Shown: positions 1 to 63,229, counted from the first letter of the whole stretch. The stretch: DNA of 63,229 bases, filler included, from Aduncisulcus paluster (GCA_024181965.1; 6 parts of 6 records of this genome joined end to end with filler, not necessarily neighbours in it); one strand, 5' to 3'. The notes: generated by a model not told the origin, from the letters alone. Numbers and translations: made by a program.

Positions 1-131
1 CCTTCAATCTCATCCACGTTCCTTTATTGCATTGTAGTCCGCTTAGGTATTTCTGCAATTCATTAATTTACCCCAAATATTCCGTATAATAATAACGATA
101 TAACATTGAATTGGTTCCTCTACATTCCTAA

Positions 132-2885
132 ATGCAGAGCACTGAAGAGTTGACAAAAGAAATTGAAGTACTCATTGTTTCAATCAAAAGAACAGACTCT
201 CGACCTGCCATTAAATCCCTTTATGAAGGATCCCATTCTCGTCTCAAGACTATCTTTGATGAGTTCACTTCTTCACCCTCATCTGCTGTCCCCTCCGCTC
301 GAGATCTGTTCGCCCTTTGTTTCGAATGTTTGTCCTTGTTCGTGAAGCATAAAGTTACAGAAGACGATGGAACTCCAGATGAGGATGATTTTGAGGTTAT
401 TCTGGATAGTTCTTCCATCCAGGATATGATTGACTCTTTCTTGCCTTCAATGATCCGAGTTGAAGCTATTCTGAGAGTTGAACGAGAAGAAATGAAAGAA
501 ATGGGAAGAAGAAGAAGGAGCTAAAACTGCTGAATCTAGAGTGAATTCCATTACAAAGACATTGTTCAGCATTCTCAGTATCTCAACAACAAGAAGTGTT
601 CTATCTCAATGTATTGACATTTTCCCCCAGATCTCCACTCTTCTCTCCAAGATGTTTATTCTCGGCCTATTTGAGAAATTTGATGATTCTTTTGTTGAGG
701 ATATCCTCCTAACATGTAGGAATATTGCATTTGCCAAAGATGATCCCACCAAGAACTCCCTTTTATCCATTCTTCTCCCCCATATCTTGCCATGGATGAA
801 GAAGTATCCTGATAAGGAGTCCTTTTTCTTGTGGATGAATATCTTGAAGAATATCACAAATGATAAGAGTAACATCGACTATGATAAAGATCGTTCTTCA
901 CAACTTTGGTTTGTCTTCCACCCTGTCTTGGCTATTATCAAGGACACTGCTTCCAAAGGTATTACATTTGATGATGATGCTGTAATTCGTTGTTTGTGTT
1001 TCCTTGGTAACTTGAGTTGTATTCCTTCCCAAGCTATTGAAGTTCATGATTGCATTAAAGATGGTCTTATTGATAGCTGGTTTGAGATAGTGAAGAGGAA
1101 GAAAAGTGAAGGACTGGATCCTAATTGTTGGGGAACCATATACTGGTCTAATCTCATTTCCATGCTATCCACTGTTCCATCAATAATTCCTCAACTCTCT
1201 CCCAAATATGATGCCAACATGGAGTGGTGTAAGAAGAATGGAGAATGGAGTGGATATTATGCAAGATATCTTGGTAATTGTTATCCTTCTCTCAGAGAAG
1301 TTCTCTGAAGAAATGGTCTGGATTAGTTGAAGCTATTGTGAAATGTCCTGACTCAGAATCATCCTCAATTCTCTACCACAAACATCGAGAAGATATCCTT
1401 TCTGTCTTCCTTGCATCCCAATCAAAGAGTGAGATTGAAGAGCACAAGAGAGAGATTGTTGTTTGTGTTGAGTGTTTAGATCGGTTTGTTGGACATACTA
1501 TTGCTGGAAATCATATCTGTCTCCCAATACCTGATCTCAACAATCTCATTGACACTTTCATTGATCATCTTTCAAGAATTGAGGAGGTTTTGGAAGAAGC
1601 TGTTGATGAAGTGTATTGTACCATTTGTGTTGATTATTCTTTCAAAGTTAAAGATAAAAGAGATTCTTTCCTTCTCAAGATCTTTTCCACTTTCCATCGA
1701 ATTCTTGAGAGAGGAAGCAAGAAGAGGTTGGGTCATTATATTGTCCTAAATATACTGAAAACTCTCAGAAACATCTCTTCTTCTTCCTCTACTTCCACTC
1801 GATCCTCTATTTTCACGCTGATAATACCATATATCAAGGATTGGTTGAGGATGTATAATGATAATGATTGTTATGGAAAATGGATGTATATTTTATCACA
1901 GATCACCATATTAAGTGATGGTAAACCCCCCAACACCTCTCTTTGTTCTGAAACTTGGCATCTTTTCCACCCTGTTCTTGATATTGTTAAGAGAGAGTTT
2001 GATTGGGATAAGATTGTTGAGGATGATAAAAATAATATTACATTGTTCTCTGATGATCGTGAACAATGTTTGGGATTCTTCTTTCACTTGTGTTGTGATC
2101 CTACACATGCTATTGAAATATATAATAATGTTAAAGATCTTCTTGAAGGGTGGTTTGAAGTTATGAAGAGGAGTGGACCGGGAAGTGTAGGAATCTTATA
2201 CTGGTCCAAACTCATTTCTATGTTCTCCACTGTCCCATCAATAATTCCTCAATTATCTCCCAAATATGATGCCAAGATGCTATGGTGCAACAGAGAAAAA
2301 TGGTATTGTTCGATCCCATCTTATAACCAATACCTTTCCAACATTTCCTCCTTCGTATTTTCTTCATATCTCTCTTCAACTCTTTTCCATTCTGTTCCAA
2401 TGGTTTCATTTCTCCCATCAATTGAGACATCTTTGTGTCCTGAGAAAGATGGATATTCATACGCTTCCCATGTATGTTCTGTTATGAATCTGCATAAAAC
2501 TATTCCACATCGCAAAAACAAAATCTCTTGCTATCACGATATTATCAGTGGAAAAGAAATGCAAATCCAACATGTTCTTAAACGTGATGGATCGAGTTCT
2601 CAAGATATCCTCACACACTCTTCTCTCATCCAATACACTTCTCCTCCCCAACACATGCTTGTTAAGATGCCATTTGATGATGAGAGATCCTTGAGACAAT
2701 CTGTGTATGATCTGATTGAACGCACAGGTGGAGGTGTTGAAGTGATGTTTGAACAGGGATCATTATGTTGTTCGTTTGAAGAATACGATCAAGAAGCATG
2801 GAGGAATAGAATGGAAGATATTGAAGAAGAAGAGGAATCTGAAGAATACTATAATTTTGAAGAATCTTTAGGAGACTGGCCTTGA
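132..2885 (+). pseudogene. Frameshifted member of a lineage-specific helical (ARM/HEAT-like) repeat protein family, split into three ORFs (132-524, 541-1308, 1278-2885)
   Basis: The ORFs are contiguous in different frames. The motif W.KLISM.STVPSIIPQLSPKYDA occurs in both ORF2 and ORF3. Removing 14 nt at 1293-1306 fuses ORF2 and ORF3 (..YPSLKKW..). A second shift lies in the GAA run at about 500-520. Confidence 0.6.
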
Positions 2886-3790
2886 AGACATTAGGAAAAG
2901 AAAGAGGAGAATATATTGTTGGAGATATCGACGTTTTTGAGAAATCCAAGGAGCCACCTTGAAAAGTTCTTCTCATCCAGCCTGGATCTCCTTGAATTGG
3001 TTTGCTTTATGATTATTCTAGGTCTTTTTTTCAACAAGATTTATTCTTGTAAGTTACATACAACTTGTAACAGAATTTTTGTACTTCCAGAAGTTCTAGA
3101 GTTCTCTCACAAATATAAACAATATTTATGCAGAGATATTGGGGGAAAATGGGAAAAAATGCTGAATAGATCCAACCATAATCAATGATAATTAATCATC
3201 ATCACGATTTGTAAATTACAAATTGTAATGATTGGAGGTTCTTACTAAGATCATCGAAAGATAAACATATTATATTAACAATATTATATTATTCACATTA
3301 TCAATTTGATAATATTTCAAATATGTCAAATAAACAAGGAACGAATAGAACCAATTTGAACTCATCAAACTGATTGAAAATTAACCAATAAAAAACCAAA
3401 CCTAACAAAGCCTTTGTTACAAAGGAGAAAAAAAAATAATGAACGAAAAAATACGAATAATGAAGCCACAATATCTGTTTTCTTTCAACCAAACAAGTTG
3501 CTCCGTGATAAAACCTTCAAGGAAGTCTTTATAGAATCGAACATGGGCATCGAGGTGTCAGATCATGGGATTCTAAAGCANNNNNNNNNNNNNNNNNNNN
3601 GAACGAATAGAACCAATTTGAACTCATCAAACTGATTGAAAATTAACCAATAAAAAACCAAACCTAACAAAGCCTTTGTTACAAAGGAGAAAAAAAAATA
3701 ATGAACGAAAAAATACGAATAATGAAGCCACAATATCTGTTTTCTTTCAACCAAACAAGTTGCTCCGTGATAAAACCTTCAAGGAAGTCT

Positions 3791-4429
3791 TTATAGAATC
3801 GAACATGGGCATCGAGGTGTCAGATCATGGGATTCTAAAGCAAATCTCTTGGCGGAGTCACTAAGATCCTTAGACCGTAAAATAAGATCTTCAAGGGATT
3901 CCTGACGCTTGAAAACATGATCCAAATTCTCCACCATAATTTTCTTTGTTTCATCAAGCTCATCTTGAATGATATATATTTTGTCAACTTTTCGAGGATT
4001 TTGACCAAATTTCATGAATTCTTTCAAATCTTTAGAAAAGCCATAATCCCCCTTCTTGTCACAAGATGCCAATTTCCAAGTTGGTTTTGCTTTTTTCATC
4101 CAGGCAGATTGAATAGTACTGATCAATGAATGGGCAGCTCGCATGGGATAATCTTGAGTTGTAATAAGGCAAGTAACAAGATTTGAAGGCAGACGAGAAA
4201 CGTGGATGGAAAATTCTCGATAATTCATAGAGGTTCTGCCGCTTGGTCGGATCTTTTCAGCAACGGACCGAGAACTAAAAATGGCAAGTTCTTCAACTCG
4301 TGATTTAAAGATGATTTTTGCAGGACCGGAACACTGAGTATGGGCTGCCAATTTATGAGCGACACTATCAACACGAAGATATAATGAAATTGAAATTAAT
4401 TGGGGCTCTGAAGAAGTCGAATGATCCAT
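3791..4429 (-). CDS. YKT6: R-SNARE Ykt6 (longin domain, synaptobrevin coil, prenylation motif)
   Basis: Longin-like N-terminus (DYPMRAAHSLI), DKIYIIQDELDETKKIM...RQESLEDLI..S.DLS..AK.F motif and C-terminal CaaX (CPCSIL). ATG at 4429. Confidence 0.9.
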   Translation of the reverse strand: MDHSTSSEPQLISISLYLRVDSVAHKLAAHTQCSGPAKIIFKSRVEELAIFSSRSVAEKIRPSGRTSMNYREFSIHVSRLPSNLVTCLITTQDYPMRAAHSLISTIQSAWMKKAKPTWKLASCDKKGDYGFSKDLKEFMKFGQNPRKVDKIYIIQDELDETKKIMVENLDHVFKRQESLEDLILRSKDLSDSAKRFALESHDLTPRCPCSIL

Positions 4430-4743
4430 GATGTGTTCAAAAAGGAAATTTTCAACCAAAACCAAAGCATTGCTCAAAAACCGAGGTGGTTCTGTTCGGA
4501 CTCCGAACGGTCGATGGGAAAAGAACAAAATACGAAACTTTCGATCAGAGTCATGAGGGATTTATAAAGATCCAATTAAAAATGAAATTTAAACATCTTA
4601 TTTTCAATAAATTTCTAAATTTCATCAAAAAGTTACATTCTCGCTAAATGAGAACACAAAAAACAAACAACGATATCATATTTAAATGGATACTGTATTC
4701 ATATATCTATTTATTAACCAATTTCTAAACGATCCAAAGGAGA

Positions 4744-5412
4744 TCAACCTTCATGCAAATCCTGAATTCCAAGTTCATCACGAATTTCAGGAATTGAAGG
4801 AACAGCTTCAAAGGTGAGAGAGTCTTCAATAGAATCAATTCTTGAAGATTCTTCCGTTTTTGTTGGGCTACTATGGGGATTTGATTCCTTGGAAAACACT
4901 TCCATACTAGGAGTTATCGGTGTTTCTACATCTATTGATCTAATAATGTCCGGATTCGAACCTGATTTATATGCACCCAATCCTTTTCTCTTTGAAACAA
5001 TTTGACCAACTTTGGTTGTTCCAAGCCGCGATTTATACAAAACGGGATCAGCTCTTGCAGCAACATAAAGTTGGGCATGGGTGGAAAATAACGGTTTATA
5101 CACAGTTTTTTTGACAATTTTTTTCTGCGATGGATCAATAACATGGACGTAATACACTGGCAGAGGTGGGAATGAATATCCTTCTAATTTATATACTATT
5201 TCAAATTCTGAAGATCGAGATTCCAATATTTTTGACATTGTAACATCAATTTCTTTCAATACTATTCTGGGATCAAGTCGTTGCAACGCTAAGAGGTTAT
5301 GTTTGATTCGTCTAAAATGATGATAATCTAGAAAACTACAAAGAAATGATTGGATTTTAGCAGCAGCTTCTTTACGTTCTTCTTCATATTTGATAACAAT
5401 ATCTTTTTGCAT
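4744..5412 (-). CDS. IQ-motif protein resembling C11orf65/MFI
   Basis: AAAKIQSF IQ-like motif, followed by DPRIVLKEID...KLEGYSFPPLPVYY, which resembles the C11orf65 family motif (recalled, not searched). Confidence 0.55.
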   Translation of the reverse strand: MQKDIVIKYEEERKEAAAKIQSFLCSFLDYHHFRRIKHNLLALQRLDPRIVLKEIDVTMSKILESRSSEFEIVYKLEGYSFPPLPVYYVHVIDPSQKKIVKKTVYKPLFSTHAQLYVAARADPVLYKSRLGTTKVGQIVSKRKGLGAYKSGSNPDIIRSIDVETPITPSMEVFSKESNPHSSPTKTEESSRIDSIEDSLTFEAVPSIPEIRDELGIQDLHEG

Positions 5413-5624
5413 TATTGTTAAACAAGAGAAAATAAGAAAAAAATTCAAAACTTTTGCTACTTGAAGTTAGTTCGTTATATTTCAAAAACATAATGATTAC
5501 AACTTACAATCGACGTAAGGACAAATTAATAAATTGTTATACATAAGCATTTATTTTATTTTTTGACATAAGACGATGCCATCACAGTGTGATTACATCG
5601 AATAGAACTTCTATTGAGTTTAAC

Positions 5625-8600
5625 TCAAGGATCGAGATAGATGGAACATGTTGAATCTGTCAATTTTAAATTTATATCTACCCCAGAGAAACTCCAAGGC
5701 TTTGATTCTTTGTGTCCAAATTTGGGAGGTTCTTCGGCAGGAGGTACTCTTGATTGAGCAAGCGAATATCCAAGTGACTCTCCATTCCTAACACTTTCCC
5801 AGGTATTTTGGCATACTTTCCGTTCTTCACACACAGAACCAACAGAAAATACGTTTTCAAACCCTCTCACTTGTTGGGAAGGGTAAGTGCAAAGTTTTCC
5901 GTTCAAATGCCTTGCATTCGTCAGAATTCCAGTATTTGGTGATGTTTTTGCACCCAAAACGACAATATCTGCCATAAGAGTGGAGTATTTATCGGTATAG
6001 AAAGGCATTGTATAAAGATCTTGTAAAGAATCATCTTCTGAAAATATTGACATTTCTCCCCTTCTTCCCCTTCTTTCTCTTCCACTTCCCTCCAATTCAT
6101 CAAGTGAATGTCCATGAACATGAACATGTTCAGAATAGCTTGTCCTTCCCTTTTCAATTCTCTGTCTGCTTTGAATCCGAATACATACTTTCCCTTTACA
6201 GCCAATATCAGTAGCGTTCCATATCTGTGCACCCGTATAGATACTTATCCTGTCACCGTAATGCTCAACCAGAGCTTTTGCAACCATGTGTTTGATTGAA
6301 GGTTTTAGATGGAGAGATGGGAAGAAAAGGGAAGGAGAGGGTAACTTATCTCCCACTTCTTTCACTTCTTTGTCTTGCACTTCATCAAGTTCTTCTTCAC
6401 CAATCGAAACACTGCCACTCTCTTTCTCATAATCTCTTCTTGCAATGGACACCACTTTCCCTTCCTTCTTTGCTTCAGGTGATTTCTCCTCCTCCTCCTC
6501 CTCCTCAGAAGCATCGGAAGGCTTCTCCTTTGTTAGTAATGTTCTCTTGTATGATGCAGACAAAGTATCCTCTTCTTTCACTTGTGTAGGTTTGTGAGAG
6601 AGGACTGGTTTGTCTTTGGAATGGATGAGAGAGTGAGATTCACACGATATAAATGACACATGGGCCGTTGGGATGAGACGAAGAACACTCTCTCCAAGAG
6701 TAATTGATTCTTCCCCCAAACCAACAATGACGATGTGAGGACGAGAAATATGAGTGCTCTGCGATGCAGACAATGAAGCTTGGCAATCACAGAAGAGACT
6801 AAGAAGAGCGTATTTCAACTCTGACATATTCTGAGCGCATGAAGAGAGTTTGAATACAACTCTTCGACCTCCAATAAGACGTGTACTCAGTGAATCCAGG
6901 CACTCTGGAGCATATACAGAGGATCCGGTGGCAATAACAAGCCTGTCAAAGGGGATATCACACGTTTTCCCACAGGTACAATCGACACAATGGATAGTGT
7001 TTGAATACTTATTGATGGAAACGGCTCTTCTCCCGCTCAAAAGACGATATTTTCCAGATCTGAGTACTCTTCGCTCTCTTAAATAACGTTCAAGATTGGC
7101 AAATCGAGGTTCAGCAGCCAGCACAGACAGATCGAGGGGGNNNNNNNNNNNNNNNNNNNNTTTTCCCACAGGTACAATCGACACAATGGATAGTGTTTGA
7201 ATACTTATTGATGGAAACGGCTCTTCTCCCGCTCAAAAGACGATATTTTCCAGATCTGAGTACTCTTCGCTCTCTTAAATAACGTTCAAGATTGGCAAAT
7301 CGAGGTTCAGCAGCCAGCACAGACAGATCGAGGGGGTAGGCAAAAGGAAGTGTATCCTGAGATATGACAGTGCAATCACAGCGTCTGGATGACATCATGA
7401 GGCGGAGAGCAGTGGCGCATGCACTCATTCCACTGCCGATGATGACTACCCGTCCATCATACTGTAGATGGGTGGGAATACTGGGGAATTGGGTGCCAGT
7501 CTGAAGGAAGGAGAGTGGAATGAGGCCTTGTTTACGGACATTTAACTTTGAAGGTGGAGATTTCTTCGATAATAACCTTTTAGAAACGGCCGGAGACTGT
7601 TCAATTGCCGTCAAATGCCGGAACATGGAAACACCTTCTTCACTCTGACTGAACGATGGGAAGGAATGAAAATCGATTCGTTCACGAGGAGAAAAGGGCT
7701 GTTTCGAAGGTGTGGTGCCCGATTCCCGCAAAAGGGAAGAAGAAGAGGTCCCATGTAAGGCACGACGATCACTTTGAGATATCTTGGAATGGGAGAATGT
7801 AAAATGGAGTGTTCCAAGTCCTGCTGCATTGTCAGTGGTCATTTTCCTACTTTTAGGCCTTGAAACTTCTTTGTCCACATCATATGGAATGATATCTTTG
7901 CCAGTGACCATTTCTGACGAGAGAATACTCAAATTACGATCTTTCAGAGCATAAAGTCGAAGTGGTGAGTTTAAATCGACAATATCTTCCATGGATAATG
8001 AAGAAGTGAATGATTTGAACAAATACTGATCATATATTGAAAGCAGAAGACCATAATTGCAATCTTCGGTGATATTATGGATTCTTCTTGCTAATGGAGT
8101 AAAGAATAAGGAAGAGATGGAACTAACTCGAGTAGATGGATCACAAGTAAATGAGAAACACAAAATAGACTGCCAAATTGTATAGAAAACAGAATAAATG
8201 AGTAAGGCCGATATAAGCTCGGCGGAGGGGAAAGCTCCAAAGAAAAAGAAAATCATTGTCGTAATAAGGGCTTTTGTCCCAATGAAAGAAAGTGGTTGGG
8301 CTAATGACGAGAATGGAGATTCACTTTTACAGATATTGGATGAAAGTTTATATCTGGCTCTTCTTATCATTTCAGAATAGGTGAGCTCTTTAATAGAATC
8401 AATTAAAGGCGGTTTATGACTGAGAAAATGCAAAAGGCAATACAAAAAATCATCAATAAGGAAGAGGAAGATGAACAATTGCCACGTTTCAGATTGTCTA
8501 ATATAATATGGGAATGCATTAAGCAAATATGGGAAAATCTCATCTTGTTTCCCGAGTATCTGGAGTTCAAAATAAGGCTTTGAATTCATAATGAAAGAAG

Positions 8601-8856
8601 CTTCAAATGGAGATAAAACAAACACAATAGCTGACATAGAATTAATAATCTCATTTTTCCAGGTTGTTTGACGAGATTTCGATGGAAATTTCTTCTTGAG
8701 TCGTAGAAAATATAATGGAAAGAAAAACAAGGAGAAAAAAGAAGATATTGCCAAATAAATAGCAGAATTTATGAGAAATACATATGAATTGACGGAAACA
8801 TATTCAATAATGTATGAAAAAAAATTGCTGCTGTCAATAATGAGGTTTTGAGACAT
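5625..8856 (-). CDS. Fusion of a fatty-acid-hydroxylase/sterol-desaturase-like membrane domain and a FAD-dependent pyridine nucleotide-disulphide oxidoreductase; one gene split artificially by the 20-N gap
   Basis: N-terminal TM region has DDFLYCLLHFLSH and CNYGLLLSIYDQYLF. C-terminal region has VVIIGSGMSA, FDRLVIATGS and ENVFSVGSV. The two ORFs share identical duplicated sequence around the gap at 7141-7160. Confidence 0.7.
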
Positions 8857-9055
8857 TTTCAAAATCCTATCTTGAATAATAATATTGAAGGGGAAAAGGA
8901 ACACAAAATAAAATGTTAATTCCAGCAAAAGGAAAAAAAATATAGAGATACTTGGTTTGGGTGGAAAGATCAGGTGCGAACTTTTTGGTTGATGACTTTG
9001 AATAAAATAATCAATTTATTCAATCAATATATGAGTGTTAACTATTTATTAATCC

Positions 9056-9776
9056 TTAACGGCAACTCTTGGCAACACGCTCGATCTCAACACGTTTGGT
9101 GACAGCGAAAGAACCAGCAGCAGAGCGAGAAGCCTGAATAAGTTCGTTGGCGAGACACTCGGCAATGGATTTAGTGCTACGGAAAGCAGCCTTACGAGCT
9201 CCAGCGGTGAGGAGAGATAAAGCTTGGTTCACACGACGAAGGGGGGAAACATCAACAGATTGACGACGAACAGAACCAGAAGAACCAACACGGGTAGAAT
9301 CTTCACGAGCACCAGAGTTGATAACAGCGTTAACAAGAACCTGGATAGGGTTCTCACCAGTGAGAAGGTTGATGATCTGGAAGGTGTGGTCAACAATAAC
9401 GACAGCCTTAACCTTCTTACCAGTGTTACGTCCGTGGAACATCAAAGAGTTAGTAAGACGCTCAACAATAGGGCACTTAGCCTTACGGAAACGTTTAGAA
9501 GCCCAACGAGCAGAAGAATGGGGCACGAATCCAGTCTTGGCCACGGTGATGTAGTCCTCGAGAGAACGGTCCTCACACACGACGTTTTTAGTAGTCCTAA
9601 AAAAATAATAATAATTTTAAAATAAATTAAATTATTGAATTTGTATAAATATATATAAAAAGAGGCGAACAAGAAACAAAAGAGGGAAATCAGTAATTTA
9701 TAACCTAATAGTGGTAATAATTATGTATAAAAAAACTTTCAACATACCACTTTCCAAAAAGACACACGTTGCTCAT
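9056..9776 (-). CDS. RPS5: 40S ribosomal protein S5 (uS7); exons 9776-9748 and 9596-9056
   Basis: [28 protein letters not shown] and [16 protein letters not shown] motifs. Exon 1 ([10 protein letters not shown]) is joined via a GTATGT..TTAG intron at 9747-9597. Confidence 0.96.
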
Positions 9777-10130
9777 TGTAATCGATCACGGGGCGAGAAC
9801 AATCACATAGGAAGATTGGGCTGTGTAATATTTTTGGATGAAGATGAGAAAAACACTGTTCCATCCAATATCTATCATAAAAAAGTAATTCTTGTAAATA
9901 AAATAATATGCTGTTTACTATTTACAATCTTTCTGCCAAAAGTGAATATTGAAAGATCAGAAGAAACTAAATCACAATCGCCTCATTGTATTGGGTCAAT
10001 CTCTTTATTAATACTGGTTTTACAAATGTATTATCTTTTAAAAGATCGTATAATAACATATTATAATCTTATTGTAAGATGAAATTAAGTATTTACAAAG
10101 ATTTTGAAAATCAACATTTGCTCGACGTTG

Positions 10131-11058
10131 ATGTTATATTTGATTGGATTAGGACTTGGAGACGAAAAATCCATTACATTAAAGGGTCTTGAAATCGTTA
10201 AAAAATGTGATAAGGTTTTTGTTGAGAATTATACTTCAATCTTAAAAAATCTTGATGAAATGATTCCCATGTTAGTATGTTAACTTTATTATGATATTTA
10301 TTTGTTGATTATGAGTCGATAATAACTTATTATATCTTAATAATAAGGAGAAATTCTTCGAACGTTCTGTAGAGGCTGCTGATAGGGATACAGTTGAATC
10401 TAGAGCTGAACTTATATTAGACGGGGCTAAGGATAGAGATGTTGCTGTTTTAATTGTGGGTGATCCATTTTGTGCCACAACTCATACTGACCTATTTTTA
10501 CGTGCTCGTAAAAAGGGAATTAATGTTTCTGTGATTCATAATGCTAGTATTATCAATGCTATTGGGAGTACTGGTCTGGAAGTTTATCGTTTTGGTCATG
10601 TTGTGTCCATTGTTTTCTTTGATGAAGGATGGAAACCTTCCTCATTCTACAAGCGTATTAAAGAAAACAAGTCGAGAGGTTTACATACATTATGTTTATT
10701 AGATATCAAAACAAGAGAGCGTACAATTGAGGCCATGATGAAAGGTTTAGATATTTTCCAACCTCCCCGATTCATGACTGTAGATGTTGCTGCTTCCCAA
10801 TTATTAGAGCTTGAAGAAACTCTTAAGGAAGAAGTATGCACATCAGATACATTGGCAGTGGCTGCTTGTCGTGTTGGAACGGAAAGCCAAGAATTCTTTA
10901 CTGGCACTTTGGGGGAAATTGCCAAAAAATCAATGGGAGAACCACTTCATTCATTGGTTATTCCTGGAGAATTGGAACCATTGGAAGCTGAGATGTTGTC
11001 TCTTTGGGCTTCTGATGAGGAAGTTATTTCCAGATTGAAAGCTCTCTATGAGAAGTAA
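10131..11058 (+). CDS. DPH5: Diphthine methyl ester synthase; exons 10131-10274 and 10348-11058
   Basis: [16 protein letters not shown] start, [13 protein letters not shown] and [11 protein letters not shown] motifs. A 73-nt GTATGT..AAG intron (10275-10347) keeps the frame. Confidence 0.95.
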
Positions 11059-11758
11059 TATTTTTAACTGAATTTCCAGAGAATCTGTAGTTAATTTACT
11101 TGGATTCTTTCTTTTTAATTCTCCGCAATATAAATATATTTAAGGATTCGCCGAATCTACTTCCAATTATTTGGGGTGCATCTGATCAATAAAATGAAAA
11201 GGAAAGAATAGACATATTACAAATTCAGTTTTGTTTATTTTAATTTAATACCAGAAAAAACAATATTTATCTCTAACAGGCCTGAAAAAGCCAAATATTT
11301 CTTGCATTTATTTGTGAGATTAATGACATTTCATTGGCATATAATACTTGGAAATTCTGAGATTAGCTTGATTTGAACAATTGATTTTTTCCTATTTTAT
11401 TGGAAGAATTGCAACAAAAAATTTCTGTCATTTTTCCATTTTTTCGATATTTAACTGGATTGATTGTTCCCTCCTCGGTTTTGTATATGAATTACAATCA
11501 GGAGACNNNNNNNNNNNNNNNNNNNNAAAAAACAATATTTATCTCTAACAGGCCTGAAAAAGCCAAATATTTCTTGCATTTATTTGTGAGATTAATGACA
11601 TTTCATTGGCATATAATACTTGGAAATTCTGAGATTAGCTTGATTTGAACAATTGATTTTTTCCTATTTTATTGGAAGAATTGCAACAAAAAATTTCTGT
11701 CATTTTTCCATTTTTTCGATATTTAACTGGATTGATTGTTCCCTCCTCGGTTTTGTAT

Positions 11759-14752
11759 ATGAATTACAATCAGGAGACGCCATTTCTTATTAGAAAACAT
11801 GTCCAGAATCACATGGATAGTCTTAAAGCAAAATATGCACCTGTTACTGCCGAAGTACTGGAAGGAAAGATCAAATCTTCAATGAAACCTAGTTTATTAG
11901 ATACGCCACACTCTATTTTTAAGAGGTTATCCACTGATACTGTTTCCCACACCACTATACCCAGAAAAACTACTCCCATCAAACGACCTATTACGGCCCA
12001 TCAATATTCAATATTTCCAGAATTCGAATCCATTCGTCAGAAGATATCTCGGATTAAATCTCGTCATATGTCTCCCAGCCCTCCAAAAGTTCCAAAGCGA
12101 AGTACGCCTGACGAATTTCAGTTTTCCTTGGAGATTCCGCCTGAAGATGCATCTCACTCAATTATTTCACAATCAAAATCAAAGATACCTGATATGAGTC
12201 AGTTATTTTTTAGCCATAATGAGGTTCTTGAAACGCCTCCAGCCACCCATCGAGAATCCTCATATTCTCCGAGCCCCCATGGAGATTTGTTCGAAGATAG
12301 GAACGAACATGAAATGTGGCAAAGAGAATTACGAAAAATGGAGGTCGAAAAGAAAAAAATTGCAAAAACTATCCAATCTGAAACGAAAATCCCTCCATCA
12401 CATAATCCTCGAATCAAACGAGCTAAAAAAGAATGCAATTCAGGTAAAAAAGGACTTTTTGGGGATAAAAAGGAGACAATTTTACATGAAGAAAAGAACA
12501 AGGCATTGATTACTACAAAAGTGAGACGGGATGCTAAGAAATGGGATAATGTACTTTTAAAAATGAGGGAACAAAAACTTAAGGATGATATAAAGCGAAA
12601 TCCAGCTTCAGTTTTTTCGCCCTCATCATCTGCTCATTTTCGGACGAAACCCTCGAAACCGCCTCATTCTTCTCTTCCTGCCAAATTTCAGGATTCATCC
12701 CACAACGATATTGGACTATTTGAACCTGAACGACGAACAAAACAAATCGATAAGGGTTCTGATAAGGGTTTTGAGAATGTTGTTCATGAATCAAATTCTA
12801 TTTTCCAATCTGGAGAAATCTCCATGACTCCAACATGGCTTCAAGGTTCAGGAATGGTTGAAGTCACATCAATTGCTCCATTCAGTGCCATAATTCAGCA
12901 CAAAGATGCTAAAAATAGATCAAAAGAGCAACATTATCCTCAGAAATCATATCATCACCAATCGTATGGTGCTAAAACTACCAAACATTCACGTTTTTCG
13001 ACTTCCTCCCCAAACAATCCACTTGGATATTATTCGACTGAATTTGATGCTCTCGAATCCATTCCCTCCGTTGTTGATAAGTATAAGACCTTAGCTTCTT
13101 CCAAGTTTCTCAAATATAAAAGTCAGGCCCACTCTCGGGAGCCCTCGTTTCATGCTGAACCATCAGGATTATGCGGAATTGTAGATGAGGTCGAATACTC
13201 TCCTTCTCCTTCATACACTCAGATTAATCCAGATGACCCAATGAGAGCCAAACCCCCACACCCGCACCATTCCACTAAACCCCCCCTTAAACTTTCAGGT
13301 GATTCTTCGATTATAATATCTGATTATCCGGACTCTACCATCATGAATCCCAGGTCTATTATTGGAATGAAAACCAAACGATTGGAGCAATCCAGCAGCA
13401 GTTCATCATCAACTCTGATATCTGGGGCCAAAAGTCGCTCAATCTCAGCTTCTTCTTTTATTTCGTTGCTCTCTTCTCCACACACGTCAGCTAAAACGGT
13501 TTTAAACGATGTAAATTCAATATTTAAACGACCCTCCTCGCTTCGAACTTCCATTTTCCCCCTCGTGTGCATGTGGAAAGGTGAAGTTGTTCACGAAGAG
13601 GAGAAAGAGAAGGAAGAGAGGGAAGAAATGGAAAGAAAACGGAGAGAAAGGGTGAGAAAAATACGATTAAAATATGATTCCGATGATATTAGTACTCTGA
13701 AAACCCTACCAAACCCAAATTCTACTATATTTTCAGAGAACAATGGGTTAAACTCCTTGAAAGGAACAGATTTCGATCATAAACATCATAAACAATTTTC
13801 ACATGCACAACCTCATTCAATTCAAATGTTTGGAGAATTTATTTCTCACTCAGAATCTATTTTTAGCCCCCCTTCAACACATCTTAGCAATTCCTTCCTT
13901 AAACATCAGCAAAAGGATCCAAAGAGGAGTTTCCGATTGTCATCATACATGAGTAATTCTTCTCTTGGAACTCCTACTCCCAAGCTTCTTCAGAGTGGAA
14001 CTCACCATATGTCCACACCAATTGACTCGTCCTCTGATGTCAAAGACAAAGGAAAGCAAGCACAGTTTATTTCACGTGGACAGAATAATATGGTTTTACG
14101 GAGTGGATTTGAGCCAGAATTAAGGCAATATCATGGAACCTCTGCCTTGTCGCATACTGTTGAAGATTTGTCCCATTTCGAAGCTTCTGGCACTCAGAGA
14201 AAACCATCTTCTTCAATCGTATTGTCTCAACTGAGATCCGGGATGAAATAAATCTAGTCTAGATTGATCTATCATTGATAGACTATCAAGAACTTTGAGA
14301 CAAGGGAAGAATTCAAAATGAGCATCCCGATTCACGAGAAACTGGAGGAAAAGCGATGGAAAGAAGGAGAAGGAGAAGAACAATATAAAGAAGGAATGAG
14401 CAAAGAAGGGGGCGATTCACAGGATACTCGGGTGAAAGGAAGAGACAATCGCTCACTTATTCGTGATCTTCAACTTCATCCTTCGGTTCTTACCGGCGCT
14501 ACCGGTGAAATGGACATGATCGTTGAAAAAACAATCAAAGTCGCCATTCATATTATTTCGAACATGTACATTGAGGGAACTCAACCGTCGTTATTGTCCA
14601 CTCTGCGATCATGTGTATCTGATCTCTGCAAGGAGATATGCTGGGTTGTTTCAAAGGATTTCGATCAGACAAAGTTGCTCAGATCTCTAAAATCTGCAAT
14701 ATCTGGAAGAAACATTAGGGACCAAATTAGGAAGCGAATTGAAAAGATCTAA
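11759..14752 (+). CDS. Hypothetical Ser/His-rich low-complexity protein; ORFs 11759-14251 and 14318-14752 are probably one gene interrupted at 14249-14281
   Basis: Both ORFs are in the same frame, and only a palindrome-rich 33-nt stretch with stops separates the open frames. A GT..AG intron at 14219-14281 (63 nt) is possible. Confidence 0.5.
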
Positions 14753-14762
14753 CGTCACAATA

Positions 14763-14862
14763 NNNNNNNNNNNNNNNNNNNNNNNNNNNNNNNNNNNNNN
14801 NNNNNNTTAATTAATTAANNNNNNNNNNNNNNNNNNNNNNNNNNNNNNNNNNNNNNNNNNNN
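14763..14862. other. Artificial scaffold junction (N-run, TTAATTAATTAA six-frame stop, N-run); the same spacer occurs at 23562-23661, 51684-51783, 54852-54951 and about 59932-60030
   Basis: An identical spacer recurs five times and genes are truncated at each. Confidence 0.97.
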
Positions 14863-15223
14863 GAAGGAAGACGAGGAAGAGAGAGAAGAGGAAGACGAGG
14901 AAAAGGAAGGAGAAGAAGAGAGAGAAGAGAAGGAAGAGGAAGAAGGGGAAGGTTGGGATGAATCGTTTGAAGATATAGATGCAACTAAGACTGGTTCTCT
15001 GAAGAAGGATGTTGAGGAAGTCGATAAACAACAGATAGAAGCGGATGAATATTGGGATGAAGATGAACTGATGGATGAAGAAGATCGAATGTTGGAGAAG
15101 AGGAGAAGAGATGCAGAGAAGCAGGTCCAACTTCGAATTGAGGAAGAGAAGAAGAAGGAAGCAGCAAGCAAGAAAAAGGGGTTGTTTAGAGGGTGGTTGA
15201 ACAAAACATTTGGAAATGAATGA
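14863..15223 (+). CDS. 3' fragment of an acidic Glu/Asp-rich protein (truncated by scaffold junction)
   Basis: Open GAA/GAG-rich frame ending ..LFRGWLNKTFGNE-stop. Confidence 0.5.
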
Positions 15224-15492
15224 TCATTTATATGACTTAATGACTTTGGAGATTTATTAATAACTTTAATAAAATCGATTAGATTCAATTGTAATACAAT
15301 TTATGATCAAAATTGTTCACTTTCTTGCTCAGTGGATTGTTAATAGCATTTGTGTGAGGTTGAATCTTTATGGTTTCAGAATAAGGGAAAATGTTGAAAA
15401 TCAGAAAATGGATTTAAATTTTACTTTTGGATACGAATCTCAGCTTTTTGGAGGCCATAGTACACCATAAAACAGTGGGGTTTGAAAGAAAA

Positions 15493-17367
15493 TTATTTGA
15501 ATAAACCATACTTTTCAACGACTGAGTCAAAGGTGATTTCTCCGATAGATAAATCACTAACAACACCTACAATATCAGCAATAGGCAATCTAACCTGATT
15601 CATTGAATCTCTCTCTCTGATAGTGACTGTATTGTCCTTCAAAGTGTCGAAATCAACAGTGATGATGAAAGGAACTCCAATCTCATCAAGACGGGAGTAT
15701 CTCTTACCTATGGTGCTTCCACTCCTGTCGAGCTTGTTAGAAATACGAGCACGACTAAGGGTACGGACAAGATCATCAAGAATGGGATTGAATTCAGCAC
15801 TGGCGTAGATGGGTAAGATAGCACATTTGACACTGGCGATCTCAGGTTTGAACTTGAATACGGCACGTTGTTCATCGTCTCCCTCTCTAACGTAGAAGGA
15901 CTGCTCGAGGAGACAGTAAAGAATACGACCAATACCAAATGATGGTTCACAAACACGGGGGGTGAAAGTGTGTCCGCTTGTCTTGATGGTCTTCTTGCTA
16001 ATAGTCACCATTGCAGGGGTGACTTCGAATGTCTTTCCATCTGCATCAGTAACCTCAGAGTTCTCCTTCTCAGCATGTTTAGCCATCATAGCCTTCAATC
16101 CATCCTGATCAAGACCTTCAATGGCTTGACAGACATTGCCAGCCTCACGACGGAAGGTACGACCAATCACACCCTTGACAAGCTTGGGAACTAACTTCTC
16201 TTCAATGATAGGCTTGTCATAGACAACCCTAGCCTTGAGATTCTCTCCACTTCCACGAGTGTGGCATTCAAGATCGAAGGCACTACGATCAGCAATACCA
16301 ACACACTCGGTCCAACCATATGAACAGTAAATCATGGCATCCCAACAGTCAGCAGCGTAGTGAGCGAGCTGAGTAGGGAGATGTTGCTCAAATCTGATCA
16401 TGTGACGCTCGAAACCGATACGTTCGAGGAACATCTGTGTTCTGGCAACGAAATAAGCATGGGTCTCATGTCCAAGATAACCACGCTCAACAGCTTCACC
16501 GACAGTGCATTCTTGGGTCTTCTTATCACCAAGCTTATTCACGGCAGGATAAAAGACACACTTGACATCCTTGATGGCATCAAATCCAGGGTGTTTACCT
16601 TCGCCATGGTCCATAAAATGCTCGATCTCAGCAAGGGTGAACTCACGGACACGGAGAAGACCGGAACGGGGAGAAATCTCGTTCCTGAAAGCTTGTCCAA
16701 CCTGAGCAACACCGAAAGGGAGCTGACCACCATTGAAAGCAAGACAACGTTTGAAGTTCACAAAGATGCCCTGTGCAGTTTCAGGCCTCAAGTAACCCTG
16801 TGAATCTCCAGAGGGACCAATTTGGGTTCCGAACATGAGATTGTAAGGGTATGGTTCACTCAATTCATTTCCATACTCTGACTTAATGCCAAGGGTTTGG
16901 ATTTGCTCATGTAATTCTTTTGGAGTGAAATCTTCAGCACGAGCACGAATATGAGTGAGTTCTTTTTTACGCTCCTCTGCCATCTCAGGATCTTGAAGCA
17001 TTTTATCAATGGAATCCTCCAAGAGTTGATCAGCACGATATCCGAGCTTGGTTTTAACATCTCTAACCATCAAATCAGTGAATTTATCAACATGACCAGA
17101 AGCTTTCAATACGACTTTAGGAGTCAAACATGATGCATCAATCTCCTGCATACTATCATGAATGACGAAATGTTGATGCCAAACATCAAGAATATTTCTT
17201 TTCAAAGCACATCCTGGAGGACCTAAATCGAACAATCCGGCCATACCTCCATAGATCTCAAAAGAGGGGATCACAAAGAAACGACGTTTCAAACAATCGG
17301 CAACAAGAGCTCTATCAATCTTTTTTTCCATACCTTCTCTCAAGAATAGATTTTGGCAATCAACCAT
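15493..17367 (-). CDS. GARS: Glycyl-tRNA synthetase (eukaryotic/class II homodimeric type)
   Basis: YLRPETAQGIFVNF, GQAFRNEISPRSGLLRVREF..AEIEHF and EPSFGIGRI motifs, plus an anticodon-binding domain. Confidence 0.97.
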   Translation of the reverse strand: MVDCQNLFLREGMEKKIDRALVADCLKRRFFVIPSFEIYGGMAGLFDLGPPGCALKRNILDVWHQHFVIHDSMQEIDASCLTPKVVLKASGHVDKFTDLMVRDVKTKLGYRADQLLEDSIDKMLQDPEMAEERKKELTHIRARAEDFTPKELHEQIQTLGIKSEYGNELSEPYPYNLMFGTQIGPSGDSQGYLRPETAQGIFVNFKRCLAFNGGQLPFGVAQVGQAFRNEISPRSGLLRVREFTLAEIEHFMDHGEGKHPGFDAIKDVKCVFYPAVNKLGDKKTQECTVGEAVERGYLGHETHAYFVARTQMFLERIGFERHMIRFEQHLPTQLAHYAADCWDAMIYCSYGWTECVGIADRSAFDLECHTRGSGENLKARVVYDKPIIEEKLVPKLVKGVIGRTFRREAGNVCQAIEGLDQDGLKAMMAKHAEKENSEVTDADGKTFEVTPAMVTISKKTIKTSGHTFTPRVCEPSFGIGRILYCLLEQSFYVREGDDEQRAVFKFKPEIASVKCAILPIYASAEFNPILDDLVRTLSRARISNKLDRSGSTIGKRYSRLDEIGVPFIITVDFDTLKDNTVTIRERDSMNQVRLPIADIVGVVSDLSIGEITFDSVVEKYGLFK

Positions 17368-18042
17368 GAATAGGTGGAATAATGTTCGAGTTATGAGTGC
17401 TATTAATTGCNNNNNNNNNNNNNNNNNNNNAATGTTGATGCCAAACATCAAGAATATTTCTTTTCAAAGCACATCCTGGAGGACCTAAATCGAACAATCC
17501 GGCCATACCTCCATAGATCTCAAAAGAGGGGATCACAAAGAAACGACGTTTCAAACAATCGGCAACAAGAGCTCTATCAATCTTTTTTTCCATACCTTCT
17601 CTCAAGAATAGATTTTGGCAATCAACCATGAATAGGTGGAATAATGTTCGAGTTATGAGTGCTATTAATTGCTTAAATTTATGTTATTTTTCAGAACTTA
17701 AATTATTTTCAACATTAAACTTCTCCAATTAGATGTTAGCGAGTTGATTGGTTCGATTCACCAAAATTGTAGGCTATTTTATCTCCTAGTACAATAATAT
17801 TAATTAAAATTTCATATATAATAAGATTCAGATTGCTATTTGTTCACTATTTATTAAATTAAACAGTGAGAGAAATTTTCGAATTAAAGCGGGAATTGAA
17901 AGACTACAGAAACAAATATTTCAATTTATGTTATTATTAATAAGTCAAGAACAAGATATTTTTTCTATTTTGTTTGTTAAAGCCTTTTTTATCATGCAAA
18001 AAATGTTCACCAGTTTTCCTTTGACATACAAATTCAAATTGT

Positions 18043-19485
18043 ATGAAAAATGGTAAAAAAACCGTTAAATTATCAGTGGATGATAAAAAGAAAATAGTTA
18101 AACATTTTCAAGAAGGATTACTCTCCCCAAAACAAATATCTGAAATATTCCATGTAAGTCTTTCAGCCACATATAGAATCAAGCAATTACATTCGCTTCA
18201 TGGCGATGCGTATTTTCAAAAGCTTGAGACTTCTAAAAGTATTCCTCCCAATCGCTCTAAGATCAATTATGTTCATTCGCAGTGTATTTCAGATCTTATC
18301 CAAAAAGACCCGATGATCTCTTTGATAAATATATGCAGACAACTTAAAATGCAATATGATTTAGATATTACGACTCAAACTGTCCGAAAACATTTCGTGG
18401 AAGGTGGTCTTCGCAAAAATGGTTTTCCTCACATATATTTTCAGCGCCATGAACCTCATCACATCCAAATTGATCAATATGATAAGCTTAAACATCTCGC
18501 ACCACAATGTCACTTTACTACTACATTCTATTCCTCTTTTCCTGCATATTTGTCATCTCACCCGTCAAAATCAATGCTATCCCTTGATTCTAAGACCCTT
18601 CCTGATGATCTATGTAAGGTTGATGAATCCATTCACCAAAAACGTTCAGATTATATTACTGAATATATGTCCTTGCAACAAGAGGAAGTTTTGTTCGTTT
18701 TTTGCTCTGTGGCTGGCTGGTTTTGTTCATGTATAAATGAAAAAGATATCTCTACTCTCATATCTCATGAAAAACAACCTGAAGCTGAGAGAGTTCCTTC
18801 CACCTCTTCAGATCTTATAATCCCAATAGGAAAACGAAGATCATGTGAAGAGACATCAAAATCTACAATACCAAAAAAAAAGTCAATAGCCCCTCTTTCC
18901 ATCCCCTTTATGACTCATATGAATGTCACGGTTGCTCTGAGTGTTGATGGAGATGGTTCGATGCGTAGGAGTTTGGTGGAAGATATTTCATTCAACATCA
19001 CCTCGTTTTTCCTCTCCGTCATTCAATCCTATCCACCTTTTGGAGCCACTGGTGTGTTATCTGAAGGCTGTCATACTTCGTCGATGAGTCAAGATATTTC
19101 AAGCACTTCGTTTATTCCTCAAGCTTCTCCAAGAAGAAGTCAAAAAGTATGCTTTGTGTTTCCATCGTGTATGTCTAGGTTTGTGCCAAGATGTGAAGTC
19201 GAGATTCGGAGACGGGGCCATTGTTTACTGTTTATCCCACCACTATCTCAATCGATATCTCCCTGTGAATGTCTGTTTGCAAGCTGGTTGCGAACATGTG
19301 TAACGTTTTTCCCCAAGCTTAAGAAGACATATATTGGGGTTGATCCTGTTAAATTATGGATTTCGCACATGAAAAGGATTTGGGATGAGTGCTCAAAGGA
19401 TACAATAAGGGGAATAATAAGCCTTATGGAAAGAAATCAATTCCTTAAAGTTCTTAAAGATGCTGCAAGATATCCTCCAAAGTAA
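18043..19485 (+). CDS. IS630/Tc1-mariner transposase-derived protein with paired HTH and a degenerate DDE domain
   Basis: N-terminal HTH pair. LLFIPPLSQSISPCECLF matches the L.FLPPYSP.LNPIE motif. The first two catalytic Asp positions read FVFCSVAGW and FVFPSC. Confidence 0.7.
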   Translation: MKNGKKTVKLSVDDKKKIVKHFQEGLLSPKQISEIFHVSLSATYRIKQLHSLHGDAYFQKLETSKSIPPNRSKINYVHSQCISDLIQKDPMISLINICRQLKMQYDLDITTQTVRKHFVEGGLRKNGFPHIYFQRHEPHHIQIDQYDKLKHLAPQCHFTTTFYSSFPAYLSSHPSKSMLSLDSKTLPDDLCKVDESIHQKRSDYITEYMSLQQEEVLFVFCSVAGWFCSCINEKDISTLISHEKQPEAERVPSTSSDLIIPIGKRRSCEETSKSTIPKKKSIAPLSIPFMTHMNVTVALSVDGDGSMRRSLVEDISFNITSFFLSVIQSYPPFGATGVLSEGCHTSSMSQDISSTSFIPQASPRRSQKVCFVFPSCMSRFVPRCEVEIRRRGHCLLFIPPLSQSISPCECLFASWLRTCVTFFPKLKKTYIGVDPVKLWISHMKRIWDECSKDTIRGIISLMERNQFLKVLKDAARYPPK

Positions 19486-19703
19486 ATTTATCATGACTAA
19501 TGATGATCGCAAAATTTAAACTTTAAAGTGACAACTTGCACTTCCATGATGGAAGATAAAAAAGAAATAATTTTACTATTTTATTAGTCTACCCTAAAAG
19601 TATTTTTTTCTATTTTTATAGTACAGTATAGTCGGTCTTGGAATCACAGGTGATTTCCTTTCGAAATTCGATTGTTGAAGGGGGGTTTGGACAACATTTT
19701 TTG

Positions 19704-22307
19704 ATGCAAAAGCTATTACGCATCTTTGACCTCCCCATAGATGTCTCTATGTGTGGAATATTATCAGAAAAAGGTCTCAATCAATGTCCAATTTGCTTTT
19801 CTCCTTTGTCTGATCAACCTTGCTTTCAGTCTGGGTGCTCTCATGTATTTCACCTTAAATGTATTCAAGAATGGAAAAAAACAAGCCCCAAATGTCCTGT
19901 TTGTAGAAGTAATATTTTGGATTCGTTGGTTGGAACTGGAAAATTGTTAGATCGTGAAATTTATATATTGCAGGTTTCTTCAATTGTCAAATGTTTCCTT
20001 GAAGCTGGAGCTCTTAATACGTCCATGACTAAAGTATCTTCTGCCAAATGCATGGTTTATCCTCCTCATAATGTGACTATCGCGACCTTTCCTCATGAAG
20101 TTCTTGTGTTTGATCATTCTCTCAAACTTCTCAAACTCGAAGGGATTATTCCAACGCCTATTTCTCGCTTAAGAGAACCACCATTCATTCCTCAATTAGG
20201 CTCCTCCGCTCTGAAATATCCTGGAGCAAGGTTGTCTGATGTAATCAAAGCTCTGAATGAGGCGGGTGAATTCAAAGAACTTACAAAGGCCTCAATTGCA
20301 TACATTGGTTTAGTTCTTCTAAAAGCTTCACAGATTATGTTTGAATGTGAGATTGAGTCCCCACTTTTCACGATAGATGATGTATTTTTGTCATATAGTG
20401 CCGTTTGTTGGATATTGGGCTTCAAAATATTCCCTCTGATCTTGCTTAAAGGGCTATATCTCTCAAAAGATGGTATGATAACCATGCCAAAGGATTCCAA
20501 TGGCACAATACCTGTGTCTGTTCTTCCTAGACCCATACCGATTGGTGATGGTGATGTTTTCAGATCAATGGCTTCATCAGGTGGACCAATATGCCAGTAT
20601 AACCCTGGAATCGTCTCTATCCTTGCTCAACTGGGATTATCCCTTCCAAGTGCTGATCCAACATATTCAGGATTCGAAAAAGCTCTAAAATCAATCATTT
20701 CTGACGAGAAGAGCTCTGAGATTCTTGCTGCACGTGTTGCTGATTTGCCAATACTTCCAGATGCCGCCTCTGTAAATCCTCAGCCACCTGTCCCCCCCCC
20801 AACTGTCATGCAGGCAGCAACGATAACCACGCCAATAACAACGGGAGAAATGACGACAACCACAAGGCTATATCTCTCAAAAGATGGTATGATAACCATG
20901 CCAAAGGATTCCAATGGCACAATACCTGTGTCTGTTCTTCCTAGACCCATACCGATTGGTGATGGTGATGTTTTCAGATCAATGGCTTCATCAGGTGGAC
21001 CAATATGCCAGTATAACCCTGGAATCGTCTCTATCCTTGCTCAACTGGGATTATCCCTTCCAAGTGCTGATCCAACATATTCAGGATTCGAAAAAGCTCT
21101 AAAATCAATCATTTCTGACGAGAAGAGCTCTGAGATTCTTGCTGCACGTGTTGCTGATTTGCCAATACTTCCAGATGCCGCCTCTGTAAATCCTCAGCCA
21201 CCTGTCCCCCCCCCAACTGTCATGCAGGCAGCAACGATAACCACGCCAATAACAACGGGAGAAATGACGACAACCACAACGACTGCTCAAACTGAAGCAT
21301 CTCCACATGAACCAAATCAGACTTCTGCTGGAATTCTTGTTGGAGAACCTAGTAATGATCAAGTGTATGGTTCAGGTTTCAGAAGTGAAATTACATATCC
21401 ACTCTCTTATACATATTTTCAGAAACGGAAAGATTTCTTCAAGCGTGGGTTCTATGAAGGTTATGCCAAACGGACAGTTGAAGAGGCAATATTTGAGTAT
21501 AAGATTGTATGTGCTATAATGATTCCTCTTGGGCTTCTTTGGAGCTTTTTCTATATCTTATGTGTGAATAGACAGAAAGATGCTGGTGAATATGACCCTG
21601 ATCTTGTGTATGGAATCTCTTTTGTAGACAATCTCATGCCGAGTCGATGGATCTTTTTCATTATATATTGTTGTGTCACAACTGTCAATCTCATTTTGAC
21701 GTATTTGAAGGTAGACGACAAAATTCAAGCCTATAATTTCTCCACCTTTGGTCAGGTGGGCTTATGGGTAGTCGAACTTATCTTATATCTTTGCGGCATT
21801 GTCTTTGGTTGGATTGGATTCCTTCTCTTGTCCCTTCGAAGCAATGACAAGAGCAATTCGTACGTGCATAATTATATGGGTCCAATGAGATTCACTATTC
21901 AACTTCTACTCAATGGAATTGAGATCATAATGGCCAAATACGTACATTCTCGAAATCCAAGAACGTCCATGTCATCCGTTGGGGTCAGTTGTTTCATCTT
22001 TCATCTTATCCTGTCGTATTCATTTTACATTGTAAATAATCTTTTCTTTGTCAAACATCTCTATATTGAAGAAAATATGAGTGGTGTAAATGAATATAAT
22101 TCATTTATGTTCCTGTGGGTATCCCCTGCGCTTGAATCTGCTGGAATGATGGTTCATAGGATTGAGTCTGATGATGGTGATAGTGAATTTGGTTCTTTCT
22201 TGAGCCATGCGTCTATTCTCAGAAGAAACATGCCCTATTATTTCTTCCATTACTATATAATTGACTATGCTACATGGATAGTTCCATTAGTTGCATTTGC
22301 TGGTTAA
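19704..22307 (+). CDS. RING-H2 zinc finger protein with a C-terminal multi-pass membrane domain (putative E3 ligase)
   Basis: CPIC..CSHVFHLKC..W...CPVC RING pattern, about 6-7 hydrophobic helices at the C-terminus and an in-frame 138-aa internal duplication. Confidence 0.75.
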   Translation: MQKLLRIFDLPIDVSMCGILSEKGLNQCPICFSPLSDQPCFQSGCSHVFHLKCIQEWKKTSPKCPVCRSNILDSLVGTGKLLDREIYILQVSSIVKCFLEAGALNTSMTKVSSAKCMVYPPHNVTIATFPHEVLVFDHSLKLLKLEGIIPTPISRLREPPFIPQLGSSALKYPGARLSDVIKALNEAGEFKELTKASIAYIGLVLLKASQIMFECEIESPLFTIDDVFLSYSAVCWILGFKIFPLILLKGLYLSKDGMITMPKDSNGTIPVSVLPRPIPIGDGDVFRSMASSGGPICQYNPGIVSILAQLGLSLPSADPTYSGFEKALKSIISDEKSSEILAARVADLPILPDAASVNPQPPVPPPTVMQAATITTPITTGEMTTTTRLYLSKDGMITMPKDSNGTIPVSVLPRPIPIGDGDVFRSMASSGGPICQYNPGIVSILAQLGLSLPSADPTYSGFEKALKSIISDEKSSEILAARVADLPILPDAASVNPQPPVPPPTVMQAATITTPITTGEMTTTTTTAQTEASPHEPNQTSAGILVGEPSNDQVYGSGFRSEITYPLSYTYFQKRKDFFKRGFYEGYAKRTVEEAIFEYKIVCAIMIPLGLLWSFFYILCVNRQKDAGEYDPDLVYGISFVDNLMPSRWIFFIIYCCVTTVNLILTYLKVDDKIQAYNFSTFGQVGLWVVELILYLCGIVFGWIGFLLLSLRSNDKSNSYVHNYMGPMRFTIQLLLNGIEIIMAKYVHSRNPRTSMSSVGVSCFIFHLILSYSFYIVNNLFFVKHLYIEENMSGVNEYNSFMFLWVSPALESAGMMVHRIESDDGDSEFGSFLSHASILRRNMPYYFFHYYIIDYATWIVPLVAFAG
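20452..21279 (+). repeat. Tandem duplication, 2 x 414 bp, apparently identical and in frame
   Basis: GGCTATATCTCTCAAAAG... recurs at 20452 and 20866. Confidence 0.9.
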
Positions 22308-22677
22308 TGAATCCAAAAGCTTGTTCTTCGTCGTTGAAGTCACTCCAGAAGTGAGTGGATAATTTTATTTTGTCCGTTAGTTTGTTTTCAAATGTAGACC
22401 AAGTGTCCGGGGATACATTTTACTAAAATCACTGCGAGTAAATGAAGCTTTACTCCGGTGAAAACTTGATTGTCTTAAATCAGGAACTTGGATTATTACG
22501 TCACCGATTCATCTAAAAATGGGGAAAATATCACTTTTAGAATTACTTAAGACCGAATTAGTTCGGTTCAACCTATATATTAGTGATCATCACAGAAGGA
22601 CATCAGGTCCCTTCTGATGGCTGGTGGCGTCAATTGAAATAAATGGTACTCTTAGGGTTGCTCTGAACATATGTTGA

Positions 22678-22902
22678 TTGGGAAAGTTGAGCTTTCTCAA
22701 CTTCATTATCACAGACAGCCTCCTCAAAAGAGGAAATCCTCTGGACATAAAAACTCGTCAGAGAAAAACAAAAACGGTTCCAGGATTTTGCAATTGTAAA
22801 GGTTTATGCAATTCTAAAAGATGGTTCTGCCGAAAAGCAGGTAGATGTTCCAAGAAGTATCATCATGGGTCACACTTAATATGCCCTAATATGGGAAAAT
22901 GA
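22678..22902 (+). mobile_element. Decayed remnant of the Cys-rich C-terminal domain of a KRBA2/Ginger-type integrase transposon
   Basis: GFCNCKGLCNSKRWFCRKAGRCSKKYHHGSHLICPN resembles the CxC..C...RCxC.K....C...CH....C.N tail of that family. Upstream frames are broken. Confidence 0.45.
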
Positions 22903-23111
22903 TATCACGGAATAGTAAATATTATCATTAAAATTAATTAATTTTACAAGAAAATAAAACCAACCAAGGGATTCGAAACAAAATTGGTGTTATTCTGTTA
23001 TTCTGTTCATGTAATCATGAAAAAGCATGCACAATCAATTTAATTGTTCATGTTAAATACTTTCTACAACTAAAACATGTTTATTTTGGATTGAATCATG
23101 AAGAAATATAC

Positions 23112-23200
23112 CAGGGGTGTACATCTGGCGGTCACTTGAAATTGTAAAATGCAGCCACTTGGCAGCCGAAAAATTGAAAAATGCAGCCAATTAGGCAGCC
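23112..23200 (+). mobile_element. Possible hAT-type transposon terminus with subterminal repeats
   Basis: Starts with CAGGGGTGT (hAT-like TIR start), followed by four GCAGCC motifs in two AAAATGCAGCCA.TT..GGCAGCC units. No partner end is visible. Confidence 0.4.
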
Positions 23201-23661
23201 AATTGTTTTAGTCCAGTCATCAACGGGTAGATTCACTGTATCTAGTGATATTAGACGATTTTGCATGAATTATAGGAATAATTAGTCAAATTACTTGTCC
23301 ATTAAAAGTAAAAAAGTAAACTTTTGGAAGAAAATATTTAATATAGCATGCTGTAGGATAATTTTAGGTTGATTCGTATTTGAGCAGAATAATAAAAGAA
23401 CATTGCCTAATATGGCCTTTTTGTATTATTAATATCTTTAAAAACATTTTTTCTTGAGATGGCATTTCATTTATATTCGTAATTTCACCTCAATCAATGA
23501 TCATCTTCTTATCCAAGAAAGTAGAAGAAAGGATCCGAGAAATGTCTCATATGAAGTGTATNNNNNNNNNNNNNNNNNNNNNNNNNNNNNNNNNNNNNNN
23601 NNNNNTTAATTAATTAANNNNNNNNNNNNNNNNNNNNNNNNNNNNNNNNNNNNNNNNNNNN

Positions 23662-25467
23662 GAATCAACCTTGCACTTAACCATTGATAATGAAAGCTTA
23701 ACAACCTTCGGATCATCTCGTGGAATGGGAATTGCACCTTTGTCTCCTTCTTTGATAAATTCTGACTTCACAATTGGGGATTTGACCCATAATTGCTCCT
23801 TGATTTTACGGGCCATTGATTCTTCAGAGGATTCTTCACGGCAGAAAACAAGGGAAAGTATATTAAAATACTCTTTCTTCCCCCCTTTTCCTTCGATTTC
23901 ACATTTAATAATATCAGAAAGGTCAACCGGAAGGAAATACCAATGCATTCCTTCAAAATGAGGAAATTCGTATTTTTTGGTTATTCTGCTCCTCTTTGAT
24001 GTTGTAAAGATTAAAGAAAGATAGGAAGGAGGTGTTTCATAACTCGAGAGACACATATACGCTCCTTTCATAGAGCTAGATGAGGAGAAAGGAATGCAGA
24101 TATGTGTGGAAAATCCAGAATTACCCTCTCCTTTCATCATCTTTTTAGCATTAAAACTCTGATCATATTCAGCACTTTTTATGCTTTGTGTTTCATTTCT
24201 TGACTGAATATTCGAAAATTGTGGCTCTACGATTATTGGGGCATCTCGAGGAATAGGAATACAATCATACCCGCCCTTATTGATGAGAACTGGCAACGTG
24301 GTTCGAGTGGTAGGATTTTGTTGCCGTGAACTTGTTGACTTGGACAAAGAATCTTTTGGATTGTCTGAGGAAAACCCAGCACATTTCAGTAATTTTGATG
24401 GTAATTTGGTACCCTTTGCTTCACCACGAATAAAAACAAGAGAGCATATGGAAAAAGATCGACTCTTTTTCTCAATCCATGTTCCTTTCCCTTCAATCTC
24501 ACATAAAACAACGTTATCTAAATCAATAGGGAGAAAATGCCATTCATAACGAGATTTAGGTCTTGTAAATTCATACCTCTTCCAAGTCCGCTTTGTCATC
24601 TTGACATCATAACCAGGTTTGTAGGTCTTTGAAGCATCATTGAAATGAGAAAAAATGAATTGAAGAGATGGAGAACTTGCATTCTTGTCAATACATATAT
24701 AAGCCCCTTTGATAGAGCTTGGTGAGATGAAAGGGATTGAGATATGAGACATAGAGGCATAATCTTTCCCTTGTAACATATTTTGTGCCTGGAAAGTCTT
24801 ATCATAGAATTCAGATTCCTTACAATATGAGTTATCATTTCCTTTGACATTTGAGAATGAAGGAATAATGATTTCTGGATCATCTCGTGGGATAGGAATG
24901 GAATCTCTGCCTTTAGATTCATAATCTCCTTCTTTAACAAACTTTGACTCCACAATTGGAGTTTTATACCAAATTTTCTCTCTAAATTTTCGAGATAAAT
25001 ATTCTTCAGAGGTTTCCTCACGAAAGAAAGCGAGAGATAAGATATTAAAATATTTTTTATCTCTTCCTTCTCCTTCAATTCTACATAAAACAATATCAGA
25101 GAGATCAATAGGAAGGTAATACCAATGTACTCCTTTAAAAGAAGGAAATTCATATACCTCCACAATATTTGTTGTTGCCGATGAGAAAGAGGTTATGATA
25201 AGATGAGATGGAGGATCTTTGTAACCCGAGAGACAAATATAAACCCCTTTTACAGAGACAGATGATGTGAAAGGGATCCAAATTTGGGTAGATTGTCCAG
25301 AACTGCACTCTCCCTTCATCATCTTTCTTGCAATTAAACTAGTATCTTCAAATGTTGATTTAATATCAAAAATAGATTTAATCTTTTCAAAATATAGATT
25401 CAAAATCGTTGGATCATCTCTAGGAATGGGAATACAAGAAATGGACCCTTCATGAACAAAGATAGGC
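23662..25467 (-). CDS. Lineage-specific tandem-domain protein (PIPRDDP / KGAYIC / WxFLPIDL units), 3'-truncated by scaffold junction
   Basis: Three full and one partial unit of about 165 aa. Paralogous to 48312-51683. The 5' exon probably lies near 25581 (ATGGCTTG|GTATGT) but is unresolved. Confidence 0.75.
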
Positions 25468-25901
25468 TATTAGTTTAACATTATCGCATGGATTAGTATG
25501 CAAAAGATGAATAAACAAAAGAAATTATAACAATATGAAAGAATAAGATGACAAGAAGAAAACAAAGACATACCAAGCCATTTGTTTTCCTTAGACTATC
25601 AAATAGACCCATATTTCAATTCTAAATCTAACTTCTATTCAATATTATTGTCTGATATAAAAAGTATTGTTTCCAAAATGCAAAAAGGGGGGAAACTCTG
25701 AGAGAAAATCAAAATATAATGATCTGCGAGAAATAATGAATATTTACAAAAATAAAAATGAAATCTTCATATAAAAAGTATATATTAATAACATATGCCA
25801 TTACTAAATAAAAGATATCTTTTCCTTTCGGTCAATCTAGAGTCTCATTTTCTCGACATCATAAAACCATATTTTTCATATTTTGATAATTTCTCCTTGA
25901 A

Positions 25902-26838
25902 ATGGATACGTTGGAAGAAATCATAGCCTTTTTGGAAAGAGTTGGAAGTCATTTTAACGCACTCCCCTCAGATACTGGAAAGAAACAAGAAACAACAGAT
26001 CCATTTTCATTGAAAAAAAGCCTTGTTCATAAAATTATGTTGAATCTAAGGAAAAAAGTAAGAGAAGTTGAAGCTACAATTAAAGATCCTGAACAGAATT
26101 TAAAAAGAATATCGTCGCTTCAAATGTTAAGGACAGAGCTTGAAGTCTTTAGTCGCGAACGTGCAGAGCTTCGAGATTTGTATGAACGTGAGAAAATTGA
26201 GCTTCAAAAAGATGTTGACGAGGATTGATCCTCGGGATGCTGAAGATATTAATACAGAAAGAAAGAGGATTTGTGATCTTACGGATGAACATTATGATCA
26301 AATTCACGATGCTTATTATGCTCTATCCGATACAAGGTAAGTTGGACGATTTGGTGGAAGACAACGTTCCATGTTCTCACGACCAACAGAAATGACTCGC
26401 ACCCGGCTTGAACTTCAAACCAAAGACAGTTCGTTCTCTTCAGGGCGGGTTAGTGGCCCAATACCCGAGGTTGATGTCTCTATCGCTGATACTGAACTGG
26501 AGGATATTGATGGCGATAAAGAGGCTCAAATGACAGTTATTAGGAGGCAAGAAGATATGATTGGTGAAAGAATAGATGAGTTGCATGAGGTTTTACTTTC
26601 TGTAAAAAAACAAACATATGTGATCCGTGATGAATTGGAATTGCAAGATGTCATGATCGATGATACAGCTGAACGGATGGATGATACGGCGGCTACATTG
26701 GACAATGAGACAAAAAGAATGAAAAAGATCGTGAAAAAGTTGCGGAGTGGAAGCAAAGTAATTGTTGATATTATTTTAATTGTTTTATTAGGTGTTATTG
26801 GGACTGCTTATTGGTTGATAAAACAACGGACTGGCTGA
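25902..26838 (+). CDS. Qc-type SNARE (syntaxin 6/8 or SYP7-like), interrupted by a frameshift at about 26219-26228 and an in-frame TAA at 26338
   Basis: N-terminal helical domain, SNARE motif (QEDMIGERIDELHEVLLSVKKQTYVIRDELELQDVMID) and a C-terminal TM anchor. Confidence 0.75.
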
Positions 26839-27063
26839 GAATATGTTTAGAGATAATCTAAGCTATTCCTTGCCTTTGCGTTGATTTACGCATAGGACTT
26901 CCGATGACCCTTAATTGTGTCACAATTTGTGAACAAATTTGTCTTTCTTCAGATCTATTTGAGATTCTATATGTTGATTTATAAGTATTATAATACTTCT
27001 AATCTAATACTATTATTGATTATCACTAAATTTATTATATATATTAAATGAAGACCATTTTCA

Positions 27064-30000
27064 TTATTTTTTCTTTGGCTCCTCACGCAACAGTGAAGCG
27101 GCACTATACAAAATATGAGTTTTAATTCCAGTGTACTCTGGCCATTTTGCAATGACATCAGAACAAACCTGAACACACTCCCGAGGCTTTTCAGCTTTCA
27201 TCAAGTTGAAGGCCAATCGATATCCAAGAGTTGCCTTATTCTTTGTGCAGAGTTCCCAAGCTTTCTCATAGTGATCAGCGGCATCAGCAAAAGCTCCTTC
27301 TTTTTCACACACAAATCCCCATAGTTCATGAGCACGGGCACAACTTTGGCTGACGTGAAGAGCAGACTTGACGTGTTTAAGCGTCAAATCTATCTTTCCA
27401 GCAGCAATATACAACTCAGCAAGAACAAGAGCACCGCGTACAAACCAATGTGATGATCTTTCAGTTGATTTTAAAGTGACAAGCTGCTTGAGGTAATTTC
27501 TTGCTTTTGGAAGTTGCTTCAAATGAACTTCAACCACACCAAGAGCTGCAAGCATTGCAAGTGCATCTTTGTCATAGATATCAAGAGCTTTGAGAAGTTT
27601 CTTTTCAATGGCTTGCAAGGCAGCACGTTTTTCATCCTTTATACTCTGCAAGAAAGAACGAAGAGCCTTATCAGCGCCAACAGCTTTGTCACCTTCAATC
27701 TTGATTCGTTCCTTACTCTGTCTATACTCAGCACAAGCCAACAACGCTTGTAGAGAATAAATCAAATTAATGGGCAATGATTCTTTCCTTTGACACTGTG
27801 ATATGAGAGACTGTGCACTCGTCAACTGTGCTTCACGATCGGACAAGGATTCTTTCATGCGTTTCAGTTCCTTGTTTGTTCCAATGGTCTCCGTGCCTTC
27901 AGATTTTGGTCCTTCACCCTCTGCTTTTTTCTTGAATAAAATGAGGTTTGCAATTGTTTTCATGGATATACGACCACCAGAAGAGTTTAATTGACCACTG
28001 ACACTGTCCTTACTGTCACTGACATCACTCAAATGAGCACCAATTGTCATATCGTCAGAAGGGGATAAGAAACACAATATAAGATTCACGGTGGCCTCTT
28101 CAATTTCGTCAAGATCCGTGGAGTTCTGTCTGCAATGATTGAAACAACACAAAGCAGCATTTGCTCTTCCAGTCTCCTTAAGGAAAACACCACAAATCAA
28201 GGATAATGAAGGGTGTAACACATTCACAAGTACAGGAGTCAGAGAGGATAAACATGACACTGTATGTTTCTTGTTGTGGGTCAAGGCAGTATTAACAACT
28301 TTGAGAATATGTTTCTCACCCTGGTGGAGTCGACCGGCACGTTTGAGTAAATTCACAACTTCTTGCAACCCTTCAACATCATCAATAGGTTGATCTTCAT
28401 TCAGAGCAACATCAGAAATATCTCCAGTGTCAATATCTTTCCTGAGGAGAGAAGAGAGCTTCTTGTCAGCCAACGTCTTGTGCCCAGAATTGTAGGATGC
28501 CTCTGCGATGAACACTGTAGCTCTCTCTCTGGCCTTTGATGCACGAACAGTTATTTCGGGTGAAAGAATGAGTTCACATGTCGCCTTCACTTTCTCCCAT
28601 TCTTTTCTGTCCTTGTATATGCATGCAGCCATTTCAAGGGGAGAGGAAATGAAAGGAATGATTTCATGGGCCTTCTCGAAACAATTCAGAGCATTCTCAA
28701 CACACTCTTTCTGCCTGGATTGTGATACATCAGCTCTTTTTACACTGACTGTCATCGCATCACTCAACCTGCGATGTGAAGGCAGCAACAGCGGGAGAGA
28801 GAGGGAAGCAACACGTAGAAGGAGATCTGAACGCCTCGCAAGACGTAACCAAGCACACCCAGTCATGCAAGAGAGACACATCCGCATCAAAATGGAAGGA
28901 GAAATAGCTTTCATTGATGTTTCTGGGAGAGAAAACGACTTCTCTCGCTTTTCAATCTCTTTGTGGATGGTTGTGACAACGTCCATGCATTCAATCTCTG
29001 AAGATACCCATGATCCAAGAAGCGGATTGGATGAGGCAGAGCACAACCGAGGCCCAGACACATCAACACTCTCAACCATTGCGAGATCAAGGAATAAATC
29101 ACGCAACCACACAGATATAAGGAGAGGAAGAGAGTTCAGGTGACTGAATGTTGGGTGTTGAAGGGAAGCAATACCTATGGGGAGTGTGGGATGTTCCTGA
29201 AGTCGCTTTTTCTGAGCCTTCCACTCCTGCTTTCTCATCTTGTCACTTTTCTCGACCTTTACACCATCAATTTCTTCATATTCAGCTCCATCCTCCTCTT
29301 TTATCCATTCTTTGGCCTTCATAACACGAATCATTTCCTCTCTTTTATGTTGGGAAGGAATTCTTATACGGCTTGAGACATTACCAATAAGGGACATTGT
29401 GTGAGCAAGCGTGAGAGTGATGAGACAACGGTGAATGAAAAGAGGCGATGTCAGAGAACTTAACGCAATTAAACGCTTTGAAGCTGCAAAGAAGGTTGCG
29501 AGAAGAGAGGAGACAGATGAAAAGAATCCACTGGTGGTTGATCCATCACCGGAAGCACTTCCACTGAATAAATTAGCATTGCCTTGTTCAGGAATACCAG
29601 TAATAGAAAGTATGGAATCAATATCTATTCCTTCAATGAAACGAAGCCCACTTTCAGAGGTTCCCTGCAATATAATCGACAACGTGTGGATGTAGAAATG
29701 TTTAGCGATCTCCACTTCGAATGCACACTCAAATGCATGGCCCATCAACAATGAAAACACGGGATACCTCAAGGATGCAAGAGAAGAGAGAGTCTGTGAA
29801 GTGAGAAGAAGAAGGGGAAGAGAGAACAATTGAATATCCAAAATCGTCATTACCGGTACTCATATCCTCAATATCTTCTTCCTCACTCTCGACTTCTATA
29901 TCCTTTGCACTGCCCTTACTCTTTCCTTTCCCTGCGGTATTGTCATCTTCTTTTCTTCTCTTTGAACGTTTGCTCTTTCCTTCTTCCTCTTCCTCTTCCT

Positions 30001-33000
30001 CTCCTTCTTTCTTTTGTTCATCCCAACCTTCATCGTCCCAACCAGCTCCAAACAAATCTCCTTGCTGTTTCCTTGACTTCTTGTCGCCTTCCTTTTCATC
30101 TTTCCCCATTGAATCTCCTGTCTTGGATACATCACCGGCTTCTCCTTCTTCCTGTTCATCAAGAAGGACATCTTCAAGGTCATCTCCAAGCTTTCCAAGC
30201 AAATCTTCTTCATCCACACCCAAATCATCAACAGAAGTCTCGTCTTTCCACTCTAATTGGCTCACACGATCCTTAACAAGTTCATGGGCACTCTCATAAC
30301 AATACACAGCACGTAAAGGCTGTCCAATTGAGAGGAAAGCATGTGCCAGAAGGACATAGGACCGACAAGATGGACATGACTTCACAAATGACCAGAAACA
30401 AGCAACATACAGATCTTGAGAATGTTCTATTTTTAGATATATTGTACTCAGCATCATCAGAGCGACTATCTTATATGTGGATGATGAAGTATGGATGTGA
30501 ATAAGGTGATGTTCAAGAATAGGAACAAACGATGAACAAGAGAAAACAACAGGAGTTACAGAAACATTACCAGTCATAATTGAACCGTTTCCAACACCAG
30601 AATACGCTTTCAAAGAAGCATTAGATCCTGCGGATTCTGACATACCATTAACTTTTCTCTTTTCTTCTTTCTTCTTGGCACCATCCCTCAGTTTCCTTTG
30701 TCTCACACCCTCTTCAACAGCCTTCAGTGACATTACACAGATGCAGAAGCACACGTGGGAGAATGGGATGGCAGAAGAGTCACAATGAATGTGAGAGGGG
30801 GAAGAGGAAGTGGAAGAATTCAAGAGAGATGGAGATAAGGCACCAAATCCAACTGTACTCATCCTCAATTTATCAGATATTTTACCACTTTCAGTACGAC
30901 TCTTCACCAAACTATCAAGTAAATGCTGTCGGTATCGTTGAGCATGAGAGTTGGACAGAGCTCCAACAGGGAGGACAGGTAAGAATGAGGCAGCGAAAGA
31001 GGAGGAAGTGGATGTTGAAGATGCATGCATTGAGCGTTTCCCACGGTATCCTGGGTTACCTTTCCCTGCACCACGTCCACCAGCTTCGACATCATAGCCT
31101 TCAACTCCACCTGCAATCAAGACAACACTCACCCAAACACTACCAAGGGAGAAGAAGAATAGATCATGCAGACTGCTACTAAGGTTGCCTGTCGTAGCGA
31201 GAGACCTGGAGAGTGAGGCAGACAGAGAGGCTGCAGGAGATGATTTAAGACGTAGATTTGTTGAAGCACGTGCTGCTCCACGTTCAAGCCTATTCTTCTC
31301 TTCATAGCAAGCAATTAAAAGAGAAAAGGGGGAGTTTGTTGAAGATGTCATGAGAGAGAGAACATCAAGGCCAGTAGCATTGAAACGAACTCCAGAACCC
31401 TGTTTCAAAGCACCAGAGCTCGAAGAGACTCCAAAAATCTTTGAATGCAAATCGGTGAGTTTATCACGGTGTTCCTTCCATTCTCTTTCCCATTCTTTGT
31501 TATCAGCAATCAGCATCGTTGGTAAAGTGATAGCGGACATCAAGATCTGAGAGAGCATATATGCGGGTGTTTCAGTGATTGAGAACGACTTACTCAGTGC
31601 GATATCAATGTACATCTTGGCATCATTAATGGAAGTTTTCGCGGCAGTTGGTACACTGGCCAGACACATATCACTGAGATCAACGGAAGACAGAGACACA
31701 ATGGCCAATAACACGAGATAATACGAATCCAATGAGTGCAAAATATGGTTCTTGAATCCTTCACTTGAGTCGGAAGAAGCGGATGACACTGATGCAGAGC
31801 CACGTGAACGTGGCCCAGACCCACTTCCTTCCCCTCCTTCTCTTCCCCTCCTCATGATATTGTTGTACTTGGCCACCCCTTTCTCAACACATCCAGCAAT
31901 GCTGTGTGAGAAGCCAGAAAGCAAGGACAGACACATTGAACTCCTACCAGAGAGATAATGCAGCAGAAGGAGGTGAGAGAAGAGACTGACAGGCGGAGGG
32001 ATCACCGCAGAAGTCAAGGAGGATGAGAGAGCTGAGGAACTAATTGAAGCACCAGAGAGACCACCAGCAGCGTTAGCCAAACTCCTAATCTTACTACCGA
32101 TGCTTCGAGAATGCTTATTGTTACCATTGGACGAATCAAGCTTACTTCCCGTCATGTTGATTTGTTGAACCCCATCAATACTCTTCTCAGATCCCCATAC
32201 GTCACTGCAGAGGTTAATGAGGTCCATGACGAGGGATAAAGGCGGAGAGAGAGGAGAGGAGAGAGAAGAGGAGTGGAGAGGAAGAGGTTGAGTGATGGAT
32301 AATAATGTGTGAATGAGCGCAAGGGGAAGATGGATGTCGAGGAATGCAAAGAGAGATAGAGGGGAGTGACGATGGAAGACAGAAGGGAACTCATTCGACG
32401 ATATTGATTTGTGGGCTTGGACATGCAGAGATGGCATATCATTGACATCAGAGGAAGAGAGATGATGTCCGAAAGACCCAAACAACACATCATAGGCCTC
32501 ATTCTTCAATTTGAGGACATCTCTCATTCCTTCAAAATAAACTCCAATCCAATCTTTGATCCCATTATTGTAAGAATACATGCTATCACCAGAATTAAGA
32601 CCTTCTCCAGCGTGGGAAGCATGTGAGGCCACTCTGGGAGGGGTTAGAGTGGATGCAGCATTCAATAGAGTGTATATTAATGGGATAAGGGTCAAGGATG
32701 AAGGGAGAGCAGGAGTTGGGGAAGCTAGATCTTCAGTCTTCAAGACAGGAGACATCAAGCTATCATTCATGGGCTTTGAAGGGGATTTGTCAAGCTCACT
32801 CCCAGAGTCAGAGGATGAATACAATTTATGAAGACTTTCAGATGTAATCTTGTGACCGCTCTTCTTCTCAATCTCTAACATCTTCCTCTCGGCATCCTTC
32901 TTTTTCGCACCGCCAGCTAAAAGACCGGCAAGAACTGATCCAACGACCTCATCTGGAACCCATGTTCCAATTGAAAGTGGCAGAAGACCAGTATGAGATG

Positions 33001-35236
33001 AGAAAATAGGGGTGGAATCATGTATCACATGCGAAATAGAAGAATGATGGTTGGAGTTCAAGGCCATCGAACTCAAACCCATATCCCCAATTCCAGGACT
33101 TAGGCCCAGATCATCAATATCCAATGCACCGCGTGATTCTGTGTGTGTGGGCTCGGTAGCGGTATCGCCACCCATCCTGTTTTCACTCGATGACACTCCC
33201 CATTGGCGTTCACATTGTTTCAGCAAAGTGTGCAGAGCATGGGCATTGTTGTAGGCTACAAGACTCTCCTGGAAAGCTCCACTACGGAGCTGAGTGCGAC
33301 CAAGAAGGAGGTAGAGATCCATTATAGCTGAGATAGCGTGGATAGGTGAGTGAAGAGAGATGGAAGAGGGGGAGAGAGGAGAAACTACCATTACGTTGGA
33401 GGCTCCGGATGAACACGTCGAACAGAAACTATGAAGGGATTGAATCAAGGATGGAATTGGAAGAGGACGATCATTGGATATAGTTAAAACAGCATCTTCA
33501 CCTGATATCTCAGGTGATTTATATTTAGAATCATCGAAGGAATCTGATCTAAATTTAGAATCTTTGGTGGTCTTCTCAGTAAAGGATACAGAAAACGGGT
33601 TCACAGACAAACCATCATCGAAGTCCATGATCGAAGATCTCTTCTCGGCCTCCTCTTTTCTTCTTTTTTCCTCTTCATCTTCTTTGAGAGTGGCGTCATC
33701 ACCACCACTAAAGGATACTCCAGCGCCTTTCCATCTCATCTTCCTCGAACGTTCCTCTTCCTTCTCTCGTTCTGAGCCAATTGAACACACATTGTCAAAG
33801 GATATGCCAATAAGATGTGCTATTTTTAGAATTGTGAGAACAAGATCGGAATGGACAGCTCCCGAAGAGCCATGTCCAACTCCCATAATACTCCCTGCCG
33901 ACTTCCTCTGTCCTCCAGCACCACCCGTAGCACCGGTATCAGAAGAATTGTTGCTGAGTGCTGAGGATGGTACCAAAGCAAGAATTGAACTTAGAATACC
34001 ACTCAAAAACCCAGGTGGAAAGAGAAGCAATGGAGCCACAGAATCAACAGAGGATGATGGAATTATCTCATCGAATAAACGTTGCAAGAATGTATGGATA
34101 CGTGATAAATAACGAACAGGGGAGAGCAGAGAGAAGGACGAAGCAGGCCCTGAAGTAGCAGAGGCGAATGCTCCCCTGCGTCGAAGAGGAGAGCTAGGAG
34201 AACCCGAAGACTGGAATTCTGATGTGTCACCACCCTTTTCTTTATCAATTTTAACTCCGTTATATCTTTCCAAGCAAGAACACAGACATAACGACCACAG
34301 ACAGGTCAACGTCGTTAGATCTGTTTGTTGGTGGCTCGCATCGGACATTGTCTGTGTTGTTAGAGTGTATGCCTCAACAACACAACCACATCCAATCGAA
34401 CACTCAATGTGGAGACGCTGCAAAATGGAAGAGGCAGGGAAGACAACTTTGGCCTGCTTTACGAGATATAAACATTCTTCATACATCCCTAAATCTTTTA
34501 AGAACAATATCCACGACACAATTGCGTGAATAGAAGAGAATGCTTGCTGTGTGAGAGCATGATTAGAGAGTTTTGTGTATTCAGAAACTACTGCTCGAAT
34601 CTTAGCAAGTTGAACATCTGATTTACGAAGGCCATTGGAGGAATATGCAGCAATAGAGGTAGAATTTAATGATGATGGGACCTTAGGAGCCATAGAAGAT
34701 CGCTTACTTGATGGGATATCAAAGAAAGCAATACTATCTATAACATCATCGAAATTCAATGATTTTGAAAGAATAAATGCTTTTGTTGAACGAATTAACA
34801 ATAAATCTGTTGTATTAGAAGCTCTAACCAATCTATTAGCCTTGTCAATAAGTTCCATTGCAGAATACTGGTCATTGTTGAATAAAAAAACAAGTTTGGC
34901 GGCTCTGCACAAGTCATGAAAGGTAGCTCTATCTTGGAGTCTATCGATTTGAGCTGATAAATGAGAGAAATCATCACTACCTTCTCTTTTTCTTGAATTC
35001 ATAACCTTTTCAATGACATATAAACCATACGTTGCAGAAAGTACAAATTCAGGAAATGTTTTGATTGAAAGAAATGTTGTTTGAGATGAAATATAATCTA
35101 AGGACAGGTATTCAGCGACAGCTCTCCAAAAAAGAACTTCAGGATTGCTTCCGCGTTTAATAAGTTGGTTAGCAGATGATATAGCTATTCCATAATACCC
35201 TTCCCATATTAAAAATTCTATATTGGCATTCTTCAT
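27064..35236 (-). CDS. IFT139: Intraflagellar transport protein IFT139/TTC21B-like TPR protein, greatly expanded; frameshift at about 29850
   Basis: The N-terminus (IEFLIWEGYY...GSNPEVLFWRA) and the C-terminus (HYEKAWELC...LGYRLAFNLMKA..CVQVCSDVIAKWPEY.GIK..IL..A..LLR) match the ends of TTC21B. Confidence 0.8.
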
Positions 35237-36014
35237 AGGTGTGCGCAAGGAAGAAGGATATGAAATCTTAAAAAGCATTGCAATATTATTTATTTGGGCA
35301 ATTTCATCGATATATTATCTGATTATAGACATATTAACTACTTATATTATTTTTCATGCTGTAATGAAGAAGTAAACACTGGTCTCAGACCAATCTAGGC
35401 TAGATTTCAATTTTGTTGAAAGATGTTTCACAACATAGGAACTTAGTTCGATATAAATCACCAGGATTTCAGAAGATTATACAAGTTTATCCTGTTGAGG
35501 TTTGATTCCTTTGTGAGTAATTCAATTTCCGAAATTGACCGAGTTGGTTGAAAACTCTTGATTTACAATAGAATCCTGAATTTTATTTGAGTAAAATAAA
35601 TAATTATATACGAAATATTTTAGAAGTTTCAGTAATTGCTGTATTATTGATGTTTGAAAGAATTGCTTAATTCTTTGAATTGGAACAGAGCTAATAGTTT
35701 AAAATTACGTTGTATAACATTGCCTATGTTTTTACTATTACGAAAATAATTTTATATCTGATATTCTGAAGTTTTTCAATTGATTCTCATACTCGGTCTA
35801 TTTTTGGATGTTACCTTCAATCTTCTCCACCATATAGCATCGTTTGACGCATATTGAGTTTGTATGTACTAATAATTTTACCTATTTTTCTAAGTGTAAA
35901 ATATAATTTGTCTTATTTATATTATTTTCCATCTCTATCCATCCAAAATCTTTTCCTATCTCTATTTGTCGCTATTTCACCCTGTCAATTTGCTTATCAT
36001 ATGTTTCTTTAGCT

Positions 36015-36356
36015 ATGGTATGAATTATTTTTAATTTCTCATTTGATATTGTTTTTTGGAATCCCGTTAACCCCTTTTTTTTCATTTTTCTAAAATTCCA
36101 ATTTATTTTTAGGCCTCTCACAAATCTCTCCAAAGGAAGCTGAAGCTTGCCAAAGCTGCTCGTATCAACCGTGAGGTTCCCCGTTGGGTTCGTCAGAAGA
36201 AATCCATGAAGGGAAAGTCGTATGTTATTCTAGTTTTTCCCACTCCTTTTTGAATATTATCAATTTAAATTTATATTTTTCATCCATCTATAAACATATT
36301 TTAGCGTTCACAACACCCACCGTCACCACTGGCGTAGGTCTCACTTGAAGCTGTGA
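36015..36356 (+). CDS. RPL39: 60S ribosomal protein L39 (eL39), 53 aa; exons 36015-36017, 36113-36219 and 36305-36356
   Basis: Spliced translation is MASHKSLQRKLKLAKAARINREVPRWVRQKKSMKGKSVHNTHRHHWRRSHLKL. Both introns are GTATG..TTAG. Not present in the ORF track. Confidence 0.93.
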
Positions 36357-36514
36357 GTTTGATGAGGAACAATAAACTCGTAAGAAAAGAACAAGAAATT
36401 AAAACCATATAATTCTTTATTTGTTATTTATTTGTGTTTATTTATTGTTTTCTTTCTGTAACAAAAGGATAATTTGTGATTGAGTTTTTCATTGCTATTT
36501 TATCGTTTTGCTGG

Positions 36515-37693
36515 ATGTGGCGTTTTGATGCCGAGGCGAAATCACCTCTAAAATCAATAATTTGTGGGGAGCATTATGTTTTATATAAAAGTCCTGCTTT
36601 AGTGGCGGCCATTAGTCAATTCATTACTGGAAAATGTAATACAGTCATTTCTGATGATATTCAGGGAGAAAGAACATTCATTCAAGTATCAATAATTATA
36701 AAGGGTACAAAACACGAGGCAGTTTTTACCTATAATAGAGTTAAATCTGATATTTCTGATTTTCGCCTCTATCGATCTGTCCTTCCCAAAAAGGATTCTC
36801 TTGTCGAGGATAAGTTTCCCGATTCCACAAAATATGAAATCGCATTATATCTTCTTGGGTTCGAGTTTTTTGATGCTCTTACCAAGCTTGTTTCAGAAGA
36901 CTATGAATCAATTTTATTTTCTCATATTAAGTCCATTTCTCTCTCTTTCTCTCTTAATGTTCACCCTGGCTGTGGATTGGGTACCTCCGCTGGCCTTGGT
37001 GCGGTTGTTTCAGCTCTCGCATATAGCATTCGCCAAAAACTGGAAAGTCTCCCTCTCTTCCGTAATATTCCCCATATCCCAGAGTATACTTCCTTTATTC
37101 TCAATCGAACGATAACATTTGATAATATGATCCATAGACCCGCGAGTGGTGTTGATGCCTATGCCGTTGTCTTAGGAGGGCTTCTTGTATATCATATGGG
37201 TCGGACTCCATCCCGTCTCCAATCCAAATCTGTGTCCAAAGAACTTGATAAAAAAGACGAACTCCTTTGCTTCCTTATCGATACAAAAGAGGAGAAAGAT
37301 ACTCGACTTAGTGTTAAGCTTGTCCGAGAATTGATCGACAAAAGTCCTTCATTTAAAGAAGAGGTCGAAAAGGTTGCAAAGAAACTAACCAAGGTATTGG
37401 CACATCCAAAGGAACAGATTGGAGGATTTATTGAGGAGAATGGACTCGTTCTGGACCAGTCTGTTTCGACTCTCGAAAAGGCTGGAGTTATAGGGAAAAA
37501 TTGTTTATTCTTAAGAAAAGTGCTTAGAAAACATGTTATTTGTGTTAAATTATGTGGAGGTGGACCTGGTGGGTTTTGTTTAGCATTTTTGTGGAAACCT
37601 AAAGAGAAGGAATTTCTTTCAATTTTAGAATCATATCATTTCGATGCCATGAAAATATCACTGGGTGTTTCGGGATGTTTCATTGTGAAATGA
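36515..37693 (+). CDS. MVK: Mevalonate kinase (GHMP kinase)
   Basis: PLKSIICGEHYVLY, PGCGLGTSA, HRPASGVD and KLCGGGPGG motifs. Confidence 0.8.
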   Translation: MWRFDAEAKSPLKSIICGEHYVLYKSPALVAAISQFITGKCNTVISDDIQGERTFIQVSIIIKGTKHEAVFTYNRVKSDISDFRLYRSVLPKKDSLVEDKFPDSTKYEIALYLLGFEFFDALTKLVSEDYESILFSHIKSISLSFSLNVHPGCGLGTSAGLGAVVSALAYSIRQKLESLPLFRNIPHIPEYTSFILNRTITFDNMIHRPASGVDAYAVVLGGLLVYHMGRTPSRLQSKSVSKELDKKDELLCFLIDTKEEKDTRLSVKLVRELIDKSPSFKEEVEKVAKKLTKVLAHPKEQIGGFIEENGLVLDQSVSTLEKAGVIGKNCLFLRKVLRKHVICVKLCGGGPGGFCLAFLWKPKEKEFLSILESYHFDAMKISLGVSGCFIVK

Positions 37694-39116
37694 GAGCATG
37701 AGATTTCAAATCTGACAAGTTGTCATATTTTACCAAACTCAAAATCTATTTTGAAGCTCTCTTATTCACCATATTGGAAAAATAAATTGATATCCTATTA
37801 ATATTGAGCCCATGGATTTTATTTATTTCTGGCTTAAGTCAAAATGAATTCTATACCATCAAATGAACCACAAAGTGGCTCCACCAATGGTGGACCACCA
37901 TATATTACCACCTCGAAAGGCAATATAACACAGGGGGTGAAAAATAAGTGTTCATTGAGCATGGTCAAGAACAGGCCGCTTAGAAGAGCCACCCAATAGA
38001 ACCTCCTGAAAAATGCACTAGCTTTTTACCGGTTCATCTATTCCAAAACGTCAGGTTGGGAAGACATCCACTGGGATCAAGTTCTCCATAATCAGAATGG
38101 AAATCCATTTTGGAACTAGAGCAGGGGCTTTTTCTTAGTTTACCCGAAATAAGTTATTTCAGGAGTTGAACTCCCACCCAACTCTCCACAAAGAAGATCA
38201 CATGGAGAGCAAAAAAAGGAAAAAGATCTCGATGAGATTGAGATGACAAAAATAGTTGATATGACAACTCAGTTTGTCAGGTTACAGGCTGTAAACTGTA
38301 AAGCTTCAAACTGTTAGACTCTAACATCAGTCGGACTGAGTCTAATAGACTCTATCATATCAAAAACAGAAAACAGTTTAAATAGAAAATTATAATACGT
38401 TACCAAGTATTTCATCAACAAAAATAACGATAACCTTTCACAATATCGCTATATAGATCATCCCTTGAATGATGCAAATCCAAACGGTTTACATGAGACT
38501 TATTTCAAACATCAAATTGATTCCATAAACATTATTCAAATATTAATGGAAATCAAAATTTTTAGGGCGAAGGAAACCGGACAAAAATGCCCGCATTTTG
38601 GTCACCAAGATTTGAGAGATTTTCTACAAACATAAAAACAGACCAGCCGCTACCGATGATCCCTTTTCCTTGAATTCGTTACTTCCCTTGGCTGAGGATA
38701 ATTGGCAGAAAGTGTTTATTTCTGTCGAACACTGTTCTATGGCATAAGGGAAGTCTTCTTCCGGAAAGACTTCGCACAGGCTCCCTGTATGCAAAAGAAT
38801 CGACTTCGATTGAAGCTGAGTTGCCCATGGTGAAACTTTATTTGACAAACCAGGCCGCCAAGGATCTACAAACGAGAATGACTCACAAGAAACACTTTTC
38901 TAATGGCCTTATACGTGATGGTAAGTGTGGTAAGGATTATTCGAGATGCAATGATACAAGTCCGGTGCCTGCCACCTTGGCTAAACGTTGTATCCCTGAG
39001 GATGGCTAGGGAAATCTATTATTCGTAAAAATCATATCAAAATGTTTGACAAATCTGATCAATGTTAATCACTGTTTTGTCATCGAAAAACAATAATAAT
39101 AATCAAAACAATCTAA

Positions 39117-40309
39117 ATGTCATCAACTTGCCACTTTAGTGCCTTTGAGATTGTCAACAAATCACATCCCAAACGATCCCTCCCAAAATCACTGAAATCG
39201 CGGCTTCGTCATCATCGAACCAACACCAAAGAAGCTTACAGTATCCGAGATAGACAAATTGTTGAGAGAAGAAATGACCACCTTGACTCAGTTCGTGGAA
39301 GAGCTGCAAGACTTGGCACTTCAAGGGTTGAACATGCAATACTGAAAAGGAAGAAAGGTGAGTGCATCTCAATGTTCGGACTCCCTGTGTTTCATCACGT
39401 GAAAGCTTGCTCATTTTGCTTCAATGAAGTGATGCAAATCCCATATATTAGGAAAGATCATGCTCCCAAGAGACAGGAGAAATATATGGAGAATAGACAA
39501 GAATGGAGGGATAAATTAGCAAAAAGATATCACATCAATGTTTCTCGTCATCCTGAAAAACTTGACAAAGTATTTCAGTTGTACAAAGAAGTGAAGTATT
39601 ACAAAGACATGCTTGCTCATAACAGAAGACGAAGCCTGTGGCTTCTTGAAAGGAAGCGAAGAGCCCACGAATGGGGAGTTGAGAGAGTTGTTGTTGTGTT
39701 GAAAAGAAAAAAGGAAATTGAAGAGAAGAAGAAGGCAAAAATTGAAGTAGACAAATTGTTGAGAGAAGAAATGACCACCTTGACTCAGTTCGTGGAAGAG
39801 CTGCAAGACTTGGCACTTCAAGGGTTGAACATGCAATACTGAAAAGGAAGAAAGGTGAGTGCATCTCAATGTTCGGACTCCCTGTGTTTCATCACGTGAA
39901 AGCTTGCTCATTTTGCTTCAATGAAGTGATGCAAATCCCATATATTAGGAAAGATCATGCTCCCAAGAGACAGGAGAAATATATGGAGAATAGACAAGAA
40001 TGGAGGGATAAATTAGCAAAAAGATATCACATCAATGTTTCTCGTCATCCTGAAAAACTTGACAAAGTATTTCAGTTGTACAAAGAAGTGAAGTATTACA
40101 AAGACATGCTTGCTCATAACAGAAGACGAAGCCTGTGGCTTCTTGAAAGGAAGCGAAGAGCCCACGAATGGGGAGTTGAGAGAGTTGTTGTTGTGTTGAA
40201 AAGAAAAAAGGAAATTGAAGAGAAGAAGAAGGCAAAAATTGAAGAAAAGACAAGAGATATCCAAGTGCCAGAAAAAAGTCCAAAATCACCCATTGCAGGA
40301 GGAATTTAA
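39117..40309 (+). CDS. Hypothetical basic coiled-coil protein, disrupted in this assembly by a 497-bp tandem duplication
   Basis: Collapsing one copy joins the start at 39117 to the ..KIEEKTRDIQ..GGI-stop ending at 40309. Confidence 0.45.
39251..40244 (+). repeat. Tandem duplication, 2 x 497 bp, apparently identical and frame-shifting
   Basis: TAGACAAATTGTTGAGAG... occurs at 39251 and 39748. Confidence 0.9.
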
Positions 40310-40744
40310 CCAATCCGGTTCTTTCACGATGAGCATGCAACATTTTATTCATTTCAGTAGGGTTCGTTCCGATGAACATTAAAATTGTTTAAATCTACTT
40401 TTCTTTCTTTTATTAAAGAATATCATTTTATTTCTTGACATGTGAATTCTACATTCATATAAACTACCTTTTATCTTTCAATATCAAGGCTTTTATCATT
40501 AGATTGGGAATAAAAGTGCCTTTAAGAGTAGAATTCAATTGTTGATCCCCATTGTTGATGTCCATATCATCTAGAATTTCAATTTCACAACTTTATCTAT
40601 TTCAAAGGCAATATTCAAGATGTAATATGTTGCGCAAAATCAATTGAAAATAATCGAAATGTGTAAGTTGTCATAAAATCTCTCATTGATGCAAAATATA
40701 AGAGTCTACGGACCAGTGATTAAATATTAATCAATATCACTTTT

Positions 40745-42328
40745 TTAATCATCATCTTCAAATTCTAAGGGCCTTTTATGTAGTTTTGTCTTCAGAGCAG
40801 GAGTTGAGTTTACAATATCGATAGTTTCTGGGGATTTTTCAGATTCTTCAGAATCCTCCTCAACTTCTTCATGATTGCTTGTCCTTGTGATATATTCAAA
40901 TATTATCCCAGCAACCCATTTCATGAGCGAAGCAATGACAGAAATCACTGGAATATTGTGTGAATCAGCAAATTGATGGATCCAATCCCCCATTTGTCCT
41001 GATAAAGACTGTAATGATGGACTGATACACCATCTCAGGAACAGAAATATCAGGGAAGAGATGAACGATAGAAAAGGATGGGAAGAAGCAGCCGGGATGG
41101 AAGATGGGAGAGAAGAACGCGGAGAAGAAGGGGAAATGTCAGATCCAATAGGACTACTTCCTGAGGGAGTCACAGATGGAGATGATCCATTATTCCCAAG
41201 ACTCTTTGTTTTTCTAAGTCCACACACTCTCCACATGGCTCCTACCTCGGAACTTGCCCCACATTCCTTCCAAGTACAAGACAATCCATTCATGGCCAAT
41301 TCAAACGGAAGAATACATTCCAATGCAGCAATTGCATCCTGCCAGAGCTCGCTATGGGATGTTGTCCACTGTTCGAGCAAGGAAACATCTGACCCATCAT
41401 CATCAGAGTGCTCTATTTCCCCATCTGGATTTACGGTTGAAGGAGAGTCAAGAGATGAGAAATTGGCAAAGGAATCGATGGTTTCTTCAATATCTTTATC
41501 CGGGGAGTGGGCAGTGAATGTTCTATTTTTAGGTTTTTGAAATTTGGACTTGTCAGAGTTACTTCTGCCTCGCCCCAACAGAAAAGAAGAGAAATTCAAT
41601 GATGAAGAAGGCAAAAAGATCAATGTTTGAAGTAAAGTAATAAGCACAATCGACATAACAAGAGACATCGGCGGCAAGAGATGGTGTGGTTTTGAAGTGA
41701 GAGAGCAGTGTGGAAGAGAAATAGGCTGTTCCACCTGTGAGTCAATAGAATTCGAACTAAGATCTTGAGGTGGATCTGGGGATTTCTTAAAAATATTGGC
41801 AAAGAAAGAAGAAGAAGATTTTTGGGAACTATCTTGGGAATCGTCCTGGAAGTCAATATTAGGTGTAAAAATGACGTCTTCCTCTCGAATTACCGTGAAT
41901 ACAATTGGATTGCACAAATAAATGACAGCTATGATAAAAATATATTGGAAAGAAGGATTAAGAAGAAATTCTTGGATTGAACGAGGTTTAGAACGGATAA
42001 GAGATGTTGAAAATTGAATAACACATGAAATTATAAAAATTCTTGAAATCCAAACTGCAAAGTTTTCTCCATATCCCATGGAATATAACCATGGAATATA
42101 TGGAGGGATAGATTCAGTTGAATACGCAGAGTATGCAGCCTCAGAATAATATGGATAATATTGACTTGGATTATATGAAAGTTTATGAAAAATAAATCTT
42201 ATTGCATCGATTACAAAACATATTGGTTTACAGAGAAAAAGAATTATACCTGAAAGAATTACGACAATATTTCCAATTAAAAAGGTACTTTCTCTCTCAA
42301 CTATATTTGTTAGAAATTCAAAAACCAT
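40745..42328 (-). CDS. Hypothetical multi-pass membrane protein
   Basis: Long ORF with several hydrophobic segments and Ser-rich loops. Confidence 0.65.
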   Translation of the reverse strand: MVFEFLTNIVERESTFLIGNIVVILSGIILFLCKPICFVIDAIRFIFHKLSYNPSQYYPYYSEAAYSAYSTESIPPYIPWLYSMGYGENFAVWISRIFIISCVIQFSTSLIRSKPRSIQEFLLNPSFQYIFIIAVIYLCNPIVFTVIREEDVIFTPNIDFQDDSQDSSQKSSSSFFANIFKKSPDPPQDLSSNSIDSQVEQPISLPHCSLTSKPHHLLPPMSLVMSIVLITLLQTLIFLPSSSLNFSSFLLGRGRSNSDKSKFQKPKNRTFTAHSPDKDIEETIDSFANFSSLDSPSTVNPDGEIEHSDDDGSDVSLLEQWTTSHSELWQDAIAALECILPFELAMNGLSCTWKECGASSEVGAMWRVCGLRKTKSLGNNGSSPSVTPSGSSPIGSDISPSSPRSSLPSSIPAASSHPFLSFISSLIFLFLRWCISPSLQSLSGQMGDWIHQFADSHNIPVISVIASLMKWVAGIIFEYITRTSNHEEVEEDSEESEKSPETIDIVNSTPALKTKLHKRPLEFEDDD

Positions 42329-42504
42329 TTGGATACCTGGTAAGCACAAAAAACACGTTCAGATTGTTTGTTGATTAAAAAAGAAAGATAAAGAATCAAT
42401 TTCGCTTTATAAAGATATGGATAAACAAACTTTTACGTTTTTTGAAAAAATAAAAACAAAATTCAGGAGACAATGAAAAATCGGGGATTTGAACACAAAA
42501 CTTA

Positions 42505-45135
42505 ATGGATAGATTGAATCCAAATTTATTAAGGTCTGCGACGAAAATAGGCAAGATGCCTTCAATTTTCGAGCGTCTTTTCATTCAAAATATGAAAGAA
42601 CTCAAATTTACTACAAAACGTCTACAATATAACAAATCAAAGCGTATTTCAAAGGTTGAAGACCTAAAAAAGGAAGATATATATCGCGAAGATATTTTAA
42701 AACTATCGGATGTTGATAAAGAAGATAGATTACGTCATAAAACCGAAAGTGATTCCGAGTTGGAGTCAAAACTTATTTTCGACAAAAAAGCTGCTGAAGA
42801 ACATGTCGATTCTTTCTTGTGGCTTCAAGATATGATGTATACCTCCGTTGAATGCTCTTGTGAAATCGCTGAGCTTCATCGATTATTTTTTGTTGATCAA
42901 CTTCCTTCATATATATCAGATGCCGTTTCGGCAATAATATTGCCCTCTAGTGAAAAATCAGATTCTGAGACTGAAGAAAACGGCATGGAAGCAGTGTCTT
43001 CGGCTTTGGAAACCATTATCTCAGAATCATCTCCTTCAATCACCCAAGGTATTGTTCGAGAGCTTATCAATGCATTAGAATCCAAGGATAAACGACCTGA
43101 AATGGAAGAAGAGGGTGAGTCTGAACAATCTACTCAACCCATCCCCCCTTCTCTTCTTCTCTCATTATTTCAGCGTATTGAGGAGGAAGAAGAGGAAGAG
43201 GAGGAAGAGGAAGAATCTATCGGGATATCAGATATCATTTCAGCTGCGTCTTCAGCCTTTGCTTCCAAAAGTAAGCAACAATCTCGTGATGAATCTAATT
43301 TAGAATATATTGAGACAGTTGAAGGAATAGAACTCGTAGAAGAGGCAAAACAGCAAAAACCTATTGAACCCGTTGTCAAAGATAAGGAAAAGAAAGGGGC
43401 GACCTCAAAAAGTTCCAAACAATCTGATGAATCTCAGGGTACTTTCTCTCCTATTCTCCCTCTTCTTTTCCCCTACAAACTCCCTCTTATCTTCCCCAAG
43501 TCCCTCTCTTCCGTTGTTCTTGACTTTCTCTCCCTCTCCTCTCCCTCTTCGCTTCCCTCACTCACCCACGGGTCCCTCTTGCGAATGTGTGACTCTCTTT
43601 GGAATGCAGAGACCCACACGCAGCATATGCTAACCGCTCTTCACTCTGCTTTCGTTCAATCTCTTCTGAGTCCTGATCTCAGTATGTCCCGTCCAATACA
43701 TGAGTTCATAGATAATATGAACGAGATCCCCCTTTCGTTACGTCCCAGGCCTGAAACCCACAAAGAGCTTGAACATCGGTTATCGGTTTTGGAGAACTCT
43801 CTTGTCCACTCAGCCAATGCTCAGCGTGCCCGATGTGAATTCTATCTTGGTGCCTTGGGTCGTTTGTGTCTTGATGGATCTAGTTTTTGTGCCCTTATTA
43901 CAGGTCAAGCTGCGGACCAGGCAGGCGGAAAGAAAAAAGATGGTAAATCGAAAGGAAAACCTACAAAGAAACCTGTTCAGAAGGGCGGTGCATCTAAGAA
44001 AGGCTCTGGTTCCAGTTCAAAAGGAATGGCAGATGGAGATGATTCTCCCCCCTTTGAGAAGGAATCTGTGCCCGAGAGTGTAGACATTGCTGAGACACAG
44101 AGCGTGATTGATTCTTTTACAAAGGTTTCTGCTCAAGCCATTGCTGAGTACATTGCTTCATCAATCGTTTCTCTTCGTTTATTACTTCTTTCCTTGTGCA
44201 TTAGTTTTGGAGGTAGTGTGGGTTTTGACATGAGTTCTGAGATTGCTCTTCTTGAAGAAGATCGGAAGGAGGTTACATCAGCTGATTCACACAGAAAGGA
44301 TGAAATTCAAACTCGAATCCTCGAGTCTCTGTTCTCGGATAACGGTGAAGCAAAGGAAAGCAAGGGAAAAGGAAAAGATAAAGGAAAAACTCAAGGAAAA
44401 GATAAAAAGGGGAAAGGGATTGAAGTTTCAATGGAAATATCTACTGAGAAGTTAGGAATAGATGAGCTAACAACATGGGCAGAAGAGTATTCGTCCAAGA
44501 CAGTGTCTGAGTCGGAAGAACTCAGTCCTCTTAAATTCCCCATTGTCAAGATTTGTGAACTTTTTTCAGAAGAATTATCTACCCTTATGAAAGAGTTTAT
44601 GTCAAATCAGATGTTTCTAAAAGATAAAGAATACATAAAGTCTGAGAGCGTATTGAGGTTTCTCCTTGCTCATCCAGTATTTCAAGAGTCTTCTTCTTCT
44701 TCTCCTTCTTCATCTTCATCAGATAGTGGCTCAACAGACGTCTCCTCAAGTTCCTTATCATTCTCCCAGGACATTTTAAAGGCTGTATTGGATGTCTTGA
44801 TGCAGAAATACACGATAGATCCAATTCCATCCAACCTTTTGGAGATGTTTTTTTCCATTGGAAAAGTTTTATGCTCCAGAATTCAACGTGTTGTCATTAT
44901 GGCGAAAGAGATGAACGAAAGAATCACCAAATCCATCTTTTCACGGCTTAAATGGCTTCATAATAGTGTAAAAAGGCAATGGGTTGTACTAAACAAAGAG
45001 ATTGATATTTGTGTTGATAAGTTGAGGATCGCCATTGATAGCAATGATGTTTGTTCAATGAAAGTGGAGTTTTCATCTCCTCCAATATGTCATTGGGAAC
45101 ACGGAGAGATATATTTTAGCAATAAGGATAAATGA
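42505..45135 (+). CDS. Hypothetical helical protein with acidic and Lys-rich inserts
   Basis: 876-aa ORF with no recognised motif. Confidence 0.65.
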   Translation: MDRLNPNLLRSATKIGKMPSIFERLFIQNMKELKFTTKRLQYNKSKRISKVEDLKKEDIYREDILKLSDVDKEDRLRHKTESDSELESKLIFDKKAAEEHVDSFLWLQDMMYTSVECSCEIAELHRLFFVDQLPSYISDAVSAIILPSSEKSDSETEENGMEAVSSALETIISESSPSITQGIVRELINALESKDKRPEMEEEGESEQSTQPIPPSLLLSLFQRIEEEEEEEEEEEESIGISDIISAASSAFASKSKQQSRDESNLEYIETVEGIELVEEAKQQKPIEPVVKDKEKKGATSKSSKQSDESQGTFSPILPLLFPYKLPLIFPKSLSSVVLDFLSLSSPSSLPSLTHGSLLRMCDSLWNAETHTQHMLTALHSAFVQSLLSPDLSMSRPIHEFIDNMNEIPLSLRPRPETHKELEHRLSVLENSLVHSANAQRARCEFYLGALGRLCLDGSSFCALITGQAADQAGGKKKDGKSKGKPTKKPVQKGGASKKGSGSSSKGMADGDDSPPFEKESVPESVDIAETQSVIDSFTKVSAQAIAEYIASSIVSLRLLLLSLCISFGGSVGFDMSSEIALLEEDRKEVTSADSHRKDEIQTRILESLFSDNGEAKESKGKGKDKGKTQGKDKKGKGIEVSMEISTEKLGIDELTTWAEEYSSKTVSESEELSPLKFPIVKICELFSEELSTLMKEFMSNQMFLKDKEYIKSESVLRFLLAHPVFQESSSSSPSSSSSDSGSTDVSSSSLSFSQDILKAVLDVLMQKYTIDPIPSNLLEMFFSIGKVLCSRIQRVVIMAKEMNERITKSIFSRLKWLHNSVKRQWVVLNKEIDICVDKLRIAIDSNDVCSMKVEFSSPPICHWEHGEIYFSNKDK

Positions 45136-45562
45136 AGCTGATTCAAAGAACGAAAATAAATAATATTCAATTGATTGACATGTCAATGACATGTGAGATC
45201 ATATCACTCATAGAAAATTTATTCACGGAGACACTAACAAGAATTTTTATGGCAGTGGCAGTGGCAGTGCCAATTTGACACTAATCTTCTTCAAGAATTA
45301 AATATTTCTCCAAAGTCGAAAATATATATTCAATCTCTTGATGATATGCACCATGTAATCTCAGTATCGTCAGACAAACTCTCAGAGATTCCCAATATAG
45401 AGTGTAAGGATTCTCTTTGGCAATTACGTCGGAGTATACACTCCTTGAATATTAATAGATCACCTATTGTGCTCATAATATTGATAAAACTGTCCAATAT
45501 GACTCCATGACGAAGATATTCCGTCGAAATTGGCTTGAATAGTCATTCAAACGTCCTAGAGT

Positions 45563-45895
45563 TCAATAAAACTTTTTTATATATTCTTCTTTCATACGTG
45601 CTATATGGCGTTTAATCTCTCGGGGAGGCAGCATACTATCAATCATCTGAGATCGCTGATCGTATATTTTTTCAGCTGCAGCCCAACGTTGCTGAACATC
45701 TTTTAAATCTTGTGATTTTGTTTTAGAAAGAGTCTCTTTGGTCCAAGAAGTGGCGGCTTTTCGCTCTTCTTCTGCAGGAGCAAAGGAAAATCGAGATTCC
45801 GTCTTCTTGTCTCTATACAACAGAGATCTTTGAATATGAGCCGATGTTCCAGTTCCACGCACACTTGAAACTCCAATGGAATGACCCTTTTCCAT
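45563..45895 (-). CDS. CWC21: Splicing factor Cwc21/SRRM2 N-terminal (cwf21) protein
   Basis: SIGVSSVRGTGTSAHIQRSL matches the conserved GIGL.T.RGSGT.GYVQRN motif. Confidence 0.7.
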   Translation of the reverse strand: MEKGHSIGVSSVRGTGTSAHIQRSLLYRDKKTESRFSFAPAEEERKAATSWTKETLSKTKSQDLKDVQQRWAAAEKIYDQRSQMIDSMLPPREIKRHIARMKEEYIKKFY

Positions 45896-46618
45896 TGATA
45901 AATGTTATCTTGCTCCAAAGAAACGATACATACTTTACAACTCAATATATCGATCGAAATCATTCCAAACACGTATTAAAGTTATAATTCTTAACTGCGG
46001 AATTGTGTACAATTTTTATTTAGTCATTTATTCAGCGTTAGTGACCAACTATCGAAAATGAACGATTTATTTATTTATAGGACGTAACAGGTTCTCGCTA
46101 AATTTTTTAATCACTAGGATTTTACGATAAATTATTTCAATAAATTTTGGGTTTAATTTGCGAGATTTTTTGGGTGTTTTTTGGCTGAAAGAATAAAAAG
46201 CTTAGGTGCCTACCCTTGCTCTTTGGTTCTTTCTTTTGGATTAAATTCCAGCTGTAAGACGATACACAAGTCGCTTCTCTTATACACAGGCCTCTTCCAA
46301 GCCCACATAGAAGGGTAGATACCCATCTACGTGATCTCTCTTCTCTGGTAAAATGCTTTACCACAATTACTTTCCAATAAGAGGGAGTCAATTCCACACA
46401 ATACTCACTATTTCTTCTTTGGAGACGACAATAAATCCAAAATTGATCCNNNNNNNNNNNNNNNNNNNNACGATACACAAGTCGCTTCTCTTATACACAG
46501 GCCTCTTCCAAGCCCACATAGAAGGGTAGATACCCATCTACGTGATCTCTCTTCTCTGGTAAAATGCTTTACCACAATTACTTTCCAATAAGAGGGAGTC
46601 AATTCCACACAATACTCA

Positions 46619-47509
46619 CTATTTCTTCTTTGGAGACGACAATAAATCCAAAATTGATCCACTAGTCCTTCTTTTACCGGTTTTTTCCACTGCTTTTGCA
46701 GGTGTGAGTGGTTTATATCCGCCACACATGAAATCAACTGGAGACTCACCCAAATCATGGAGAAGCCTCGTTATTTCAGTAAAACAACTCTCTTCCTTAT
46801 GAAAAGAGTCAACGGCAGGATGATTGGAGATTGAAAACTTCACTGGACAGCCAATTTTCTTAGCCTCAACTTCAACAGTTTTCATGAGAGTTTTCTTCGC
46901 GATTCCTCCCCATAAAACACAAACAAATCCCTTTCCAATCTTCTTCCTCGCCTTACAAATAGTTTGAATAGTGTGAATAATAAAAGGTTTCCAAGCGGTA
47001 GTGTGTTTTTTTAATTCTTCAGGATCTTTCCCTCCAAAAGTTAGTGCAGTATTGAGCCAAAGAACACCTTGATCACTCGTTTTTTGGAACCATTCGGGCG
47101 GTTCTGGAAGGGAGGTATGAGTGTAGATTGTGTCGCGAAGAGCAGCAACTTTGCTCGAGGGTTCTGCAAGATCCCTCGATCTGAGGACAGCTTTGATTAT
47201 GTTTCTTAGTGAGGGAGACATGGGAGAGGACCAACGTTTGACAAGACCATCATAAAATGCAACCCCCATGGCACTATCTCGACGGGGATAAGGATCTTGG
47301 CCAAAAATCAGAACCTTCACATGTTCTGGACCAGCTGGAAGAAATTTAAATGCATTGAAGACCAAATCTGACCGAGGGAAATATGATTTCGGAGCGGAAG
47401 AACCAATAAAGTCAATCAGAGATTTTGAGCTCTTAGATTGTAAGAGAAATTCATCTAAATATTTCCTCCATGAATCAGGAAGTTCATATTCACTTTCTTT
47501 TAATGTCAT
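46619..47509 (-). CDS. UNG: Uracil-DNA glycosylase, family 1
   Basis: KVLIFGQDPY, SPSLRNI, QGVLWLNTALT, VLWG and NHP motifs, with a basic C-terminal NLS-like tail (SPKKK). Confidence 0.88.
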   Translation of the reverse strand: MTLKESEYELPDSWRKYLDEFLLQSKSSKSLIDFIGSSAPKSYFPRSDLVFNAFKFLPAGPEHVKVLIFGQDPYPRRDSAMGVAFYDGLVKRWSSPMSPSLRNIIKAVLRSRDLAEPSSKVAALRDTIYTHTSLPEPPEWFQKTSDQGVLWLNTALTFGGKDPEELKKHTTAWKPFIIHTIQTICKARKKIGKGFVCVLWGGIAKKTLMKTVEVEAKKIGCPVKFSISNHPAVDSFHKEESCFTEITRLLHDLGESPVDFMCGGYKPLTPAKAVEKTGKRRTSGSILDLLSSPKKK

Positions 47510-48311
47510 AGATGGTAACTCGGCGAAAAAAAAAAAAAATGAAAACTATACCAAGTCGAATAAGCAACATTTCTGAATTTGGAAATAACCATCATTCCTA
47601 AAAACTTCAAATGATAACTTATGAATATTTATATAATTGAATTAACAAGTTGATGCGGTATTTTCGCCCATTTTCAATTTTGAGAGCATTTGTAATTTAA
47701 TTTAATGGAGGATTAATAGCACGGTTTGATAAACTAAAACCTGAGATTGAGTTTAGAGGATGCTTTAGGAGTGTCGACTGCCTCTCAAAGTTATAGATCT
47801 AATAGATCTGATCTAGATCATATACTGTACTATACTATATTTACTATCCTATACTATGTCAGCATACACGGGTATGTGCCCTCTGCTGGTGCTCCGAGCA
47901 CTGATAGGCCCCTACATATTAATACCGCAAGACAAGTATACGGGTGACAATAGGTTTATTCCGGAGATCGTGTTCTCATGGCATGAGGCATGTACATCTC
48001 ATAGTATTGTTGTCATCATTAGGTATGAACTGGGGTTTACCTTTGAGGGATAACCGAGATACTCATTATGAGTATACCTCATTGAAAAGCCCTTGGCCTC
48101 AATCTCTGAGATCAAATAAAGTGTACGGTGTTAATTTTTATTTGTGAATCGTATTTTATAAATTGAGATTTTTGACCTGTAGTTAGCCTAACTATTTTTA
48201 GAATTATAAAGTCAAAAAAAAAAAAAAAAATCTCGGTTTTCCCCGATTAACATCTTAATAGAAAGCTTTTTCTCACTTTTCTTCTTAATATCATTAACAG
48301 AATAGATATAA

Positions 48312-51300
48312 ATGACTCGATCTTCGAAAGTATGTGTATGATATTGACAATACGTTATCTCCTTCAATATGAATTATTGATCCATCACTAACATTTTTTT
48401 TCATGAAAATATTCCATGTTAAATAATATTATCTCTTTAGGTTCAAATTATTAAACCCAAATTCCTCCATATAGGAGATGTCGATTGTATCCCAATTCCT
48501 CGAGATTATTTGACCATTTTGAGTCCAAATTTCGGAAAAATTAAGGCAAAAATATTTGGAGAAACATGGTTTTGTTGGAGGGCACCAAAAGTTGTGAATA
48601 TGCTGGTAGGAGGGCAAAATATGAAGGACTTTACGCATATCTACATTCCTTTCTCGATTTCTACTGCGATAAAAGGGGCTTATATTTGTCTATCTAGTTT
48701 GACTTCGCCCCCATCCCATCTTATTTTCTCTTTCACTTCTTCAAAGAAAGAAAGAATCTTTAAAAGATATGAATTTCCTGAATTAAAGAGAGATTGTTAC
48801 TGGTTCTTCTTATCAATTGATCTTTTAGACGTCGTTTTGTGTAAAATCGAAGGGAAAACTCGGGAAGATGAACCCTACGTTATCCGATCTCTTTGTTTTG
48901 TGAGAGAAGAAACGCCTCATGAAGCAAATGATCGTATATCCAGAGAGAAACTATGGTCTGATGCTCTGACAGTGGAATCAATGTTTGTAAAGGAAGGAGA
49001 TCTTATGTCAAAAGGTAGAGATTCAGTTCCAATTCCTCGTCTTGATCCAAAGGTTATAAACCCTGCATTCTTAATGGTTTCCGGAACAAAAAAAATATTT
49101 TCCAAGGAATCAATACATTATGATCAAAGTTTAGATGCTCATAAAATGTTGAAAGGCGAAGGTTTTGTTGAATTATCCCATATCTCCATCCCCTTCCCTT
49201 TTCCAAGTGACCTACAAGGTGCTTATNNNNNNNNNNNNNNNNNNNNCAGAGAGAAACTATGGTCTGATGCTCTGACAGTGGAATCAATGTTTGTAAAGGA
49301 AGGAGATCTTATGTCAAAAGGTAGAGATTCAGTTCCAATTCCTCGTCTTGATCCAAAGGTTATAAACCCTGCATTCTTAATGGTTTCCGGAACAAAAAAA
49401 ATATTTTCCAAGGAATCAATACATTATGATCAAAGTTTAGATGCTCATAAAATGTTGAAAGGCGAAGGTTTTGTTGAATTATCCCATATCTCCATCCCCT
49501 TCCCTTTTCCAAGTGACCTACAAGGTGCTTATATTTGTTTAGATGGGTTATCGTCATACGGACTTTCTTTTCTCTTCACAATGTCTGATGGATCGATGAT
49601 TTCCAGAAAATATACTCCCAATCTCCTCTCAATTGGGCTTCGGCACGATTTCAACTGGTGGTTTTTTCCAATCGATTTGCACAATGTTGTTTTATGTGAG
49701 ATTCAAAAACAGAATAGGTTAAACCCAAATAGCATGGAGATTTTTCGAATTTTTTCGCTCGTTTTCATTCAATCTGACAAACAAAAAATATCAATTATTG
49801 ACTCGATGAAGAAAGAAAGAGCTGAAGAGAAGCTAAAACAATCTTTAAGAAAACAAAAATTACTTGGAGTTAAAACATCTGAGCTCAAGCAAGCAATTCC
49901 TTCAATTTCTGTATCTCCCCCGAGTTCGCGTCCAAGTGTGCCACTTCTTTCGAGAATGTTGAAGCCGTCTAGTATTGAGAGTGTCAAATCCACAAATCCA
50001 GACAAATCTATTGATGGGACAATTGTGCGCCCTATGTTTGTTCACAAAGGATACATTGATTGTTTTCCAATATCTAGAAATGAACCCATTGTAATGAATC
50101 CTTCTTTCCGAAATATAAAGGCAAAAGACGAAACTAGGGGGAAAGGTGAAGAAAAATATTATCAGAGTGAAAACGCACAAAATATGATGGAAGGAAACTA
50201 TCAAGATGGAAGTTTTACATATATTTCAATTCCATTCTCTCCGGCTGTGCCCATGAAAGGTGCCTATATCTGTCTTACCTCAAGTCAATATCCTCCTGCT
50301 AATCTCACTTTCACTTTCACAAAAGTTGATTCTGAAGTCATAACGAAGAAGTATGAATTTCCCAGAATTGTCGGAATGTATTGGTATTTTCTCCCCATTG
50401 ATATCTCTGAAGTTGTTCTATGTGAAATCTCAGGTAAAGGAAGAGAAACAAAGTTTTTCGGAATTGCTTCCCTTGGTTTCATTCGTGAGGAAACACTAAA
50501 AGAAACTCAAGTCCGTGAATCTAGAGAAAAACTCTGGTCTGAATCTTCAATTGTAAGTACTGAATTTGTGAAAGGAGACGCCAAAGCACCTCCTATTCCA
50601 CGAGATGATCCAAAACTCATAATACCTTCAATCGCTCATGCAAAGGGAACCTGTGATAATTATTCAAAGGAATCTAGAAGTTACAATTCTGCGTTTGCAA
50701 AAAAAATGTTGGAAGGAAAATGTTCTGTAGCGTTGTCTCATCTTTCAATCCCGTTTACATCCCCAAGTTCCATGAAAGGTGCGTATATCTATGTGTGCAA
50801 TTCATTAGGTCCACCATTCCTTTTCTTCACTTTCACACATTCAATTGGCAAAAAGACATACAAGAAGTATAAATTCTCAAGGCTTGAATATGCTCATGAA
50901 TGGCACTTTCTTCCCATAGGATTGGACGATGTTATTCTGTGTGAGATTGAAGGCAAGGGATCATGGAATGTTAAGAATAGTAGAAAATTTTCGATTGATA
51001 GCCTATTATTCATTCGAAAAGAACATATTCCTGACCATATACGTCTTTCTCCCGTCACAACCGAGGAGCCTTCAATATCTGTTAAGGAAGAAGAAGAACC
51101 TGAGACAAAGAAAGAGATGTTTTCCAAACAATCTGAGAAACAAACCCCCCCCTCAGTGCTCAAATCCTCATATCATCAGGATAAAGAGGATGAAACACAT
51201 ACCAAGGAATCTGAAAAGGACCTTAGAAAGGAATCTGAAAAAGAATCGGCAAAGAAAATCGAAAAGGAAGAAGCCAAGACAAAATCCCGAGAAGAATCCA

Positions 51301-51683
51301 AACATAAACCCAAGCACGACTCGATAACCCTGATATCTGCATCCACCATCACTCCCCAGTGCATTATTGGCAGTGGTGGGTTCGGAGAGGTTCTTCTTGT
51401 CAAAGTTGATGGCATTCCTTTCCCATGTGTTCTGAAGAAGATGCTTCGGATTGCGGATGAAACTGTTGTGAAAGGGTGTCGGAAGGAGTTCAAAGTACAA
51501 CTCAAGTTGTTCAACAATCCCAAATGTTTCAACCGTATCCCACGTCCTCTGTATATCCTTGACCTGCTTGATTGCGATATGAAAGGTGTGTATGGCTTCT
51601 TGATGGAGTTCTGTGTTGGAGGCAGTGTGAGTGCGTTTGCCAAGCGTTGGTGTGCTGATGGCAAGTATGTGAGTGTTGATGAT
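48312..51683 (+). CDS. Tandem-domain (PIPRDDP family) protein with a C-terminal Ser/Thr protein kinase, 3'-truncated; intron 48330-48440
   Basis: Exon 1 (MTRSSK) is followed by a GTATGT..TTTAG intron. There are four repeat units, then kinase subdomains IGSGGFGEV, VLKKM, KEF and LMEFC.GGS. Confidence 0.85.
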
Positions 51684-51783
51684 NNNNNNNNNNNNNNNNN
51701 NNNNNNNNNNNNNNNNNNNNNNNNNNNTTAATTAATTAANNNNNNNNNNNNNNNNNNNNNNNNNNNNNNNNNNNNNNNNNNNN

Positions 51784-52612
51784 GAAGCGAATCACCCAAG
51801 CAACCAAAGAATGGTATTCCGCCGAAGAAAAGCGTAAACAAGATCTCCGTGCTGCTGCTGTCGAGGAGAGAAAGCGTGAGCGCCAGCGTTTGGAAGAGGC
51901 ATCCCGTCAGCGTTCCGATGATGATGCTGCCCTGAAGAAGGCCCGTCAAGAACTTGCCGATTCCTTCGAGCGTCAGATTGCTGCCGATAAGCAAAGAAAG
52001 GCCGCCAGGGTTGCCTCTGATCGTGAATTGACCCTCACTTCCCCCGTCTTCACTGGGATTGTGTATGACGAGCAAGAACAGGCCGCTAAAGCTAAACAAT
52101 ACAAGATCGACCTTGAGCGTCAACGCCTTGAAAGCCGAGAGCGTGGCCGTCGTGAGCATGAAGAAGATGTCCGTCGTGAACGTGATGCTGCCGCGAAGCT
52201 TGCTCAAGACATCGAGACAAAGCAGCAAAGACAGCGTGAAGAGTATGCAAAGAGACGTGAGCGTGAAAGGAAATATTTGGAGGATGCCATGAAGAAACAC
52301 CGTGAACAGAAAGAGATGGAGAAACAACGTGACCGTGAACTCGTGCGTATCAAGGAACAAAAGGATCGCGAAGCCTTTTTGCAAGAGCAACGTGCTGAGA
52401 AAGTTGCAAAGAAGAAGGCCATGCTCGACACAAGGTCAGCACTTGAACACCAAATTGAGGAGAAGGCCGAAATCCGCCAACTTGAAAAGGCTCTCGATGA
52501 TTTACAGACCACAACAATGAGCCTTGAGCATGTTTGTGCTACTGAGAACTGTGATCGTTGTGGAAGGACTGTTCCAGTGGGAAAATTGAGTTATCTCCCA
52601 AACTCTGAATAA
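51784..52612 (+). CDS. 3' part of a trichohyalin-like coiled-coil (possibly axonemal) protein
   Basis: E/R/K/Q-rich open frame from the scaffold start, with codon bias similar to the ribosomal protein genes in this window. Confidence 0.65.
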
Positions 52613-52772
52613 TCAATTATTTTTCATCTTGGTTTCTTAATTTGTTAATATTACTTAATATTCTATTTCCTTGAATAAACATTTTCTTTATTTATCTTCA
52701 TTATGTTTTAATTTTTTACTTTTGTTGTTTTGTCTGACTTTGGCAAACCTTTGATCATTAAAAGTTTGCATT

Positions 52773-53885
52773 ATGGATAATCCGTGTGAATTTGCTCACA
52801 ATTTAATTTCAGAACTGTCAGACATCCGCTCTCAACCAAGTAAGTGCAAAAAAACTCTTGATCTTATAGCTTCATGGTTTTCCCTTAAATTTCAACGTAT
52901 AGATCCAACTAAAACTTCCCCAAAAATACAGGATTTGCATTTGTTTCGTGAAAGTTTGGAGTATTATGAACCTATACCCGATCTCTGGTTAGAAGAGGGA
53001 TTGTGTCTTTCGGCACAAATGTGTGCGAACTCTGTTGCTTCTCTTGATTCTCCAGCTGTTTTTGAAAAATATAAACGGGAACTTCTTTCAGGAAACACTA
53101 CTACTAAAGTTCCTCCAATATTATCGAAACTATCCTCGAATCAGAGAGTTAATCTCTGTGGTGACGCTGGATCCCTTGGAACAGAAATAATATATTCTGC
53201 TACAAGTCTTCAACATGCTCTGTATGCTCTTATTTTAGATTTTGCTTCCTCAAAAAAGACCAACCGCAAAGCTATATTTGACCCTAAAATGAGGTTCGGT
53301 GGTGTAGGTATCGCTCTTTGTGAGTATTGTGAAGGCATCTCAGATGTATCAGAATCCTCCAGTAGCACTTTATCATATCCCACTGATAAGGGCCCAATGC
53401 CCCATGTTTCTGCGGTTAAAACAGCCACATTAACGAAACAATTACGATCAAGCAAACCTTCAAATCCAAAAGACTCAATATTTCATGCACAACGCTACGT
53501 TATAGTTATTCATCTCTCGCCTCGCTTTGCGCCCAAAATATCAAAAATTGAAGAATATAAAAAGCGGCTTTCGATAGTGTCGTATCCTCCGTTTCATCCA
53601 GAGAGATGCTTCAAGTGTCATCTTAGACTTGCTGGCTTGAACTTTGCGAGTGTTGGTCCACACAGATTTCACTTAAAATGCTCCCCCTTCAAATGTTCCA
53701 TTTGTGGGAAAATCATGGACACAGACGAAAAAGCTGTATACGGTGGCCATGGTGGAATGGAAATAGTTCATGATTATTGTGCCATGCAACAAGAAGAAGC
53801 ATATTTAACGAAGTTGAAGGCTGCTAAGCCTCCTCCAAAAGTTAAGAAGATTAAAAAGAAACCCATCAAAAAGCCAGCCAAATAA
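52773..53885 (+). CDS. CAP (SCP) domain protein with a C-terminal LIM-like zinc finger
   Basis: GLCLSAQ..A and ALILD..S..KTNRKAIFDPKMRFGGVGI (CAP), followed by CFKC...FHLKC..CSICGK (LIM-like). Confidence 0.65.
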   Translation: MDNPCEFAHNLISELSDIRSQPSKCKKTLDLIASWFSLKFQRIDPTKTSPKIQDLHLFRESLEYYEPIPDLWLEEGLCLSAQMCANSVASLDSPAVFEKYKRELLSGNTTTKVPPILSKLSSNQRVNLCGDAGSLGTEIIYSATSLQHALYALILDFASSKKTNRKAIFDPKMRFGGVGIALCEYCEGISDVSESSSSTLSYPTDKGPMPHVSAVKTATLTKQLRSSKPSNPKDSIFHAQRYVIVIHLSPRFAPKISKIEEYKKRLSIVSYPPFHPERCFKCHLRLAGLNFASVGPHRFHLKCSPFKCSICGKIMDTDEKAVYGGHGGMEIVHDYCAMQQEEAYLTKLKAAKPPPKVKKIKKKPIKKPAK

Positions 53886-54336
53886 TTCTTATGAGGGTGA
53901 TTTCAAGAAAGAGGAAGAATCTTCGAAGATCCATCCACTCTTTCTGTCAGGATTGAGCCTTAGTCTTACATATTGACTCCAATAAATCGATTCATCTTAT
54001 GTAGATGCGAATATTGACTCTAGGGTGGTACCCAATTTGCTCGGTTAAAGTTTAATCGTTCAACCGAGTCGAGTTTGCTGTAAATCTATTAATTCTATTT
54101 TCTATTTGGTTCATATTTTTTGTCTAAAGTGCTGTATACCACTATTTTTATGTTGTATGTCAATTATCCTACTCTATTGTCCGTTTGTCACTATTCTTAT
54201 GCTTACTGTGTGAATACTTATTTTTTAAAAAAAATTGTTTATTATATTGTTTAGTATATTGTTATATCTGATCTTGTATATATTCTTATTGTTTCTAATT
54301 AACTATCGGAACTTCTGGGGTTTGAAATCGAGGGAT

Positions 54337-54851
54337 ATGAATTCCTCTTCAGCTGTTCAAATTGTGAAACCTAAGATTGTTTATATATTATATAAGGAAA
54401 ATGGGGGTATTGTCCAATTCCTCGAACTTCTAGCATTTTCAATATTCCAGAATTTCCGCTAAATTAGTCAATGCCAAAGAGTAGAGGCAGAATATGATAG
54501 AAATGATGTATAGAGTGTAATCAAAAGCAATGATGAAAGGAGAGTGGAATTGTGTTTCATTCAAATATCCATTCCTTTGATTTCAAGTTCCTATATATGT
54601 TTATGTAGTTCCTCGAAGTTAGGAGAGTATAAGGATGTTAAAGCGAGGAGAATTTGTGCGTTTGTCCCATCTTTCCGTCCCTTTTCCATCTCACTTAGCC
54701 CAATGAAAGGTGCTTATATCTGTGGTTTCAAAGTTGAAAGTTCACCTTGTCTTTTTTCTTTCTCTATTTCTGATGGCAAGAAGACCCACAAGAAGCATGA
54801 ATTCAATGATCTTGACCATGATTATGAATGGCACTTCCTTCCTATCGATTT
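54337..54851 (+). pseudogene. Decayed copy of the PIPRDDP tandem-domain family
   Basis: VQIVKPK, PMKGAYIC and YEWHFLPID motifs are spread across frames with stops. Confidence 0.7.
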
Positions 54852-54951
54852 NNNNNNNNNNNNNNNNNNNNNNNNNNNNNNNNNNNNNNNNNNNNTTAAT
54901 TAATTAANNNNNNNNNNNNNNNNNNNNNNNNNNNNNNNNNNNNNNNNNNNN

Positions 54952-57078
54952 TGTGCAATGACCCTGACTGCGCTATTCTCTCGTGAAGACGCATTCTCAA
55001 TAGCTTCAGTGTTTATTCTGCTTATTATCCCTCTCCTGTACATCATTCCCTTGACAATTGATACAGGAAGTGTCGACAAGAAGGTTAACAATGTATTCTT
55101 TGCTATTCTGATCATTTTGGTGCCTGGGTTTGGTGCACAGCATGTGATCACTTTGCTGGAATCACCTGAATATGGACAGCCCATTGTTCCTGGCGGATCT
55201 CCTTTGATGCCCCCTATCTGGACTGGGATAGTTGGTGTTGGGTGGCAGTTTGTGTTCCTCTGTGTCCTTGCTCTGGTCGGAGATAACTCTTGGAAGACAT
55301 CCACAAACAACCCTATTCCTGTGAAACTATCCCTGATGAGCATGTTTGCCCCAACCTATGTCACTCTTGGAGGACACAAACATCATCATCAGAAGAAACC
55401 ATCGGTTGGAACCGGTAGTGGAACCGGCAGTGGTACACTTCCTGGATCTGGAGATGCCGAAATTGAGATTGAAGATTCGTCTCTTCAAGCTGGTCTGATG
55501 CAAGGAGTTGTTGATAACAAGGTGCTTCGATTGGAGAATATCACCAAGATATACGATTCCCGCAGTGAAAATTGTTGCAAGAAGAAGAAAGCGGAGGAAG
55601 ATGCAGGGACTAGTGGTAAGAATAGTTGTCTCAAGAAGAAGAAACCAGCTGCTGAGAAAGACGGTGAGAAAGAAGGAGATGAAGAAAAGAAAGAGAAGAG
55701 AGAAAGAGAAAAGGCTGTCAACTCTCTTTCACTCTCCCTATCGAACGGTATGATCGTCTCTTTATTAGGTCACAATGGAAGTGGAAAGTCAACTACCGTA
55801 AAAATGATGATGGGAGACGAGAGTATCACAGATGGATCTTGTTCCTTGTTCAACACTAACCCTCGTGATCTCATATGTTGCTCTAATTTCACAAGAGATG
55901 GTAGAATACCCGTGTCCGTGTGTCCACAGGTTGACCCATTACATCCTGATACCCGTGTGAAACATATCATTCATTTGATATGTCAGCTCAAGGCTACCCT
56001 CTGCGGTCACTATCACTACACTAGCTTATCTTCCTCCTCCTCCCCATCTCCTTCTGTCTGTCAAGCCCCTGGAGCGGATGGATCTATTGTTGGAGAGCGG
56101 ATTCTCTCTTCCTCTTCCTCCTCTTCTCTCTCTTCTTCTACACCCGTTCGTCTCACTTCAAAGATGTTAGAGGAGGCCAGTGAAGCTCTTGAGCGCCAGT
56201 GCCTTGACTTGGTGAGTGAATGTGGTCTCACAAACGAGGACATTGAGACAAAGAAATTCAAAGAATTGTCAGGAGGAATGAAGAGGAAATTGACTCTCTG
56301 TCTGACTCTCATAGGGAGTCCAAGAATCATGTTTCTTGACGAGTGCAGTAGCGGTGTGGATATCTCTTCTCAACGAGAAATGTGGGCACTGATACAGAGC
56401 AAACGTGCTGACTCACTCATTATTTTGACAACACATAGTATGGAAGAGGCAGATGCTCTCGGAGACGTCATTATTGTGCTTGCCAAGGGAGAGTTGTCTG
56501 CTGCTGGAACACCTGTGTGGCTTAAGAACACATTCTCTGCTGGATTTTGTATGGATATCACTCCCATTGGTGCTTCCTCTTCTTCCTCTCCTTCTTCTCC
56601 ATTGGGATCTCCTCGGATGCTATCAACCCTCTATTCTGATGTCATTGATGCTCTTAGAGCTGGTCTTGAGGGTCTTCCTTGGTCTCCTGATGTGTCCAGA
56701 CTGAGGAAAGATGTTGTTCCGACCGCATCCACACCGATTGGTTTGGAAGAAAAAGAAAAAGGAGAAGGAGAAGAAGAAGAAGAAGAAGTAAGAAGAGAAC
56801 AAACTGAGGTTTTACCAGGACTCATTGTGAAGATTGAGAAAGAGAAAGTTCGTGTTACTATGTCTCTGTCCATTTCAAACAATGTCCCCGATATTATTGA
56901 GATTCTTGAGAAGATGGAACGTGAGAAGAAATGTGGAGCCGCCAAGTTCCTAACTGCTTCACTTGAAAGTGTTTTCCTTGCTCTTGCAGGACTTGAGGAT
57001 GACGCAGAGGATATACACGTCGATGAAGATGTTGTGAAGATATCTGAGGATAGGATTGAGGAAGGAATTGTTCAGTAG
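54952..57078 (+). CDS. ABC transporter subfamily A, 5'-truncated
   Basis: Walker A (GHNGSGKST), signature LSGGMKRKL, FLDECSSGVD and LTTHSMEEADALGD, with upstream TM helices. Confidence 0.9.
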   Translation, partial: CAMTLTALFSREDAFSIASVFILLIIPLLYIIPLTIDTGSVDKKVNNVFFAILIILVPGFGAQHVITLLESPEYGQPIVPGGSPLMPPIWTGIVGVGWQFVFLCVLALVGDNSWKTSTNNPIPVKLSLMSMFAPTYVTLGGHKHHHQKKPSVGTGSGTGSGTLPGSGDAEIEIEDSSLQAGLMQGVVDNKVLRLENITKIYDSRSENCCKKKKAEEDAGTSGKNSCLKKKKPAAEKDGEKEGDEEKKEKREREKAVNSLSLSLSNGMIVSLLGHNGSGKSTTVKMMMGDESITDGSCSLFNTNPRDLICCSNFTRDGRIPVSVCPQVDPLHPDTRVKHIIHLICQLKATLCGHYHYTSLSSSSSPSPSVCQAPGADGSIVGERILSSSSSSSLSSSTPVRLTSKMLEEASEALERQCLDLVSECGLTNEDIETKKFKELSGGMKRKLTLCLTLIGSPRIMFLDECSSGVDISSQREMWALIQSKRADSLIILTTHSMEEADALGDVIIVLAKGELSAAGTPVWLKNTFSAGFCMDITPIGASSSSSPSSPLGSPRMLSTLYSDVIDALRAGLEGLPWSPDVSRLRKDVVPTASTPIGLEEKEKGEGEEEEEEVRREQTEVLPGLIVKIEKEKVRVTMSLSISNNVPDIIEILEKMEREKKCGAAKFLTASLESVFLALAGLEDDAEDIHVDEDVVKISEDRIEEGIVQ

Positions 57079-57112
57079 AGAATATGTAGTCAACCTGAAT
57101 ATCCAACAAATC

Positions 57113-57113
<1 letters not shown>

Positions 57114-57143
<30 letters not shown>
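57114..57143. repeat. (TTA)n microsatellite downstream of the ABCA gene
   Basis: Directly visible. Confidence 0.9.
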
Positions 57144-57971
57144 CTCAAAAGATAACAATAGAGTTGAAATTGAGAATCATTGATATCCAACTCTCTATCC
57201 AACTCTCTATCTTATTTCTTGATTAATGTTTTAAAATAGTTCTTCCTCTTTTTTGTTCCTTATTCTATGTTTTATTAATATATAATATATCGCAGCTCTT
57301 GATCTCTATGAATGGATTGATTTGTGTATTGAATTGATCTAATCTTGCAGTAAGTAATTCGAACATAGGGTGAAATTGCTCTATTTAAAAATAAAATCCT
57401 TAAACAATCTGGATCTATCCATATAACACAAGAAAAATGTTAATTTGTGTAACGGAGAAAATTATGAAGGAAATAGGGGATTTTCAAAATCATCGAAAGA
57501 GTAAAACGAGGATTTAGTGATAATTAATGGTTTTATATAATTGATATATGTTCTAATTCATAAGAGATAGAAGTGGAATTGGCATTTTCAGTTAAAACAG
57601 TTTCTTAACTATATCAAATCACAATCGTCGATGTAACAGATTGTATAAAGGGTTTTAAAGTAATATTCATTTGAAATAAGAGTGAATTGTTTTCCAAAAT
57701 GAAAATAATTAAAGAAAGCCGTTTTGATCCCATTCAAAGGGTATTTTTATGGGAATGAACCCTTCAACTCCTTTACCATCNNNNNNNNNNNNNNNNNNNN
57801 ATTGGCATTTTCAGTTAAAACAGTTTCTTAACTATATCAAATCACAATCGTCGATGTAACAGATTGTATAAAGGGTTTTAAAGTAATATTCATTTGAAAT
57901 AAGAGTGAATTGTTTTCCAAAATGAAAATAATTAAAGAAAGCCGTTTTGATCCCATTCAAAGGGTATTTTT

Positions 57972-59931
57972 ATGGGAATGAACCCTTCAACTCCTTTACC
58001 ATCCACATTAAATTTAGTTTCAAAAGCTAAGACTTTTTCTGATGATGCCACTCTCTCTAAGACTCAATCCCACCTCATAAATGGGGTTACCATTGAAATA
58101 TGTTATGTAGTTACAGGATGTCGAGGTGCTTATAACTTTTATATTATAAAATGCGGTAATTATGCGGCCATTATTGATTCAGGTGATCGTGGTTGTAATT
58201 GGAAGGTTCATAACATTGTAAAGCGTTATCTTTTGGATTGTGATTATATTGAGTATTTTGAAACTCATAATGACTTAGATCACTACTATTATCGTGGTTT
58301 CATAACAGAACTTGTTGAAAGGAAAAATGGTCACGTATATATTCGTCCAAAAGGAGAGTTTGATTCTTTTGTTTCATATTGCTGCGAAAAAGAAAGAGGA
58401 TTTGAATGGGTTGATGCGTTTTCTTCTAGATGTGGAAATAATTGTGTTCTATCCCGTCCTTCTTCAAAGTCCCCTATTCCATGCCCTTTCGATATTAAAT
58501 TATTCATCCCCTCGCCCCATGCTAGTGAAAATGCCAATTCAATATTAGTTTTCTTCTCACATCCCCTTTCTGTTCAATCGAAGTCCTCATCGTCATCAAC
58601 ATCTTCTTATTCTTATCCAAGTGGTAATCCTACCATTCAGACCCCCATCATATCGTCTCCATTGAGTCCATCTGTCAGTCATAGAATCCATCAGGAACCC
58701 ATATCATCTTCCATGCCTTCCCCTCACCCTTCTCTCCTTTCTCCTGTTCCATCAGTCTCCATTCCCTCAGTTCCTTCAACACAGCCATTCACAGCATTCT
58801 TCACAGGAGACATGGTGTATTATACGGCCGATCGCTTGAACACAATGACATTCTTTGGGAAAGATTTTTTGTCTAGACACGGTGTTTCCAGTAGCATATT
58901 CCTAACTGCCCCTCACCACGGGTCAAAACGTTATTCCCATGAATTCTTCTCTCTGTGTGTGAGTGGCCGTGTCCTCAGTGTTCCTTCTGGGGGATCTCTC
59001 TCCTCAAAGAAAAAAGATAACTTCAGTTTACAGTGGGATACGTATGGCCGCCGAGAGTGGATAATTGCTATGAGAAATAGAGGAGCACATGAATTAATAT
59101 CAATCTTAAAACAATTGAACGTTATGAAAATAATTGAAGATTCAATCGTCCATATGGATTTGGATGGACAAATATCGTTGGATGAAAAAGAAACTGAAAT
59201 AGCAGCCACGTGCAGCTCGGCGTGTTGTTGTTCTCCTTCTTCTCCTTCTTCCTCTTCTCCTTCTTCTTCTTCTTCTTCTTCTTTACACTCTCCTTGTTCC
59301 ATTTGTGATCCATCTCTTATAAAAACTATAATCCATTGCTTGGCACATGTCCCTGCACTTGCATATGTTCACAATACAAATGAAACATGCTTAACTCCCC
59401 GATTATATTCATTTGTACAGGCATTTATGTCTGTTTCAAGGGCAGATCCCACCAAATATTTGGAAGATATCTCATTGGTCCTGGAATATTTTGATTCTGC
59501 CCTCTGCAGATATGAGAAGTTGATTGAAAAGTTTATTACTGGTAAGAAACCAGATGAAAAAGACACGAAAGAAACAGGGAAAGAGAAAGAAACAGAGAAA
59601 GAGAAAGAGAAAAAGATAGCAATATTTGATGAAAGTGATGACTCTGAAGAAGAAGAAGAAGTGCATAAAAAAGAAGAATCGGATGGAATAATTGGTGATT
59701 TGAAAGAAAGGAAAGATCAAACAATTACTCAGCAACATACTAAACCATTATGTGAAACTGATCTTGATGGTTATGATAAGAAACAATCCATTGAAAGAGC
59801 GGAAGAGGAAGGGGAAGGAGATGTTGCAGCATCTAAAGAATCTTCAACACAAATCGATCAAGACACTTCTTCTTCTTCTCTCCCTGCTGTTAAATCTTTA
59901 GATGATGATGCAGAGAAGAATGATCCAGAAC
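57972..59931 (+). CDS. Metallo-beta-lactamase-fold hydrolase of the ComEC/Rec2 type, 3'-truncated
   Basis: AIIDSG, THNDLDH, NANSI, FTGD and APHHGS motifs occur in canonical order. Confidence 0.75.
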
Positions 59932-60231
59932 NNNNNNNNNNNNNNNNNNNNNNNNNNNNNNNNNNNNNNNNNNNNTTAATTAATTAANNNNNNNNNNNNN
60001 NNNNNNNNNNNNNNNNNNNNNNNNNNNNNNNATCTGCACAAATGCTCATTGTTCAAGTCAAACCGGGCATATATTCCCCTCTTATCCGATTCTGCATGGT
60101 CTTGATCCACAGAACCATGTTGCTGAGGCAGTGAAGAGGAGGAAAAGGAGGAGGAGGATGAAGAAGAGTATTTTGGAATCTACCCCCCTGTTTTCATTGG
60201 TGAGAAGAAACCTGGATTTAGAGGTTTTATT

Positions 60232-63210
60232 TTATTGGCAGAATTCATGAAACAGGTCTAATCGTCTCCAAACATATTCTTGTGCAACTTTCTTTGCCAT
60301 GTCATGACATACTTGATAATCGACTCTACAAAGAATGCAAGTAGCAAACTCAGCGACAGAGTGTTCAGCGTGCATGATTCGTAAATTTATACGTTCTTTT
60401 AATGGTTCAATACACTCGATTACTTTATAAGCCTCTCGAGCAAGCGAACACAGGCAATACATTGATGAAATTAATCTTGAGTTCTGAACATGATCGTCAG
60501 TTAAAAAAGAAGAAGAAGAAGAAGACGAAGAAGAAGAAGAAGAAGAGATAGACTTTGTACTTTGGAAATCTTTCACCTTATCTCTCTTTAAATGTTTTGT
60601 CCCTTTTTCTTCCTCTTTTTCTTCCTCCTTTTCTCTTTCAACTGACATGTCAAGTGGATTTGTCAACAAAATAGAATCTTTTCTGCCAATATCTTCCTTT
60701 AACTCTGAAGATTCTGATTCCTCGGTGTCATCGGAATCAGAATCTATTTTTAGCGTAACGAGAGGTTTGAGTGACTTTCTTTTCCTCACGCATGAACACA
60801 TACCTTCGATTGTGGCACAGAGAGATAGAGAGACACAAAGAGCAGAAATAACGGAAGAAGATGATAATAATGTCTTCAATTTCACATAACATTGAGCAAT
60901 TGTTGTTATAACATCCAAGGGAGATGAATAAAGTGAAATTAAATATTCTGAATTATCTTCCTTTTCCTCTTCTTCTCCCGCTTCTTTTCTCTTTCTTTTG
61001 GATTTGGAATGAATATTATCTTCTATTTTATCTTCTATTTTATCTTCTATTTTATCTTCTATTTTATCTTCTATTTTATCTTCTATTAAACGTGAGAAAG
61101 AATGTGTAGGCAATTTAGTTCGAATGTCAAATTCCATAATTTCTCGATTCCTCAAAGATAAGCCCAATGTCCCACCTCTTCGTAGGGAAAAAATAATATC
61201 CTCAAAATGACTCATAAAATAGGAAGAAAATGGATATATCAATGGTGAAGAACAAGCCAAGGCTGCACACTCTGCACAAGAGAAGAGAAGGGACAAAAAG
61301 GAAGAATTAACATCAGAAAATAACGGGGAAAAACAAGAATATTTGTCTTGATCTGACTGCAAAATAGGAAGTTGGAAATTCATCAATTCAATTGGATCTT
61401 TACGTTTCTCTTTGGATAAATCAAATTTCTCACTTTCTAAAGATAGAAATGAGAAAAAACCCTCAATCTGATCTATTTTTAGCTTCATATGATGATGAGA
61501 TGCTTGTTCTTGGCCATTTGAGTAAGAGCAGTCGCTATCATGATCCATTACGCATTTATCTTGTGCTTCTTGTTGTGCTTCTTGTTGTGCTTCTGGTTGT
61601 TCCATACTTCTATTTTTAGACATGATTCTATTTTTAGATTTAGATATGCATTGAGACAATCCGCCTCTTTTCCACATGCAAAATACGAAGAAAGGGAAAA
61701 ACTCTGAAATAAATATCCAGAACCACATAGTTTGATGTTTATGTCTAAATTTAGATTGCATTTCTTTCAAATCGGTTAAAGAATAAAACGAAGAAGAAGA
61801 AGAAGGAGAAGAAGGAGAAGGAGAAAGGAAAGAAGAGAAGAGGATATGAAGATATAAAATGGTAATATAATGGATTAAATCATCATCAGATGAGAAACTT
61901 TGTGCTAAATATGGAACTATCCTCAGCAATATCTCATTCTTCATTCTGATATCAGACAAGGAAGAGGAAGAAGAAGAAGAAGAGGAAGAGATGGTACTTT
62001 TCTCTCTTTGTCTATCTTCCACCATTTCAAAGTATTTGTGTTCATATTCTTCTTCTTTAAAAGAACAGAGGGATAAAACAGCATCATTAATTGATTTACA
62101 AATATCTCCATACGACATGGACTCAACATCTTCAACATCTTCAACATCTTCAACATCTTCAACATCACAAATCATATTTTGGACAGATATGACTCGACCC
62201 CGTTTCTTCTCATCTGATCTAAAAATAGGATATATGGGTTCATTATCATCGCACGAATGATTACTATACTGTACTATATTACACCATTTATCGATACATA
62301 CTGTACTATTATTATTATTGCAATATGTTGACTTATCGATATATCCATTCTTCTCTCTTCCTCTCTCTTCTTCTTCTCTTCCTCTCTCTTCTTCTTCTCT
62401 TCCTCTCTCTTCTTCTTTCTTAACTTTCTTGGTCTCAACTTCTTGCCGACATTGGTCAAGAGCATTGATATGATCATAAATATGATCACGTTGAGAGGAA
62501 TTCCATCTATTTTTTAAGGTTATTCGAAGAGTTTCTATATTTTCACATATATTCAAAGCAACTTGATCGGCGTGAGTATGAATGATTGGTAACATTTGAA
62601 AAGAACCTGAAGGAGATGTTGGAGCAAATCTAAACTGAAGAGAAAAGAGAGAAATTGGAAGAGATGTGAGAGATGCTGGTATATCTCCAACAAATGGTTC
62701 AAACAATAATAATGTCTGATCATTACCTCCTTTCTCTATGACTTTCTCTTCTTCTTTGACTTTGAAGACCTTTGAACTTTGGCAATTAAAATAATAATTC
62801 ATAGTCTTGGCAATAAGAATAGATTCAACGGTTGAATTATTGTTTTTTTGTTCTTTCTCAAACAATGTCTCATCCACGACTGGGCCGGTAAAAGTACCGG
62901 CTGAAACCGAAGAAGAAGAAGAAGAAGAAGAAGAAGAAGAAGAAGAAGAAGAAGAAGAAGAAGAAGAAGAAGAAGAAGAAGAGAGAAATGAGGAATTTGA
63001 TGATGATAATTGCAATTTCTTTTTTTGAACCATTAACATACGTACTTCCTCTTCTTCACTGACAGCATTTGAGACTTTAATAGCTTGAGAAACAATATAT
63101 TGAGCCTTGTTGAGCTTTATGAGGGAATAAATCGGGAGAAATTGGAGCAGAAGAAGAGAAAGAGAAGAGAAATGAGCAATTGAAAGTTGAAAAGGAGAAA
63201 AGAATAGCAA
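60232..63210 (-). CDS. Hypothetical low-complexity protein, probably 5'-truncated at the window edge
   Basis: 992-aa open frame with poly-Ser and KIED, VED and EEERGR repeats. Confidence 0.6.
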   Translation of the reverse strand: MLFFSPFQLSIAHFSSLSLLLLQFLPIYSLIKLNKAQYIVSQAIKVSNAVSEEEEVRMLMVQKKKLQLSSSNSSFLSSSSSSSSSSSSSSSSSSSSSSSSSVSAGTFTGPVVDETLFEKEQKNNNSTVESILIAKTMNYYFNCQSSKVFKVKEEEKVIEKGGNDQTLLLFEPFVGDIPASLTSLPISLFSLQFRFAPTSPSGSFQMLPIIHTHADQVALNICENIETLRITLKNRWNSSQRDHIYDHINALDQCRQEVETKKVKKEEERGREEEERGREEEERGREKNGYIDKSTYCNNNNSTVCIDKWCNIVQYSNHSCDDNEPIYPIFRSDEKKRGRVISVQNMICDVEDVEDVEDVEDVESMSYGDICKSINDAVLSLCSFKEEEYEHKYFEMVEDRQREKSTISSSSSSSSSSLSDIRMKNEILLRIVPYLAQSFSSDDDLIHYITILYLHILFSSFLSPSPSSPSSSSSFYSLTDLKEMQSKFRHKHQTMWFWIFISEFFPFFVFCMWKRGGLSQCISKSKNRIMSKNRSMEQPEAQQEAQQEAQDKCVMDHDSDCSYSNGQEQASHHHMKLKIDQIEGFFSFLSLESEKFDLSKEKRKDPIELMNFQLPILQSDQDKYSCFSPLFSDVNSSFLSLLFSCAECAALACSSPLIYPFSSYFMSHFEDIIFSLRRGGTLGLSLRNREIMEFDIRTKLPTHSFSRLIEDKIEDKIEDKIEDKIEDKIEDNIHSKSKRKRKEAGEEEEKEDNSEYLISLYSSPLDVITTIAQCYVKLKTLLSSSSVISALCVSLSLCATIEGMCSCVRKRKSLKPLVTLKIDSDSDDTEESESSELKEDIGRKDSILLTNPLDMSVEREKEEEKEEEKGTKHLKRDKVKDFQSTKSISSSSSSSSSSSSSFLTDDHVQNSRLISSMYCLCSLAREAYKVIECIEPLKERINLRIMHAEHSVAEFATCILCRVDYQVCHDMAKKVAQEYVWRRLDLFHEFCQ
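61017..61087. repeat. 12-bp coding minisatellite (TTATCTTCTATT)n encoding KIED repeats
   Basis: Directly visible tandem array. Confidence 0.9.
62909..62981. repeat. (GAA)n microsatellite encoding poly-Ser on the minus strand
   Basis: Directly visible. Confidence 0.95.
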
Positions 63211-63229
63211 AACAACAGAGTCAGCTATT

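Follow-up and report, generated by a model that had tools for sequence, protein, structure and literature searches.

Non-coding DNA in the protist Aduncisulcus paluster, which is free-living, contains many perfect palindromes of 13–17 bases with a single central base, and the question is what kind of process writes them. An earlier note on this DNA had read them as the scars of a hairpin-based mutational process. We analysed a stretch of 63,229 nucleotides, hereafter the window, in which parts of six records of the genome (GCA_024181965.1) are joined with filler; the sample thus comprises 63 kb out of a 29.4-Mb assembly. All nine loci cited in the earlier note carry palindromes, with one correction of arm length: the four described at 47889–48112 are there, and the fourth (48102–48112) has arms of 5 nt.

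A raw tally of the whole window gave 73 perfect inverted repeats with arms of at least 6 nt and a 1-nt centre. Three of them are copies in the exactly duplicated flanks of N20 gaps, and 70 were left after masking. Sorted by true spacer length from 0 to 8, the tallies were 19, 70, 26, 10, 21, 17, 16, 22 and 19; nested cases were removed, since the apparent spacer-3 excess seen without this removal is a nesting artefact of the spacer-1 palindromes. Dinucleotide shuffles (60, in 300-nt blocks) gave an expectation of 26.2 ± 4.6 at spacer 1 (maximum 35), compared to the 70 observed, and of 17.5–20.4 at the other spacers between 0 and 8. When the arms were restricted to at least 7 nt, 34 palindromes remained at spacer 1 versus 3–10 at each other spacer, and no spacer-1 arm in the whole window reached 9 nt. 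In the window, the excess over shuffled sequence, with arms up to 8, for which the earlier note had asked one to look is present. As a cross-organism control, we pooled 240.5 kb from 34 metagenome loci that encode relatives of RPS5 (composition and gene density unmatched to the window); here the tallies for spacers 0–8 were 90, 96, 74, 54, 51, 56, 61, 68 and 50, without a sharp peak at spacer 1.

We took as non-coding the 16.9 kb (16,876 nt) outside ATG-ORFs of at least 120 aa. Here, 51 spacer-1 palindromes were observed versus 9.2 ± 2.8 in shuffles (maximum 16), as opposed to 19 versus ~17 expected, hence no excess, in coding DNA. The whole spacer-1 excess sits in non-coding DNA, in agreement with the intergenic concentration described earlier. 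Non-coding tallies at spacers 0 and 2–8 were 5–16 each, with spacers 2 and 4 mildly above shuffles (~3 sd; spacer 4, 12 versus 5.7 ± 2.2). The palindromes occur about 3 times per kb of non-coding DNA and occupy 667 of the 16,876 nt (~4%), and the earlier suggestion that they are a source of the intergenic sequence was overstated. The non-coding arm lengths (24 palindromes with 6 nt, 21 with 7, 6 with 8 and none with 9 or more) fit primary arms of 6–7 nt plus chance extension. Pairing is perfect right up to the centre base, which is distributed almost uniformly over the 70 palindromes (C 19, T 18, G 17, A 16), and no word is common to the arms.

The overlapping chains that had been pointed out likewise stand up to shuffling: chains with centres 5–8 nt apart occur 7 times versus 0.08 times per shuffle, and abutting pairs with centres 9–17 nt apart 8 times versus 0.085 (maximum 2 and 200 shuffles in both cases). 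In a chain, an 8-mer T is rewritten as T1-7 + rc(T) + T2-8, where rc denotes the reverse complement, with a net gain of 14 nt. The centres are spaced by exactly 7 nt in six of the seven chains, and by 6 nt in the remaining one, which is built on a 7-mer. In all eight abutting pairs, the left and right arms are unrelated. The loci other than 1286–1308, none of which is assigned a strand, are as follows:

3207..3229: chain, T = TTTGTAAT, centres 3215 and 3222
3297..3324: two unrelated palindromes with arms of 8 and 6 that abut with a 2-nt overlap
3403..3425: chain, T = AACAAAGG; its assembly duplicate lies at 3665–3687
5581..5628: three palindromes, the last two abutting with a 2-nt overlap and reaching the stop of a minus-strand ORF that ends at 5625
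14251..14289: palindrome AATCTAG T CTAGATT, 2 nt, then a chain with T = TCTATCAA, directly past the stop of ORF 11759–14251; in-silico removal of this block fuses no ORFs
19515..19555: two palindromes, 30–56 nt past the stop of a Tc1-like ORF
26913..26932: chain with centres 6 nt apart, 7-mer ATTGTGA, between convergent ORFs; DNA contig record 5 and RNA contig record 12 both carry it without change
35380..35406: two unrelated palindromes that abut with 1 nt in common; zero differences in DNA contig record 7
35522..35538: single palindrome with 8-nt arms
37701..37725: abutting pair with 1 nt in common, 7 nt past the stop of ORF 36515–37693; present in DNA record 7 and RNA record 15
37880..37901: chain, T = TCCACCAT, at the edge of a repeat with ~11-fold read depth; variant joint at 37886
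38146..38174: two palindromes separated by 1 nt
38282..38352: four palindromes, of which three abut, inside a multi-copy repeat; the word TAGACTC is reused in both orientations and CTGTAAA in tandem; another copy of the repeat has 33 different letters in place of 38258–38345
45174..45194: interlocked even and odd palindromes built from TGACATGT
47795..48194: chain (47795–47815) and, at 47889, 47975, 48059 and 48180, four single palindromes, all within a divergent intergenic region

One chain lies within a gene, where the state before the event can be reconstructed:

132..2885, plus strand: gene of a family with at least 48 A. paluster members, annotated protein P0121 (879 aa), host of the insertion at 1286–1308
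1286..1308, no strand assigned: chain (small inverted triplication), CTTCTCT + rc(8-mer) + TTCTCTG, centres 1293 and 1300

This chain splits the gene into ORF 541–1308 and ORF 1278–2885, and in-silico deletion of 14 nt (1293–1306) yields a single 776-codon ORF. All six paralogues that we fetched are continuous across the site, and three of them (P0123, P0126 and P0128) read ...CYPSLKKW..., identical to the de-inserted reading. What was inserted reads as the local 8-mer in reverse complement. ORF fusion and paralogue comparison thus show that the chain is a derived 14-nt insertion. Of 65 removals made in silico, no other restores an ORF, and the ancestral state is established for one of ~42 excess palindromes. 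Matches to the family at E ≤ 1e-5 number 48, of which 47 bear the label A. paluster and one comes from a eukprot transcriptome set. When mapped on the window, the annotated P0121 model skips ~1227–1300 as an intron; the gene model bridges the insertion with an invented intron. Palindromes had also been claimed at ORF breaks, which holds at 1286–1308 alone: the break in TTC21 (29729–29850) is a 2-nt assembly error, and the remaining breaks in the window are N gaps or scaffold linkers.

The scars appear to be young or short-lived, as decayed copies are not in excess. Perfect 7/7 pairs in non-coding DNA number 27 at spacer 1 versus 0–8 at spacers 0 and 2–12, and non-coding spacer-1 copies with a single internal mismatch (54) do not exceed the control mean of 51. 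A steady neutral process should leave decayed copies, so that one has to assume either that the scars arose in a recent burst or that slippage or hairpin cleavage removes them quickly.

Could the palindromes be a chance feature of AT-rich DNA, or arise in the library or the assembly? Chance is ruled out by the dinucleotide shuffles and the tallies at other spacers. An artefact is suggested by the poor assembly, with seven N20 gaps flanked by exact duplications, two exact tandem duplications and a 2-nt error at 29803, and by the single culture and short reads behind all data. However, where k-mer contigs assembled separately for a DNA run (records 5 and 7) and an RNA run (records 12 and 15) cover the palindromes, they show zero differences; the RNA nature of the latter, run X2, is supported by GT..AG joints found in X2 alone. 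The method as published relies on sonicated DNA, Illumina reads and MaSuRCA; MDA goes unmentioned. Moreover, palindromes of 13–17 nt are shorter than the assembler k-mers, which should make a graph artefact impossible. No presence/absence alleles were seen in the 16 kb compared, a comparison of contigs only, which drop variants, over a stretch mostly without heterozygosity. Given the DNA-run and RNA-run contigs and a method without mention of MDA, the library or MDA artefact that the earlier note had warned of is unlikely, and we consider artefact and chance together very improbable. Alternatively, selection might keep the palindromes perfect because they serve as hairpins or symmetric binding sites, 3'-end or terminator signals being examples. 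Of the 22 ORFs that have a stop codon, ten are followed within 160 nt downstream by a palindrome, which in four cases touches the stop or lies at most 10 nt from it; the palindrome at 26913–26932 lies between convergent genes, several are covered by RNA contigs, and the lack of decayed copies would fit selection. Yet the palindromes have no common sequence, and pairing reaches a 1-nt centre that is unusable as a hairpin loop, while the natural loop sizes, spacers 3–5, show little or no excess (none at 3 and 5; 12 versus 5.7 ± 2.2 at 4 in non-coding DNA). Their position relative to genes is not constant either, since they occur past stops, in divergent 5' regions (six in 47510–48509, three in 35279–36100) and inside one coding sequence, which the chain at 1286–1308 disrupts. 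Nothing in the window matches Rfam families or tRNAs. A functional role is accordingly improbable.

The earlier note favoured repeated local hAT hopping as the source. hAT transposases nick 1 nt into the flank, and the palindromes could be excision footprints of hAT-type transposons, or of others that hairpin the flank and duplicate 8 bp: both flanks would be hairpinned one base off-centre and opened far from the tip, and the tails bearing the duplicated 8-mer would anneal. This geometry predicts exactly T1-7 + rc(T) + T2-8, and it accommodates both the 8-nt register of six of the seven chains and the single-base centre throughout (70 at spacer 1 versus 10–26 elsewhere). The hAT target consensus is nTnnnnAn, however, and both positions fit in one of six chains. 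Scanning 28 different ORFs of the window revealed no hAT, BED or hAT-dimerisation domain, and a search of the window for TIRs with an 8-bp TSD returned one candidate, which spans a scaffold linker. In addition, hAT excision requires the same 8-mer on both flanks, whereas the arms of all eight abutting pairs are unrelated. In the passages concerned, flank hairpins are attributed to hAT, MULE, Transib and RAG (PMC5499845), and hAT footprints are described as holding nucleotides complementary to the flank (PMC3499496), in tracts of 3–4 nt versus 6–8 here. hAT-type footprints, and P nucleotides left when flank hairpins are opened, resemble our palindromes in their flank-derived complementary nucleotides, odd centre and 8-bp register; they differ from them in that the arms here are 6–8 nt rather than a few, the abutting pairs have no common target duplication, and the window has no element or transposase. 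Our literature search found no paper naming 'Aduncisulcus' together with 'transposase'. An excision origin is hence unlikely, and the local-hopping proposal is not supported by the domain search, the TSD scan or the unrelated abutting arms. Pol-theta snap-back, which had also been named, is a poor fit because it should give variable loops, whereas the spacer is fixed at 1.

The palindromes are real, specific to spacer 1 and perfect, their excess is confined to non-coding DNA, and one of them is a derived insertion. We estimate with a probability of roughly two in three that they are young templated micro-insertions, written by a strand U-turn or fixed-geometry hairpin at breaks, and thus mutational scars rather than functional elements. 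This retains the core of the earlier claim, namely scars that copy the flank in reverse complement (as the derived 14-nt insertion, the unrelated sequences, the perfect pairing and the lack of a coding excess indicate), without the hAT hopping. From these traces we infer the U-turn itself, the break, the enzymes and the part played by selection. At a break or stalled end, a strand under extension or sealing would turn round on one base and then bear the reverse complement of the 6–8 nt just passed. A single turn would give arm-N-arm, with a gain of 6–8 nt. If both ends of one break turned, two abutting, unrelated palindromes would result; if both ends carried the same 8-mer, the inverted tails would be complementary and could anneal to T1-7 + rc(T) + T2-8, with a gain of 14 nt. 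That the pivot is fixed at a single base and the register at 7–8 nt points to an enzyme that sets the geometry, rather than to free snap-back wherever microhomology happens to occur. Two candidates are a hairpin closed covalently one base off-centre at a cut with an 8-bp stagger, and a polymerase picking up the opposite strand at a junction. As insertions of 7 or 14 nt shift the frame, selection would clear them from coding DNA and let them accumulate between genes. Metamonads are described as lacking Ku70-Ku80 and DNA-PKcs in a study whose main text does not name A. paluster, and which records alternative end joining in Carpediemonas membranifera (PMC8516963). More tentatively, A. paluster, whose group is reported to be without Ku-dependent end joining, may possess a currently active break-processing or replication activity of fixed geometry (single-base pivot, 7–8-nt register) that writes inverted micro-duplications and 22-nt inverted triplications genome-wide faster than point mutation erodes them; its agent could be a domesticated hairpin-forming DDE nuclease or a polymerase making U-turns at junctions.

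Among known systems, the short foldback insertions that yeast makes at double-strand breaks (Yu et al., NAR 2024, PMC11724301) are likewise the reverse complement of the adjacent flank. According to that paper, yeast forms foldback inversions at breaks, most of them <14 bp, which lengthen or create inverted repeats at the repair joint, the second end being captured by end joining with 0–5 bp of microhomology. The yeast events start at pre-existing inverted microhomology with a loop (41 nt at the studied locus), whereas the spacer here is always 1 and the arms are 6–8 nt; unlike in yeast (PMC11724301), both ends here often bear a copy, at ~3 per kb of non-coding DNA in a natural genome. Known foldback and snap-back in general use pre-existing microhomology and have variable loops, while the exact 1-nt pivot seen here has no demonstrated enzymology. 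Nor is a fixed 1-nt pivot or 8-nt register known to have been described for short template-switch mutations. In these, replication briefly follows the complementary or nascent strand and writes a nearby reverse complement (Loytynoja & Goldman 2017, PMC5453318; Monttinen & Loytynoja, PMC8794818), and perfect hairpin-forming repeats arise de novo, as here. Such events are portrayed for great apes and other genomes as rare clusters whose geometry varies, in contrast to the fixed geometry here. Small inverted triplications (SIT; Lei et al., Adv Sci 2026, PMC13334657) share the DUP-INV-DUP order of our seven chains; the text on them gives units of ~148/160/148 bp, a 30-bp spacer, 6-bp junctions and a link to FEN1 loss. 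SITs are also reported there to be unstable and removed by slippage across the hairpin (PMC13334657), which would explain the lack of decayed copies in the window. Unlike SITs, the chains here have a unit of 7–8 nt, a one-base overlap of copies and no spacer.

From yeast, animals and tumours, templated inverted insertions are known as rare errors of repair or replication. In the window they appear at ~3 per kb of non-coding DNA, with exact geometry, in the natural genome of a lineage that has received little study. If this is true genome-wide, it would provide a clean natural data set on how a strand turns round at a break, and may hint at a so far unrecognised enzyme activity in organisms that lack classical end joining. 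A fixed-geometry activity, if correct, would represent an undescribed mutational signature and a steady source of hairpin-forming sequence and gene disruption. The published annotation of A. paluster predicts 11,743 introns; as an invented intron spans such an insertion in at least one gene model, some of these may hide frameshifting scars.

All nine loci for which the earlier note had cited palindromes with a single central base contain them, one of the four in 47889-48112 having arms of 5 nt. We counted perfect inverted repeats with arms of at least 6 nt by their true spacer, i.e. the number of nucleotides between the arms, with duplicated flanks and linkers masked and 60 shuffles as the null model. 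The sharp excess of spacer-1 palindromes over shuffled controls, which the same note had named as a check, was found in the window (70 against 26.2 ± 4.6).

Perfect inverted repeats (arms at least 6 nt) by spacer, observed against shuffles
Whole window: spacer 1, 70 against 26.2 ± 4.6 (maximum 35); other spacers, 10-26 against 17.5-20.4
Non-coding DNA (16.9 kb): spacer 1, 51 against 9.2 ± 2.8 (maximum 16), about 5-fold; other spacers, 5-16 against 5.7-7.5
Coding DNA: spacer 1, 19 against about 17; other spacers, 5-12 observed

With arms of at least 7 nt, 34 palindromes have spacer 1 against 3-10 at other spacers, and no spacer-1 arm of 9 nt or more occurs in the window count. On the three larger scaffolds, the density is 2.0-3.6 palindromes per kb of non-coding DNA. 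A spacer-3 excess in the initial counts was withdrawn, as nesting had caused spacer-1 palindromes to be recounted one pair further out. In a control of 34 metagenome contigs that carry genes for ribosomal protein S5 relatives (240.5 kb in total, not matched to the window in composition), the sharp spacer-1 peak is absent, with counts of 90, 96, 74, 54, 51, 56, 61, 68 and 50 for spacers 0-8. The coding-region palindromes are chance matches: one at 48756-48768 was ruled out as an insertion by comparison with an in-window paralogue, which agrees with the lack of a spacer-1 excess in coding DNA.

The arms have no sequence in common between palindromes, and the centre base is nearly uniform. Non-coding arms measure 6 nt (n = 24), 7 nt (n = 21) or 8 nt (n = 6) and never more, a spread that fits primary arms of 6-7 nt with chance extension. 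The palindromes also cluster, forming seven overlapping chains (0.08 expected) and eight abutting pairs (0.085 expected; 200 shuffles, maximum two of each). A chain consists of two overlapping palindromes built on one local word T, and its layout is regular: an 8-mer T becomes T1-7, the full reverse complement of T and T2-8, giving 22 nt and a net gain of 14. Chain centres lie exactly 7 nt apart in six of seven cases and 6 nt apart in the other. Abutting pairs, whose centres are 9-17 nt apart, are unrelated palindromes that overlap by 1-2 nt (five of eight), touch (one) or are separated by 1-2 nt (two). Some clusters reuse local words several times in both orientations (TAGACTC at 38315-38352; TGACATGT at 45176-45194). 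The centre is G or C in 17/24 palindromes with 6-nt arms against 10/27 with longer ones, in non-coding DNA of 33% G+C. On two different scaffolds, the 15-mer AATCTAG-N-CTAGATT recurs (14251-14265 and 35392-35406) with only the centre differing (T, G); given 70 palindromes, this could be chance.

One chain interrupts a gene, which involves the following features:
132..2885 (+), gene of the annotated protein P0121 (879 aa)
541-1308, ORF stopping at the chain
1278-2885, ORF starting at the chain
1286-1308, the chain, exactly where the one ORF stops and the other starts
about 1227-1300, intron of the public P0121 model, ending within the chain

Deleting 14 nt from this chain yields one open frame of 776 codons, which reads ...YLGNCYPSLKKWSGLVEAIV... 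there. The gene family has at least 48 matches at E ≤ 1e-5, 47 of 48 labelled A. paluster, and all six paralogues compared (P0123, P0126, P0127, P0128, P0129 and P0131) run unbroken through the site. Another large paralogous family is represented in the window by 23664-25403 and 48510-51683. At the chain site, P0126 reads ...YLGNCYPSLKKWSGLVEAI...; ...CYPSLKKW... is also present in P0123 and P0128, P0129 and P0131 are similar, and the stretch in P0127 is shorter yet uninterrupted. Since removal restores the frame and the paralogues are continuous, the 14-nt inverted triplication seen in the chain is derived. The public P0121 model sidesteps the frameshift through its intron, thereby dropping about 25 codons that the paralogues retain; further predicted introns of this genome may likewise be annotation workarounds. 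When 65 palindrome or chain events were removed in silico, an ORF was restored in one case (the event at 1293); the others lie in non-coding DNA, and removal of the block 14251-14289 does not join ORFs.

The derived 14-nt insertion and the spacer-1 excess support the general claim that the palindromes are scars left by a mutational process of hairpin-like or U-turn type. The pattern belongs with known templated inverted insertions, from which its exact geometry and density set it apart. For short foldback inversions in yeast, the route documented in PMC11724301 is snap-back priming at microhomology, for which varied loops are expected, whereas the spacer here is fixed at 1 nt; one sharp value argues against such free priming at chance microhomology. 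A fixed single-base pivot fits a geometry set by an enzyme. This could be covalent hairpin closure one base off-centre, or a polymerase that picks the opposite strand's base at the junction and then runs back along that strand. Under either candidate, two ends with the same 8-mer would bear complementary inverted tails, and their annealing would give exactly the observed chain, while ends without a common word would leave abutting unrelated palindromes. A reading of the palindromes as functional hairpins is weak: pairing extends into the would-be loop, the sequences all differ, the sites vary (3' flanks, divergent 5' regions and one disrupted coding sequence), and Rfam and tRNA scans returned no match to a known RNA family.

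The more specific proposal of the earlier note, repeated local hAT hopping, would make the palindromes excision footprints. hAT transposases nick 1 nt into the flank, and their hairpins close one base off-centre. Flank hairpins (PMC5499845) and flank-complementary footprints (PMC3499496) are documented for hAT elements. Nevertheless, hAT hopping is not supported here: no hAT domain occurs among the 28 window ORFs scanned, the window holds no element with TIRs and an 8-bp TSD (a scan of TSD lengths 5-10 gave nothing credible), and the abutting pairs have no common 8-mer. The ORF at 18043-19485 (480 aa; HTH_23 and Tc3-type transposase HTH matches), on its domains probably a Tc1/mariner-like transposase, has no clear terminal inverted repeats and was dropped as a hairpin source. 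Tc1 elements are not known to make flank hairpins. The ORF at 52773-53885, with a weak Cas12f-TNB zinc-ribbon match, was dropped as TnpB/Fanzor because an Atlas look-up points, at lead level, to CAP-like proteins. A. paluster belongs to the fornicates (Metamonada) and is free-living. According to PMC8516963, whose main text does not name A. paluster, Ku70-Ku80 and DNA-PKcs are missing from metamonads, and Carpediemonas membranifera has alternative end joining. In the literature searched, Aduncisulcus is never co-mentioned with "palindrom" or "transposase".

In non-coding DNA, all seven pairs match at 27 spacer-1 sites, compared with 0-8 for spacers 0 and 2-12; with one internal mismatch, there are 54 spacer-1 sites against a mean of 51 at control spacers. 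As mismatched copies are not in excess, the excess is made solely of perfect copies, and either the events are recent or their products are lost quickly. Small inverted triplications are reported as unstable in PMC13334657, slippage over the hairpin removing them.

Independently assembled contigs of a DNA run (X1) and a second run (X2) agree with the window across every palindrome covered. The comparison spanned 23662-39740, a stretch chosen as free of long exact repeats, and included:
31269-37925, DNA contig (record 7), zero differences from the window
26805-29969, DNA contig (record 5)
26462-29969, RNA contig (record 12)
36361-38111, RNA contig (record 15)

That X2 is RNA was itself a guess, supported by GT..AG joints at 36219/36305 seen in X2 alone. 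No alleles with and without a palindrome were seen in these contigs, uncovered or variant-free stretches of 23662-39740 being uninformative. The contig data are all short-read and, by record, from one sample, and real assembly faults were found elsewhere. According to the genome announcement, the DNA was sonicated, made into a Kapa HyperPrep library, sequenced as HiSeqX 150-bp pairs and assembled with MaSuRCA into 29.4 Mb (N50 4.6 kb; 11,743 introns predicted); MDA is not mentioned (PMC9933649).

The window is eukaryotic DNA of 37.7% G+C, and its glycyl-tRNA synthetase ORF (15493-17409) matches a protein labelled Aduncisulcus paluster at 100% identity. Between the six small scaffolds of the window stand 100-nt linkers built as N44-TTAATTAATTAA-N44. 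Seven N20 gaps (3581, 7141, 11507, 17411, 46450, 49227 and 57781) have the same 176-286 nt on both sides at 100% identity; overlapping contig ends were thus joined unmerged, so that nearby sequence and features are counted twice. There are also two gapless, exact tandem duplications (100% identity), which are very recent or else artefacts of assembly: 414 nt at 20452-21279, within a RING-finger ORF, and 497 nt at 39251-40244, splitting ORFs 39117-39842 and 39869-40309. All DNA and RNA contigs have two extra A after 29803 that the window lacks. An assembly error thus accounts for the break between ORFs 27064-29850 and 29729-35278 (minus strand), which together form a TTC21/IFT139-like gene with a single ORF of about 2,777 codons. 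The stretch 26152-26849 is heterozygous, its divergence of roughly 4% coming from about 29 single-base differences plus two small indels, seen at about half the depth; no heterozygosity was seen in contigs over the following 11 kb. Read depth is about 11-fold over the single-copy level at 37.6-38.7 kb and 30-70-fold at 23.66-24.7 kb; with several variant joints, this marks 37600-38940 and 23662-24733 as multi-copy sequences. The former contains ten palindromes, and a different copy has 33 other letters replacing 38258-38345. A small gene at about 36110-36350, whose product, by eye-reading of the translation, is presumably ribosomal protein L39, is very highly expressed and has an 85-88-nt GT..AG intron (36220-36304) with joints in the RNA run only.
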